In this document: in pieces, positions 1-64,000 of the stretch | Layout of the letters: every line of letters starts with the position of its first letter | Numbering within the stretch: the first letter of the stretch is position 1 | Assembly (NCBI RefSeq): GCF_964355755.1 | Contig: NC_092677.1 | Coordinates: forward strand, 1,200,101 to 1,264,100 | Direction: 5' to 3' | DNA from: Antedon mediterranea | Taxonomy: Eukaryota > Animalia > Echinodermata | Length of the DNA: 64,000 nt | Program-made: the position numbers and the translations under genes | Notes under the pieces: generated by a model | Databases searched by the model: none | Told to the model about the DNA's origin: nothing | What the model saw: the letters and a program-made list of their open reading frames with translations, nothing else

Positions 1-2679
1 GCATACACGTGTACCTGTTCATCATGTTTTACTGGAATATTCTGTGAAACTGGTAAGTTCTATGTTTTTTCTGCTTGTCTTTATCAGAATTCAAATATGT
101 ATTTTACAGTCTATAGTTTTCTGAAACTGTAATGTTCTCTTTTGTATAATATTCACTATCAGCGTCTGATGCTTCGACGCAAGTTCTATGTTTGTCTGCT
201 TGTCAGCCCGTGCCGACTGAATCTGTCCTATAATATTCCAGTATAAATGTAACTAGAATGCATTCATTTTTTATTATCAGGAAATGCTTGCACTGGCAAC
301 CTTTGTCAGAATGGAGCTGCTTGTAACACTGTTTCTGGTTCCTGTACAGGATAAACATGTACCTGTCCATTATGTTTTACTGGAACATTCTGTGAGACTC
401 GTAAGTTCTATGTTTCTCTGCTTCCCTTTATCGCAGTTCAAATATAAGTTTAATCATGTACTTTACAGTATAAAATCATATTTGTAACTCGAATAAATGT
501 ATTTATTATCATCAGCGTCAAATGGTTGCTCCAACAACCTTTGTCAGAATGGAGCTGCTTGTAACACTGTTTCTGGTTCCTGTACAGCATACACATGTAC
601 CTGTCCATCATGTTTTACTGGAACATTCTGTGAGATTCGTAAGTTATGTTTGTCTGCTTGCTTTTATCACAGTTCAAATACAAATTTAATCATGTACATT
701 GCAGTATAAAATCATTTTTTGTAACTCGAATACATTTATTTATTATTAACAGCGTTAAATGCTTGCTCCAATAACGCATGTCAGAATGGAGGTACATGTA
801 ACGCCGTTGCTGGTTCCTGTACAGCATACACGTGTACCTGTTCATCATGTTTTACTGGATTATTCTGTGAAACTTGTAAGTTATGTTTGTCTGCTTGCTT
901 TTATCACAGTTCAAATACAAATTTAATCATGTACATTGCAGTATAAAATCATTTTTTTAACTTGAATAAATGTATTTAACAGCGTTAAATGCTTGCTCCA
1001 ACAACGCATGTCAGAATGGAGGTACATGTAACGCCGTTGCTGGTTCCTGTACTTCTTACACGTGTACCTGTCCATCATGTTTTACTGGAACATTCTGTGA
1101 AACTGGTAAGTTCTATGTTTTTTCTGCTTTTCTTTATCAGAATTCAAATATGTATTTTACAGTCTATAGTTTTCTGAAAACTGTAATGTTCTCTTTTGTA
1201 TAATATTCACTATCAGCGTCTGATGCTTAGACGCAAGTTCTATGTTTGTCTGCTTGTCAGCCCGTGCCGACTGAATCTGCCCTATAATATTCCAGTATAA
1301 ATGTAACTAGAATGCATTCATTTTTTATTATCAGGGATAAATGCTTGCTCCAACAACCTTTGTCAGAATGGAGCTGCATGTAACACTGTTTCTGGTTCCT
1401 GTACAGCATACACATGTACCTGTCCATCAAGCTTTACTGGATCGTTCTGTGAAACCGGTAAGGTCTATGTTTGTCTGCTTGTCTTTAGGATGTGGCGCTC
1501 AGGGCATAAAAGTAGTGCAATGAAGTAATAATAATAATTTGATGTCCTTTCTTGTCATTACAATCTGTGAAATTTAGAGGGCCGGCTGAACCCGCCCTAT
1601 AATTGTCCAGTATAAAAGCATTTTGTAATTGCTAAATGCATATGTAGGCCTACAGTATGTTGAATTAATTGCTCATAATAGTTAGGCATACTGATCAAAA
1701 TTATAAGTCAGATCTACTAGAGTAAATAATTAATTAAATAGTTGTAATATTCTATTTTAGTTATATTCAGTACATGTACTGGTGTGTGGTTGAAGGTTCT
1801 GAAACGAGAATGATAATGTAACTACAGTCCTACAACTGGTAGCACCATTATCATAACATGAATACGCATAATTTTGCTGAACAATAACCTTTTGGTCTTT
1901 TTTTATATTTTATGTAGCATTGGCAACAACTTCTCCAACCAGTAAGTCGACTACACATACGTTGTATTTTTATTTTATTTTCCTCTAATAAATATTATAC
2001 AAATAATGAATGAATGTTTATGAGTGTAATGGTACAAATAATGGCATGATGTGAATGATGAAAGGTTATAATATATCAACGAGGCGACAGCCTCAAACAT
2101 TCATTATATGTTTTATATAACATCTAAATAGATTCCTGTCATTTGAATCAAATAAAAATTGATTCACATTGATTAAAACAGTAACATTTGGTTTTTAATA
2201 ATTATATTAAATATTATTATTTATATGGATTTTATAAACCTACTGTTAGTGTACTGAAACGCATAGGTCAGGCCTACTACTACTACAGTAAACAATGGAA
2301 CACAGGAAAGAACTGAAAGTTTATCATGAATACGCATGACTTTGTTGAATAATAATATTTTGTTTATCTTTTTTATATTTTATCTAGCATTGGCAACGAC
2401 TTCTTCAACCAGTAAGTCGAGATTGTACTTTTATTTTCCTCTAGTAAATATAATGCAATATGTTGTAGAGTGCTTTTATTGTTTCTCTCAATAGTATTCG
2501 AACTCGAGCGTATATGTAGTTTAATAAATGGTCGTACAGATAATAACCAAATTAATTCACTTTAGCATTAAATGTATGCAGCTTGAATTGTTTGAATGGA
2601 GGAAAGTGTACTAACAATGACGATGGTGATGAAATGTGCCAATGTCAGAACGGATTCTCGGGAGAAACTTGCCGCACAG
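1..2679 (+). CDS. Partial EGF-repeat gene (5' end outside window): tandem 8-Cys EGF-like exons, two Thr/Ser micro-exons and one canonical EGF exon; possibly partly pseudogenised
   Basis: Phase-1 AG/GT exons at <1-52, 281-400 (in-frame TAA 352-354), 516-638, 753-875, 983-1105, 1335-1457 (123 nt each, e.g. CSNNLCQNGAACNTVSGSCTAYTCTCPSCFTGTFCE), 24-nt micro-exons 1918-1941 and 2388-2411 (ALATTSPT/ALATTSST), and 2566-2679 (CSLNCLNGGKCTNNDDGDEMCQCQNGFSGETC). 3' end not resolved. Confidence 0.75.
1761..1860 (+). pseudogene. Relic fragment of an IgV exon (gene A V1 type)
   Basis: tacatgtactggtg...gaaggttctgaaacgagaatgata..gtaactacagtcctacaactggtagcacc closely matches 6470-6590, with deletions and truncation. 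Confidence 0.7.
1994..2146 (-). mobile_element. Internally deleted copy of the hairpin-containing non-autonomous element at 51688-52008
   Basis: Shares gtaatggtacaaataatggca..gtgaatgatgaaaggttata and ttcctgtcatttga with the 51.7-52.0 kb element. Confidence 0.55.
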
Positions 2680-3433
2680 GTAGGCCCTAACAAATATGAT
2701 TAATGTAGCGAAGAAATCTATGTGTTGTATGTTGCATAGGCTTATTATAGAAACTATTGTTGTGAACAAAAAAAGTTTGTAGACACGAGTAGATAATGTT
2801 TAGTTTACACGGCTCCACAGCTTTTGCAGATCACCCGAATTTGTAATGCGTTATTTTCTAATTTTAGTAATTGTACATTGCAAGTGCTACGAAGGGTTAA
2901 CGAAAAAGTAAACGAAAACTTAGAAGACACTATATCGACTTTCATCAGTGAGAAACAAAACACATAAAAATAGAGAGGTTGTAACCTTACAATTATAAAA
3001 AGCTTATGTATTGTTGGCGTTGGTTTATAAATATGCATATTAATTTACATATTAATATACTAGTTTTAATTTCAATTATTAAATTGTGACCCCCATTTAA
3101 AATTGCCAATGGCCAACCATATAGTGTAGGGAGTAGCAACATAAGTGTAAAATAGTATAATGTAACAACAATTGATAATAATAAGCAACAATTTAGTTTA
3201 GCAAGATTTACCAATCGATTGGTGTTTGGGTATTTTATTTTATTTCAGCTATCAGCAAGTAAGTTTGCCTAAAGGTAACCATCACAAGTTTGAAAATTAC
3301 AACCACGATGAAGAAAACTATGTATAGTATAATGTTTAACTCCGATTGTTAATAGAGGAGACTAAATTGTGTATAAATGGTACTCTGAACTGGAGATGAT
3401 GTATCTGTTTCTAACTTTAAATATGATGCAGGT

Positions 3434-3631
3434 GTTCTCTCCATGGTTAAATGTGTTCTCTTCATGGTTAAACGTGTTGTGTCCGTGGTTAAACGTGTTC
3501 TCTTCATGGTTAAACGTGTTCTCTCCGTGGTTAAACGTGTTCTCTCCATAATTAAACGTCTTCTCTTCATTGTTAAACGTGTTCTCTCCATGGTTAAACG
3601 TGTTCTCTCCATTGTTAAACGTGTTCTCTCC
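3434..3631. repeat. 21-bp minisatellite (catggttaaacgtgttctctc)n, about 9 copies
   Basis: Direct tandem repeats; explains the 7-aa periodic ORFs at 3349-3724. Confidence 0.9.
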
Positions 3632-4844
3632 CAATCCGACCACTCTCTTTATAAAGAATACATTATTTCATCTCAGTCCCCAACCCCATCCAACAGCAAA
3701 CAAAAATCAAACTATTTGTTTTAAATATTTGTCGTGTTTAATCTGAGACACACGCCCGTTGCCACATACGTTGGTAATCCTATTTGCATAACAACACACG
3801 CCATACCAAGCCGTCTCGTACAACTTCGATGACATATTAATTATCTTCTAAACACGTAACGAATTACTAATTCTCCCATCTAAAAGTATCCGTCAACCTA
3901 GTAAGTTAGTCGTACTAAATGACAATTTGTTCCTCAATCTATTGCCACTTATAATAAACATTTCTCACGATAATTTGCATACTCTTGGAAAGAACACCTG
4001 GATCATAATAGGAAATATTAAATGATATAGTGTTTATTGTATAATATAGTGAATCAACAGAGTTTTTATGATTTTTTTTTGTATATGAATTATTATACCA
4101 ATAAAAAATGAATAAATGCCGTTAGAACAAGAAACGCGCTAAGCACATATGAAATGTAATATTTGGGTTGAGGGAAAATTAATATTAAGTTATCGTATTA
4201 TTGGATAAAATTCTAAAGCCGCACTGTAGTCTGTGACAATAATCAAACATAAAAAACGGAACGTTGTATTAAATAAAATAGGTGTAAACAAAATCTTTGA
4301 ACTTGTTATAATGTTATACGCGCTCATTCTCATACTGATTCTGTATTCCAGCAATCGAGTATAGCAAGAAACAAAAATGTGTTGCAGTGGCGTCGTCAAG
4401 GACTGGGGGCCGTCGGGTGCCAACAACCCTCACGTAAATCCAATGTCACTTCTATCATAATTTAGCCTAGACAGTCATTTTATTAGACCTACTAAGGAAA
4501 GATTCAGTCTGATTTCCGCCTCTACTTTTCTACAATGTGCTTGCTTGGGATGTCGTATCTGTTCTAATTCAGAAAGGAGAGAGGGTCCAGTCTTAGCTAA
4601 ACATATTAACAATGAATTTTCGGATTACTACTCAAATTAATCATTTATATTCCCAAATAATTTATCAAATTAAATCATAGCCTAATATCCAGATAAAAAA
4701 AAACACTTTGTTATTTCATTATTTAGCTAATTACCCGCTGCTGCTTTATAATAATAAAATCACTGGATAATTTTTTTTCCACCAATAATGTCAACAAATC
4801 TTGCTAGAAAACTTTTAAAGGGTACCGATTCGAAAAAAAATTAA

Positions 4845-5124
4845 AGGAAAACTTGACCGAGGAACATATTTTAACAACGTATTAGGGATGTACATATGAT
4901 TTCAGAGCCATCGCGAGATTACTAGAAATTTTCGCGGTTTGCCAGACTTTGCTAGAAAATTCATGACGTAAATTTTGCGATGCACCTGTGACGTCACAAC
5001 AATTTACGGAGACGGCTGTACGGCAAGCGTGTGCGGCGATATCCTTAACCTCGCGATGGTTCTGAAATCATATGTACATCCCTAATACGTGTTAAAATAT
5101 GGTCCTCGGCGGTCAAGTTGTCCT
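4845..5124. mobile_element. Non-autonomous DNA transposon (Kolobok-like MITE)
   Basis: About 70-bp imperfect TIRs (aggaaaacttgaccgaggaacatattttaac..gtattagggatgtacatatgatttcaga / its reverse complement ending ggtcaagttgtcct), flanked by TTAA at 4841-4844 and 5125-5128. Confidence 0.75.
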
Positions 5125-5899
5125 TTAAAGAGTTTTAGAAAAGTAAGATTTCTTTCCTTTAAATTGTTATCAACCATACAATTGATCTTGTTTGAAAGTA
5201 TCTTTTTACTCCATATTGAAGCCCATTTTAATTAAATAATTGTGTATATTATATTTCGACATAACGACATCAACAATACTAGGTAATATTGAGGTTTATA
5301 TTTGCCACGACCGAAATACGTCATGTTAATTCATTCATTGTGAAAACACTTCCTGATTTTAACTGCATGCGATCAACAGTTACGTTTTGTGTGTTGTTTT
5401 AAGTCGAGTCGATGAATATTAATAATGTTTATTGTATTAGTCCGTTGAGTAAACGCGACGACCCAGATAGACAAAATACTTTGTTGGACTTCTCAGAGTG
5501 ATTTGTTTTCTTGGGCTTATCCAGTGCAGGTTTAACCACAGTAAATTTACAGCGACCAACTCATGCAGTAAGGTAATTGACGGTTTCTATAATAAAGACC
5601 GATTATATAGGCTAGGTTTACCAAGGAAATAACTCTTCTCTGGTTTACCATTTTCGCAAATTATATTACAACTTAATCGTATTTGTATGTTTCAAATTGA
5701 TACACAGCGACGAAAGATCAAAGACTTATAAGACCTATTCATGTTGAGGCTTAGTTATTATATCCGGGCGCATTATGCTGCATTCAGTTATCGAACGTTG
5801 GTGATAGGTAACTAACTTAAACCTGGATCTATAAAAACACATTATAATTAGTTTGGTGAGAAAACACACTTACGAATATTATGTTGGGTTTTATTGTTA

Positions 5900-6044
5900 A
5901 GCTCTGTTTACACTATCAAACTTTATATGTCAAAAAAATGTGATATGCCCATATGAACATGATGATGTCATATCACTACCATATTTGTTGGGCATATCAC
6001 CATCATATTTGTCAAACTAGTTTGATAGTGTTTTAGACAGAGCT
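5900..6044. mobile_element. Short MITE (PIF/Harbinger-like)
   Basis: TIRs agctctgtttacactatcaaact / agtttgatagtgttttagacagagct with TTA on both sides (5897-5899, 6045-6047). Confidence 0.65.
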
Positions 6045-6207
6045 TTAGATAACATGATAAAACCAGTGTATGTCACAGGTACAAAGTAATTTATGTTGTA
6101 TGTTGCCGTTTAGGCGTGGGGAGTATAATACGTGTTCATTATTCATTTGTTTTTTATTCTAATTTATAGGGTGTGTATTTTCAATAGCCTGCCTACAGTA
6201 TAACAGT

Positions 6208-9200
6208 ATGTTTACAAAAATAAATGTGTGTTTCATCCTTATTAACGGTACGTTTATTGATGGAGCTACAATGTAAACTTGTTCAATGGTTTAAGTAGAA
6301 TAACATTTCGAAATACAGGTATATATTTCTTGATTGACAATAGTGGGTTGATTAGTAATAGTTACTGATTTTCATAACTAGACGTAAAGTAAGAGCTTAT
6401 TAAAATGTGCACAATAAATTATTTAAATAATTAAAAATTGATTAATAATTTTCTCCTAGTTTTATTTAGCACATGTACTGGTGTTACTGTAACTATTGAC
6501 AGCTTGGGAGATGTGATTGAAGGATCTGAAACGAAAATGATATGTAACTACAGTCCTACAACTGGTAGCACTGTTATCATATCATGGCGAAATGTCACAG
6601 GAGGGGCATCTGAATCTATAGCAACAACTATTGGGGGTGGAACTAAAACAGTGCAGCCTGCCTACAGTTCTATTTTTAGTCTCGATCCAAATGATGATAG
6701 ACTTCTTGTGATTGCTAACACGTTACGTAGTTACAGAGGTGATTATGAATGTGAGGTTAATAATCTTGATAATCCTCCAATTGACACGGATGTAGTTACT
6801 CTGAATGTTATATGTAAGTTCATTTTATTGTGCAGGAACTATAATTATCTATCTTGTGAAATTCAGAAAATTATAAATAGGCATATTAACTGTATTTTGA
6901 TTACTTTTATTGTTTCTTAAAATATATAAAATATAAGCTTCTAATTAAAAGTGAAATGATTAGGCCTAATAGTTTACTTTTTTGTGGTTTAGTTTACGAT
7001 TGTGGCTATTAATCCCCTATTAATACGTAATGACTTATGTTGTTAATTACTTGATATTTTTAGCATATTTAGTTACTTAGTACAACACTAGATATCATCT
7101 TTAATCAAATGTATGGGGTAGAACCGTTATGTCATCATTTGAGTATCTCATTCTTGACTTACAGATATAGAGGACCCAGTATTAAGTTTTACTACACCTA
7201 TGAATGAGGGTGATCCAGTAGCATTGTCATGTGATGTTGTTTCTAAACCAAATTCTCAGTTAACATTTAAGAAAGATGGATCCATTTTACAGCAAGGAGG
7301 CTCGTCTACTTACACCTTCACTGCGGATCGGAACGATCAAGGGAGTTATACATGTGAGGCAAGTAACAGTGCTGGTACTAAAGCTACTGCTGGTCAGGTT
7401 CTATATGTGTATTGTAAGTGCCTCTATATCATTCACATTTAACTAAAATCCTAAAGAACCATTTCTGCATTAAACTTTGTTTAAATTCTAATTTAACTGT
7501 AATCTATAGATTCTAATTCAACTGTAATCTATATATTATAATATAACTGTAATCTGGATTCTAATTTAACTGTAATCTATATATTATAATATAACTGTAA
7601 TCTGGATTCTAATTTAACTGTAATCTATATATAATATAACTGTAATCTGTATTCTAATTTAACTGTAATCTATATATTATAATATAACTGTAATCTGGAT
7701 TCTAATTTAACTGTAATCTATATATTATAATATAACTGTAATCTGGATTCTAATTTAACTGTAATCTATATATTATAATATAACTGTAATCTGGATTCTA
7801 ATTTAACTGTTATCTATATATTATAATATGACTGTAATCTGGATTCTAATTTAACTGTAATCTATATATTATAATATAACTGTAATCTGGATTCTAATTT
7901 AACTGTAATCTATATATTATAATATAACTGTAATCTGGATTCTAATTTAACTGTAATCTATATATTATAATATAACTGTAATCTGGATTCTAATTTAACT
8001 GTAATCTATATATTATAATCTGTAATCTATAGATTGTAATTTAAATGTAATCTAGATTCCAATGTAACTGTTAATTGTATTAGTTTTGAATGTGTACTGT
8101 ATTATCAAACTATAAAGATATAATGTGTGATGGAGGTGTGCTTGGGGTAAAAACAGCAATTTACCAAAAATAATAATTAAAGATTTTTTTTTCTAAAAAC
8201 ACAAACTCGAAAAATTATTCGGCATAAATATTTTTTAAAGATTTTTTTTTATAAATAAATATGCATTTCCAACAATAATTATTTAACGTTTAAATTAGTC
8301 GCTCCTGAAATTACACCACTAGAAGACATTGAAGTTTCCCGAGGAGAAACTGTTGTGATAAGCTTTGTCGTAGAGGCCAGACCAACTGCTAACTATGAAT
8401 GGTTATCACAAGGAGCAACTGACATTGATAACGACCCAGAAACATTCACATTTGTTGCTTCAAACACCATTGGTGATGTGTATACTGTGACGTTGAATGC
8501 AAGTAATGAGGTGGCAGCAAGACAGTGTTCAGTACAAGTCACTGTTGTAGGTAAGATAAGGTATAACTGGTCTCTCAACAATGTATTCATATACAAAAGT
8601 AATGTTTAAATATTCAAATCAAATCTATATTTATTTTCATACAACAACGACTTTAATAATTATGATATAAGATTTTGTAATAAAACTTCATATTCCTCAA
8701 TAAAAGTACCTTATTTCAACCATGGAGGAAATTCGTTCACTTTTAACGTAACATTAGATTTACTAGACCTAAGAAATGGAACTCACTTCCTAAAAACATC
8801 ACAGATTTATCTACCAAACGCATTTCTATTTTAAAAAGATTGTCTATTTAAACTATAATGTTGGAAACGAATGACAATAAAGAACAGATTTTATTAATTT
8901 TTTTAGATTTAGTTTAGGCCTATTTTGTAGTGACGTTTGTGATGCACTTTTAGAAAACTGTGCTTCATTCACTATTTAGCAACTTTAATTTCGATATGAG
9001 ATATGTTTAAAAAAAAATACAAATACTTGGGGAGGTATTAATAGCGATGTTAAATGTAGGTTATCCGTTAAAAGTGATAGTTTTGTTACGTTGCCTGTTT
9101 CTATAATCAAGTATCTTTTTTTTTTTCAGAAAAGAATACACAAACTGTAAAAGTAGAACCTGATACAATTAAAGTTGGTGAAAACGCAACGTTGACGTGT

Positions 9201-11757
9201 AACTATACAGTTGATTTAGGAGATTTATTGCATCAACTTGACTGGTATAGAGCCGATGCTGACGGCAATCAAGTAGGCAATGTTCTAGTGTCTAAAACAA
9301 GAAAAACGGTAAATGGTCGTTATATATTGTCTACCGATAATGATCTTATAATAACCAATGTTGAAGTAAATGATGACGGTAACTATCTGTGCAGAATTGA
9401 AACAGTTCTTGGACTATATGCTAGTAACAACAATACACTTACAGTACCATGTAAGTACTTAAAAATTCGTCAGCTACTAAAAACTCCATATCCGCCAATT
9501 ATTTAGGCCCATATTCATGGATTGCCAAGTGAGACAGTCAATGCGTGTCACAGTACAAACACAAGATGCTCTTATCTGTTGTACAATGTATTAAAAAGTA
9601 GAGTTTAAAATGTTGTGAGCAAAATCTTGACATCTGACAGGATATAAACACAGATTTGTGTATGCACAATTGACTATTGTATACTACTGGGTACTACTGG
9701 GTACTACTTGGGTGCTTAGCGTCAAATAATGTACGCTAATTAGACGAATAGTTTAAACCCAAAAACCATATATTTTTAGACGAATAAGCCGAATTCTATT
9801 GACTGTACTAAAATTGTGGTATAAATTTCATTTTGAATTACAGACCTAGAAGAACCTGTTCTAAATCCAACCGATATATTCGTCAAGAAAACAAAAACGG
9901 CAACTTTCACATGTAATTTGCCGTCTGGTATTCCAACACCAATTAACATGACGTGGTTAAAATATTGCGACATATTAGATGTGTCTGATACAGATAAATA
10001 TCCGCAATCTAGTACGACATTAATAATTAGTAATGTAAATGAAATAGATGAAGGAATGTATAAGTGTAGAGCTGAGAATGCTGCATACAGCGGAACGGAA
10101 GGACAACTTAGCAATACAGGTAAACTCTGTAAATTAGTACAAAATGAAATTTATCTATTAGTAATAATAGAACGAGACAATAAGCGAAGGAAATATGAAA
10201 GCGAGATAACTTGATTGGTGTTTAGTGGTGTTAGAATTGAGCTAATTTTGAGCTTTCGAATTGCGAAGACCGAGCCCTGTAATAGGACCAACAAAATAGA
10301 CATGCCAATGTTAATTCCTTGTGCGCGGTGCTACACAAGTTTTTGTTTCTAGATCAAATTAGCCAAATCAATGCGTAGATCGTATTTCTATTTGTAAATT
10401 TATATTTTAAGTTAAGGGTGCTACAGATCAAAAACCTTTGCTTGTTTGTGGTTATCCTGTTTTTCACACTTTTATTTTTACCTCGTTTAATATTATTATA
10501 TAGTTATGAAATTTTGTGTGAAAAACAAAGAATACTCAGACTGATCTGATGTAATGAAAACCACTGAATTTTCTTTCTTAGTTTTAAGCAGAGAAGATGA
10601 ACATAAGCACTCAACTGGACTTGTTGTTGGAATGACGTTTGTCGGTGTGTTTATTGGCTGTATGTTAAGTCTGCTTACATTCTTCGTTATCAAAAAACTA
10701 TGACCGGCAAAGGTACAAACAAGTTGAGATTAATTTATTTTACACTTTTTAATGTCTAACCATCACATTTATTTTATAGTAATTATGTGTGAGTCGCATT
10801 TTATAACAGTGTTCATTTGTTTGTTTAAGGTATCTTCAACAAGTGACAACCAATCTGGGGTAAGGAAAGAGCAAGTGATTGTTTCCCTAATTTTTAAAAT
10901 CACGCTTTAATATCTCATGTTTACCGTGAAATACATCATATTTTAATCTTTCTCTTTACATGAAATTACTATAACAACAATAGGAAACAATTACAAACTT
11001 CATTGATATGTAATGATTGGATATCATTTGTAATTTAATTTACCTTTTATTTTGCTGGTACAACAATTCGCAATGCGTGATGTATTTGTAATCGTAATCC
11101 ATAATGGTATATGCAAATATTCCATGTAAGTCAGGATGTGAATTGGTAGTTTGAATAAATAAATAACATGTCGTCGTCTGCGCATGCCTAGTAGCATTAT
11201 ATATATTGTTTGAAGGTTTTTTTCTCACTCCTGAGGACGATCAAAGCATATTGATCGAAACGTGGAAAAACTCAACAGTTCTTTTCAGAACTAATATACG
11301 TGGTGTACCGCAACATTTATATCAACATTATATATAATAGTAATGCTATTTTAAATATCAATTAAAAGATCGTATAAAATAAAAATAGGAAGCCCACGAA
11401 AGAGAAAACAAAGGCATTATCGTTAGAATCGATGTCAGCTTTCAATCACACTCATTATTAGACCACGCAGCACTACCATTAATAAAAAAAGACCTTATAA
11501 AATATTTTTAACGTCATAATCGACACCTTATCGTCATCGATGCAATAAACAATATAGACCTAATGTGAAAACTGTTTAACAATCAGCGCAAAACAATCAA
11601 TATTGTTTTCTTCCTCAAATTGTTATAATACATGATGTTTTTTTTATCGTAGGAATACACAACTTATGTTGGTGAGATGAATCAAAGTACCAGTCACACG
11701 TACGAAGAATTGCAGAAAAAGGATACAAATCAAGTATACGAGAATGTAAAAACTTAG
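6208..11757 (+). CDS. Gene A: five-Ig-domain type-I membrane receptor (SP-V-C2-I-like-V-C2-TM); cytoplasmic tail separated by an in-frame TGA
   Basis: Exons 6208-6247 (MFTKINVCFILIN + VLFSTCTG signal peptide), 6460-6813 (V, YRGDYEC), 7165-7413 (C2, DQGSYTC), 8299-8550 (Ig-like without canonical Cys), 9130-9450 (V, DDGNYLC), 9844-10119 (C2; alternative donor 10128), 10582-10712 (TM GLVVGMTFVGVFIGCMLSLLTFFVI, TGA 10701-10703), 10830-10859, 11653-11757 (EYTTYVGEMNQSTSHTYEELQKKDTNQVYENVKT*). All splice phases are compatible. Confidence 0.85.
7480..8070. repeat. 48-bp intronic minisatellite (ctggattctaatttaactgtaatctatatattataatataactgtaat)n
   Basis: About 11 direct copies, each built from two related subunits sharing aactgtaatct. 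Confidence 0.9.
11215..11335 (+). mobile_element. Probable Penelope-like element end fragment with a degenerate hammerhead-ribozyme-like core
   Basis: ctgagga-c-gatcaa(agcata)ttgatc-gaaacgt at 11231-11263 fits the CUGANGA-stemII-GAAA pattern found in Penelope pseudo-LTRs. Confidence 0.45.
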
Positions 11758-13474
11758 AGAGAGAGAGAAAATAAATATAGTTTAATTTAAAACGAACTTA
11801 CAGAACATATCCAAACAATTAGACTAAATAGAACAACCCTATATTCAACAGATTAGAAAACGGAAATCACAATGCCATGTTAGAATGATAACTAACCAAA
11901 CAACTTAGAAATAACGTATTACTCAGACATGAGTATATTTTGTGGCTACCTAACCGAATAAACCAATAGTCGTAATATATAGAGTAGTCTGGGTTCCAGA
12001 CGGAGTTTTGTCTTAATATTAGTTAAAAGATAAATATTTTGGCACATATGGCGTTTCATACGTATACTACTTGATTTTGGATACTCCGTCTGGGGAAACA
12101 CGCACAAGTCACGTGGTTTGACACCAAGAATTCTTGGTGCATACGATTATCCGGTTGACTAGTTTCAGCTGCATGCGATTGGCTACTCTCTCGTACACTG
12201 TTTAAATATTCATATTTAAGAATTTCAAAGACTCAACAACTAAGATGATGCGCATGCGCTATGTTACGTTTAGACAATGTGTACTTGGGTACATTTATGA
12301 AAGTTCTGAAGGCTAGAAATTATTTTATATGCCTAGTAGTCTGGTAAACATTTGATGGGATCTTTGAAACATAAAAACTCGTCTTGATATATGATAGGCT
12401 AGCTTCTCCGCAAATCAAACATTGAATGGATCATTTATTACGCGGAGATAATTTTGATTTAATTCCCACCCAGACCCTGTCCTGTTCTGTGTGGTGGTGT
12501 AGCCCTGTTGTGTGCCGGTGGTATGTAGGCCTACTTCATTGGCGTTTTATTTGGCAGGTCATACGTGCGAGTTGAGTAGGACCTACGAAAGAGGCCTAGG
12601 CCAAGGACTAAACAATTATTTAATAAACAAAACAACTTGGCATTACTATTTTATATTTCAACAGTCTCGATAGTACATTAAGCACTGGTAGGCCTACGTA
12701 CTCGATCTCTTTCATTTTGAAACAAAATGATCATTGGTTGATTCGAAATCCATATTTACATACCGCCCGCCCCATATAGCCAAATACGGTATGATAACCT
12801 ACGTCATTCTTATCGTATGTTTGCGGTCTGCAAATCGATTTCTATACGTGTTTCACAAGTCTGTATTTTCAGACAAAAATCGCGGTCGAAATAAAAACAA
12901 ATAAATTAAAAAAAAAGATAATACAGACTTGGGGCAAGTCTATATATAGAGTTGCGATTCTAAAAGATGACAACATTTTCCTACACGATAATGAACTAGT
13001 CCACCCCGCCCCTCGTTCTAAGTTTATATGTAGGCTACTGTTACACGTAAGCTTCCAACTTTAGAAATTACTTAGTGCTGGCCCAAATCATTATGTTATA
13101 CGTAAGCTTTCAATTTTTAAAAATTGCTTAATGTTAGGTCAAAACATTATGTCGTATGTGCAATTTTCCCACTCAAACTCACAATATACCAGGTAAACTT
13201 TATGTTTTTGCTTTGTTATTAAAATACATGGGAATTTTGAAAGTTCATTAGCTTTGTTTTGTTTCGTCTTTATTTTCAAAATAACTGTATAATAATGAAA
13301 TGATATAAATAATAATAATTCGATATTTTTATCAGTAATAATCTTTGACGATGCAGCTAGAATTTTTCTAAAAAGATCATATAAAATAATTCTTAAATAA
13401 AAATAATGTTCTTTTAAAGCAAAACAATCTTACCTTCATTTAAAGGCAAACATTCAATTAATATCCAAAAGAAA

Positions 13475-13665
13475 ATAAATCGAAGTAATACATCCATAGG
13501 CAAACTGGTAAAATAAAATCCAAGTAATATATCCACAAGCAAACTGGTTAAATAAAATCCAATATATCCACTGGGTTCACTGGCAAACTGGTAAGATAAA
13601 TCCAAGTTATCCACAGGCAACCTTGTAACATAAAAAGTAGTATATCCACCGGTAAAATGGTATCA
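13475..13665. repeat. Degenerate approx. 39-bp tandem repeat (ggcaaactggtaaaataaaatccaagtaatatatccaca)
   Basis: 4-5 imperfect direct copies. Confidence 0.6.
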
Positions 13666-14204
13666 TATTGGCTTCTTGAATCCAATGACAAATCCACATA
13701 CAAATTGTGAACTTGAATCGAAGTACTGTACCGCTTGTTGGTCCTCTTGATTATGCTTACTGAAAATAACCAGGTAAGCCAAGCCTTTGTGGTAGACATC
13801 TGTTTATGCAAATGAACAACGCAGTTCGAATACTATAAAGTATGTTAACCTGAGAAACACTGGATTCTCTGTAAATAAATGTTTGATGTGCAATGATCGT
13901 TTTCCAGTCTGTCTGCGGCATCTTGCGGAAGATCGAAAATTATAGAGAAATCATGGTACACGTACCATGATGAGGAAGGCATCGCCAAGACCTTCAACAA
14001 TAATTAAAAACCTTTCTGACCTTTGATCCGAAATTCATAAACACCCTAGACCCCAAGTAGACATTAACTTATTATTTTAAGGGTATTGTATCTTAAAATA
14101 GTAAACTACACTTTTGGTATCCAATAAATTGTCTGGGTGTCTCCTGAATTGGTGATGGCCGTAAAATGTATTTGGAGGAAAGTGTCTTGACAGTGTTTGA
14201 TATA

Positions 14205-14456
14205 GAATAGGGGTGTCCCTTTAATAGGATGTCTCTTTAATATGGGTGTCATTTTAATTGGGTGTCCATTTAATAGGTGTGTGCTTTTATTAGGGTTTCC
14301 CCTTAATCGGGTATCCCTTTAATAGGGGTGTATTTTTAATAAATGTGTCATTTTAATAGGAGTACCCCTTTAATAGGGGTGTCCCTTTAATAGGGGTGTC
14401 CCTTTAATAAGGGGTGTCCCTTTAATAAGGGGTGTCCCTTTAATAATGGTGTCCCA
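14205..14456. repeat. 18-19-bp minisatellite (taataggggtgtcccttt)n
   Basis: About 13 imperfect direct copies. Confidence 0.8.
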
Positions 14457-15371
14457 AAGAAGGGCTTCTACAGCACTAGCACATTGGCACTAGAAAGTTC
14501 CTGAGTGTTCTTACATTGATACATTCAAGAAAATCAGGAGAGTGTACCGACTAGGTACATTTATAAATAAACCAGGAAAGACATTTCAGATAGCACGCGA
14601 TACCTAATAAGAACTATTTTATATGTTATATATGGTTATTTTTTTGTTTAGTTGTTATAATTGGCATAAAGTGTCTTTTGTAAATGTGTCAAAGACAACG
14701 ATCCGTATGATACCTTATGAAAACAACAACGTGCATGTTTACATATCAGTGATTTCACAACAGTGTAATGCGGGACCAACTTGAAATGTAACAGTACAGT
14801 TGGTGTTTATTATTTCATTTTTATTATACAAATTTAATTATTCATGAATGTTATATAAAAATGTCAACGCTTTCATATTTTGCAAGCATAGTCTTGCACT
14901 GTCTTCTTTTTTTTCAGATTAAAACAATATGCCTTTTCACTGGAAAATTCCTTAATAAGTAAACATATAATATTACTACACAGGTACATGTGTATATATA
15001 CACAAGGTTTAGTGGTGAAAACAATGGCAGTATTCAAGATTGCTTTCTTATGCTATTTTGTTGACTAAATGGAGTCTGGAACACATTAATTCAAATAGTA
15101 CCACAAATGTCTTGCAAGAGGCGCTCAAAACAGAGATCTAGCAAGGCAATCTAAGTTGATTTATAACCGTTGTGTACAGTGGATGAATTATATCTTACAA
15201 ATCAGGAATAAATTTGTGACTATGCAGATGAGCGCGTTCTAACAAGTAATTATTGAATCACTACATTGCTTATAATGGGTTTACTCTAACAAGCCTAACT
15301 AGTTTAATAATAATATTTATAAGGATGTGTGTATGAAATTGACGTATGACAACTAGGCCTCCTGTTAGGAA

Positions 15372-18300
15372 ATGTTTCCAGAAAATAAAGATATCTGTTT
15401 GGTTAGCATCCTCCTTCATGGTAAGTACAGAGTGACCAATTGCACTATCTTACGAATGTTTGATAACACCCTTGGTTAGTTATAGCCACTCGATGCTGGA
15501 ACACGGTAATAAATGGGGCAGGATTTTGTGAACAGAGCATTACAGTAAGATTACACATCACCTCTATAGGGTTACATTTCATGGAATGTTCACTATTTTT
15601 CGTACAATGTTATGCAGGACTTCCAGATCAGAATCCTCAAATATCTGCCTGAGTATATTTCGCGACGTGCTGTCGGCCGTATTTTTAAAATTTTGTTTCT
15701 ATAAAATATATCCTTTAGAATTGTTTGTACAAGATAAACAGTGATGTATAGAGGATACATTTTTCAATAATATTTTGTTTTTAATTTAGTTTTATTCTGC
15801 ATTTGTTATGGAGTGTCTGTAAATATCAACAACTTAGATGATGTACACGAAGGCTCTGACACAAGAATGACATGTGCATATACAAGAGACAGTAGTACTA
15901 GTTCAAGTGACCCTATTGTGACATGGAATAAAATCACAAATGGAGTAGCAGATACAATATCAGCAACTCAGAGTGGATCTACAATCATAGAACCTTCATA
16001 CCAAGATAGATTTGACGTTGATAGAGATGATGATAGAATTCTTGTGATTACTAACACTTTGCGAATTGACAATGGCACATACCAATGTGAAGTTGTTATA
16101 TTTGATGACCCACCTGTTGATGATGATACTGTGACATTAAATGTGATATGTACGTATACGGTTAAATTCAAATATTTGTATACAGATACAAACGGTGTTA
16201 TTACTTCACATTGTATAGTCATTAGTAGAGTTTTTAATTCTTTATAATATAGTTTTAAAATATTTCAATTTTATAGTACTGTATTTATTTTTTAAATATA
16301 AAAATATTGTTTAGGCCTATATTCACTAGATCGGTACCCAATATATTGCTTTGTTTAATTTCAGTGTCAAATAACTGTTCAAATCACGCTTGTTCTAATA
16401 GAGGTGTTTGTACCCCATCTTCTAGTTCTACGGGATACACGTGTTCTTGTGCATTGTGTTTCTTTGGACAATTTTGTGATTTTTTCACTACCGGTAAAGT
16501 ACTGTAGATAACAAACCAAATTATACATTAATCCTTTTTAATGATCAAGAAAGTATATAAAACTCGATTTGTTCAAGTTTGCTTGAGTCGTACGTTAGAA
16601 TACAAATTAAAATGTTTTACTGGAACAATATGTGAAAATACAAATTTAATTCATGTACTTTACAGTATAAAATCATGTTTGTAACTAGAATACATTTACT
16701 ATTATCAGTGTCAAATGCTTGCTCCAAAAACCCATGTCAGAATGGAGGTGTATGTAACGCTGTTGGTAGTTCCTGTATTTTATTCTCATGTACCTGTCCA
16801 TCCTGTTTTAGTGGAGTATTCTGTGAAACTCGTAAGTTCTATATCTGTCTACTTGCCTTTAACACAGTTCAAATAGAAATGTAATCGTGTATTTTGCAGT
16901 ATAAAAAACATTTTTGTAGCTCAAAACCCTGAAAATAGTTTTCATGCGGTAATCGAAAATGATCTCTCGTCGCACTGCTAGTGTAGCTGCTGCAACAACA
17001 CTCACCAACCATGTAGCCGCACCTACGACGTACGTAAATAAAAACTTTATAATATATATGTTGCTTATGTTACTGAAATATTTATTTTTTGACATCCAGC
17101 AATGTACATATTATACAGGTTTAATTGTCCAGTATAAAAGCATTTTTGTAACTCGGATGCATTAATTTATTATTATCAGTGTTAAATGCTTGCTCCAGTC
17201 ATGGTTGTCAGAATGGCGGTGCCTGTGTCCCGGTTTCTGGTTCCTGTTCAGAATACACGTGTACCTGTCCATCATGTTCCAATGGAACATTCTGTGAAAT
17301 TGGTAAGTGTGTGTCTGCTTGTCGTTTTCATAGTTAACACACAAATTCATGTATTTTACAGAATAAAAGAATTTTTGTAACTCGAATAGTGCCATTGCCC
17401 TTGCCATTGCCCTTGCCCTTGCCCTTGCCTTTGCCCTCGCCCTCGCCCTCGCCCTCGCACTCGCACTCGCCCTCGCCCTCGCCCTCACCCTCGCCCTCGC
17501 CATCGCCGTCGCCGTCGACGTCGCCCTCGCCCTCGCCCTCGCTCTCGCCGTCGCCGTAGCCGTCGCCGTCGCCGTCGCCATCGCCATCGCCATCGCCATT
17601 ATTATTATTATTATTATTATTAGGATCAAATGCTTGCTCAAGTCATGGTTGTCAGAATGGAGGGTCATGTAACACTGTTGCTGGTTCATGTTCAGAATAC
17701 ACGTGTACCTGTTCATCATGTTTTAATGGAACATTCTGTGAAATTGGTAAGTATGTATTGTGTCTTCTTCATTGTCTTTTTTGTTTCACAGTTCAAATAC
17801 AAATTCAATGTTCTATCGTATATTAACTCGAACATTCATTTTTTCAGCCTCAGATGCTTGCTCCAACAACCCATGTCAGAATGGAGCTGAATGTGTCCCG
17901 GCTGCTGGTTCATGTACACACACATGTACCTGTCCATCATGTTTTACTGGAACGTACTGTGAAAATTGTAAGTTCTATAAAATATATCTGCTTGTCTTGT
18001 CTAATATAATGAAGTTTGTTACAGTCTATATATTTACGACGTTTACATTTTTCTTTCTTCTATTTTCTGTAATCTGAATATTTTCTTTCTATTTAATACC
18101 AGTGATGAGTGTTTGTTCGAGCCACGATTGTCAGAACGGCGCTACCTGCAACCAGCATTCCTGTACAGAACACACATGCACCTGTCCTACTTACTACAGT
18201 GGAACGTTCTGTGAAACTTGTAAAGTTCTATGTTTGTCTTCTTTTGTCAAATAGTTGTTTTAAGATGTGATAATAACACCCTACAGCCTCTCGTTGCGAA

Positions 18301-21300
18301 ACGCATCGACATTTTTCCAAAAAGTTTAACGTTCAACAGTCAGTACATTAGTTGTAAAATCCTGATGTTTCCAAACATGCATATTTTTTTGCGTGAGTAG
18401 CGCACAATTCCATAAGCCAACTCGATATTTTGTATGCAATATAAATTCTTTGTGTCAAAACACGTGACAGGGCTCAATACGTATGATGCTGATTCACATT
18501 TCACATTTGGAGCAAACTGCTACTGCTCCACTGGCTTTATCCGTTGCATACAGTTTTTGTTAAATGCAATAATATAGTTTTAAAATTCCCAGTCAGACTG
18601 GCACAATTAGTATAACATGTATGTACAATCCCTTTCATCTTGTCTCCAAGATGTACTGTAACTATCATTTTAACAAACAAGATATTCTAAAGAAGATACA
18701 TTTTTAAAGATATTTTCCAAATATAAAGAAAAGCATGACCAACTTGCAGTTTAAAGTAACAACTTATGGATAAAGCCATTAACAGATATTATGTTAATAC
18801 ATTGGGAGATCAACACTAGTCACCCTAAATGGTCTGCATTTATGCACAAATGTATATCTAGCTGCTCATCTGCCAGTCATGATAACCTTCGATCAACCAA
18901 TGTGACATAAAGTAATGCAAATAGTTAGAGAAAGAAAACTGTAATTTTTCGTCAGACTCATTAGATTCTTAAGAGCTTTCTGGGAAAGCTTTTCTAAGCT
19001 GTGGCTGTATCATTAGATGATATAACTTGTTAGGCACGATTGTACAATTGTCTGGAAATTTTAAGAGACCTTTGTGGTTTATTTAATGACACTAAGTGTA
19101 AGGTATTTCATTATAGTCGTGATAAATCAATGACTGGTAATTTATTACATGAGGTAAAGCAGGAGAAAGATCTGGTGTTACCTTTAATCCTGGTTTAATC
19201 TTTAATTTGCATGTAGTGGATATTTGTAAAAGGGCTAATAAGAAATTAGGAATGATTTATAGATCATTTAAATTCCTGAATAAAGATAGAAGCTGTATAA
19301 GTCTATTGTCAGGCCAACGCTTGAATATTGTAACACTGTATATCCTATTAGAAAGCGAGATCAGGATTTATTAGAGAAGGTTCAGCAAAGAGCTACAAGA
19401 TTAATTCCTGGGTACCGTAACATCCCTTATGAACAACGTTTGAGAATTCCTGGTCTTCCCACTCTTAGATATCGAAGGCAGAGAGCGGATATTATCCAAG
19501 TTTTTAGAATTGTAAAAGGTTTCGATCGTATTTCGATCAATACATTTTTTAAATTTGATCCAGACTCTCGTACCCGGGGACACCCATATAAACTCAAGTT
19601 TAAAAGCTCTCGTCTTAATATAAGGACGGACACGTTCTCCAGGAGAGTTATTCTATTATGAAATGCTCTGTCTACGGATGTAGTTTCATGTGCTACTGTA
19701 AACTCGTTCAAAGCAAAACTTAACGTCGCATGGTCCAACCACCCGCTGAAGTTTTTACCTTATATTGAATATGATTTTATCGTCAAGAGGGGCTTTTAAG
19801 CACTGAGTGCTTCGCCTCGATCCCGTAGACGAAAGTGTACGGAAAACAAGTTAATTGGGAGCTCATATATAACATCTACAGTATGCTTTCATACCAGCAG
19901 CTGTTCATGGTCAAATGTCAAAAGTGGAAGGCTATATCTCTAACTGGAAATGCTGAAAGACAAATTTCAAGATACATAGGGTTTTCTCTATTGTGGTCAT
20001 GTCTGAAAATTGATTTGTCACCATTCTTTGTATGTATCTTGTATTGTATGTATGGAAATTTGTCATTCAGGCATATTGGCACAGTTTTATACTGTGTCTA
20101 TATCTGGAGACACAATGGTACATCCTCATCTCGTGCCATCATCATATGATACATAGCTGCATCCACTAAGAGCTTTAAAATATACAGCTCTCTTTAAAGG
20201 TTATGCACATCTTCAAATCTCTACCCACCATTATATCCACTATAACCTAGAAGGCTCCTGAAAGGATAAAATCCTCCAAGTCTGATTATTGTGACTGGTA
20301 GATGAGCAGCTAGATATACATTTTTAGAGTACCGTTGTATAAACTGTTGAAATGTTATTTAATCGGCAGCATTTGAAAGGAAAAGTAATTTAACAATATT
20401 TATTGTTTTATTCTCTTTCTACACATAAACACAGATTTAGGTCCGACTTCAGATGACTCAACGAGTCTTGCTCTCGTATTTGTGTTTGTTGGAACTGTCA
20501 TTGGCATTATTTTCACACTTTTAATTTTTTGTTTGATCCGAAAATTGATAATGCCAAGTCCACTACAGGTAAGATGCATTAAAAAATAAAAGAAGTTAGG
20601 CCAGGTTGTATTGAGATGTATGCATTTGAATATCAAATTAAACTCAATATTATAGTACTGTATATATTAATATTAAATTGTTGTTTCTTTTTCATGTTAT
20701 TTAAGGTACAAAGACCCGAAAATGACAATCAAACAGGGGTAATTAAATTGAATATTTCTATTTAGCAAACATCATCTTCAATATCAAATTAAACTCAATA
20801 TTATAGTACTGTATATATTAATATTAAATTGTTGTTTCTTTTTCATGTTTTTTAAGGTACAAAGACCCGAAAATGACAATCAAACAGGGGTAATTAAATT
20901 GAATATTTCTATTTAGCAAACATCATCTTCAAAAATATATCATTTCTATTTCTTAACTATAATTGTAAATCATATTACATCAAAAACAAATACGTCATTA
21001 TTGTCCTACATGAAAAAAAAACCAGCGTATACCGAGAATTATTTGAAAACTTAGGAACTATGGAATTTATTAAGTATTTCATTAAAATCTCTTCCTAATC
21101 TACCTTTGTTCAAATCTAACCTAAAAAAGTCTTTTGTCGCAGCATATGGCAGCTAAATCTCCTGTTATTGTTCTTCTTGTTTCCTTTCTTCTTCGCTTAA
21201 TTGAATTGAATACCTTATCATATTGTTCATCTTGTAATTGTACTATTGTCTTAGCAATTTATGCTTCTGTATTTTTAATGTAAGCCGGACTGCTATTGTA

Positions 21301-21621
21301 TACCTTCATTATTTTTTTTTAACTGGTGGTCACGACTTAAAGTTTTCCGCAACTTATTTTGACCTCCATCCGCACATTTTAGATGTTTTTCTTGTTTATT
21401 GTAATTTTGTTTTTGCAATTTTTAATTTTTATCTTTTATTTTAAAATGTGTGGAGAAACTAATAAACAAACAAACAAACAAACTTTAACCTTTTGACATT
21501 TTGTTATTACAATATCTAAGAAAATAGATGAATTACTTTTTAGATACCTGTGTACAATGAGATACAGACACAAGACAAAAGGAACACAGTTGTATATGCG
21601 AATAAGATTTACGAAACATAA
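15372..21621 (+). CDS. Gene B: IgV + six EGF-like repeats type-I membrane receptor with Tyr-containing tail
   Basis: Exons 15372-15420 (MFPENKDICLVSILLH + VLFCICYG), 15790-16149 (V, DNGTYQC), EGF 16365-16493, 16709-16831, 17180-17302, 17624-17746, 17848-17967, 18103-18219, TM 20435-20568 (SLALVFVFVGTVIGIIFTLLIFCLI), 20706-20738 and/or 20857-20889 (VQRPENDNQTG), 21544-21621 (IPVYNEIQTQDKRNTVVYANKIYET*). Frame open throughout. Confidence 0.85.
17390..17622. repeat. Compound microsatellite (GCCCTY/GCCRTC)n followed by (ATT)n
   Basis: Hexamer run drifting gccatt>gccctt>gccctc>gccgtc>gccatc, then att repeats up to the splice acceptor at 17623. Confidence 0.9.
18849..20322. mobile_element. Probable non-autonomous DNA transposon hosting a CR1 fragment
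   Basis: 37-bp inverted repeat aatgtatatctagctgctcatctgccagtcatgataa (18849-18885) versus ttattgtgactggtagatgagcagctagatatacatt (20286-20322); TSD not resolved. Confidence 0.5.
19048..19851 (+). mobile_element. 5'-truncated, internally deleted CR1-type LINE, same family as 58094-62345
   Basis: Near-identical to 61545-62340 including the 3' end gacgaaagtgtacggaaaacaagt; its first 30 bp match 60298-60330; frameshifts and stops present. Confidence 0.9.
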
Positions 21622-22544
21622 ACTTAAAGTTTTGAAGGATTTTATCTAATTATTTAAATGGACACAAAAGTAGGTTTTGTAATGTGTTATCGGTTTTCCG
21701 AAACCAACCGGACATTTATTACATATAATAGTAGTAAAAACTTGATTGGTTCTTGTACTATACAGGTTTGTTAATAATAAACAATATAAAAAGGTGATAA
21801 ATTGATTCACATTCAGTTGGAGATGTGTGATACCTTACTCTACATATGCGCGGATTTTTGTAAAATAATAATAATAAAAATAATAATATGACAATTTTGT
21901 TTATAAAAATAAGGAATAATTAACTTGCTTCTATCATTCCATCGGATCAATTTGTTTTTAAATGTCCTGTATGTCTATTGTCTTCTTACGCCAAGATATA
22001 GTTCGAAGTACATGTGCTTTTTCGTCTGAAAAACGGGTTTTTCTCGATATACTTTTATTATTCAAATCTTTTAGAAAAAAAAAGCATCATAATGAAGGTC
22101 CATTTATTTTTATTTTGTAAATATTCCGTGAGACTCGACCACAAAACCACGTTTTATGGTATATGATGTCTTCTTATCGTATGTGATTACGCTTACTTCG
22201 TCTGCTATTCACCATGATTCACCTTGCAAATGAATTTTAACAATGAGCCTTATTATTTAAGTATGTGTACTCAACCAATCCAAATCTTGAAATTATTGTA
22301 AGAAATATAATAACACTTTTAAAAAACTTTTTTGAAATTAGTTATTACTTATATTCTTTTCATATTTCGAAGTTCATATTCCGGGCATCTAGCAACTCTA
22401 TTTTTCAAAATTATTAGCTATTCATTCAATGTAGAAATTATAACTTGCCAACCATTATGAGTAGTTTATTTGTTATAATTTAGTTAATAAGAACATTATT
22501 ATAATTAGTAAGAAAATATATATCATATAGTAGTAAATGGTTAA

Positions 22545-24085
22545 GGTTAGTAGCACCATACATTGCTTATCCATTGTGTCATATTGTGAATCTCTCTCTC
22601 ATGTCTGGTCTTGTCTCAGCTGATTGGAAAGTAGCAAGGATAACTCCTATATATAAAGAGGAAAGGGTAGTAAAGACAGCATGAGCAACTACAGACCAAT
22701 ATCTGTCGTTGCTCATATCGCAAAGATTATTGAGAAAATGGTCCAGGAACAAATCATTTCTTTTCTTAGTTTGTTTGATTTAATTAACATTGATCAATTT
22801 GCCTTTTTGAAAAACCATTCTACTGTAACATGCTTGCACAGAACAGTTGATGATTGGTTAGAAAGTTGTAATGACTCAGAGGTCGTCGGCGTTTGTTTCT
22901 TAAATATATCCAAGTGCTTTGACACGATAGATCACTCAATTTTGTTATTTAAGCTTTACAAATATGGTTTCCATGAAAATGTTGTTTACTGGTTTAGTAA
23001 TTACTTAAAAAACAGATACAGTTTGTGTACTGTAACAATAACAAATCTACACTTAAAGAAATCAATATCGGTGTTCCACAAGGAAGTGTCCTGGGACCCA
23101 TCTTGTTTCTCATTTTCATAAATGATATTTCGCAGTCTATAGTATATGGAACTTGCAGCATTTTTGCTGATGATGTTGTGGTTTACACCTCAGGTGATAC
23201 TGCTAAGATAGTAAATGATTCATTACAAATAATTATTGATAACATTGATAAATGGTATGATGACAACCACCCCACCTCTCTATAAATACTGGAAAAAACA
23301 AAGGTTATGTTACTAAGAAACAATCATACAGCTGACAGTAATGATTTAAATATACAAATTGGAACCAGTAAATTAGAACAAGTTGATAGTATAAGGTATC
23401 TTGGAGTCGTAATCGATGAAATGTTAACTTGGAAACAAAAAAAATGGCTAGTAGTTTAAGTAAACCGTTACTAGAAACTCTATATATAAGTACAATTTAG
23501 CCTTGTAGTGATTATGCTATAACAGTCTGGGGAAATACGACAGAGTTAAACAAAAATATTTTAAAGCGACATCAAAAAAGAGCTGCTCGAATTGTAACAA
23601 CCAACTTTGATTATATTAATGTAAGGGGTGACGACATCATCCAGAACCTGTCGTGGCAAACTCTTGAAGAGAAACGAGATTTCTCCCTAGCATGTCTAAT
23701 GTATAAATGTGTTTACGGCCTTGCGCCAATTAGATTAGTAAATGAAATTGAACTGATTCGCGCGATATTCACACCCACTTAACACGTGGTGTAGAACATT
23801 TGAATGTAACAATACCTAAATACACCCTTAATAAAATGAATTCGTCCTTTAAAGTTGCAGGCGCAAAAATATGGAAAAGTTTACCAATTAATATTAAATC
23901 GGCACCAACAATTACGTCCTTTAAGGCTAGATACAAATCTCTTTTCTTTTCATAAACACTGTATTATATTTAATTAAGTTTCTCTTTTGTATATAGTGAT
24001 TAAGACAGGACCACAATGTAAAACAGATACACTGTTATCTGATTGTTTTATCCTGTATCAATTTATTTATTATTAGTATTATTAT
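22545..24085 (+). mobile_element. Degenerate 5'-truncated LINE (CR1/L2 group) reverse-transcriptase fragment
   Basis: Frameshifted ORFs with NYRPISVV, SKCFDTIDH, GVPQGSVLGPILFLIFINDI and FADD; (tat)n-like 3' tail. Different family from the 58-kb element. Confidence 0.85.
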
Positions 24086-24202
24086 AGCTTAACGATTAAT
24101 ATCGTTTAGTATTCCTATCATGTCACCGTCGTCATCAACAATTATTATAATCATTACTATCTTATTGTTTGTGCGATCAAATCACTTTTGTATATTCATC
24201 AT

Positions 24203-24290
24203 GGAGGGGTATATGACTTATATGGACAAGAAGAAATAGACCATACGTACCAAGATTTGCAGATGAAAACCAACAATCAAGTTAAAAAAC
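24203..24290 (+). pseudogene. Relic terminal exon of the Tyr-motif tail
   Basis: tatatgacttat...catacgtaccaagatttgcagatgaaaaccaacaatcaa = YMTY...HTYQDLQMKTNNQ; frameshifted, no AG acceptor, second Tyr lost. Confidence 0.7.
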
Positions 24291-25296
24291 AAATATATAT
24301 CCATGTTTAGATATAGAAAAAGTTAATAGGATATCACAATAACACGAGTCAAGCTGTGGGCTAATAAATTTCAAAAGAAAAAAATTAATTATTTTGAAAT
24401 GAATAAAACACAGACATAGGCCTATTCCTATACAAATAAAAAATAAATTTTAAATCTGAAACTAAATCATGATTTTTTATAGGTAATTTATAAACAAATT
24501 TTCGATATTACTTGTCATATTATTTATTTAATCTTAAAGTAATGTGCATCTTACAGTGCTTTCATATTACCTGAATATTAGAACCAATCTGTTATGTTAT
24601 GTAAATCAAATAAATTTGAGTTGAAGATATTTGTTGTTATGTGAATTTATAATTGCTTTCTTATTTTTATTTTTCATTTCATGAATAAATATCCTCGTTT
24701 GTAAAATTAAAATATATATATATATATTGAACAGTGTTCTCTGTTTCATTTAGAGATGTATTGTCCCTACAATGATTGTGTTTTGTAGTTTTAATAAAGC
24801 TTCTACTTCCGTAGAAAAAAAAAGAAAAAAAAATGTTTGCACTTATACAAATTAAAATAAATTCGAATCAATTTTTGTTCAAAGTGGATAGCTATTATGT
24901 GACATTAAAATGACATATTCAACAACAAATTAAGAATTACTTTTTCAGGGGGAAAATACCTTTAAGGACAGTAAATCGTGATTTTTGTCGCCCTCTCTAT
25001 CAGCTCTCACCTATTATATTTAAAAATCGTCACACCCTTATTATTAGCAATTGCAATCGAGTCATCGCGTTCAACTAAACTCAGTTAAACCGCATTCAGC
25101 TGCATACACAATTTACAGGTTTGTTTATTTTTTTCTCCTAATTACTATACAGAAATGTATAATTTATATCATGATTCAACGTCCAAATGTATATAGTTAA
25201 CAATCAGTATTCTATAATGTACGATAGATTGCAACAGAAGTGAAATGGTTATAAGATTTAAGATTGTATAAATATTCTGATTTGCATTCTTTACAG

Positions 25297-26705
25297 ATGC
25301 ATAAAATGGTGCGTAAATGTGTGATAATTCTTTTGGTCTTCCAATTTTGTGATTGTAAGTATAAGAATATCATATAAAGCATTTTTTTTCACAAAAAGGG
25401 GATCACGCTACTGTAAATTAATTGAAAGGGTTACTAAAGTATATCAATTTGTAGGCCTATGTTAATGACATAATAAACAATTTAAAATAAGATACATTAT
25501 TATAATGAAATTGTGTTAAATGGGACAATTACCAATTGTACGCATATCATAAAGATATAAAGTGAAGTATCGGTGCAATGAAATGTGTATGTATTTACAT
25601 TCAGTTACGATTTGTCAGACTGAACCTGTAGTCACACTACAAGATGCTATTGCCGAATTGGGTGGAGATGCAGTCCTCAACTGTCATTACACACTCAGTG
25701 GTAAAAGAATCCTTCTTGGTGTCCAATGGTACAGAAGCAATTCAGCAGGAGATCAGTTGGATTTTCTTGTTAATACTCAGATAAAAAATCAACATGGTAG
25801 ATATACAGTTGTTGCATCCAGAAAATCTGCTCAAATTGGAACAGCTACTCTCACCATTGCAAATACAGTATTGTCTGATGATGGGTACTACCTTTGTAGA
25901 ATCGTTGATACCACCGGTGAACCTGGTGAACATTCTGCAAATCTTGCTGTGTACTGTGAGTATAATTTTGTTTTTTTCAATATAGCAAAAAAAAAACATT
26001 GGTAAAAACAACTCTGAATGGTAGTAATGGACAGAAACTATTAGACAGGTACTGGTTGGTATAAAACAGTTAATATAGCCTACTTTTTAGCGTAGGTTTT
26101 TCTTTAGTTATTATATTCGTTGTAAATGTAAATTTTTGATTTGAAATGCTATTTATTTATTTACCAGATTTCTATAGCGCCCTTTTCATGAAAACTCATG
26201 CTCAAAGGCGCTTCACATCATAAAGACAAACACCATAAGCAATAATTACAAAAGTAACCTCAAATTATACGAAATAAGATTTCTTAAACTAAGTTATAAA
26301 TATTCTTACTGTCCATTAATTAAAATCGCATAAAATAGAAAAATAAAATGAACGATATACAAAATAGGTCGGAATTTCTTAAACTACGATTACAAAAATA
26401 CAATGTATTTACATATTAATTATTATTTAATTTATTTATTTATTTATTTATTTTATTTATTTTTTTTTTTTTTTATAAATTTAATTAAATTGATTAAAAA
26501 TTAAAAATATTATTGCACAATGCAATTGCACTATGTTACCAAGTAAAATTTTATTTATTCAGTTTTTAACAGCCCTACAGTCCCAAATAGTGTGGACGTG
26601 AATGATTCAAAGAACTGTGTTGGAATGGGGTTTCTCGGTTTTTTCTGTGGACTATTTTTGTGTTTCCTGATATGTTGTGGGTGCAAAATAAAGAATGGTG
26701 TGCAG
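25297..26705 (+). CDS. Gene C: single-IgV type-I membrane protein with Cys-rich TM and short tail (3' exons uncertain)
   Basis: Exons 25297-25354 (MHKMVRKCVIILLVFQFCD), 25605-25955 (V: C..VQWYR..GRY..DDGYYLC), 26563-26705 (stalk + TM CVGMGFLGFFCGLFLCFLICCGC-KIK). Candidate last exons: 26882- (NQ*) or 27084-27122 (KSGSDKTARNDK*). Confidence 0.8.
26148..26218 (-). mobile_element. 3' terminal fragment of an L2-like LINE or SINE
   Basis: Minus strand reads tgtgaagcgcctttgagcatg..aaagggcgctatagaaat..(aaat)n, the typical L2-type stem-loop plus short repeat tail. Confidence 0.5.
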
Positions 26706-28019
26706 GTAGGAATAATTTAAATCAGACATTTTAAAAACAGGATCATATTCATAAAACTTATTTTATTTTTAAAAATAATAATAATTTTATTTTGATTTGA
26801 CAATCATGTGGTAGTGTTTACTTTTCTAAAAACTTAATTTTATATTTCTTGTCATTATTTTGTTTAATTATTCACCTTAAGAATCAGTAATAATACTACA
26901 CTGCCTGGTGTAGGCCCACTGCCAAATAAACAATCTGTTCAGTACTGTATAGGTTAATATGTCTATAAATTATATAGGGCGACGTGAATAACATTTATTT
27001 TCCCCATTTCCGAAATGTTATTAGTAAATTATTCAATTAAGTAAATTAATTAACATTAGTATTCATTTTTGTTTATTTTTTAGAAATCAGGAAGTGACAA
27101 AACAGCAAGAAATGATAAATAAATAGATTTCTATTGGACTATGTTAATAAACTGTATATTTGTTATCCAAAAACAGCACAATATTATAACCTTAAATTAT
27201 TTTGGTCATATTGATAACGGATAATAATTATATTATGAGGAAATATGCCTGTTATATCGTTGACGACAAGGTAAAGTAAGGTATACCTATTATAATAAAT
27301 TATTTCCGGGTGTATTTATGGTGTAATTAGGTAAACATGGTTTGATATAAAAATTATAGCATACGACTACTTTCTTTGCCTGGAAACGGCAGTTTATTTT
27401 TGTTTGCTTGGGTTTTATTTTCTAGTGTACAGGCATCAATAACGGGTTAGCAACCAAGAACCATTGTTTTTCTGTACTTGGAAAAGCTAAGAAACATTTA
27501 TTATATAAATGGCATATTGGCCCAAATAATATACAATGTAAATAATATTTTTGAGTACGTATATAAATTCTGTTCTACGTTTAAATGAAAAAAAAAATGT
27601 TCCAAGCTTAGTAATGAGATCAGTATTTGTAGTAGACATAAGATAAATTAATTTTAATTTAGATGAGTAATTTGTATAAAAAGAAAACATATATTTAGGC
27701 CCTAGTTCCAATATCTATATTGATTGTAGTGAACTTCAATTCAATTTCTAATTCTAAATCCCTTGTCTTAGTTTAGTCATAATGTGTTATTATTCAATTA
27801 CAAAATTATATTTAAGGCGTGTGTAATATTGGAGCTTAGAGTTTAACCTAGTATCTTCATAGAATTGTTGACGTTCAATATCGGTAATTTAATAAAATTG
27901 GAAATAAAATTATACATTATATTCTTGACCTGTTGTGAATGCCATATGTTACCAAATCCATTTATGCATAATATTTGTTTACGTCATTGGCCCAACATTG
28001 CTCATTCCGTTGGGCTTTT

Positions 28020-28230
28020 TTATATCGAAAGTCATAAATTTGTTTAATGAATTTGTCATTATCCATTTGGATTACTCTCAGCCAGTAACGAAGTACATTA
28101 ATGATACTTGGAATTCTAATAAGTTTCCACTTTCTCTTCTCACTGCAACACTTGGCGCAGAATTAACTATTTCTAAAATATATTTACAGACTTTTAAGTG
28201 AGCTTTCTCTCAAATTGATATATCATTTAA
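28020..28230 (-). mobile_element. Old LINE ORF2 C-terminal fragment (RTE/RTEX-like)
   Basis: Minus-strand frameshifted peptides EKAHLKVCKYILEIVNSAPSVAVRRE and VLRYWLRVIQMDNDKFIKQIY resemble the post-RT region of non-LTR elements. Confidence 0.5.
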
Positions 28231-29023
28231 CCCCTATATTTCATAATGTAAAATTGGCATAATCTTTCTCAGTAATCCTTAATTCTGTCGTTTAATTAAT
28301 ACCTGTATTAAGAAAATAGCAAAAACTTACGTTTCTGTATCAGGCTTTATTTCCAGAAGCAAATCCGATTGATTTATCCACAGGTCCAAATCAAAATAAT
28401 ATACGTATACCAAATGGATAAGAAGTTCAAACAATACAGCAACAGCCAATCTTGTAGCTCAGTTAAATCCAATAACAAAAATAATCGTAAAATTGTCGAT
28501 AAATTCAAATGCATAGACAGACAAAAACTGGTTAACAATCCAAGAATTAATCGTATACGCACTCTGGTTTTTTAATTGGCGTGTATAATATTATAAACTT
28601 AACATACTGACTAAAAAATCTACCGTGTTTGTCCTCAATCGGACTACTACTGAAAAATTGTAAATCAAGTTCCTGTGGTAGATTCCTGTTTATGCAAATT
28701 AGTGTAGTTTAAATACCATACAGATGTCAACAGGCGTGTTCTGTAGATATTTCACCAAAAATAATTGTATGTAAAGATCTAAAAGAAGTTGTAGTTTGTT
28801 TTTTTTTTTTTTCGTTTTATTGGGTTTTTTAAAGATGTTCTCAAATGTCTCAAACTGAGTGATAAATTTGAATTATAATTTTCTTTTAAATAATACATAT
28901 TCTTGTCATGTTTCTGATTGCACAAGTGAGAAAAGTGGTTACTACGCAAAATTAACAAAAGTTATCGCAGAACACCTTAATTCGCTGTAAACATATCATT
29001 TATCTCGATCGATCTCATAGGGG

Positions 29024-29251
29024 TTTTTAGTCGCGTGGACGCGACTCTATAGTTCACTATGTCGGTCAGTCGGTCTGTCTGTCGGTCCGGTATCACTATG
29101 CGTTTTATCGCTTTTCTGTACTTTTTGAACTGTTTTGATGTACAGACAAGTTTTAGTCGCGTGGACGCGACTCTATAGTTCACTATGTCGGTCGGTCGGT
29201 CTGTCTGTCTGTCGGTCCGATAGCACGCGACTTATGGCTGTTGGCCTTGTT
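29024..29251 (+). mobile_element. Short Helentron-associated (HINE/DINE-1-like) element with duplicated 5' module
   Basis: ttttagtcgcgtggacgcgactctatagttcactatgtcggtc + (GTCG/GTCT)n occurs twice (29025, 29151); ends agcacgcgac..ggccttgtt in T-rich target; same family as 42238-42961 and 62650-63271. Confidence 0.7.
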
Positions 29252-29354
29252 TTTAAATAATGTTGTTATAATTTTTTATGAAAGCCTATTTTGTAATGGT
29301 GCCGAGGAAAACAACCCGTGCGTTATGAAAACATACACTTTGTATTTTTACATA

Positions 29355-29607
29355 ATAGATTTCATAAAAGTATCTACAGGGACCAACTTAAAAAATTTTA
29401 GTAAATTCAAAAGTTTGTACGAGGACCTAATGTTAGGCTATTGTATAGGCATATATATATATATATTTGGAAATAGTCATATAGATTTCATAAAAGTATC
29501 TACAGGGACCAACTTCAAACATTTTAGTAAATTCAAAAGTTTGTACGAGGACCTAATGTTAGGCTATTGTATAGGCATATATATATATATATTTGGAAAT
29601 AGTCATA
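29355..29607. repeat. 126-bp direct tandem duplication
   Basis: atagatttcataaaagtatctacagggaccaactt... starts at 29355 and 29481, nearly identical. Confidence 0.9.
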
Positions 29608-30205
29608 AAGCTTTCGAGCATTTTAATTTCTTTATGTTGCGTTGGACTATAATTGTTACGGTGACCTTGCAAATATGACTTGTATTGTTCGAACAAGATT
29701 AAGCGCATTCCAACAAACTTTGTTGATTTACTCTGTACTGTCTACCTTGTTGAGGTAGAAAATAAACGGATAAAAACATTGTAATATTGATAAAAAGGTT
29801 TGGAAATTGATTTCTGTATACGTGACCCTATTAAGATATCGATGTTTAGATCTTTATTTATTTAAACTCAATACGCCTCGGATCAATAGTAAGCCAAAGT
29901 ACCATTGTATGGCAAGGTATTGTAGGTCTACTATTACTGTATGTACAGTATGTGTGCTGTGAATAGATTGACCATTTTTAATAGATAACACATGATAGGC
30001 TTACCTATTTTCAAGAAAAGTAAACTTAAAATGCACAGTTTTGTTTATCAATTTATTTTGTGCAATTAAAAAAAAAATGTTTTCAGCCTTGAATAAATAC
30101 AACATGCAAATACACACCGATATAAAAATACTGTACAAAAACTATTCATACTCTAATATGTTAGGCTAATATTCTAAAAATAACAATTATTATATTTTTT
30201 ATGCA

Positions 30206-31673
30206 TCTATATATAAATTTACGTAAGGGCAACATTTGGTAAATCGCGCGTTATTTCCAGAATGTTTACTCGATGGTATATAAAGTTGGTTCGTACTTTC
30301 GGTACTGATTTTAACCACCTGATGTAACCCTGTTTACTAATTAAATTGAGTTAGATTAATTAGTTATTGACGATTAAAACGAATTTAGGTTCAATGATTT
30401 GCCCCAAATAGGGGTGTTTTTCGATCGTGGTATACACTGTCTAATGGATGTCCGTCTTGAAAAATACCCACAGACAATAATACGAGGATGCTTCGCATTT
30501 TCCTATCTCCTCCTACGATAATTGTTTGTAATGGCTGAAAACCGGTTGAACAGCTCGAGTACAGCATCATAATGTTGAAGACAGGCCGCTTTTCTTTAAA
30601 AAATACTATTTTGATAGATTTAATATACGTTTATACAAATGTATTGATTTGCGATGAATGGAACATTCCAATCTCTGTTCCACAAGTGTCTATTCCCTCA
30701 GGCGTCGTAAAGGCAAGTACTGTATACCATGGAGAAGATTTCTCCATGTGTATACTCATAACAGAAATTCGATCCATTTTTTTTCAATCTGTGCTGCAGA
30801 GGTTGGATATAATTTTTTTTAACGGATAATGAGCTAGCGTTTTCAGTCGCCGTATATTATGTACAAATCTTTATTATTGCATTTAAACCACCCACATCAT
30901 CACCCTTCCCTCACGGGCATGAGTAGCGTTGTAAAGCCAGTAGAGGATAGGCCTACGGTGCATCAAATCCCCTAAACGCAGAACAACTTTGGTGGGTAGG
31001 GTAGGAACCAACTTAAGTATGAATTGGCTCTAAGAAACAATTGAAAACCATCAGGCCTACTAATAAAGTTGAGTTAGATAATTTTTATTGACGATTAAAT
31101 CGATTTTATGATTTTCCCCGAATAGAGGTGGTTTTCACAAATTGTTTTACATTATATAAACATACACGTCGTAGTGATGTATCGTTACATGTACTGTACT
31201 ATTTCAATCGACTAGGACGGTGATAGTTTCAACAAAGTATTACATAATAGCAATGTTTTACTGTGTTTAGTGATATATTATTTCTAAAACATGAAAACAA
31301 TTAATATTTCGTTACTAAATGGATAAAGAATATATTTAATATATTTAAAAATTGTTCCTCTTTGCACCCATCCTCTTCCCCATCCCTCACCCCTAATGTT
31401 ACATACAAAACACAAATTAAGTTTGTTTAAATTTGACTTAAACAATTGGTCTCATTTTGTGACAAGTTTCTCTTTCGGAAGTAATTCTCAGGGTGCTAAT
31501 TTTAGTTTAGAGTACATAAATCAGTGTCTATTTATTCGTTCCTGTAAACGACATGTATTATTGTACGTACATTTGAAATCGCCAGTTTTTTAACGCTGAA
31601 ATTATTATGTATTCGAGAACCTTCTGTGGGCACGACCTAGATGGTACGCGAGCGAAGCGAGCGTACCATTTAG
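30206..31673 (+). mobile_element. Non-autonomous Helitron, copy 1
   Basis: Begins A|TCtatatataaa, ends with palindrome atggtacgcgagcgaagcgagcgtaccat + TTAG|T, no TSD; both ends match the inverted copy at 36357-38192. Confidence 0.75.
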
Positions 31674-31762
31674 TATTTACAATTTATTTATTATTTCTGA
31701 ATTCAATATATGATGTAGCATACTTGTTCAAGAACTTAGTGTAAACATGAGGTATATTGCTT

Positions 31763-33150
31763 ATTAGATATCCGCATTCAGCGGATAACTCCTTGTAATT
31801 GTATGAAATCATCTTTTTTTTTTAGTTATCCGCGTTCAGCAGATAATTAGTTATCCGCATTCAGCGGATAACTCCTTGTTTGTCCTGTTTCATCTTTTTT
31901 TTTCTGTATTCTTCTTTCTTTCTGTCATTTTTGTGCCGAGCGTATCTGTAAAACGTGTAAAATTAACATTTCATAACTTTGTCAGCATATGAGCATTTAC
32001 GTGAAGTTGTGCTTTCCTATTTTTTAATGACGTCAGAGTTGCGCAACATGACTTACGCGCGTTTTAACGAATTTCGCGTATTTAACATAGATCAAAAACC
32101 ATATAACAATTTAACTTGAAACTTAACAAAAGTTTAATTTAGAACTTGGGCTAACTGACTGTGGAAAAAAATGGCATGTTTCACACGAAGTTACGCGCAC
32201 ACGCGCACTTAAAATTTCGAAATGCAAAATATCAATTTCTAATCAACTTTCTACGCGTTTCATGTCATTTTGAGCATGTTAAAAATTCCCACGTGCGCGC
32301 ATATTTTTACGCGCGCGGTGCGCACGTAGCGTTGAAAACAATTTTTTTTCGCGTGATTTATGTTTTTCCAGCCTTTTCTAGTAATTTTACCAACTTTTAA
32401 GCCATTTCGACTTAAAATTACGTCATACGGGCACGTCGAATTGAATAATTTACGTGCGTTTTTGATGAAAAAGTTCAAAAATTCCTCAAAATTTGTCAAA
32501 ATTGTACCTTTTTTTAAACAGTTGTAGTTTCTAAACTAAACGGTGAAAGTTATTGTTATTACATATTCTGGAAGTAGATGGCCACGCGAATATAAAATAT
32601 AGGATTTTTGTATCTTTCATCATAGCTCATCACATTTAATAGAGCGCATCTCCAATTACCTGTTTTTCATTTTCACCCTGATTTTTATATTATCTAGGTC
32701 AATCAACTATCTTTCACATGAGTTAAAAATATTTTAATTTTTATGACGCCATCATGTCTAAAAATGAAAATAACGTGGGTTACTTATTTTCATCTCTACA
32801 GTAAATTTCAATCTGTTATAGCTCGTCAGAATAAAACGTGATAATCATGATTAAAACGTTTTCTGGAAGCTATTGGATTGTAGATACGAATTCATGTAAG
32901 CATTGTGCCAATCTGATCTTGTGACGTCATCATAGGACCAGTTGAATAAAAAAAGTTTTATTTTCATATTGCGTAATAGTTCATCACATTTAAAAGGACT
33001 CTAAGATGTCTTTCATGCTTGACATACTGTTCTTATTGTTACCACTACACATCTCTGTGAATGCTCTGTTTTTTTTTATATATACAATCATTTATTATGC
33101 GAGACACAGGCGCGGATAGGAGAGCATTGCAATTATTGAATTCCATAAAA
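31763..33150 (+). mobile_element. Probable Helentron-associated non-autonomous element (second family)
   Basis: Repeated 5' hairpin tagttatccgcattcagcggataactccttgt (31763, 31823, 31848), CT-rich tract, CpG-rich body, and gcggata motif again at about 33112 near the 3' end. Boundaries approximate. Confidence 0.5.
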
Positions 33151-33246
33151 GAAGTTTAAGTAGTCTCAGTTTTAAAGCCGTCTAATAAACGTCACGTGAT
33201 ATTCTATTTTGTCGATAGGTGGCGGTATAAATTACGCAATATTTGA

Positions 33247-33569
33247 CTGCATGACGATTGGTGTGTACTGCATGACGATTGGTGTGTACTGCATGACGAT
33301 TGGTGTGTACTGCATGACGATTGGTGTGTACTGCATGACGATTGGTGTGTACTGCATGATGTTTGGTGTGTACTGCATGACGATTGGTGTGTACTGCATG
33401 GTGTTTAGTATGTACTGCATGACGTTTGGTGTGTACTGCATGACGATTGGTGTGTACTGCATGACGATTGGTGTGTACTGCATGACGATTGGTGTGTACT
33501 GCATGACCATTGGTGTGTACTGCATGACGATTGGTGTGTACTGCATGACGATTGGTGTGTACTGCATGA
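33247..33569. repeat. 21-bp minisatellite (actgcatgacgattggtgtgt)n, about 15 copies
   Basis: Direct tandem repeats without spacers. Confidence 0.95.
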
Positions 33570-33817
33570 TAAATGTGAACTGAAGGCAGAGGACGCGTTC
33601 GATATTACAAATGCACAGCAAATAATGTCTAACGCTGGAAAGTCATACTACTACTACAAACCTTAAAAAAAGATGAATTGTAAAATTAAGAAAAAATCTA
33701 ATTAAAAATAATATTTAATATAAATATGTTAACTTACATTACTTTTCTGAAGATCTTTACTAATACCCAAACCTGATTTCTCATCACTGGTTTTCAAAGG
33801 TTGACGTGTTGCCTTAC

Positions 33818-35460
33818 CACTCATCTCCACATCAGCAGGATGGCCAGTATAAGCAAGACTGCAAGAACATACATATCAAAGTGAATTGCACTATTATTTT
33901 TAATTTTCTTATGCAATGATTATCAAATTTATTTATTATATTATGTGAGGGAGTGTGGTGCAGTGTGTCGGATGTAGGAATACTGATCGTGAGATCGTGG
34001 TTCGAATCCAACTCTCGTCGCATTGCTTGTATCCTTAGGCAAGATACTTTACTTACATTTGCCTTTCTCCACCCAGGTGAATAAAATGGTACAGTTAGAT
34101 CAAGACACAACTTTGCGCTGATTACCAGCTTTATGGAAGTATATTTCCATACGTGTTTGATCAAAAATGACCGGGATAATAATGTGAAGCACTGCATTGA
34201 GAGCTTGCTTATATGGGCTATATAAGAATGAACTATATATTATTATAACTAGATAGTAAAAAGATGAACAAAATACAATGAGGCATTATATACTTACTTT
34301 CCTGGTACCTTTTTCTTCCCTGTAATTTAAAAAATGAAATAGCCAAAGTTAACAACCACAATACTGTGGTCTGTAACATTGTGTAGAAGTGTTTTTAACA
34401 TAGCTTTATGGAAAGTACTGAGGAGTTCAACTCAAGTAGACTTCATCATACCTTACTTTTACTAATTTACCAATAACAATTAAAAGTGTTCAAAATTAAA
34501 GGAGGTTTTTAAGAACATACGATTTGACATTTAACAATATTTAGTAAATTGGTTCCCAATTTTATAATTGAATGCACAGGCATGTGTTGTGTGTGATGCA
34601 CAGGCATGTGTTGTGTGTGATGCACAGGCATGTGTTGTGTGTGATGCACAGGCATGTGTTGTGTGTGATGCACAGGCATGTGTTGTGTGTGATGCACAGG
34701 CATGTGTTGTGTGTGATGCACAGGCATGTGTTGTGTGTGATGCACAGGCATGTGTTGTGTGTGATGCACAGGCATGTGTTGTGTGTAATGCACAGGCATG
34801 TGTTGTGTGTGATGCACAGGCATGTGTTGTGTGTGATGCACAGGCATGTGTTGTGTGTGATGCACAGGCATGTGTTGTGTGTGATGCACAGGCATGTGTT
34901 GTGTGTGATGCACAGGCATGTGTTGTGTGTGATGCACAGGCATGTGTTGTGTGTGATGCACAGGCATGTGTTGTGTGTGATGCACAGGCATGTGTTGTGT
35001 GTGATGCACAGGCATGTGTTGTGTGTGATGCACAGGCATGTGTTGTGTGTGATGCACAGGCATGTGTTGTGTGTGTGTTAGCCTCTATGTTTTATAGTGT
35101 GTAGTATAGCTTCAAATATATATATATTTATATACTGCTGTTTGTTTTGTTTCCTTTCATTATTTTGCTCAATTGTTACATTGTTTTATTTTGGATGCAC
35201 CACTAACGACAGTGTGTGTCACTGATAAAAAAGTGATGACCAATAAATAAATAGCAATAAATGATACTGGTACCAATAATAAACGTTGTACTTTCTTCAT
35301 TGATCCAAGTATTTATATTCATCTGCATCTAATTAGTGGCTATATAACATATTAATTAACTTACTTTTCTTGCAGTATAGCACAGCTACAACAATTACAA
35401 CAATAACTACAATGACAGCAATGATCACTCCTGCAATCAGACCACCATTCGATCCTTTTT
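33818..35460 (-). CDS. Partial minus-strand gene: TM exon plus two cytoplasmic exons of an unrelated single-pass receptor
   Basis: AG/GT exons 35460-35365 (KGSNGGLIAGVIIAVIVVIVVIVVAVLYCKK), 34319-34298 (RKKKVPG), 33858-33818 (NLAYTGHPADVEMS); phases 1-1, 1-2 and 2-1 chain correctly. No ectodomain exons found. Confidence 0.7.
33944..34248 (+). mobile_element. tRNA-derived SINE with CORE-like central domain and L2-like tail
   Basis: A-box-like tggtgcagtgtg, B box ggttcgaatcc (33999-34009), gtatccttaggcaagatacttt..ctccacccaggtgaataaaatgg, 3' ggctatataag..(tat)n. Confidence 0.75.
34571..35078. repeat. 24-bp minisatellite (gatgcacaggcatgtgttgtgtgt)n, about 21 near-perfect copies
   Basis: Direct tandem repeats; explains the 8-aa periodic ORFs. 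Confidence 0.95.
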
Positions 35461-36356
35461 CTAAAGGTCATAATTAATGTTTGTGGGTCATTCTTCATTA
35501 AGTGTCTAATTTCAGGTTTATAAAAAATCGATTTTAAAATTTGCATTTTTTAAATTTTAAAAGTTTATTCAGATAAATGAACATGTATTACATGGCAAGC
35601 GTATGTTTGGCGCAATCTTTATTATATATTTCGTATTTTATTCGTATTTATAAATACATGGTTCTATGTTACTGTCATTTCCGTCACATTTATGGAATAT
35701 ACAAAGATAGAAAAAATAACGGTTTAGGAATTATAAAATTATTTCCATTATTAATTCTTTGATACTATATATTATTTTTGTCTCTATTCATCAACAAATG
35801 ATTGTTTTAACATTTATTAGTATGATGTTATACGTTCAAAACCATTTACTATTCCAAAAAATAATAATTTTCAGAAAATAGTATGACTGTCACTGATGTT
35901 TTACAAAATTCTGTTGAACTAATATTACTATCCATTGACATAGTAGAAGAATATTGTTTATATTTCAATATACCACATAATTGCGTTCATTACTTAAATA
36001 TTTTAGGATTTAAAAGGATAAAATATCCATGTGACGGAGATGAAACCGTGACGGATATGACGAACTTAAAAATCATGTGACGGAGATGACTTTAAGATAT
36101 GATTTGATTATGTTTATTGACCAGAGTCACATAGATATACAATGTAATAACATAATAAAGTTCACGGGCCGTCATCTCCGTCACAACGAAACATTGGGAA
36201 ATGTGACAGAGCTGACCGTGACGGAGATGAGGTATTTAGCATTGGACAGCCTAGGATCACATCGTAGGCATGTCTGACAGCGGAGACGGATTGCATACTT
36301 CTAGATACCATGAATAGCTTGTACTTCCGGTTGAAAAGAACCAGAAATTATAATTA

Positions 36357-38192
36357 CTAGATGGTACGCTCGCGTACCATCTAGGTCGTGCCCACAGATG
36401 GTTCTCGAATACACAGTAATTTCAGCGTAACAAAACTGGCGATTTCAAATGTACGTACCGCAGGACTATAATACATTGTCGTTTACAGAAACGAATAAAT
36501 AGACACGATGATTTATGTAGTCAACTAAAATTAGCACCCTGGGAATTACTTCCGAAGGAAAAACTTACCACAAAATGAGTCCAAATTTTTGAATTTGTGT
36601 TTTGTATGTAACTTTGGGGTTGAGGGATGGGAAAGCGGATAGGTACAAAGAGGAACAATTTTTTAATATATTCTTTATCCACTCAGTAACGAAATATTTT
36701 TTTCATGTTTTATAGGCCTATAAATAATATACCTCTAAATACAGTAAAAAATTTGTCAGTATAAAGTTTATTTGTATATCTAACAGTAGAGCCTATACAC
36801 AACTTCAGTAATAAAGTTTATTTGTATATTTTTATATTACATCTAACAGTACGAACATTCACAGTAAGAAATGCTCGTTTCAAATGAGGACAAAAAATAG
36901 TTAATAGGTATTTACAGTATTGTCAAAGTATTGCAAGTTTATTCTCAAAGGGCCCATATATTTACCTACCATATGTGTTAAACCAAGGGCTCATAAATTT
37001 ACCTACTTGTGTTAAACCAAACTCTGGCAGACTGAGAGATTGGGATGTTCCATTCATCGCAAATCAATGTTTGTTGTTGCTAACGTTTTCCGTCTTCCGA
37101 CATTACGCTTTCCACAATTTGTTTCCATTTTTTTCTGTTTATGGCAGGATGGTTTGTTGTTGTGTTAGTGTCTACTAGTCCTTGTAAGTCTTTCTTTATT
37201 TGATTCATCCAGTTATTTCTTGGTCTTCCTACGGGTCGTTTTACTTTCCTGTTAGTTTCCTTCATTGTTTGTTTGATTGGGGTATCATCCGGTAATCTAA
37301 TTATGTGTCCATACCATTTTAGTCTCCTTCGTTTAATTCTTTTACTCCATTCTTCTTGTTTTGTTATCTCGTATATTTTCGTGTTACACACTCTATCTGT
37401 TAATTTAATATCTATCATCTTTCGCAACATTTTGCTGTGATATATATCTATACTCTCTTGTAATTTTTAGTTTAGTACCCAGAGTTCACTGTTATATAAG
37501 AAAATACTTGCTATGTATGCGTCAAACAAACGGGATTTCACGTCTATAGACATCGTTTTGTGAGAAATTAGCAGAATTTAATCTAAAGATAAACGAAAGT
37601 AAAACAGAAGAATACCTAATAGGAAGAAACACCGATAGTAAATGGGAAGAATGCAAATACCTCGGTAGTAACTTGGACACAGAAAAAGACATTAAAAGAA
37701 GAAAATCACTAGTAGCTAGCTATGGCATATAACAAGCTGAAGTCGTCGCAAATCAATACATTTGTATAATCGTATATTAAATCTATCAAAATAGTATTTT
37801 TTAAAGAAAATCGGCCTGTCTTCAACATTATGATGCTGTACTCTAGCTGTTCAACCGTTTTTCAGCTATTAAAAACAATTATCGTAGGAGGAGATAGGAA
37901 AATGCGAAGCCTCCTCGCATTTTTGTGGCGGGTATTTTTCAAGATGAACATCCATTAGACAGTGTATACCACGATCGGAAAACACCCCTATTTTGGGCAA
38001 ATCGTTGAACATAAATTCGTTTTAATCGTCAATAACTAATTATCTAACTTAATTTAATTAGTAAACAGGGTTACATCAGGTGGTTAAAATCAGTACCGAA
38101 AGTACAAACCAACTTGATATACCATCGAGTAAAAATTCTAGAAGTAAGGCGCGATTTACCGAATTTTGTCCTTACGTAAATTTATATATAGA
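36357..38192 (-). mobile_element. Non-autonomous Helitron, copy 2 (inverted), carrying an RTE insertion
   Basis: Minus strand starts A|TCtatatataaa at 38192 and ends palindrome + CTAG|T at 36357; 37746-38192 matches 30206-30655 and 36357-36750 matches 31255-31673. Confidence 0.78.
37069..37745 (-). mobile_element. 5'-truncated, 5'-inverted RTE-clade LINE
   Basis: Minus ORF 37080-37430 (RRRLKWYGHIIRLPDDTP..RPVGRPRNNW), (caa)n tail, + strand piece 37566-37740 (LKINESKTE..CKYLGSNL), 12-bp TSD TCGCAAATCAAT at 37057-37068 and 37746-37757. Confidence 0.85.
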
Positions 38193-39178
38193 TTTAATGA
38201 GTTCTATACCGTTCGGATATGACATTCAATATAGGTACGCAACTGTAATTTTTCTAAAACCCCGTTTTATTAGCTTTTTTCCTCTTTTATTGAAAATGAT
38301 GTGCGGCTAGTTTTATTTCAATATCTTCGCATGTTTACAACGCACAGTCAATTTCTTTCCCCGCCGTTCATTAAACTGTAGACGGCACATTTAAATTATG
38401 TGACGGAAATGACACAAAACTGCGGGACAAGCTTTTTCCAAACAAAAACTTTAAAGTTTGAGATTTAATGTATGTAGAGATGTATTTCGAAGAATATAAT
38501 CGCATTAAATCATGATTAACTAACTTTTTACAATATTTTCGATAACAAAAGTCCTGTTATCAAATATATACGGCGATCATAAAATTGAAGATGTACGATC
38601 GGGACATAGGATTTTAGGGGGTTGCCTGAAACATTTTTATAAAAATTAACAATATCAATGTAATTATCTTTGTTTTATGTAATTAATTATATTTACAATA
38701 ATGTTGATTATGATTTAAGTAAAGAATTTTTATTTTTTAATGATGAATTTTCAGTCTCTATCCCACCAAAGTATCGGGACACGATTTTAGACACTTACTG
38801 AAGAATGAGCCATATACCTCTTTATACATAGTATTTGTTTTACGTCATTGGCCGGCCCAACATTGCTCATTGAACGATGAGGGCACGTGTAATTAATTAA
38901 ATCCAGAGCCATCAGATTCAATCAACTAGTATTAGTCAAGAGTAGGGGGTTACCCCGGTGAACTGGTTCACACAATAGCCCCTGTATCAGGGGGATTACC
39001 ACCTATCTGATAGGACAGTGATTAATTCACTATTGGTAATCCTTGGCCACATTGCCTAAAGACATAAAATAAAAAAAATAAATAAAATATTAGGTCTACT
39101 TTCAAAATTTCACAGAAAAAGGAAGGACAACTTCGATTTATATTCCATATTCGCTATACTAGTAATTCTGTCTTTGTG

Positions 39179-42008
39179 ATGATGACTTGCTGTTTGCTGC
39201 TATTTGTTCTTGTATTTGGTAAGTACCAGGCTTTAATGCTTTGTGTCAAACTAAGAAAACATTTAATTTCGTATTTTTGGTAAACCCATTTTCCGCATTG
39301 TTTGAAATACAAATAATTATTCAGTCATGCGTTTTATGTTATTCCCAGATTATAGATGGTGGTTCAACTTTATTTTATTTATTTTATTTTATTTCATCAA
39401 AACCAACAGCAACGAAAGTTGCCACTTAGGCCTAAAGGTATAAAACAGAAAACAGATACAATTACATCTATATATGAAACAAACTTAAATAAATAATTTA
39501 TGTAAATAGTAAAAATTAGCCTATTGAGCGCAATTATTGAAAAAAAGAATACAATGAGTCTTGAATGAAGAATAACTACTGAACAAAATATCAACATTTA
39601 CATTTGACTCACTTAAACCCCCTTTTCGAGACATTAACTCTATTAAACGGAACATAAAAGTGGACTTAACCCTGAAAAGAGAGCAACAGTCGCAACTAAA
39701 AAAACAATTGACACTCTTATAAACAAACATTAAATCAGACACACTTCTTCTAAACTTAAGAGGTTCAAGACAATTAACAACATAAAAACTTTAAAAGAAA
39801 CCTAACAAACTTATTTTAAACACGTTGAAGCCTTGTGGCATGAATATCAGAGTAAATTTAGATTTTCAACAATCATAAAAATAAACTATCAATTGAAAGT
39901 TGTTCCGTTTGTCTGTGTTTCGGTGTGTCCATTTTTGGTCATGCCTGGACCACATGGTTCAGTTGTGTTTGTGTAAGACCCGGAAACTATGAGAAAATGC
40001 ATTTAATAGAATTTTTTTTTTATTATCATAATTCTGATTTAAATACTTTGAAGCATAATGTCATATTTCACAGACAAATTTAGTTTCAGATACAAGTGCC
40101 CAAACACAAGTGACAGTGGATGCTGGTACAGCAAAAGTAGATGACGATGCAACAATGACGTGTACTTATACACTTGTACCAAATGATGGATTACTGCAAC
40201 TGTCTTGGGCAAAAGCTGATGACAGTGGTCAACAAGTAGGAAATTCTCTTGTGACTTCTACAGGTCAAGTAAACAATGGTCGATACAGTTTGTCCAATGA
40301 TAATCTTATAATAACTGATGTTGAACGAGGTGATACAGACAACTATCGTTGTGCTGTTAACACCATTGGTGGAAATAGTGCTGAAAACTTTGCTAATCTC
40401 ACGGTCTATTGTGAGTATGTAGCTAATTATGAATGAGTGTTCAAAGTTTTTGAAATGAAAAATATTAAAACTTCAACCCAGCAATAAAATAAGACGTTAA
40501 TACATTTGCATTTAACTTACATTTTACAATTGTTGTGAAAATTTTGCAATGCATACGCAAAATAGGCCTCCGGATTTGTTCGTTATGTAGTCATGAATGA
40601 ACATGTTTGCATTACAGATCTTGAAGAACCAGTTCTGAATCCAACAAAGTTGTCTGTCCACGCAACTGAAACTGTGACATTTACATGTTCTAACCTTATT
40701 GGTGTACCAACACCAATTACCGTCACATGGATCAAAGATGACGTCACACTTGATGTGTCTGATACGATAAAGTATCCGTCTTCTGATACAACATTGACGA
40801 TTAATGACGTTGATGAATCAGACGAGGGCGTCTATCAGTGTAGAACCGAGAATGCTGCTTCTAGTGGAACAGATGGAAAACTTAGTAATACTGCCACACT
40901 GTCAATAGGTTGGTTGAAATACTCATTTTGATAAATAATATATTTTATTGGCATTATAGTATAAGTATTTTCTGCATGTCATAATTATAAATGGAATATT
41001 CATATTACAGTATATTATGTCATGTGGTAACAAAAATAAAGCACAGGTACACAGCGAAAACTGTAAGTTTCAGTTTATTTTAGTTATAAAAGCCATCTTT
41101 ATAATATGAACGCATGGCGTGTTTTACTAAATATTGCTTGTTTGTTTTATATATTTCTTTAGCATTGACGACAACTTCTTTTATATCCGGTAAGTCCACT
41201 ACACGTAGGTTTTGTTTGCATTGTATTTATTATACATTTCCGGGTCTTTCCATTTTCGTAAAGCAAATAAAGGATAGAAATGGAAAGGAATATCCCCACT
41301 TCATCCCCAGGATCTGCATGAGTGATTAAAGGGAAAATAATGATGACCTTTGTATATTTGAATTGTCAACATTATAAACATGTTTAAAACACATGGTAAC
41401 ACTAATCCTTCTGTATTATTTGTTCAGTTTTAAGTACAGAAGTTCCAAAGAGTGAGAATGATTGTAATTCAACAGGTCTTGTTGTTGGAATGACGTTTGT
41501 TGGTGTGCTCATTGGATTCATTCTCTGTTTGCTTGTGGGGTTTATCCTGAACAAAATAAGGAAGTCACATGCACAGGTAAAGTATAATTCAGAAAGTAGA
41601 ACCAAAAGCAAAAGTTTAGACTTAAGAATAATGACCAAAGGTTTAATGAAATACCGCACACTTAAGTAATGGAAACTATTTTAATATTAAATATGATGGT
41701 TTATTTTGAAGGTACCTACATCGAAAAACACCAACCAATCAGGGGTAAGGATACCATACTTCAACTTTAAGTATTCAATTTCACTCATCGTCGTCACTAT
41801 TGTCACCAATATATTAATAAAGGTTTACACGATTTTCATTTTTCTTTTTGCATGCACTAAACTTTTGTATTTTTTTTAGCAGCAAGAGTATATGACTTAT
41901 GTTGGGGAGACAGATAAAGAAACAACCCACACATACCAAGATTTACAGAAGGAAGACGATAATCAAGCTGTATATGTAAATGTTAAAGCCAAAAAAGACA
42001 ACAAGTAA
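39179..42008 (+). CDS. Gene D: intact IgV-IgC2 type-I receptor with ITAM-like/YVNV tail (V subtype alpha)
   Basis: Exons 39179-39218 (MMTCCLLLFVLVF), 40084-40410 (V), 40618-40908 (C2), 41163-41189 (ALTTTSFIS), 41428-41576 (stalk+TM), 41712-41744, 41880-42008 (QQEYMTYVGETDKETTHTYQDLQKEDDNQAVYVNVKAKKDNK*). No stops or frameshifts. Confidence 0.9.
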
Positions 42009-42237
42009 TATACATGTTTAAAATAAAAATAGAATATATATATATTATAATTATTATTATTAATGGAATATCATTGGTTTGAAACTACAATCACATACCT
42101 CTTATTGATTTTGTTATAAAAATATAGAGAAATCAAAACATTGAGAAAATGTTTTATTTCTCTTGATTTAACTCTTTAACGCGTACAAATTGAAAACAAA
42201 GAAATGTGAATGCTGCAATTTGCATCATCATTAACAC

Positions 42238-42961
42238 AACAAAGCCATATAGATGGCTGCAGTCGCGTGCTTAGTGTTTACCGACCGACCGACCAACCTA
42301 CCAACTGACCGAAATTACTGAACATGTTTAAAAATGTTGAAATGTTTAAAAACAGTTATACTTTTTAGTTTACACGTGCGTAGCCTGTCACTTTTGATGT
42401 GCTCGTATAACGTAATTTCGAGTTGAAAAGTAAGTCAAGAAAACAGAAATCGGGTAAAAAGAGTGCGCAAAAACATTTAGCGCAAAAATCTGCGCACTCA
42501 TGGCAATTTTGTAAACACTTAAAATTGCCTGAAACGTACTCTTATTTCATCGAAAATAAATTTTGAAAATTTTAAGCGCGCGTACGCATGCGTTACATGC
42601 GCTACGCACGTAATTGTATTGCCATATGATGATTTATGCCCTGAAATGTATGAGTACCAAATTTTATTTAATTGTGATTCATGGTTGTGAAGATTACAAA
42701 CGTGATTTCGTTAAATCGTGTGTAGACCGTGTCATTTTTTATTGCGCACCGTGAAAACATAACCACATCGATTCCTGGCCATAAGGAATATACTTTGAAA
42801 AATTGACTTAGCTAGATTAAACTGATATCAAGATAAGGTCAGAAAGCGAAAATACGCATAGTGATACCGGACCGACAGACAGACCGACAGACCGACAGAC
42901 CGACAGACCGACAGACCGACCGACATAGTGAACTATAGAGTCGCTTCCACGCGACTAAAAA
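42238..42961 (-). mobile_element. Full-length Helentron-associated (HINE/DINE-1-like) element
   Basis: Minus strand starts ttttagtcgcgtggaagcgactctatag, has a (GTCG/GTCT)n tract and ends agcacgcgactgcagccatctatatggctttgtt; absent at the paralogous position after genes E and F. Confidence 0.75.
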
Positions 42962-43690
42962 CCCCATATATGTACATATAGTGACATAATCTACCAATGG
43001 TATATAGCAACCAACCACAGGCATACTTGAAAAATGTAAAAACAACGATACATTTATTAAAAGTGTATTTCTTGTTGATTTGTTGGAATTAAACCTTGCT
43101 TGCATTACACAAACTTTGATTCGTTACTTTGAAATGTATTAGTGCATTGACATAATAAATTAGAAAATCAATGCTTTTAACACCAATACGCGTGTAATTT
43201 ATATTATCATAGCGTTATTTAATTCAATTTGCCTTCGAGATGTGCATTTGGTTGCTTGCTGCCATATTTTTTCAAAGAGTTGAGTAATGTTCAAATTTAA
43301 AACGGAAAAATTAAATTATAGGGACAAATTGGACCGAGGTTTTAAAATTGGGTGCAATTGAGGTTCATTTCTTTTTTAAGAAAGACCATCAAGAAAGTTT
43401 GCACTGTGTGAACGCATTGTATAAATAAGACCTAAAACTATGTGTTTAAATAATGGTTACTAATTGAAAAGATTAATTTGATCATCTTGATTTGAACGGA
43501 AGTACATTCACTATAATTATGAAGGAAGTAAATACAATATATCACAAGTGTGAATGGCAATCATAACAAAGACAGGAACAATGAATATTTCACTATACAA
43601 TGTTATTAGAGTGTGGTAGAGTGCGAGACAATAGTGAAATAGTCACCACCTAATAAAGTGGAAAAGATTTCTATATTCTATAGAATTGCA

Positions 43691-45911
43691 ATGGAGGCGA
43701 AAAGTTCAAATGCGATGATTTTCCTTGAAAATATTTCTTCCCTTTTTTCACAAAAAGACGCAATCGTAAATTGCAGTATTTATAATAATTACTGTACAGT
43801 TATTTTTTTAGTTTTAGGTACACATGCAGTAGCAACGTCTGTGACAGTGGGTGGTGATACAGTTAAAGTTGGTGAGGATGCGATGATGACGTGTAGTTAT
43901 ACACTTGTCTTGAATCAACTTGTTTGGTTCAGAGCAGAGGATGATGGTACTTCAGACTTAGGAAACCCTCTGGTATCTTTAGTTGAAACAAGCAATGGTC
44001 GTTATAGCTTATCTAATGACAAGGATCTTATGATAAGTGTCGTTGAAGAAAATGATGCAGGAAATTATCTGTGTAGAATTGTAACACAAAATGTTCAAAT
44101 TGCTGACGACTATGATCAACTTATAGTCCAATGTGAGTATAGGCTAATTCATTGTCAGTGAAGCTATAATCGGTATAGTACTGTTTATAGCAGCTTTTGT
44201 TTGTTTGTTAATAAGCAATCACTAATTAACAACTACATTTCCTAATTTATCTTTTTTGAAATATGTTTTGTTGATTTTACAGTAAATGATCTTGTATTAG
44301 TTAGTTTTTACTTTTATGGCATAATTATTTGATAACATTCAATGTTTTTTACATATTTGTTTTCCTCATAATATTTTTGTTCAATATTTTAGATTTATTA
44401 GTTTTCTTGTCATGTCGACAACTGTTCAGGTGGTCAATGCTTAAAGTAATTTTTACTTATTTTGATCTCCTTTCACACATCCTTTTTCTTTTCTTATAGT
44501 TCGCTTTTATAGTTAAATTATTCTTTTGTTTTTCTAGATGTTTCAGAACTTTTTTTTAAGCCAGAAGAAGGATTATCCATCATGATAAATGACACAGCAA
44601 CATTTATATGTACTTCACTTGATGGTATTCCAACACCGATTACCATAACATGGATCAAAGATGGCAATGAAGTTGATGTTTCTGATACAAACAATGATGT
44701 AGCATTAACGATTAATAAAGTTGCTGAAACAGACGAGGGAGTTTATCAGTGTAGAACAGAGAATGCTGCTTACAGTGGAACAGATGAGAAACTTAGTAAT
44801 AATGCCACACTATCAATAGGTTGGTGAGAATAAACATTTTGATAAATAATATATTGTATTGGCATCATATTATAAGTAGTTTCTACAAGTCATAATTATT
44901 AATGGAATATTCACATTACAGTATATTAGCCTATGCCATGCGGTAAAAAAAATAAAGCACAGCTACAGCGAAATCTGAAAGTTTCAGTTTATTTTAGTAA
45001 TAAAAGGCCTTTTGTAATATGAACGCATGACGTGTTTTATTAATATTGCAATTTTCTATTTCTTTAGCATTAACGACGACTTCTTTTATATCCAGTAAGT
45101 CAACTACACGTATATTTTGCTTGCATGCATTGAATTGTAAATTTCCGGGTTTTTGCTTTTGCGAAAAGAAAAAAGGGATAGAAATGGAAAGGGATATCCC
45201 CGCTCCATCTCATGATTAGTATCACGCTTAAAAAGGAAAATAATGATGACCTTTGTACATTGTCAACACTACATTATTGTAAACATGTTTAAAACACATG
45301 GAAACACTTAGCCTTCTGTATTATTTGGTTTTAAATTTTTTTAAATACAGAAGTTCCAAAGAAAGAGAATGATTGTAATTCAATTGGTCATGTTGTTGGA
45401 ATGACGTTTGTTGGTGTGCTCATTGGATTCATTATCTGTTTGCTTGTGGTTTTTATCATCAGCAAAATCAGGAAGTCACATGCACAGGTAAAGTATAATT
45501 CAGAAAGTAGAACCAAAAGCAAAAGTGCAGACTTGAAATGACCAAAGGTTTAATGAAATACCGCACACTCAAGTAATGGAAACTATTTAAGCATGAAATT
45601 TGATTTTAATTTAAAGGTACCTACATCGAAAAATACCAACCAATCAGGGGTAAAGATGTTAATCTAATTATTCAATTTCACTCATCATAATTAGTATTAT
45701 TACTATTGCCACCAATATATCAATAAAGGTTTACACGATAATTGTTTTTTTGCATGCACTAAACTGTTGTATTTTTTTTTAGCAGCAGGCGTATATGACT
45801 TATACTGGAGAGACAGATAAAAAAACAAACCACACATACCAAGATTTACAGAAGAAAGACGATAATCAAGCTGTATATGTAAATGTTAAAGCAAAAAAAG
45901 ACAACAAATAA
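43691..45911 (+). pseudogene. Gene E: IgV-IgC2 receptor paralogue (V subtype beta) with deleted signal-exon donor but open reading frame
   Basis: ATG 43691 reads in frame through the former intron into V (43812-44132); C2 44538-44819; 45068-45094; TM 45351-45487; 45617-45649; 45783-45911 (..HTYQDLQKKDDNQAVYVNV..). About 35 bp including the donor is missing versus gene H (57486-57521); 12-nt in-frame deletions in V and C2. Functional status uncertain. Confidence 0.75.
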
Positions 45912-46603
45912 TATACATGTTTAAAATTAAAATAAAATAAATATATTATAATTATTAATGGAATATCATTACATTGGTTTGAAACTACAATAACATACAT
46001 CTTGATGATTATATTATAGAAATAAAGAGAAATTATTACATTGAGAAAGTGTTTTCTTTCTCTTGATTTAACTCTTTAACGCCTACAAATTTAATAACAA
46101 GGAAATGTGATGCTGCAATTTGTTTTGCATTAACTAAACAAAAAAGTACTTAGCCCCAGAATTTATCATACGGTAAATAGGAATATTTGATGTAAAGATG
46201 AAAACCATACACATATACTTGAAACATGAAAAAAAAAGATAACTAACACGACTTTATTGAAAATGTTATTTCTTGTCTGTTGGAAATAAAACGTGATTGT
46301 ATTAGACCAATTTATTCGTTACTTTGAATGTAATGTTTGACTGCATTATTGCATTGATAATGACCATTATACCAGCATAAGAAAGAAAATAAACTAGACA
46401 ATTATTCTTTATTAAGAATAAGTCTTTTTGAGGAGTAGTGATAACAAAAAAGTTTAGACGGGAGAGCTTAACAACAGTGAACGTTGAGGGCGTATGTAAT
46501 TGAATCAACTCGTATTAGGCCTACTTTCATAATCTCACAGAACAAGGAAGGACAATTTCGATTTATATTCGATATTCGCTATACTAGTAATTCTGTCTTT
46601 GTG

Positions 46604-49600
46604 ATGATGACTTTTTGTTTGCTGCTATTTGTTCTTGTATTTGGTAAGTACCAGGCTTTAATGTTTTGTGGGTGCTACTATAAGTTAACATTTGATTTTC
46701 AATTTTTTTTATAAAACCATATTAGTCGATCCAGGTCAAGGTCAAAATAGAAGGTTTCTAAAGGTTTTTGGTATTTTTATTTCATTAAAGTAAATAGAAA
46801 GTTGGGCATTCCGAATAATTTGGGAAAACTTTGAAGTCTCTACGACCAGTCGTTGATGAGATATTGAGATAATCCAAATTTACAGTCAAAGTTCAAAACA
46901 TGCATTTCCGGTCATATTTTAAAAAACTTTCCCATTTTAATGAATATAAATATGGGTCTTCTGAGTATTTTGACACCAATTTCGCTTATGTACTCCTATC
47001 GATCACCAAGATGTCTATAAAATTAAAATATGCTTAGGTCAATAGTTCAAAGGTCAGAATAGAAGGTTTCTAAAGGAATTTAGTATTTTTCTTTCATTAG
47101 AGTGAATAGAAAGTTGGGCATTCTGAATAATTTGGGACAATTTTGAACTCTCTACGGCCAGTCGTTGATGAGATATTGAGATAATCCAAATTTATGGTCA
47201 AAGGTCAAAACAGGCATTTCCGGTAATTTTTTTAAAAAACTTCTCGATTACAGTGAATATAAATATTGGTCTTCTGAGTATTTTGACACCAAAATTGTTT
47301 ACTTACACCTACTGGTTGTCAAAATATGGTAAATAATGTTAAGATGGCCGCCATTTTGAAAAATGGCCCAATCAGGTTGAAGCACAACGGGGAAACCCGG
47401 GGACTTTTAGTATGTTGTTCCAGACAACATTGGGGACCTATCCTGAAACATTCAGCTTTAGCATATTTATTTCTACCTTTGGCCCTTTTTTGTCTAATAC
47501 TCCTGGACTAATACATGTAGGCCTATAGTACCTTTCCGTCATTGTTTGAGATACAAATAATCATCATGCATGTTATTTTCGAATTTATAGAGGTCGTTCT
47601 AACTTAGGTTAACAATTATAAAAGTAAACTATTAATTACAAAATCTTGAAATTTGCCGGACCACTGGTTTGGTTTGTGTGAGAGCCCAGAACAGAAAACA
47701 CAATAGAAAGAATGCATTCACTAGAATGTTGATTGTTGTCGTATCTTTCTGATTTTAATACTTTGCAGCATAATGTTATCAATTGATCAAATTTATTCAC
47801 CTTCCTTAGGAGAAACATATAAAAACTGTACAGCAAAATAAAACACATTAAAATAAAGATTCACACGAATCAATAGATTAAAATGGTTTTAACAAGTTAA
47901 ATAAAGTGTCAAAACCATTGTGAAATAGGGCAGACTTGTTATATTTCAAAATCAAGTTAAGTAACTTATTTAGTTTCAGATGCAAGTGCACAAACACAAG
48001 TGACAGTGGATGCTGGTACAGCAAAAGTTGATGAAGCTGCAACAATGATGTGCACCTATATACTTGTACCAAATGATCAATTGAGTCAATTGTCTTGGAC
48101 CAAAGCAAATGACAATGGTCAAGCAGTAGGAACTGCTCTTGTGACTTCTACAGGAGAAACAAGCAATGGTCGATACAGTTTGTCCAATGATAATCTTATA
48201 ATAACTGATGTTGAAAGAGGTGACGCAGGCAACTATCGTTGTGTTGTTGGCACAATGGGTGGAAATAGTGCTGAAAACTTTGCTAATCTCACAGTCTATT
48301 GTGAGTATTGTTTTGGAGCTAAAAATTTTTTTTTTTTAATTTATTTAAATATGTTTATTTCAAGTACTGTACAGTACATGTCAGTTAGTACAGTAATTTT
48401 AATTTCATCTTTGAATCATAAGTTTCACAATCAAAAAAAAAAATTGAAACCAATAATTTGGATAAAAAGTACAAAGTATAATCATCTATTGTGATATTCA
48501 ATCTATTTCGGTGGTATGATGGTAATTAGCTTTCCAATTGATGTGTTTGCTTTTTAGAGTATAATGTAATCATAATGGTATCATTTACAAATTTAATCTA
48601 ATAAATGTATATATAATATGATATTAAAGTGAAAATTATAATGCAGGGATGTTATTTACATCAGAACCAAACGAATATTCAATATCCTATGTATGTATTA
48701 TAATTTCAAAGAAGAGTACTAAACATTAACAATTACTGTATTACAATTGGTAGGCATGTCAATTGTGTAATTTTAAACAAATGAGTATCCAAGAACTGTA
48801 CAGTATAATTTTGCCATTTCAGATCTTGAAGTACCAGTTTTAAAACCAGTAGAATTGCGTGCCACATTAAATGAAACAGCAACATTTATATGTTCTGAAC
48901 TTGAAGGTTTACCAACACCAATTACCATAACATGGATCAAAGATGACAATCCACTTGGTGTTTCTAATACAGACAAGTATCCAACTTCTGACGCAACATT
49001 AACGATTAATGACGTTGATGAGAGAGATGAGGGAGCTTATCAGTGTAGAGCAGAGAATGCTGCTTACATTGGAGAGGAGGGAAAACTTAGTAATACTGCC
49101 ACACTGTCAATAGGTTTGTGGGAATAAACATTTTAATAAATAATGTATTTTATTAGCATCATTGTATAAGTCATTTCTGCATGTCATAATTATAAATGGA
49201 ATATTCATATTACAGTATATATTATGTCATGTGGTAACAAAATAAAGCACAGGTAAACAGCCAAAACTGAAAGTTTTAGTTTATTAAAGTCATTTTTATA
49301 AAATGAACGCATGACGTGTCAGATTATTGCTTGTTTGCTTTCTATTTCTTTAGCATCGACGACAACTTCTTTTATATCCAGTAAGTCAACTACACGTAGG
49401 TTTCGTTTGTTTGCATTGCATTGTAAATTTCCGGGATTTTGCATTTGCGAAAAAAAAGGATAGCAATGGAAAGTGATATCCCTGCCCCATCCCCATGATC
49501 TGTATCACGCCTTAAAAGGAAAAATAAGTATGACTTTGTATATTTGTCAACACTACATTATTGTAAACATGTTTAAAACACGGCATGGTAACCCGAATCC

Positions 49601-50211
49601 TTCTGTGTTATTTGTTCAGTTTTAAGTACAGAAGTTCCAAAGAGAGAGAATGATTGTACTTCAACTGGTCTTGTTGTTGGAATGACGTTTGTTGGTGTGC
49701 TCATTGGATTCATTCTCTGTTTGCTGGTGGTTGTTATCATCAGCAAAATAAGGAAGTCACATGCAAAGGTAAAGTATAATTCATAAAGTAGAACCAAAAG
49801 CAAAAGTGTAGACTTAAAATTACCAAAGTTTAATGAAATACCGCACACTTAAGTAATAGAAACTATTTTAACATTAAATATGATTTTTTATTTTGAAGGT
49901 ACCGACATCGAAAAACACCAACCAATCAGGGGTAAGGATGTTACTTCAACTTTAAGTATTCAATTTCACTCGTCGTCGTCATCACCATCATTATTATCAC
50001 TATTGCCACCAATATATCAATAAAGGTTTACACAATTTTCATTCTTTTTTTTGCATGCACTAAACTTTTGTATTTTTTTTAGCTGCAGGCGTATATGACT
50101 TATACTGGGGAGACAGATAAAGAAACAAACCACACATACCAAGATATACAGAAGAAAGAAGATAATCAAGCTGTATATGTAAATGTTAAAGCAAAAAAGG
50201 ACAAAAAATAA
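46604..50211 (+). CDS. Gene F: intact IgV-IgC2 type-I receptor with ITAM-like/YVNV tail (V subtype alpha)
   Basis: Exons 46604-46643 (MMTFCLLLFVLVF), 47974-48300, 48823-49113, 49354-49380, 49620-49768, 49899-49931, 50083-50211 (LQAYMTYTGETDKETNHTYQDIQKKEDNQAVYVNVKAKKDKK*). Frame open. Confidence 0.9.
46720..47513. mobile_element. Probable non-autonomous DNA transposon in gene F intron 1, with an internal approx. 310-bp direct repeat
   Basis: Absent from the paralogous intron of gene D (aaacccatt|ttccgcattg); short inverted ends tattagtc/gactaata; 46738-46985 repeated at 47050-47295. Confidence 0.6.
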
Positions 50212-51687
50212 TATACATGTTTAAAATAAAATGAAAGAAATACATCAGTATTATTATTCTTATTATTAATGGAATATCATTGGTTTGAAACTACAATCAC
50301 ATACATCTTGTAGAAAGTGTTTTCTTTCTCTTGAACGCGTACAAATTTAATAACAAGAAATGTGAATGCTGTAATTTGTATTATCATTAACTAAACAAAA
50401 TATACACAAGTACCTATAGTGACATAAAATATACCAATATTATATAGAAACATGTGATATAAAGATGAAAACCACAGACATACTTGAAAAATGTAAAAAA
50501 AAAGATATGTAACTAACAACGATACATTTATTAAAATATTACTTTCTATTTTTGATTTTTTTTTAATTAAAACTTGCTTGTATTAGACCGACTTTGATTC
50601 GTTACTTTGATTTTAATGTTTGAATGCATTAGTACATTGACATATAATGACATACTAGAATAGACTAGACAATCAATTCTTTTAACACGCGTGTAATTGT
50701 ATTATTGTTATATAGCATTCTTTAATTTAATTCGCCTCGAGATGTGCTTTGGTTGCTTGCTGCCATATTTTTTCAAAGAGTTTAGTAATGATCAAATTGT
50801 TTTTTAAACGTACAAACTAAATTCTAGGGACAAATTGGACGGAGGTTTTAAAGTTATGTGCGATTCCGGCTCATTTCTTTTTTAGGGAAGACATTAAGAA
50901 ATACCTATAAAAATAGTAAATAGTAGTTTGAACTACTTACTGTATAAATACAATTTTTAAAAGGCTAGGTGTTTTATGATTTTATTTTAAATAATTGATA
51001 CTATTAAAAAAGAATAATTGTATCATCTTGATTTGGACGGAAGTACAGTGCACTATAATTATGAAGGAAGTAAAACTAATATATCACAAGTATGAATGGC
51101 AATCCAGAATCATAACAACGACAGGAACAATCAATACTTCAGTATACAATACAGTATAGTGTGGTAGAGTGCAAGACAATAATAGTGAAATAGTCATCAC
51201 CTAATAAAGCGGAAAAGATTTCCATATTTTACAGATTTGTAATGGAGGCGAAAAGTAAAAATGCGATGATTGTAAGTACAAAATTATTTAAAATATTTTT
51301 TCACACAATGACGCAATCGTAAATCGTTAATAGCTATTTTGTTTAATTTATTTTCAGATACAAGTGGAAAGTTTGACAATGTAACAATGATGTGCACTCC
51401 TACATTTGTTACAGGAGATTCGTTGCTTCAACTGGTTTTGTCAAAAGTTAATGTCAGTGGTCAACAAGAAGCTAGCTAGCTAGGCCTTCTTGCAGTACAG
51501 AAGTACAGAGCAAAGATCGTTAAAAAAAAGATGCCATGCCCTTTAAATCATGCACAGAAGAGGGCGGTGTTTCGCCTTACTACAAATAATGTACTAATAA
51601 AGTTGCATTTCCTTCTTGTAAATAGATTGCTGTGAAGATGAAGAGTGTTTCAATTCACTAAACTAAACCTATACTATTAAGCATTCT

Positions 51688-52008
51688 CTATTATATAACA
51701 CCTATATAAATTCCTGTCATTTGATTGGACGAATGTGGGTCACATGGCGTGCAATAGTACGCACTATTCAACGATCGTTAAATAGTACTTTTTGAAACAT
51801 TTTTGTGTACGAAAAAAAAACGTCTAGATGTTATATAAAACAAATAATGAATGTTTTGTATTCGTGTAATGGTACAAATAATGGCACTTGGTGAATGATG
51901 AAAGGTTATATCAACTCGGCTTTGCCTCGTTGATATAACCTTTCATCATTCACCTCGTGCCATTATTTGTACCATTGCACTCATAAACATTCATTATTTG
52001 TATAATAG
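51688..52008. mobile_element. Non-autonomous element with a long internal hairpin
   Basis: Ends ctattata..tataatag; approx. 75-bp arms 51841-51916 / 51929-52000 around cggctttgcctcg. Confidence 0.65.
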
Positions 52009-54381
52009 TTCATAAACTTTGATGATTTGAACAGTTATTAACTAAATATATTTTGCTTGTAAAGTAAATATATCTCTATTTATGGTAGGTTTATGGCACG
52101 TCAGGATGGACATACATAGTCATGTCCGTCCTAGCATGCCATATATGTTCAAACGCTAGTTTATAGGTTAGCTATAAAATACTGTAAAGGCCTGTAACAT
52201 CGTGACAGTACTCATGCTGCTTTAATGTCGCTGTGCTACTAATTGTGAAAATACAGTAGTTATATATACATATATGTTTTCAGTATTTTTTGTTTGTGTT
52301 GTTTGCATTTCCTATAATTTTGTTTCCAGAAATGACAAAAAAAAAACTCTCTTGACATCAACACAATGTTTAATAAATGGTAGGCCTACTAGACATACAG
52401 CACATGTTTGTAGCAAGCTATCTTTAAATATAAGTAACAAGCTTTATCTTTTATAACACCAAATCAACGTAGCTACCCTAAACTAAAAAAAAAACATGCA
52501 ATAAAAGTGCACAATATGCAGTATTTATAATAATTACTGCACAATTTTTTTTAGTTTTAGGTACACATGCACAAACTACATCTGTGACAGTGGGTGGTGA
52601 TACAGTTAAAGTTGGTGAGGTTGCGACGATGACGTGTAGTTATACACTTCAAGCGGAGATGTCTTGAATCAACTTGTTTGGTTCAGAGTAGATGATGGAA
52701 AAAACTATCTCGTATCTTTAGTTGAAACAAGCAATGGTCGTTATAACTTATCTAATGACAAAGATCTTATGATAAGTAATGTTGAAGTAAATGATGCAGG
52801 AAATTATTTTTGTACAATTTAGACACAAACGTTTCAAATTGCTGACTACTATGGTGAACTTATAGTCCAATGTGAGTTTGTCATTTCTTTGTCATAAAAG
52901 TTAAATACACAAACTCTGTTCGACAATCTTCAAATTACAATAAATAATTATAATTAAAAATTATCAAAATGAAAATAAAGCTGTGTTTATGGTATTACAT
53001 TTAATAGTCAAATTGTCTATTACACCGCAGATCTTGACACACCAGTTGTGACTCCAGCTCAATTGTCTGAGCTGCCAATATGGATGAAACAGCATTGTTT
53101 TCTACTGTACCTGTTGGATTCCCAACATCAATTACCATCACATGGATCAAAGATGACGTCGAACTTTATGTTTCTGATATAGAAAAGTATCCGTTTTCTG
53201 ATGCAACATTAACGATAAAGAATGTAAATGAGACAGATGCAGGAAGTTATAAGTGTATAGCAGAGAATGCTGCTTACATGGGAGAAGAAGGAAAAGGTAG
53301 TAATACTGCCACACTGTCAATGGGTTGGTTGGAAAACAAACTTGTTATAACTGCTGATACAGCAATATCATATTTTATTGATATTTTCTACAAGGACCAA
53401 ATTGCCTTTCATAATAATTGGTTAATATTCCTATTATGTTACGTGGTAATGAAAATGAAGCACAGCTACACAACAAAAACTGTTGGAAGTTGGGGGAAAT
53501 GTTTGGAAAAAGAAAGGGAAATGTTTTAATACTGATTGGTGTGAAACGATATTCTTTTTTTTTTAGTTATAAAAGGCTTTTTGTGATATGACGTGTTACT
53601 AATATTGCTTGTTTCTCTATTTCTTTAGCACTGACGACAACATCTTTTATATCCAGTAAGTCAACTACACGTAGGTTGTGTTTTTTTGTATTGTATTGTG
53701 TAAATTTCCGGGTTTTTGCATTTGCGAAAAGAAAAAAGGGATAGAAATGGGAAGGGATATCCCCGCTCCATCTCATGATTAGTATCACGCATTAAAAGGG
53801 AAAGTAATGATGACCTTTGTATATTTGTCAACACTAAATTATTGTAAACACGTTTAAAGCACATGGAAACACTAATCCTTCTGTATTATTTGTTCAGTTT
53901 TAAATACAGAAGTTCCAAAGAGTGAGAATGATTGTAATTCAACTGGTCTTGTTGTTGGAATGACGTTTGTTGGTGTGCTCATTGGATTTATTATCTGTTT
54001 GATTGTGGTTTTTATCCTCAGCAAAATAAGGAAGTCACATGCACAGGTAAAGTATAATTCAGAAAGTAGAACCAAAAGCAAAAGTGTAGATTTAAAATTA
54101 CCAAAGGTTTAATGAAATACCGCACACTTAAGTAATGGAAACTATTTTAACATTAAATATGATGGTTTATTTTGAAGGTACCTACATCGAAAAACACCAA
54201 CCAATCAGGGGTAAGGATGCCATACTTCAACTTTAAGTATTCACTTTACTCATCAACATCATCCTTATCATTTATTATTATTACTCTTGTCACCAATATA
54301 TCAATAAAGGTTTGCACGATTTTCATTCTTTTGTCATGCAATAAACGTTGTATTATTTTTTGCACAGGCGTATATGACTTA

Positions 54382-54823
54382 GCCCCTTTCACACAGAGCT
54401 GTAAGACGGTAATATTGCGGTAATTTGCGAACGCCGGCTTATGTGTGAAAGGGTAAAAACCCCTTAATGCCGGCTTCCGTTAGACCGCCTCTGGACCTGG
54501 TAAAATTGCGGTAATATTACCGTCACGGTCGTAAGCCTGAGTCCACGATATAACGCCTGCTTACGCAGTGAAGCAAGGCAAAGAATATAATATTCTTTGA
54601 GCAAGGATAAATTCGGGACATTTTCCTTGATTGAGAAAGACTGTGGCAATTACTTTAGGCCAAATTATTTGATTATATCCATTATATATATATATATTTT
54701 TAGGTTAGTTTGTAAATAATACAATGGAAGAATACGGCCAATAATAATAAAAATATAACAGATGTTGGTCCAAAGATTATTTAACTTGCTGTAACGTACG
54801 TAAGCCTAGGCCCTAGTTAGCAT

Positions 54824-54858
<35 letters not shown>

Positions 54859-55780
54859 CAGATTTCAGATAATATTTATTTAGATAATAATGAATGAATA
54901 TATACAAAATAGAAAAAAGATATTAAAGTGAACATAGATAAAGCAGTAATAATTGGTAGTCATTATTATCATGGATCCCTTCTAGAAGTTAAAAACTTGT
55001 CTCGTAGGGACCCACAACAAAACACATTACTAAAAAAATAAAAATAACCTAGAATATATAATTATATAATTTAGGATAAAAAATTACAGTATAATAACAT
55101 AACTAACATCTTCTTTATAAAAATTATTTAAATTATATTTCAATAATTTCATGATAATAGTTCTAGCAGGAACATCCTCCGGTGCGCGCTCCCGGTGCTA
55201 GCTCATACCGTAACAGCTTCTGATAATTAAATTCGCGTCTATTTGTAGGCCTAATAGATTTTGTTTCTGTAGAATGGCCATCACGATCGGGCCGTTATTA
55301 GCACGGAGTGGTGTTGGAGCGCGCACCGGCGGATGTTCCTGCTAGGACTATGCTAACTAGGGCCTAGGCTTACGTATACAACGTTACAGCAAGTTAAATA
55401 ATCTTTGGACCAATGGCAATATATGTTATATTTTTTTTATTATTGGCCGTATTCTTCCATTGTATTATTTACAAACTAACCTAAATATATATATATGGAT
55501 ATAATCTAATAATTTGGCCTAAAGTAATTGCCACAGTCTTTCTCAATCAAGGAAAATGTCCCGAATTTATCCTTGCTTCACTGCGTAAGCAGGCGTTATA
55601 TCGTGGACTCTTTCACACAGATCAGGCTTACGACCGTGACGGTAATATTACCGCAATTTTACTAGGTCCAGAGGTGGTCTAACGGAAGCCGGCATTAAGG
55701 GGTTTTTACCCTTTCACACATAAGCCGGCGTTCGCGAATTACCGCAATATTACCGTCTTACAGCTCTGTGTGAAAGGGGC
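54382..55780. mobile_element. Foldback MITE (PIF/Harbinger-like) inserted in the terminal exon of gene G
   Basis: TIRs gcccctttcacacagagctgtaagacggtaatattgcggtaa.. extend about 440 bp (54382-54825 vs 55347-55780) plus inner arms 55163-55200 / 55310-55346; TTA TSD at 54379-54381 and 55781-55783. Confidence 0.9.
54826..55156 (-). mobile_element. Short poly(A)-tailed retroposon 3' fragment nested in the MITE
   Basis: T33 tract at 54826-54858, interrupts one arm of the palindrome, flanked by an atagtt-like duplication. Confidence 0.65.
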
Positions 55781-56055
55781 TTATATGACTTATACAAGAG
55801 TATATGACTTATACAAGAGTATATGACTTACACTGGAGAGACGGATAAAGAAACAAACCATACATACCAAGATTTACAGAAGAAAGACGATAATCAAGCT
55901 GTATATGTAAATGTTAAAGCCAAAAAGGGCAAAAAATAATATACATGTTTAAAATAAAAATTAAATAAATATATTATCATTATCATTATTCTTATTATTA
56001 ATGGAATATCATTATAATGGTTTGAAACTACAATCCTTCTGTATTACTTGTTCAG

Positions 56056-56631
56056 TTTTAAATACAGAAGTTCCAAAGAGTGAGAATGATTGTAATTCAA
56101 CTGGTCTTGTTGTTGTAATGACGTTTGTTGGTGTGCTCATTGGATTCATTATCTGTTTGCTTGTGGTTGTTATCCTCAGCAAAATAAGGAAGTCACATGC
56201 AAAGGTAAAGTATAATTCATAAAGTAGAACAAAAAGCAAAAGTGTAGACTTAAAATTATCAAAGGTTTAATGAAATACCGCACACTTAAGTAATGGACAC
56301 TATTTTAACATTAGATATGATGTTTTATTTTGAAGTTACCTACATCGAAAAACACCAACCAAACAGGGCCATGGGTAAGGATGTTACTTCAACTTTAAAT
56401 ATTCACTTTACTCATCATAATCATCATCATTTATTATTACTATTGTCACCAATATATCAATAAAGGTTTACACGATTTTCATTCTTTTTTCATTTTTTTT
56501 AGCAGCAGGCGTCAATGACTTACACTGGAAAGACAGATAAAGAAACAACCCACACATACCAAGATTTACGGAAGAAAGAAGATAATCAAGCTGTATATGT
56601 AAATGTTAAAGCCAAAAAGGGCAAAAAATAA
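56056..56631 (+). pseudogene. Orphan TM + cytoplasmic-tail module of the Ig receptor family (no leader or Ig exons)
   Basis: Exons 56056-56204 (stalk+TM), 56336-56374, 56503-56631 (QQASMTYTGKTDKETTHTYQDLRKKEDNQAVYVNVKAKKGKK*), all in frame; joined directly to the 3' UTR of gene G. Confidence 0.8.
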
Positions 56632-58492
56632 TGAATGTTAAAATAAAAATAAATAATTTTTATTATGAATTGGTTTAAATCTTCAATCACATACCTCTTG
56701 TTGATATTATTATAGAAATAAAGAGAAATCATAATCTGTAGAAAGTGTTTTCTTTTCTCTTGATGTAACTCTTTAACGCGTACCGTACAAATTTAATAAC
56801 AAGGAAATGTGAATGCTGCAATTTGTATCATCATTAAAAAAAAAACCTATATATATTTTTTTTTTCTTACGGGTAGGCCTACATTGACATAATAAATGAC
56901 TATACCAGGAAAATAAATTAGACAATCAATGCTTTTAACACCAATACGCGTGTAATTTATATTATCATAGCGTTATTTAATTCAATTTAACTTTGAGATG
57001 TGCATTTGGTTGCTTGCTGCCATATTTTTTCAAAGAGTTGAGTAATGTTCAAATTTGAAACGGAAAAATTTAATTATAGGTACAAATTGGACGGAGGTTT
57101 TAAAATTGGATGCGATTGAGGTTCATTTCTTTTAAAGAAAGACCATCAAGAAAGTTTGCACTGTTTGAACGCATTGTATAAATAAGGCCTAAAACCATGT
57201 GTTTAAATAATGGTTACTAATTGAAAAGATTAATTTGATCAACTTGATTTGGACGAAAGTACAGTGCACTATAATTATGAAGGAAGTAAATACCTGTACA
57301 ATATATCACAAGTGTGAATGGCAGTCATGACAAAGAAAGGAACAATCAATATTTCAGTATACGATGTTAGAGTATGGTAGAGTACAAGACAATAGTGAAA
57401 TAGTCATCACCTAATAAAGTGGAAAAGATTTCCATATTCTATAGAATTGCGATAGAGGTGAAAAGTTCAAATGCGATGATTTTCCTGATTATTCAACTTT
57501 GTGGATGTAAGTACAAAATATTGAAAATATATCTTCCCATTTTTCACAAAAAGACGCAATCTTAAATTGCAGTATTTATAATAATTACTGTACAGTTATA
57601 TTTTAGTTTTAGGTACACATGCACAAACTTCGTCTGTGACAGTGGGTGGTGATACAGTTAAAGTTGGTGAGGATGCGGCGATGACGTGTAATTATACACT
57701 TCAAGCGGGAGATGTCTTGAATCAACTTGTTTGGTTCAGAGCAGAGGATGATGGTACTCCAGAGTTAGGAAACCCTCTGGTATCTTTAGTTGAAACAAGC
57801 AATGGTCGTTATAGCTTATCTAATGACAAGGATCTTATGATAAGTGTCGTTGAAGTAAATGATGCAGGAAATTATCTGTGTAGAATTGTAACACAAAATG
57901 TTCAAATTGCTGACGACATGATCAACTTATAGTCCAATGTGAGTATAGGCTAATTCATTGTCAGTGAAGCTATAATCGGTATAGTACTGTTTTTAGCAGC
58001 TTTTGTTCGTTTGTTAATAAGCAATCACTAATTAACAACTACATTTCCTAATTTATCTTTTTTGAAATCTGTTTTGTTGATTTTACAGTAAATAGAGGTA
58101 GAGGGCGCTTCATGGTGGTTGGACGTGTTTCTGAAGTTGTAAAAGTTTTGAGTCTTGTTTGCTGGTTTTGTATAGTTTATAGTTACATAAAGTCTCCATT
58201 ACTCTTCTTATTGCTACAAATGTAGCTTAAGCCCTTGTATTATTCGATTTATCTTTCGATTGGAGAGATTTTTTGAGATTGTCTTTGCTAGGCCTGTGTT
58301 TGTGGTTGGACGAATATCTGTTATCGGAAAGTCTTTGAATCTTGTTTGCTAGTTTACTTTCATATCATTATCATTCCTATTCTTATGGCTTCAAATTTCT
58401 GCTTGAGCTCTTACTGTATTCTAAGGACTGGTAAGATTTTTATTTTTTAGATTGTCTTTCGCTAGGCCTAGGGTTGTGTAAGCAGTTAGGGC

Positions 58493-59377
58493 ATGGCTTC
58501 CAAAAGCAAAGATCAAGGTGCCAGGCCAAAGCCTAGATCACGTAATGCAAGAGGCACAGTTGATAAAACGGTAGTAGATATCGAGGGTGAAGACGAATGT
58601 GGTTCATGTGGTGGCCATTTTATGTCTGGTGGCAAATCGGTTTTATGCGGTCTTTGTAAGCTATGGTTCCACATAGATTGTCAGAAAATTAATGAAGCCA
58701 AATATAAGTGGCTATCCAAAGATGACTCATCCATTTTTTGGTACTGTAGGAGCTGCTCAGTCTCAGTAGGCAATTTCATGGGTCTTATTAATAATGTTAA
58801 TGAGACACAAAAAACCATGATTAAAACAATTGAAGCAATTAAATCTGAGGTAGAGATCAATAAAGAGGATATTAAAAAGTTATTCCAGTCATCTAGTGTT
58901 GTTAATAATGAGGATGTTAAGACAATAATTGAAAATAGAATTAAGGATGAAAATGAGAGATTGAAAAGAAAATCTAATTTGATGCTATATAGAATAGATG
59001 AGTCCAAGAGTAATGACTCAGATAGAAGAAAAAATGATGACCTCAGTAAATTGGCAGGTATTTTCGAGGATATTGACCTAGAGGTCGAAATGAGAACATT
59101 TTTCCGGGTGGGTAAACACAGAGAAGATGGGTGCCGCCCTATAAAGGTAGTTTTCAAGAAGGAATGTATCAAAAGAGATGCCTTTGAAATTGCTATACAA
59201 AAAAAGTGCGCAGTAAGTAATGATAGAACAATAAAGGAACGTGATGAGTATAATAAACTTAGGGACATATTGAGGGATAGGCAAAGCAAAGGGGAAAAAG
59301 ACTTGGTAATTAGAAGGGGGAAAATAACTCGGTTTCGTTCCCAAAGCACTACCCAATCGGAAGAGAACACTGCCTAA
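58493..59377 (+). CDS. LINE ORF1 protein with PHD finger and coiled coil
   Basis: C-x2-C..C-x2-C-x4-H-x2-C..W-x-C-x2-C (CGSC, CGLCKLWFHIDC, WYCRSC), then coiled coil and RKSNLMLY..RVGK..RPIKV as in CR1-clade ORF1. Confidence 0.9.
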   Translation: MASKSKDQGARPKPRSRNARGTVDKTVVDIEGEDECGSCGGHFMSGGKSVLCGLCKLWFHIDCQKINEAKYKWLSKDDSSIFWYCRSCSVSVGNFMGLINNVNETQKTMIKTIEAIKSEVEINKEDIKKLFQSSSVVNNEDVKTIIENRIKDENERLKRKSNLMLYRIDESKSNDSDRRKNDDLSKLAGIFEDIDLEVEMRTFFRVGKHREDGCRPIKVVFKKECIKRDAFEIAIQKKCAVSNDRTIKERDEYNKLRDILRDRQSKGEKDLVIRRGKITRFRSQSTTQSEENTA

Positions 59378-59423
59378 CAATGTAAGTTCTACGCAGTCAG
59401 AAGATGTTAATGATTTTTTTAAT

Positions 59424-62288
59424 GTGTTTTATACAAATTGTGATTCCCTTCTAAATAAGAAGAATGAGCTTCTGTTGCGTTTATCTTCAGAGAAAGTAGA
59501 TATCATTGCTTTGACTGAGATTCTACCAAAGAAGTACTTTTTTGAATTGTCTATAGAGGAGTTTCATATCCCTGGTTTTCAGATGTTTTTGCCAAATGAA
59601 AAGCTTTCATCTGGTAGAGGAGTTGTTATTTATGTTCGAAATGGGATGTCTGCCACTCCGGTTTTGTTTAAAGATATTTTGTTTGAGGAATCCATGTTTG
59701 TTGAGATTAAAGTCAAGGATCGCACCTTTTTAATTGGATGTGTGTATAGAAGTGACGCCGGATCTAGTGTCAATAATTCTGCTTTGTGTTCTCTGTTTAG
59801 AAAAGTGGCATCCTTTTCTTGTTCTGATTTGATTATAGTTGGAGATTTCAATTATAGGAGTATTAATTGGGAGCTAGGATATGTGACTGGTGAAGATGGT
59901 AAAAATAGTCATAATTTTTTCGACACCATTAATGACTTATTTTTAGCTCAGCATGTACGAGACCCAACCCGTTACAGAATAGGAGAACAGGCCAATGTTC
60001 TGGACCTGGTACTTACATCTAATGAGGATTCTATTAGTGAGGTCCTTCAAGCTCCACCATTAGGTAAGAGTGATCATATGGTACTTCAATTTAAAATTCC
60101 AGTTAATTTAATCAAAGAAGAGGTGGTAGAGGTTAGAAATTATTTCCATGCTGATTATGATAAGTTTCGTGGTTTTCTTGATGGTGTCGATTGGGACACT
60201 GAGTTATTGGATAAGGACGGGTTACACTCGCACGGTTCTTTTGATGAGATCTTATCTAGAGGTATGGAACAGTTTGTTCCAAAGTGTAAGAAACACTTGT
60301 CTGGAAATGTTAAGAGACCTTTGTGGTATACTAAGGAGGTTGATAAGTCTATTAAACAGAAGAATAAATGCTGGAAACAGTATATCAAAGCAAAACGTAA
60401 AGGGCATGACTGTGCTTGTGTCAAATGGAACACGTTTATTAGAGTAAGGAATGATACTGTCAATTTGATTAAGAGTTCTAAAAGCATCTTCGAAAATAAG
60501 ATTGCAAATGAGGTTAAAGTCAATGAAAAGTCTTTTTGGCGCTATGTAAATTCTCAGTTAAACACCAGATCTGGTATTCCTACTCTTAGAAATGTTGAAG
60601 GTAAACTTGTTGTAGATGACCAAGATAAAGCCGAGTCTTTTAATTCTTTTTTTAGCAGTGTCTTTTGTAAGGAGAACTTATCGAATGTTCCGAATCTTGA
60701 TAAAAAGATTGAGGCTTCTTTGTCAGATATTGAGTTTAATGTAGAAGATATTCATAAGCTGTTGTCTAACTTAGTTATAGATAAGTCAGCTGGCCCTGAT
60801 GGCTTTCACCCACGGGTTTTGATTGAATTAAAGGATCAAATTGCTTACCCTCTCAGTCTAATATTCACTAGATTATTCAATGATCAGAAGGTCCCTCTAT
60901 CGTGGAAGGAGGCAATTGTAATACCTATATTTAAGAAAGGCAAAAAGGAGGACCCGGCTAACTACAGACCGGTTAGTTTAACGTCGGTCATAGGGAAAAT
61001 GATGGAAAGGATTAATAGGGATAAACTTGTAATGTATCTTGAGAGTAATGGTCTTTTGTGCAATGAGCAATTTGGATTCAGACAAGGTAGATCATGTGCA
61101 TTACAACTACTTGATGTCCTGGAGAGTTGGACTACTAACCTGGATAACCATGATAGCTTTGATTGTGTCTATTTAGACTATAAAAAGGCCTTTGATAGTG
61201 TGCCACACCAAAGGCTTCTAGTCAAATTGAAAGGTTTTGGTATTACGGGAAATCTACTAGGATGGTTCTCTAATTATTTGTCAAATAGAACACAACGAGT
61301 TAGTGTCAATGGTCAATTGTCATCACAGGCTCCAGTATAAAGTGGAATTCCACAGGGTAGCGTTGTGGGCCCAATCTTATTTTCAATCTTCATTAACGAT
61401 TTACCTGATGTTGTCGAATCTAGTATACGTTTATTTGCAGACGACACCAAGTTGTATAGAAAGGTCAATAACATTGATGATGCAGATTTATTTCAAAGAG
61501 ACATTGACAGTGCTTCCCATTGGTCTAATGTTTGGCAATTGCCTTTTAATGACACTAAGTGTAAGGTATTTCATTATGGTCGTGATAATCCCAATTTCTT
61601 GTATTCAATGGCTGGTAATTTACTACATGAGGTAAAGCAGGAGAAAGATCTAGGTGTTACCTTTGATCATAGTTTAATCTTTAATTTGCATGTAGCGGAT
61701 ATTTGTAAAAGAGCTAATAAGAAACTAGGAATGATTTATAGATCTTTTAAATTCTTGAATAAAGATGGATTTTTGAAGCTGTATAAGTCTATTGTCAGGC
61801 CAACGCTTGAATATTGTAACACTGTTTATAATCCTATTAGAAAACGAGATCAGGATGAAATAGAGAAGGTCCAGCAAAGAGCAACAAGATTGATTCCTAG
61901 GTACCGTAATATTCCTTATGAACAACGTTTGAGAATTCTTGGTCTTCCTACCATGAGATATCGAAGGCAGAGAGCAGATATTATCCAAGTTTTTAGGATT
62001 GTTAAAGGTTTCGATCGTATTTCGATCAACACATTTTTTGAATTTGATCTAGAATCTCGGACCCGTGGACACCCATATAAACTCAAGTTTAAAAGCTCTC
62101 GTCTTAATATTAGGAGGGACACGTTCTCCAGGAGAGTTATTCTCTTATGGAATACTCTGCCTATGGATGTAGTTTCATGTGCTACGGTGAACTTGTTCAA
62201 AGCAAAACTTAACGTCGCATGGTCTAACCACCCGCTGAAGTTTTCACCCTATATAGAATATGATTTTATTGCTAAGAGGGGCTTTTAA
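59424..62288 (+). pseudogene. LINE ORF2 (AP endonuclease + reverse transcriptase) with a single in-frame stop
   Basis: APE motifs (LTE, VYRS, GDFN, LDL, SDH) and RT motifs (NYRPVSL, DYKKAFDSV, SGIPQGS, FADD, KDLG); ORFs 59424-61340 and 61365-62288 are in the same frame separated by TAA 61338-61340. Confidence 0.92.
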
Positions 62289-62649
62289 GCACTGAGTGCT
62301 TCGCCTCGATCCCGTAGACGAAAGTGTACGGGAAACAAGTAAACAAGTAAATGATCTTGTATTAGTTAGTTTTTACTGTTATGGAATAATTATTTAATAA
62401 CATTCAACGTTTTTTACATATTTGTTTTCCTTTTTTTTTTTCAATATTTTAGATTTATTAGTTTTCTTGTCATGTCGACAACTGTTCAGGTGGTCAATGC
62501 TTAAAGTAATTTTTAATTATTTTGATCTCCTTTCACACATCTTTTTTCTTTTCTTATAGTTCATATATCTGTTCATTTAGTTCAATATGTGGAAAATAAA
62601 TAAATGAAACAAACAGTTATACACATAACTTGTTAGACAATTCATTTTT

Positions 62650-63271
62650 AGACTTTCAGACCTTATCTTGATATCAGTTTAATCTAAGTCAATTTTTCAC
62701 AGTATATTCCTTATGGCCAGGAATCGATGTGGTTATGTTTTCACGGTGCGCAATAAAAAATTACGCGGTCTACGCACGATTTAACGAAATCACGTTTGTA
62801 ATCATATCTTCAATACCATGAATCACAATTAAAAAAAATTTGGTACTCATAAATTTCAGGGCATAAATCATCATATGGCAATACAATTACGTACGTAGCG
62901 CATGTAACGCATGCGTACGCGCGCTTAAAATTTTCAAAATTTATTTGCGATGAAATAAGAGTACGTTTCAGGCAATTTTAAGCGTTTACAAAATTGCCAT
63001 GAGTCCGCAGATTTTTGCGCGCGCACTGCGCGTTAAATGTTGTTACGCACTCTTTTTGCCCGATTTCTGTTTTCTTGACTTACTTTTCAACTCGAAATTA
63101 CGTTATACGAGCACGTCAAAAGTGACAGGCTACGCACTTGTAAATTAAAAAAATATAAATGTTTTTAAACATTTCAACATTTTTAAACATGTTCAGTAAT
63201 TTCGGTCAATTGGTCGGTCGGTCGGTAAACACTAATGAGCACGCGACTGCATCCATCTATATGGCCTTGTT
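62650..63271 (+). mobile_element. Helentron-associated element lacking its 5' module
   Basis: Reverse complement of 42238-42846; ends agcacgcgactgcatccatctatatggccttgtt. Confidence 0.75.
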
Positions 63272-64000
63272 TTTCTAACAATTACTTTTAAACACTAGGC
63301 CTAATGTAAACATGATAAAAATCCTGTGTTGTGCTTGTATAGTAAGATTATTCTTTTGTTTTTCTAGATGTTTCAGAACCTTTTTTTAAGCCAGAAGAAG
63401 GATTATCCATCATGATAAATGACACAGCAACATTTATATGTACTTCACTTGATGGTATTCCAACACCGATTACCATAACATGGATCAAAGATGGCAATGA
63501 ACTTGATGTTTCTGATACAGACAAGTATCCGTCTTGTGATGTAGCATTAACGATTAATAAAGTTGCTGAAACAGACGAGGGAGTTTATCAGTGTAGAGCA
63601 GAGAATGCTGCTTACAGTGGAACAGATGGGAAACTTAGTAATACTGCCACACTATCAATAGGTTGGTGAAAATAAACATTTTGATAAATAATATATTTTA
63701 TTGGCATCATATTATAAGTAGTTTCTACAAGTCATAATTATTAATGGAATATTCATATTACAGTATATTATGTCATGCGGTAACAAAAATAGAGCACAGC
63801 TACAGCAAAATCTGAAAGTTTCAGTTTATTTTAGTAATTAAAGGCCTTTTGTAATGTGAACGCATGGCGTGTTTTATTAATATTGCAATTTTGTATTTTC
63901 TATTTCTTTAGCATTAACGACAACTTCTTTTATATCCAGTAGGTTTTGCTTGCATGCATTGTATTGTAAAGTTTCAGGTTTTTGCATTTGAGAAAAGAAA

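Follow-up and report, generated by a model that had tools for sequence, protein, structure and literature searches.

A tandem cluster of IgV-containing receptors in the feather star Antedon mediterranea as a candidate arm of a paired-type recognition system

A stretch of 64,000 nucleotides of the Antedon mediterranea genome (contig NC_092677.1, positions 1,200,101 to 1,264,100; hereafter the window) contains a row of IgV-containing receptor genes with tyrosine-bearing tails, which raises the question what these receptors serve for and whether they belong to a system of opposing signalling motifs. What is known of echinoderm immunity concerns mainly the expanded TLR, NLR, SRCR, and SpTransformer families. 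Paired receptors of the immunoglobulin superfamily (IgSF) with opposite motifs are documented, in the excerpts of the sources used here, for vertebrates (PMC5112662), Hydractinia (bioRxiv 2022.03.04.482883), and Botryllus (PMC12065747). In the literature searched, which has most subscription papers outside its scope, we found neither a description of the present receptor family nor a paired IgSF family in crinoids or other echinoderms.

Layout and exon structure of the cluster

Exon models were assembled by coordinate and then translated (Table 1). They bear out what an earlier note on this DNA had proposed: at least eight related type-I receptor loci (A-H) plus relics lie on the plus strand, their ectodomains differ (V-C2-I-V-C2, V-EGF6, V, and V-C2, as judged from the models and from Pfam), and intact genes stand among pseudogenes, B, C, D, and F being open, A, G, and H broken, and E doubtful. 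The span of 6208..63938 given in that note has to be widened, as the cluster continues beyond both ends, with EGF exons and relics upstream and with H running off the 3' end. Every intron of A, B, C, D, and F is bounded by GT-AG in these models and all Ig and EGF exons of the same loci are of phase 1-1. Pfam assigned Ig families to all 13 Ig exons tested, where it does not separate C2 from I-set, and EGF to both EGF exons tested. The B-strand Cys, the C-strand Trp, and the F-strand Tyr-x-Cys are invariant in 8 of 8 aligned V exons of the window, and these motifs together with a two-sheet V fold mark the products as V-set type-I receptors of the IgSF; the AlphaFold model of P0003, a YVNV-tailed protein of A. 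mediterranea, shows blocks at pLDDT 87-98 over both Ig domains and one TM helix.

Several loci deviate from an intact gene. Locus A is interrupted by a single in-frame TGA just past the TM helix (codon 538 of 586), the linker of B is duplicated with a second copy near 20857-20889, E is open only through intron read-through from the ATG at 43691, and the first ATG in the signal exon of H is altered. The LINE in H is a passenger that does not belong to the receptor. No tRNA genes were found in the window. RefSeq models reproduce the exon structure, and XP_071959085.1 has the same architecture as D and F; the names that RefSeq gives to the family are scattered and unrelated (sax-3-like, JAM-B-like, peroxidasin-like, lachesin-like), so that it is invisible in annotation.

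Table 1. Features of the window, numbered from its first nucleotide.
Feature	Position	Strand	Description
Upstream cluster continuation	1..2680	+	six B-type EGF exons (five complete, one partial), of which one has a stop
Relic of A's V1 exon	1758-1860	+	within upstream continuation
Further EGF exon	about 2571-2680	+	within upstream continuation
Locus A	6208..11757	+	SP-V-C2-I-V-C2-TM-linker-tail
A exons	SP 6208-6247, V1 6460-6813, C2 7165-7413, I 8299-8550, V2 9130-9450, C2 9844-10119	+	
A 3' exons	TM 10582-10712, linker 10830-10859, tail 11653-11757	+	YEEL-x8-YENV
Locus B	15372..21621	+	open (462 aa); SP-V-EGFx6-TM-linker-tail
B exons	SP 15372-15420, V 15790-16149, six EGF exons 16365-18219, TM 20435-20568	+	
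B 3' exons	linker 20706-20738, tail 21544-21621	+	YNEI, YANK, YET
Relic of D/A-type tail exon	24207..24310	+	frameshifted
Locus C	25297..27122	+	open (196 aa); SP-V-TM-short tail
C exons	SP 25297-25354, V 25605-25955, TM 26563-26705, last exon 27084-27122	+	last exon short, without tyrosine
Locus D	39179..42008	+	open (331 aa); SP-V-C2-stalk-TM-linker-tail
D exons	SP 39179-39218, V 40084-40410, C2 40618-40908, stalk 41163-41189	+	
D 3' exons	TM 41428-41576, linker 41712-41744, tail 41880-42008	+	YQDL-x9-YVNV
Locus E	43691..45911	+	doubtful; signal-exon donor deleted
E exons	V 43812-44132, C2 44538-44819, stalk, TM 45351-45487, linker 45617-45649, tail 45783-45911	+	
Locus F	46604..50211	+	open (331 aa); SP-V-C2-stalk-TM-linker-tail
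F exons	SP 46604-46643, V 47974-48300, C2 48823-49113, stalk	+	
F 3' exons	TM 49620-49768, linker 49899-49931, tail 50083-50211	+	YQDI-x9-YVNV
Relics	51242..51467	+	signal exon and truncated D-type V exon
Locus G	52555..55940	+	pseudogene; frameshifts, a stop, TIR element in tail exon
G exons	V 52555-52871, C2 53031-53323, TM 53898-54046, linker 54178-54210	+	V and C2 frameshifted
Transposon	54381..55781	.	160-nt terminal inverted repeats; inserted in G's tail exon
G'	56056..56631	+	orphan TM-linker-tail block: TM 56056-56204, linker 56336-56374 (39 nt), tail 56503-56631
Locus H	57452..63938	+	pseudogene or incomplete; TM beyond window
H exons	V 57607-57938, C2 63368-63661, stalk 63912-63938	+	V frameshifted
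LINE	58490..62285	+	PHD-finger ORF1, endonuclease-RT ORF2; in H's V-C2 intron

The tyrosine tail and its predicted inhibitory counterpart

Homologous TM exons of the GLVVGMTFVGV type, linker exons of 30-39 nt, and related tyrosine tails had been described for the cluster as a whole. The linkers measure 30 nt in A, 33 nt in B, D, E, F, and G, and 39 nt in G'; the close TM kinship and the common tail hold for A, D, E, F, G, and G' but do not extend to B and C, whose TMs are distant (44-46% over 27-39 aa against family proteins), the tail of B being remote and C lacking a tyrosine tail. None of the six TM helices of A-F contains Lys, Arg, Asp, or Glu, so that the adaptor-using type of activating receptor (KIR/LILR/SIRP/CD300-type), with a charged TM and a short tail, does not fit them.

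The motif YxxL/I-x8/9-YxNV is present in the six tail exons of A, D, E, F, G, and G'. Its tyrosines are kept across the genera Antedon and Anneissia, including Anneissia members only 38-41% identical to P0003 over full-length proteins, and the motif with YxN, a pattern picked post hoc, arose in 0.01-0.05% of 20,000 shuffles for 4 of 4 tails tested. The canonical ITAM, which an excerpt of bioRxiv 2022.03.04.482883 gives as Yxx[I/L]x6-9Yxx[L/I], is strictly matched by none of the seven window loci with a tail exon nor by the relic, the second motif ending in V; once V is allowed at the final position, six window tails fit. A relative, P0080, carries a strict ITAM followed by YMNV. According to excerpts of the respective papers, YVNV is the motif through which LAT classically binds GRB2 (PMC2194190) and most ITAM-like Xenopus Ceacams are accompanied by YxN sites (PMC5112662). 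Judged by its motifs, the shared tail of the window is ITAM-like and of the GRB2 type.

An A. mediterranea paralogue, P0002 (XP_071958243.1), carries two ITIMs and one ITSM in its tail, where 3 of 3 tyrosines stand in ITIM/ITSM context, behind a TM of another class (class 2); this tail comes from one predicted RefSeq gene, in two of three of its isoforms, and at least two ITIMs arise in 0.16% of its shuffles. Polarity read from motifs is uncertain because the ITIM expression is loose and also matches the Anneissia YVNV tails and P0080. At the protein level, P0002 and P0003 are 96% identical in V and 81% in C2, and the V domain of P0002 is 85% identical to that of D and 80% to that of F; for paired Ceacams of Xenopus, a shared identity of 80-93% is given in the excerpt used (PMC5112662). 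That an A. mediterranea V domain occurs near-identically on YVNV and on predicted ITIM/ITSM tails is a finding new in this analysis. Such near-same binding domains on opposite predicted tails were found among A. mediterranea RefSeq models only, and tblastn against the window returned no credible class-2 TM exon or ITIM tail. A C-terminal search recovered only P0002 and the short-tailed P0034 among 239 candidates. A second ectodomain type is likewise found with both TM classes (P0034 and P0008), and in the tree each class-2-TM gene is sister to a class-1 gene (P0002 and P0003, 98/95; P0034 and P0008, 100/99); a single clade of class-2 genes was rejected (p-AU 5e-67). All 12 A. mediterranea protein clusters are assigned to a contig of the same size (28,587,047).

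A paired-type reading, known systems, and rival functions

A section of a tandem, recombining family of IgV membrane receptors lies in the window, and these genes are probably the activating side of a paired-type system for innate recognition in crinoids. Its genes are read as the activating half because A. mediterranea has a near-identical outer domain on a predicted inhibitory tail, and the same paralogue lends support to the immune side of the earlier note, which had suggested innate immunity or allorecognition. In the proposed mechanism, the N-terminal V domain would bind a microbial or altered-self ligand, and upon receptor clustering a Src-family kinase would phosphorylate the YxxL/I-x8/9-YxNV tail. 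GRB2 would then dock at the YxN site, and perhaps a Syk/Shark-type kinase at the tandem tyrosines, which would drive uptake or activation, and paralogues presenting the same V domain on ITIM/ITSM tails would engage SHP-type phosphatases and damp the response. Tailless forms (C, P0034, and A if expressed) might act as decoys, and unequal crossover together with exon exchange would move specificities onto a fixed signalling block, with pseudogenes left over.

More tentatively, crinoids might have evolved a full paired-receptor complex independently, the first in echinoderms, in which exon shuffling and conversion swap V specificities between back-ends that activate (ITAM-like/GRB2), inhibit (ITIM/ITSM), or serve as decoys, and modules are also grafted onto EGF stalks and, in the relative P0123, onto a seven-TM receptor with a mucin stalk. 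If this is true, an NK/myeloid-style balance of signals would operate in a basal deuterostome without adaptive immunity; if confirmed, it would fill the ambulacrarian gap and show that the ITAM-like/ITIM balance was built anew on a different receptor scaffold. B, D, F, and the ITIM-tailed paralogue are concrete genes for asking if such signalling predates chordates.

Vertebrate paired receptors (CEACAM1/CEACAM3 and Xenopus Ceacams; also Siglec, SIRP, CD300, LILR, and teleost NILT), as far as the excerpts used describe them, resemble this family in clustered IgV(-C2) genes with pseudogenes, in V domains that are nearly the same on ITIM/ITSM and on ITAM-like tails, as in the A. mediterranea models, and in signal motifs with GRB2 YxN sites in the receptor's own tail. 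They differ from it in that the window family uses EGF arrays as alternative stalks, the fold hit to CEACAM1 is 19% identical, which indicates no close sequence kinship, and both cysteines are retained in the Antedon V domains, while the N domain of CEACAM has no disulfide. Moreover, the ITAM-like YxxL motifs of CEACAM are split by phase-0 introns in the excerpt of PMC5112662, whereas those of the window lie within one last exon; with single-exon motifs and both cysteines present, the window genes do not fit the CEACAM family.

It is unlikely, given the relatives found, that the loci are expanded adhesion or guidance receptors with a JAM/CTX/IgLON-like V-C2 ectodomain, which act in nerve, epithelium, or regeneration and whose GRB2-type tails signal growth or migration and not defence. 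Such a role would suit the two-domain V-C2/I ectodomain shared with JAM/CTX-type molecules and the Foldseek results, in which the V-C2 fold fits JAM-A, NCAM, Dscam, and CEACAM1 alike with the adhesion molecule JAM-A of mouse on top (E 4e-14), and also the Atlas neighbours HEPACAM, fasciclin-3, and MCAM, although these stand alongside CD22, Siglec, and CEACAM and indicate generic Ig only; YxNV is, besides, a GRB2 site of a generic kind, and the tails do not match the strict ITAM pattern. However, identity is 19-28% to solved CAMs and 22-24% between JAM/CTX-type and window-type proteins, and hits in the PDB and among 50% representatives (the best 150 all script-screened, 14 short or family-like ones examined singly) are mostly long multi-Ig proteins that score through generic Ig repeats. 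One-to-one orthology to a conserved CAM, which the earlier note had named as a refutation, did not emerge for JAM, NCAM, Robo, Dscam, or contactin: close relatives with a full-length family protein are crinoid in 14 of 14 cases (11 Antedon mediterranea, 3 Anneissia), in keeping with the lineage-specific, fast-turnover IgSF cluster proposed there. At least three of the eight loci are broken and tails are swapped between ectodomain types, features that conserved CAMs rarely show. The family is multicopy with pseudogenes, unlike JAM/CTX-type genes, and the window tails end in basic or polar residues, whereas JAM tails end in a PDZ-binding motif.

Rather improbable is a self/non-self complex for allorecognition or gamete recognition, in which polymorphic V domains would recognise ligands from conspecifics, with ITAM-like and ITIM tails combining the signals; systems of this kind are defined by extreme polymorphism of their alleles and by allele-specific binding. 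Feather stars are solitary and, to our knowledge, no natural fusion is known, and the likely counterparts among A. mediterranea proteins are 80-91% identical in V and C2. Resemblances to such invertebrate receptors are described in the excerpts used. Hydractinia Alr form a cluster of single-pass IgSF genes in which each exon encodes one domain and which includes pseudogenes, shuffled exons, and tails of both the ITAM and the ITIM type (bioRxiv 2022.03.04.482883), but their V/I domains are described without canonical motifs, whereas the V-set motifs of the window are canonical, most have an Fn3-like spacer not seen in the window family, and their tails are highly divergent, whereas those of the window family are conserved. 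The FcoRs of Botryllus, an invertebrate deuterostome, are likewise type-I receptors with IgV and C2 domains, ITIM or activating (hemITAM) tails, and gene-content variation (PMC12065747), but they carry a sushi domain and their genes are paired with fester genes, and neither sushi domains nor partner genes turned up in the window.

Divergence, transcripts, and turnover of the copies

D and E are 69% identical in V and 77% in C2, as against 81-92% in the downstream introns, 91% in TM, and 92% in the tail, and D and F are 79% identical in C2 versus 90% in the following intron; the ectodomain exons diverge more than the adjoining introns, which points to exon shuffling. The possibility, raised by the earlier note, that D-H are mis-assembled haplotypes falls away for D, F, and G, because their exons are 72-93% identical to one another and no two of their C2 domains group with the same A. 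mediterranea gene (support 88/96, 93/77, and 94/81), but not fully for E and H, which are 94-98% identical in exons and introns and may reflect either a very recent duplication or a second haplotype; the blocks ahead of them (D versus G') are 88-93% identical, below the value for E/H.

The sequencing-run search with the window had no RNA run among the matches listed. Among four runs aligned to the D-H region, two of them from one sample, X9 alone (presumed RNA, with the same species label as X1, the best-matching run) shows junctions no more than 2 nt away from the borders between TM and linker exons and between linker and tail exons. Compared with the window exons, its pieces deviate by about 11-14% and may thus stem from other paralogues or alleles; contigs cross-map among paralogues, and depth pools paralogues and repeats, so no copy number or polymorphism was drawn from it.

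Least probable is a neutrally churning tandem array of one or two functional genes and decaying copies, with motifs of no regulatory meaning and E/H as an assembly duplicate, which would suit the broken A, G, and H, the doubtful E, the fragments G' and several relics, paralogue dN/dS values often of 0.5-1, and the near-identity of E and H, but not the four open genes of three architectures, the tail tyrosines kept in two genera, the RefSeq models that reproduce the exons, the lower identity of the D and G' blocks, or the spliced contigs of X9.

Among V exons, E/H excepted, dN/dS is 0.35-0.9, and positive selection was not established from the dN/dS of the window paralogue exons. E and H, which are possibly dead, differ by 17 non-synonymous to 1 synonymous changes over V and C2 (Fisher p = 0.051). 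Variable V positions are over-represented in the BC, C'-D, and FG loops (43 of 71 versus 91 of 245), and there is no such enrichment on the front CC'C''FG face (p = 0.13). Loop variability is expected in any Ig domain.

Receptor loci, exon anatomy and transcripts

Six-frame translation, a self-tblastn search and reading of most of the window revealed eight receptor loci (A to H), all on the + strand. Together with exon models by coordinate, they bear out what the earlier note had claimed, namely that at least eight related receptor loci lie on one strand, that their ectodomains differ and that intact genes are mixed with pseudogenes (see the table). In the models of A, B, C, D and F all introns are GT-AG, Ig and EGF exons are phase-1, and linker and tail exons are phase-0; Pfam assigned Ig families to 13 of 13 submitted Ig exons and EGF to both submitted EGF exons. 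The cluster continues upstream of locus A, since more EGF exons sit at 1-2680. Four sequencing runs were compared with positions 39000-58500. Only X9, presumed to be RNA and bearing the same species label as X1, the best-matching run, had joints that fall no more than 2 nt from the borders between TM and linker and between linker and tail; its contigs start or stop at the exon borders 44132 and 53031. Since these contigs are about 11-14% divergent from the exons of the window, they represent transcripts spliced from the family and do not show that these particular loci are expressed.

Receptor loci and other features of the window
Feature	Position	Strand	Description
Locus A		+	V-C2-I-V-C2; lone TGA directly past TM helix
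Locus B		+	V-EGF6 (V plus six EGF exons), 462 aa; open
Locus C		+	V only, 196 aa; open; no tyrosine tail
Loci D and F		+	V-C2, 331 aa; open
Locus E		+	signal-exon donor lost; open only via intron
Locus G		+	frameshifts, stop, 1.4-kb TIR element within tail exon
G'		+	orphan block of TM-linker-tail
Locus H		+	V frameshifted, LINE in intron; continues past window end
Relics	1758-1860; 24207-24310; 51242-51467		first: A's V1 exon
3' part of another locus	1-2680		B-type 8-Cys EGF exons, one with in-frame TAA; one additional EGF exon; near 1917 and 2387 two mini-exons that look stalk-like by eye
Duplicated linker of B	20706-20889		33-nt exon and flanks in tandem, copies 98% identical; in-frame alternative or double inclusion possible
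Candidate exon	35377-35466		possibly Thr-rich and mucin-like, AG/GT ends, in 12-kb C-D gap; no family match
Nested inverted repeats	30205-31654 / 36367-38193		enclose the candidate exon
TM exon of D	41428-41576		Gly-x3-Gly spacing repeated in helix, also in paralogous TM exons
TIR element	54381-55781		160-nt arms; TTA site within G's tail exon
LINE	58490-62285		near-complete, inside H; ORF1 has a PHD finger, ORF2 encodes endonuclease-RT and contains a single in-frame stop
LINE fragment	19082-19854		B intron; 3' fragment of H's LINE, 90% identical
RT fragment	near 22550-23900

The tyrosine tail and an ITIM-tailed paralogue

The tails of A, D, E, F, G and G' share the pattern Yxx[L/I]-x8/9-YxNV, and all but that of G' have a YxxY pair in front of it; the tail of B contains YNEI and YANK. 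None of the tails with the shared pattern matches the strict ITAM, Yxx[I/L]x6-9Yxx[L/I] (as defined in bioRxiv 2022.03.04.482883), because their second motif ends in Val, and membership in the canonical ITAM receptors was rejected. The tail tyrosines align between Antedon and Anneissia, and for each of four tails the motif with YxN, a pattern picked after viewing them, occurred in 0.01-0.05% of shuffled tails. In the tail of P0080, another family member, YMNV comes after a strict ITAM, which suggests that the motif may be a repeated YxxL unit with a GRB2 site at its end. YVNV is a GRB2-binding motif in LAT (PMC2194190) and most ITAM-like Ceacams of Xenopus are accompanied by YxN sites (PMC5112662). 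CEACAM membership was tested for the window family and failed. The TM helices of A-F contain no charged residues, so signalling would use the receptor's own tail instead of an adaptor, and membership in the adaptor-coupled receptors was likewise rejected. The Gly-x3-Gly spacing seen in the TM helices is a common helix-dimerisation pattern.

The A. mediterranea models P0002/P0005 (XP_071958243.1, XP_071958242.1) combine a D/F-type V-C2 with a different TM class (class 2), and all three tail tyrosines lie in motifs, VTYAQV, LTYVEV (ITIM) and TTYSSV (ITSM); at least two ITIMs occurred in 0.16% of shuffled tails. P0002 is 96% identical in V and 81% in C2 to the YVNV-tailed P0003 (XP_071959085.1), and its V shares 85% and 80% identity with the V of D and F in the window. 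The class-2 TM occurs once more in P0034, where it follows a C-type V and the tail is short; the ectodomains of P0034 and class-1 P0008 are 72% identical. A V+C2 tree of 16 rows, from which P0010, P0014, P0016 and the window loci B, C, G and H were omitted, places each of the two class-2 genes as sister to a class-1 gene; grouping both class-2 genes together was rejected (p-AU 5e-67). Points against a paired system are that no ITIM tail was found within the window, that such a tail is known from one predicted A. mediterranea gene outside it, and that the ITIM regular expression also matches the YVNV tails of Anneissia, so signalling polarity is inferred.

Relatives and proposed function

The V exon of D had three matches among 356 candidates, all in Antedon mediterranea and 80-84% identical. 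P0003 has the same architecture as D and F, down to the stalk, linker and tail. Of 2667 candidates it retrieved 14 proteins: three came from Anneissia japonica and 11 from A. mediterranea, the latter all on a contig of one length. In its AlphaFold model both Ig domains are predicted with confidence, a single TM helix follows and the tail is disordered. The B-strand cysteine, present in the V domains of the Antedon window, is missing from those of the Anneissia proteins P0009, P0011 and P0013. A profile search of 1.84 billion representatives returned mostly long multi-Ig proteins, and its short matches included more family members (P0080, P0085, P0092, P0103, P0142, P0143, P0152 and P0166). Further members are P0078, with an A1/B-type V ahead of a family C2, and P0150, V-V-Ig-Ig-EGF-TM. 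P0123 (1419 aa), with an N-terminal family V-C2, a long Thr-rich stalk and a region resembling an adhesion-GPCR seven-TM, could be either a genuine fusion or the product of wrongly joined gene models.

This crinoid receptor family is real and apparently undescribed. Literature searches turned up no description of it and none of echinoderm paired IgSF receptors, although paper supplements could list such genes. Sea urchin and amphioxus repertoire papers may mention similar genes. The earlier note had proposed a lineage-specific, possibly undescribed complex for immunity or allorecognition; the crinoid-only matches of P0003 agree with its first part, and of its two functions the immune one is the better explanation. 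We favour, with some confidence, the view that the window genes are the activating members of a paired family of receptors for innate recognition. The V domain would bind a putative ligand, the phosphorylated tail would recruit GRB2 and possibly Syk/Shark in a presumptive responding cell type, ITIM paralogues would recruit SHP phosphatases, and tailless forms would act as decoys. Of this scheme the anatomy and the motifs are demonstrated, and in its proposed working mode the family resembles vertebrate paired receptors.

It is unlikely that the genes form an adhesion or guidance receptor family; a PDB sequence search, a fold search and the Atlas gave generic Ig neighbours only, with fold matches 19-28% identical, and membership in a conserved CAM family was rejected. 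Allorecognition or gamete recognition is a still less probable role; the family resembles Hydractinia Alr (bioRxiv 2022.03.04.482883) and Botryllus FcoR (PMC12065747) in organisation, and the comparison literature also includes PMC11999971 and PMC11310086.

Probable recombination, variable sites and mobile elements

When D, E, F and G are compared, their ectodomains differ far more than their 3' blocks do. D and E are 69% identical in V, 77% in C2, 81-92% in introns, 91% in TM and 92% in the tail; D and F are 88% identical in V, 79% in C2 and 90% in the following intron. As the same gradient is found in synonymous divergence, older exons were probably recombined onto a homogenised back-end, and selection alone would not be the cause. 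In C2, each of F, D and G clusters with a separate A. mediterranea gene (support 88/96, 93/77 and 94/81), which argues against D, F and G being mis-assembled haplotypes, a possibility raised earlier for D-H. E and H remain ambiguous in this respect; they are 94-98% alike, and the blocks preceding them (D and G') just 88-93%.

Neutral churn is the least probable of the rival readings. dN/dS is below 1 in 20 of 21 V-exon pairs; V and C2 of E and H, genes which are possibly dead, differ by 17 non-synonymous versus 1 synonymous change (p = 0.051). CDR-like loops hold more than their share of variable sites (43/71 vs 91/245), front-face enrichment was not found (p = 0.13), and the variable-site pattern is weak evidence.

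The TIR element of G, which we take to be Harbinger-like judging from its target site, has next to its downstream end a set of short tandem repeats derived from the tail-exon start.

Follow-up and report, generated by a model that had tools for sequence, protein, structure and literature searches.

Gene D and its relatives in the window

The analysed window is a 64,000-nucleotide stretch of Antedon mediterranea contig NC_092677.1 that carries related immunoglobulin (Ig) receptor genes and gene fragments. Gene D consists of a tail exon and six upstream exons, with AG/GT ends throughout, which together encode an open 329-residue protein:

39179..39218 (+): first coding exon, predicted signal peptide; the A. 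mediterranea gene model P0005 starts alike
40090..40410 (+): V-set Ig exon, 89 of 105 residues identical to the V domain of the ITIM-type protein P0022
40618..40908 (+): I-set Ig exon
41163..41189 (+): Thr/Ser stalk exon, 27 nt; a contig of run X5 includes a paralogous 27-nt exon at this position
41428..41576 (+): transmembrane exon, hydrophobic stretch without charged residue
41712..41744 (+): juxtamembrane exon, 33 nt
41880..42008 (+): terminal (tail) exon with YMTY (Tyr codons 41889 and 41898), YQDL (41934), YVNV (41973) and stop at 42006-42008

The product would comprise, in order, a predicted signal peptide, a V-set and an I-set Ig domain, a short stalk, a membrane helix and the tail. A pyrimidine-rich AG acceptor precedes the tail exon (+), which terminates with TAA; the acceptor is a tandem CAG that allows two starts, 41880 or 41883. 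The 42 residues of the exon hold four tyrosines, arranged as YMTY-x11-YQDL-x9-YVNV and followed by a basic end. The best 21-residue hydrophobic stretch contains no charged residue, as the initial annotation had said of the membrane segment, and 66 residues follow the hydrophobic window; D is in this unlike receptors coupled to adaptors of the DAP12/FcR-gamma type, which have a charged membrane residue and a short tail.

Splice junctions matching this layout were seen in contigs of run X5, which has the same species label and whose RNA nature is a guess. One contig joins an I-set exon to a 27-nt exon and then to a membrane exon, with GT..AG junctions; a second omits 138 nt ahead of the tail exon, corresponding in length to the D intron when the second AG of the tandem acceptor is used, with the cut placed 2 nt upstream. 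This tail contig differs from gene D at 8 of 101 positions, so the X5 contigs represent paralogues or alleles and not D itself.

The A. mediterranea protein P0005 is 80% identical to D, and its structure model shows two Ig domains modelled with confidence, a single helix and a tail whose pLDDT is below 50, which fits a disordered, motif-bearing tail. The fold of the model matched mouse JAM-A best, with NCAM and Dscam next. No Pfam family matched the tail, and ESM Atlas searches with both the D-type and the ITIM-type tail gave matches that were all below 0.9 and are leads at most. The pattern YxxL/I-x6-12-YxN[VIL], picked post hoc with the motif already seen, arose in 0.026% of 200,000 residue shuffles of the D tail and in 6 of 665 stop-free 42-residue pieces of the window, five of the six being family tails.

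YQDL/I-x9-YVNV also occurs at 45837, 50137, 55865 and 56557, and YEEL-x8-YENV at 11701, in the following copies:

6460..11757 (+): gene A, five Ig exons; tail exon 11653-11757 (YTTY, YEEL-x8-YENV)
43691..45911 (+): gene E, tail exon 45783-45911
46604..50211 (+): gene F, open 329-residue paralogue, with YQDI-x9-YVNV in its tail exon (50083-50211)
52555..55939 (+): gene G, broken: its V exon is frameshifted and an inverted-repeat element interrupts its tail exon
56056..56631 (+): orphan set of membrane, juxtamembrane and tail exons without Ig exons of its own; first tyrosine replaced by Ser (SMTY)

The only close copies of D type in the window that are cleanly open are D and F, the latter 85% identical to P0005. 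Gene E is open only with its first intron retained and an alternative acceptor for the membrane exon. In gene G the tail exon is interrupted by a 1,401-bp element (54381-55781), so that a stop follows directly after AYMT; the terminal inverted repeats of the element are about 450 bp long and 86% alike, with one mismatch within the first 100. A 19-bp tandem repeat at 55782-55830 restores the start of the exon, and the tail piece at 55.8 kb is without a pyrimidine-rich acceptor. In gene A, an in-frame TGA at 10701 in the membrane exon lies upstream of the tail and may be a genuine allele or a fault of the assembly; the A. mediterranea counterpart of gene A, P0019, is open, with Arg in its place.

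The initial annotation had assigned one shared tail, encoded by a single terminal exon, to D, E, F, G and the orphan. The YQDL/I-x9-YVNV portion is indeed present at all five, but the orphan reads SMTY and E has ETDKKT; and one exon does hold all four tyrosines in gene D, but not in the interrupted gene G. The tail described for gene A was also recovered, but only behind the TGA. Because the tail exons of D, E, F and the orphan (87-94% identical) are no more alike than the adjoining introns (86-97%), the likeness of the D, E, F, G and orphan tails says nothing on selection. Ratios of dN/dS among the window copies (roughly 0.3-0.5 in the tail) were set aside as evidence of selection, since they rest on too few changes, a handful. 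In run X1, contig depths added up across the membrane and tail exons came to about 1,500-2,350, against 27-46 for exactly matching pieces, which hints at tens of copies of these exons, depth not being a copy number.

The window holds further receptor genes. Gene B (15790-24300, +) contains a V exon and several EGF-like exons, together with a membrane exon, a juxtamembrane exon present in duplicate, and a tail exon. The last has a frameshift that falls between YMTY and YQDL, and is without YxN; LINE fragments lie in the introns of the gene. Gene C (25298-26710, +) comprises a likely signal exon, a V exon and a Cys-rich membrane exon, and a family-type tail exon sought downstream of it was not found. 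Gene H (57609-64000, +) has a V exon frameshifted near its end and a later I-set exon, and continues past the window edge; a LINE-type element with long open frames occupies 58490-62285 in the intron after the V exon. At the other edge (1-2700, +), tandem EGF-like exons resembling those of gene B, together with small Thr-rich exons, form the middle of another receptor gene.

The tail motif among crinoid proteins

With the tail exon as query, two proteins were found, both from A. mediterranea. Full-length queries found relatives only in A. mediterranea and Anneissia japonica, which belong to different families of Comatulida, plus one weak unrelated match. The 23 distinct proteins from these full-length searches included eight with a D-type tail and one with an ITIM tail; the others had a membrane anchor with a short or motif-less end (six), multi-helix ends (two) or no anchor (five), or were unrelated (one). 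A profile of anchor plus tail, run against 1.84 billion representatives, gave 22 matches at E <=0.001. Sixteen were new, and the ten of these that were looked up comprised nine crinoid proteins and one gastropod protein with a partial match. The latter (P0057, Batillaria, E 7.9e-7) matched only profile positions 11-59 and was rejected as a homologue; we regard it as a look-alike.

We pooled 23 tails (ten from A. mediterranea, eight from A. japonica and five from unnamed sources); isoforms, models lacking a tail, the ITIM protein and the gastropod were not counted. YxxL/I was present in 23 of 23, YxN in 22 and YxxY in 21, counts that are not independent, owing to kinship, and that overstate conservation since 16 of the tails were gathered with a tail-containing query and seven with full-length queries. 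The spacer between YxxL and YxN was 8 residues in 11 tails, 9 in another 11 and 13 in one, and was thus 8 or 9 in 22 of 23. By comparison, the upstream spacer in the 21 four-tyrosine tails took six lengths (8-13) against two for the YxxL-YxN spacer. All four Anneissia proteins among the seven tails from full-length queries read YEDL-x9-YxNV.

The tyrosines were kept in A. japonica proteins with only 36-47% overall identity to D, while the residues between them had turned over; they are accordingly not confined to the close paralogues in the window, and it is such confinement that would have told against the initial annotation. Both genera occur in the clade with the 8-residue spacer and in the clade with mainly the 9-residue spacer, so the arrangement is likely to be older than the split between Antedon and Anneissia.

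The initial annotation had read this tail as an ITAM-like or hemITAM pair combined with a Grb2-type motif, and had conceded that spacing 9 and the terminal V depart from the strict consensus, as they do in D. The proximal half of an ITAM, Yxx[L/I], is present in D as YQDL. The strict spacer of 6-8 (PMC7026191) excludes the 9 of D and admits the 8 found in 11 of the 23 tails; looser definitions of 6-9 and 6-12 admit 9 as well. D has YVNV in place of the distal Yxx[L/I], and Thr in place of the acidic residue three before the first tyrosine, a position that is acidic in 4 of 23 tails. The ITAM-like description thus holds for the pooled tails in the motif YxxL/I and its spacing, but D is not a strict ITAM. 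The hemITAM module has to be given up: D does not match [E/D][E/D][E/D]xYxxL (PMC12582321), and a looser pattern with two or three acids was matched neither by D nor by any other of the tails scanned. The Grb2-type motif stands at the level of sequence, YVNV conforming to the Grb2 SH2 ligand consensus YxN (PMC11599192, PMC2832619), as do 22 of the 23 tails.

The residue at +3 of the last tyrosine was V in 19 of the 23 tails, A in two, S in one and L in one. With Asn at +2 nearly fixed and +3 variable, the distal tyrosine resembles a Grb2-type YxN more than the second half of an ITAM, and the A or S at +3 in 3 of 23 speaks against binding of tandem SH2 domains at this site; it is on this variable residue of the last tyrosine that binding by tandem Syk SH2 would depend. 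The fixed spacing, together with Anneissia P0011, which has a complete ITAM (YEDL-x9-YEDL) as well as YMNV, and P0060, whose tail reads YQDL-x8-YVNL, still keeps the ITAM-like reading alive. An imperfect ITAM also has a functional precedent in CEACAM3, where Met replaces the last L/I and the motif acts mainly via its proximal tyrosine (PMC7026191). Nor is the idea of an ITAM and YxN hybrid new, as marsupial (opossum) CEACAMs already join the two (PMC2832619).

A candidate inhibitory partner and other family members

The A. mediterranea protein P0022 (XP_071958243.1) and the ITAM-like P0005 are identical at 102 of 105 residues of the V domain (97%) and at 77 of 96 of the I-set domain, and their V domains are sisters in the tree with support of 100/97. 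The membrane anchor of P0022 is unrelated to that of P0005, and its tail contains two ITIMs (VTYAQV, LTYVEV) and an ITSM (TTYSSV). On these database gene models, the two proteins have the similar binding domains and opposite tails that define paired receptors. The gradient of identity, from V through I-set to anchor, is as expected from gene conversion between paired receptors, in which identity peaks at the tip and declines toward the membrane (PMC13358205, PMC2832619).

Both records give the same 28,587,047-bp contig as the longest. P0022 is a single RefSeq locus with automated models and three isoforms listed. In P0008, a neighbouring model, membrane-exon sequence precedes the V domain, apparently through a mis-join, so gene models of this kind can be wrong. 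An ITIM tail was not found within the 64-kb window, nor an ITIM-type junction in the 6 of 16 loose ends inspected among X5 contigs at the I-set exon of gene F. A minus-strand membrane exon at 35365-35462 (-), 59% identical to the P0022 anchor over 27 residues, was considered as a partner; a search of the window turned up neither an Ig exon nor an ITIM tail for it, and because no ITIM tail was seen nearby we do not call it one. The family is likely to work as on/off pairs in the manner of vertebrate immune-cell receptors, judging from database gene models, that of P0022 being a prediction. An ITIM-bearing paralogue also makes the activating role that the initial annotation had proposed for D more plausible.

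The common anchor and tail end proteins of different build, namely V plus I-set Ig proteins, a protein with three FN3 domains (P0049, from another A. mediterranea contig, of 31.7 Mb) and one with Ig and EGF domains (P0060). Tandem amplification of the tail unit is seen in P0047, P0055, P0058 and P0011: the whole unit occurs four times in Anneissia P0047, P0055 has a partial second copy and P0058 has three YExL/I motifs. The V and I-set trees conflict, D grouping with P0005 and P0022 by its V domain and, with modest support, with P0024 by its I-set domain, which suggests exon shuffling.

Some members depart from this plan. One to three upstream YEEP, YEQP or YELP motifs, depending on isoform, are present in Anneissia P0009, P0010, P0018 and P0037, and we take them to resemble Nck-type sites. 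The membrane stretch contains a charged residue in P0018 (Arg) and in the short-tailed P0025 (Asp); these two are possibly an adaptor-coupled subtype.

Readings of the tail and known receptor systems

On balance we think it probable, if only just, that the four-tyrosine tail serves in activation, as a docking platform built into a family of crinoid Ig receptors for which an inhibitory partner is predicted. Ligand clustering would lead a Src-family kinase to phosphorylate the tail. The last tyrosine, within YxN, would then recruit Grb2, with output to Ras/ERK or actin signalling, and YxxL would bind Syk, Shark (HTK16 being Shark-like) or another SH2 protein, in the manner of the imperfect ITAM of CEACAM3; it is to this step that Syk binding and activation by the D tail would belong. 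The ITIM partner, engaging the same ligand, would recruit SHP-type phosphatases. Least certain of all these steps is what the YxxY pair does. The architecture, together with rapid gene birth and death, suggests that the receptors act in immunity or phagocytosis. Transcripts for Grb2, a Src-family kinase, Syk and HTK16 are present in sea star eggs (PMC11593052).

A rival account, which we think unlikely, is that the tail serves for docking of Grb2 or similar adaptors on adhesion-type or co-stimulatory Ig proteins, with no Syk, no dedicated immune on/off role and a spacing owed to descent. Selection is indeed clearest at YxN and not at the +3 residue, the ectodomain fold matches that of JAM-A best, ahead of NCAM and Dscam, and the CD28H consensus Y-x-N-[V/I/M/T] is read as a GRB2/GADS site (PMC11599192); yet the invariant YxxL/I at a fixed spacing of 8-9, the full ITAM of P0011 and the existence of an ITIM paralogue whose V domain is 97% identical would then be left unexplained. 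That the tail is itself inhibitory or dual, binding an SHP2-type tandem-SH2 phosphatase, or Grb2 and a lipid phosphatase, on the spaced tyrosines, seems to us improbable. Inhibitory receptors, TIGIT and CD22 among them, can also have Grb2-type motifs, which counts for such a role, and 9 of the 23 tails match the ITIM pattern [ILVS]xYxx[ILV] at the last tyrosine; D is not among these, having Ala at -2, a position that is spread over seven residues. Tails of Hydractinia Alr receptors are similarly ambiguous between ITAM and ITIM (bioRxiv 2022.03.25.485889), but the crinoid family already has a separate member with conventional ITIM and ITSM motifs.

Slightly more doubtful again is the view that YxxL is mainly a clathrin-adaptor sorting signal, by which ligand would be internalised without kinase signalling. 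YQDL does fit the endocytic pattern Yxx(L/M/V/I/F), and whether ITAM-like motifs of CEACAMs serve internalisation or activation is stated as unclear (PMC2832619), but a sorting signal requires one tyrosine and does not account for four conserved tyrosines and Asn at +2. Hardly credible, finally, is a neutral relic spread by recent duplication: the window tail exons are no closer to each other than are their introns and most window copies are damaged, but persistence of the motif in another family of Comatulida, at the low identity given above and with the residues between the tyrosines changed, largely refutes it.

The activating platform may also be part of something larger. We put forward tentatively, as an idea that falls short of probable, that crinoids independently evolved a full paired-receptor system, in which the on-switch would be a portable cassette of anchor and tail whose distal ITAM half became a Grb2 site and which was shuffled behind Ig, Ig plus EGF and FN3 ectodomains, and in which ITIM/ITSM partners would be kept matched by conversion of V exons under pathogen pressure. 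An echinoderm would then have a system resembling CEACAM3/CEACAM1.

If true, a pair of 97% identical V domains with opposite tails would mean that the matched-receptor pattern of vertebrates arose in a crinoid too. The tail would also offer a short natural test of Syk-family tandem SH2 domains against Grb2 as readers of a YxxL/YxN pair with ITAM spacing. By itself the motif is less special, many invertebrate receptors having tyrosine-rich tails of similar type, and the interest rests mainly on the candidate receptor pair. Invertebrate Ig receptors with ITAMs or ITIMs have been described from a cnidarian (Hydractinia), an oyster and a tunicate (Botryllus). We found no report of an echinoderm family of this kind in the main texts of the mostly open-access literature searched, and an earlier mention in connection with a crinoid genome is possible.

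The Hydractinia Alr family resembles the crinoid family in its clustered V/I-set receptors, ITAM and ITIM tails and exon shuffling (bioRxiv 2022.03.04.482883, 2022.03.25.485889), and resembles D in having the tail motif in a last exon that follows small exons, a likeness of architecture. Alr ITAMs satisfy Yxx[I/L]x6-9Yxx[L/I], unlike D, and most Alr proteins have an Fn3-like fold; Alr1 and Alr2 are genetically linked to allorecognition, whereas the crinoid family is without such a link. The oyster receptor CgIgR is, like D, an Ig receptor with a built-in tyrosine pair, and is reported to recruit Syk and to promote ERK phosphorylation and phagocytosis (PMC6994640). It differs from D in its five Ig domains and in a classical ITAM that ends in L, and the text searched makes no mention of Grb2. 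Among deuterostomes, the FcoR cluster of Botryllus comprises IgSF genes with ITIM, hemITAM, YxxI/L/V and [A/D]VYxxV motifs, the last of which is matched by AVYVNV of D (PMC12582321). Its core-2 motif pairs lie 29-33 residues apart, FcoR pair with separate FF genes, and no YxNM motif is reported for them (PMC12582321).

Among vertebrate systems, the CEACAM3/CEACAM1 pair has an activating member with its own imperfect ITAM, in which the last L/I is replaced as in D, and the V domain of that member is nearly identical to that of a member bearing ITIM/ITSM motifs, as in P0005 and P0022 (PMC7026191, PMC2832619); we claim no orthology, and in a structure-bank search CEACAM1 was just one among many Ig matches. 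CEACAM ITAMs are split by phase-0 introns, whereas the four tyrosines of D lie in a single exon, and opossum CEACAMs combine an ITAM with a YxN, whereas in D it is the YxN that supplies the distal tyrosine of the pair. Siglec-5/14, Siglec-11/16 and PILR likewise have near-identical V-set domains with opposite tails, ascribed to gene conversion, as P0005 and P0022 do (PMC13358205). Their activating members use adaptors such as DAP12 (PMC13358205), whereas D combines an uncharged anchor with tyrosines built into its own tail.
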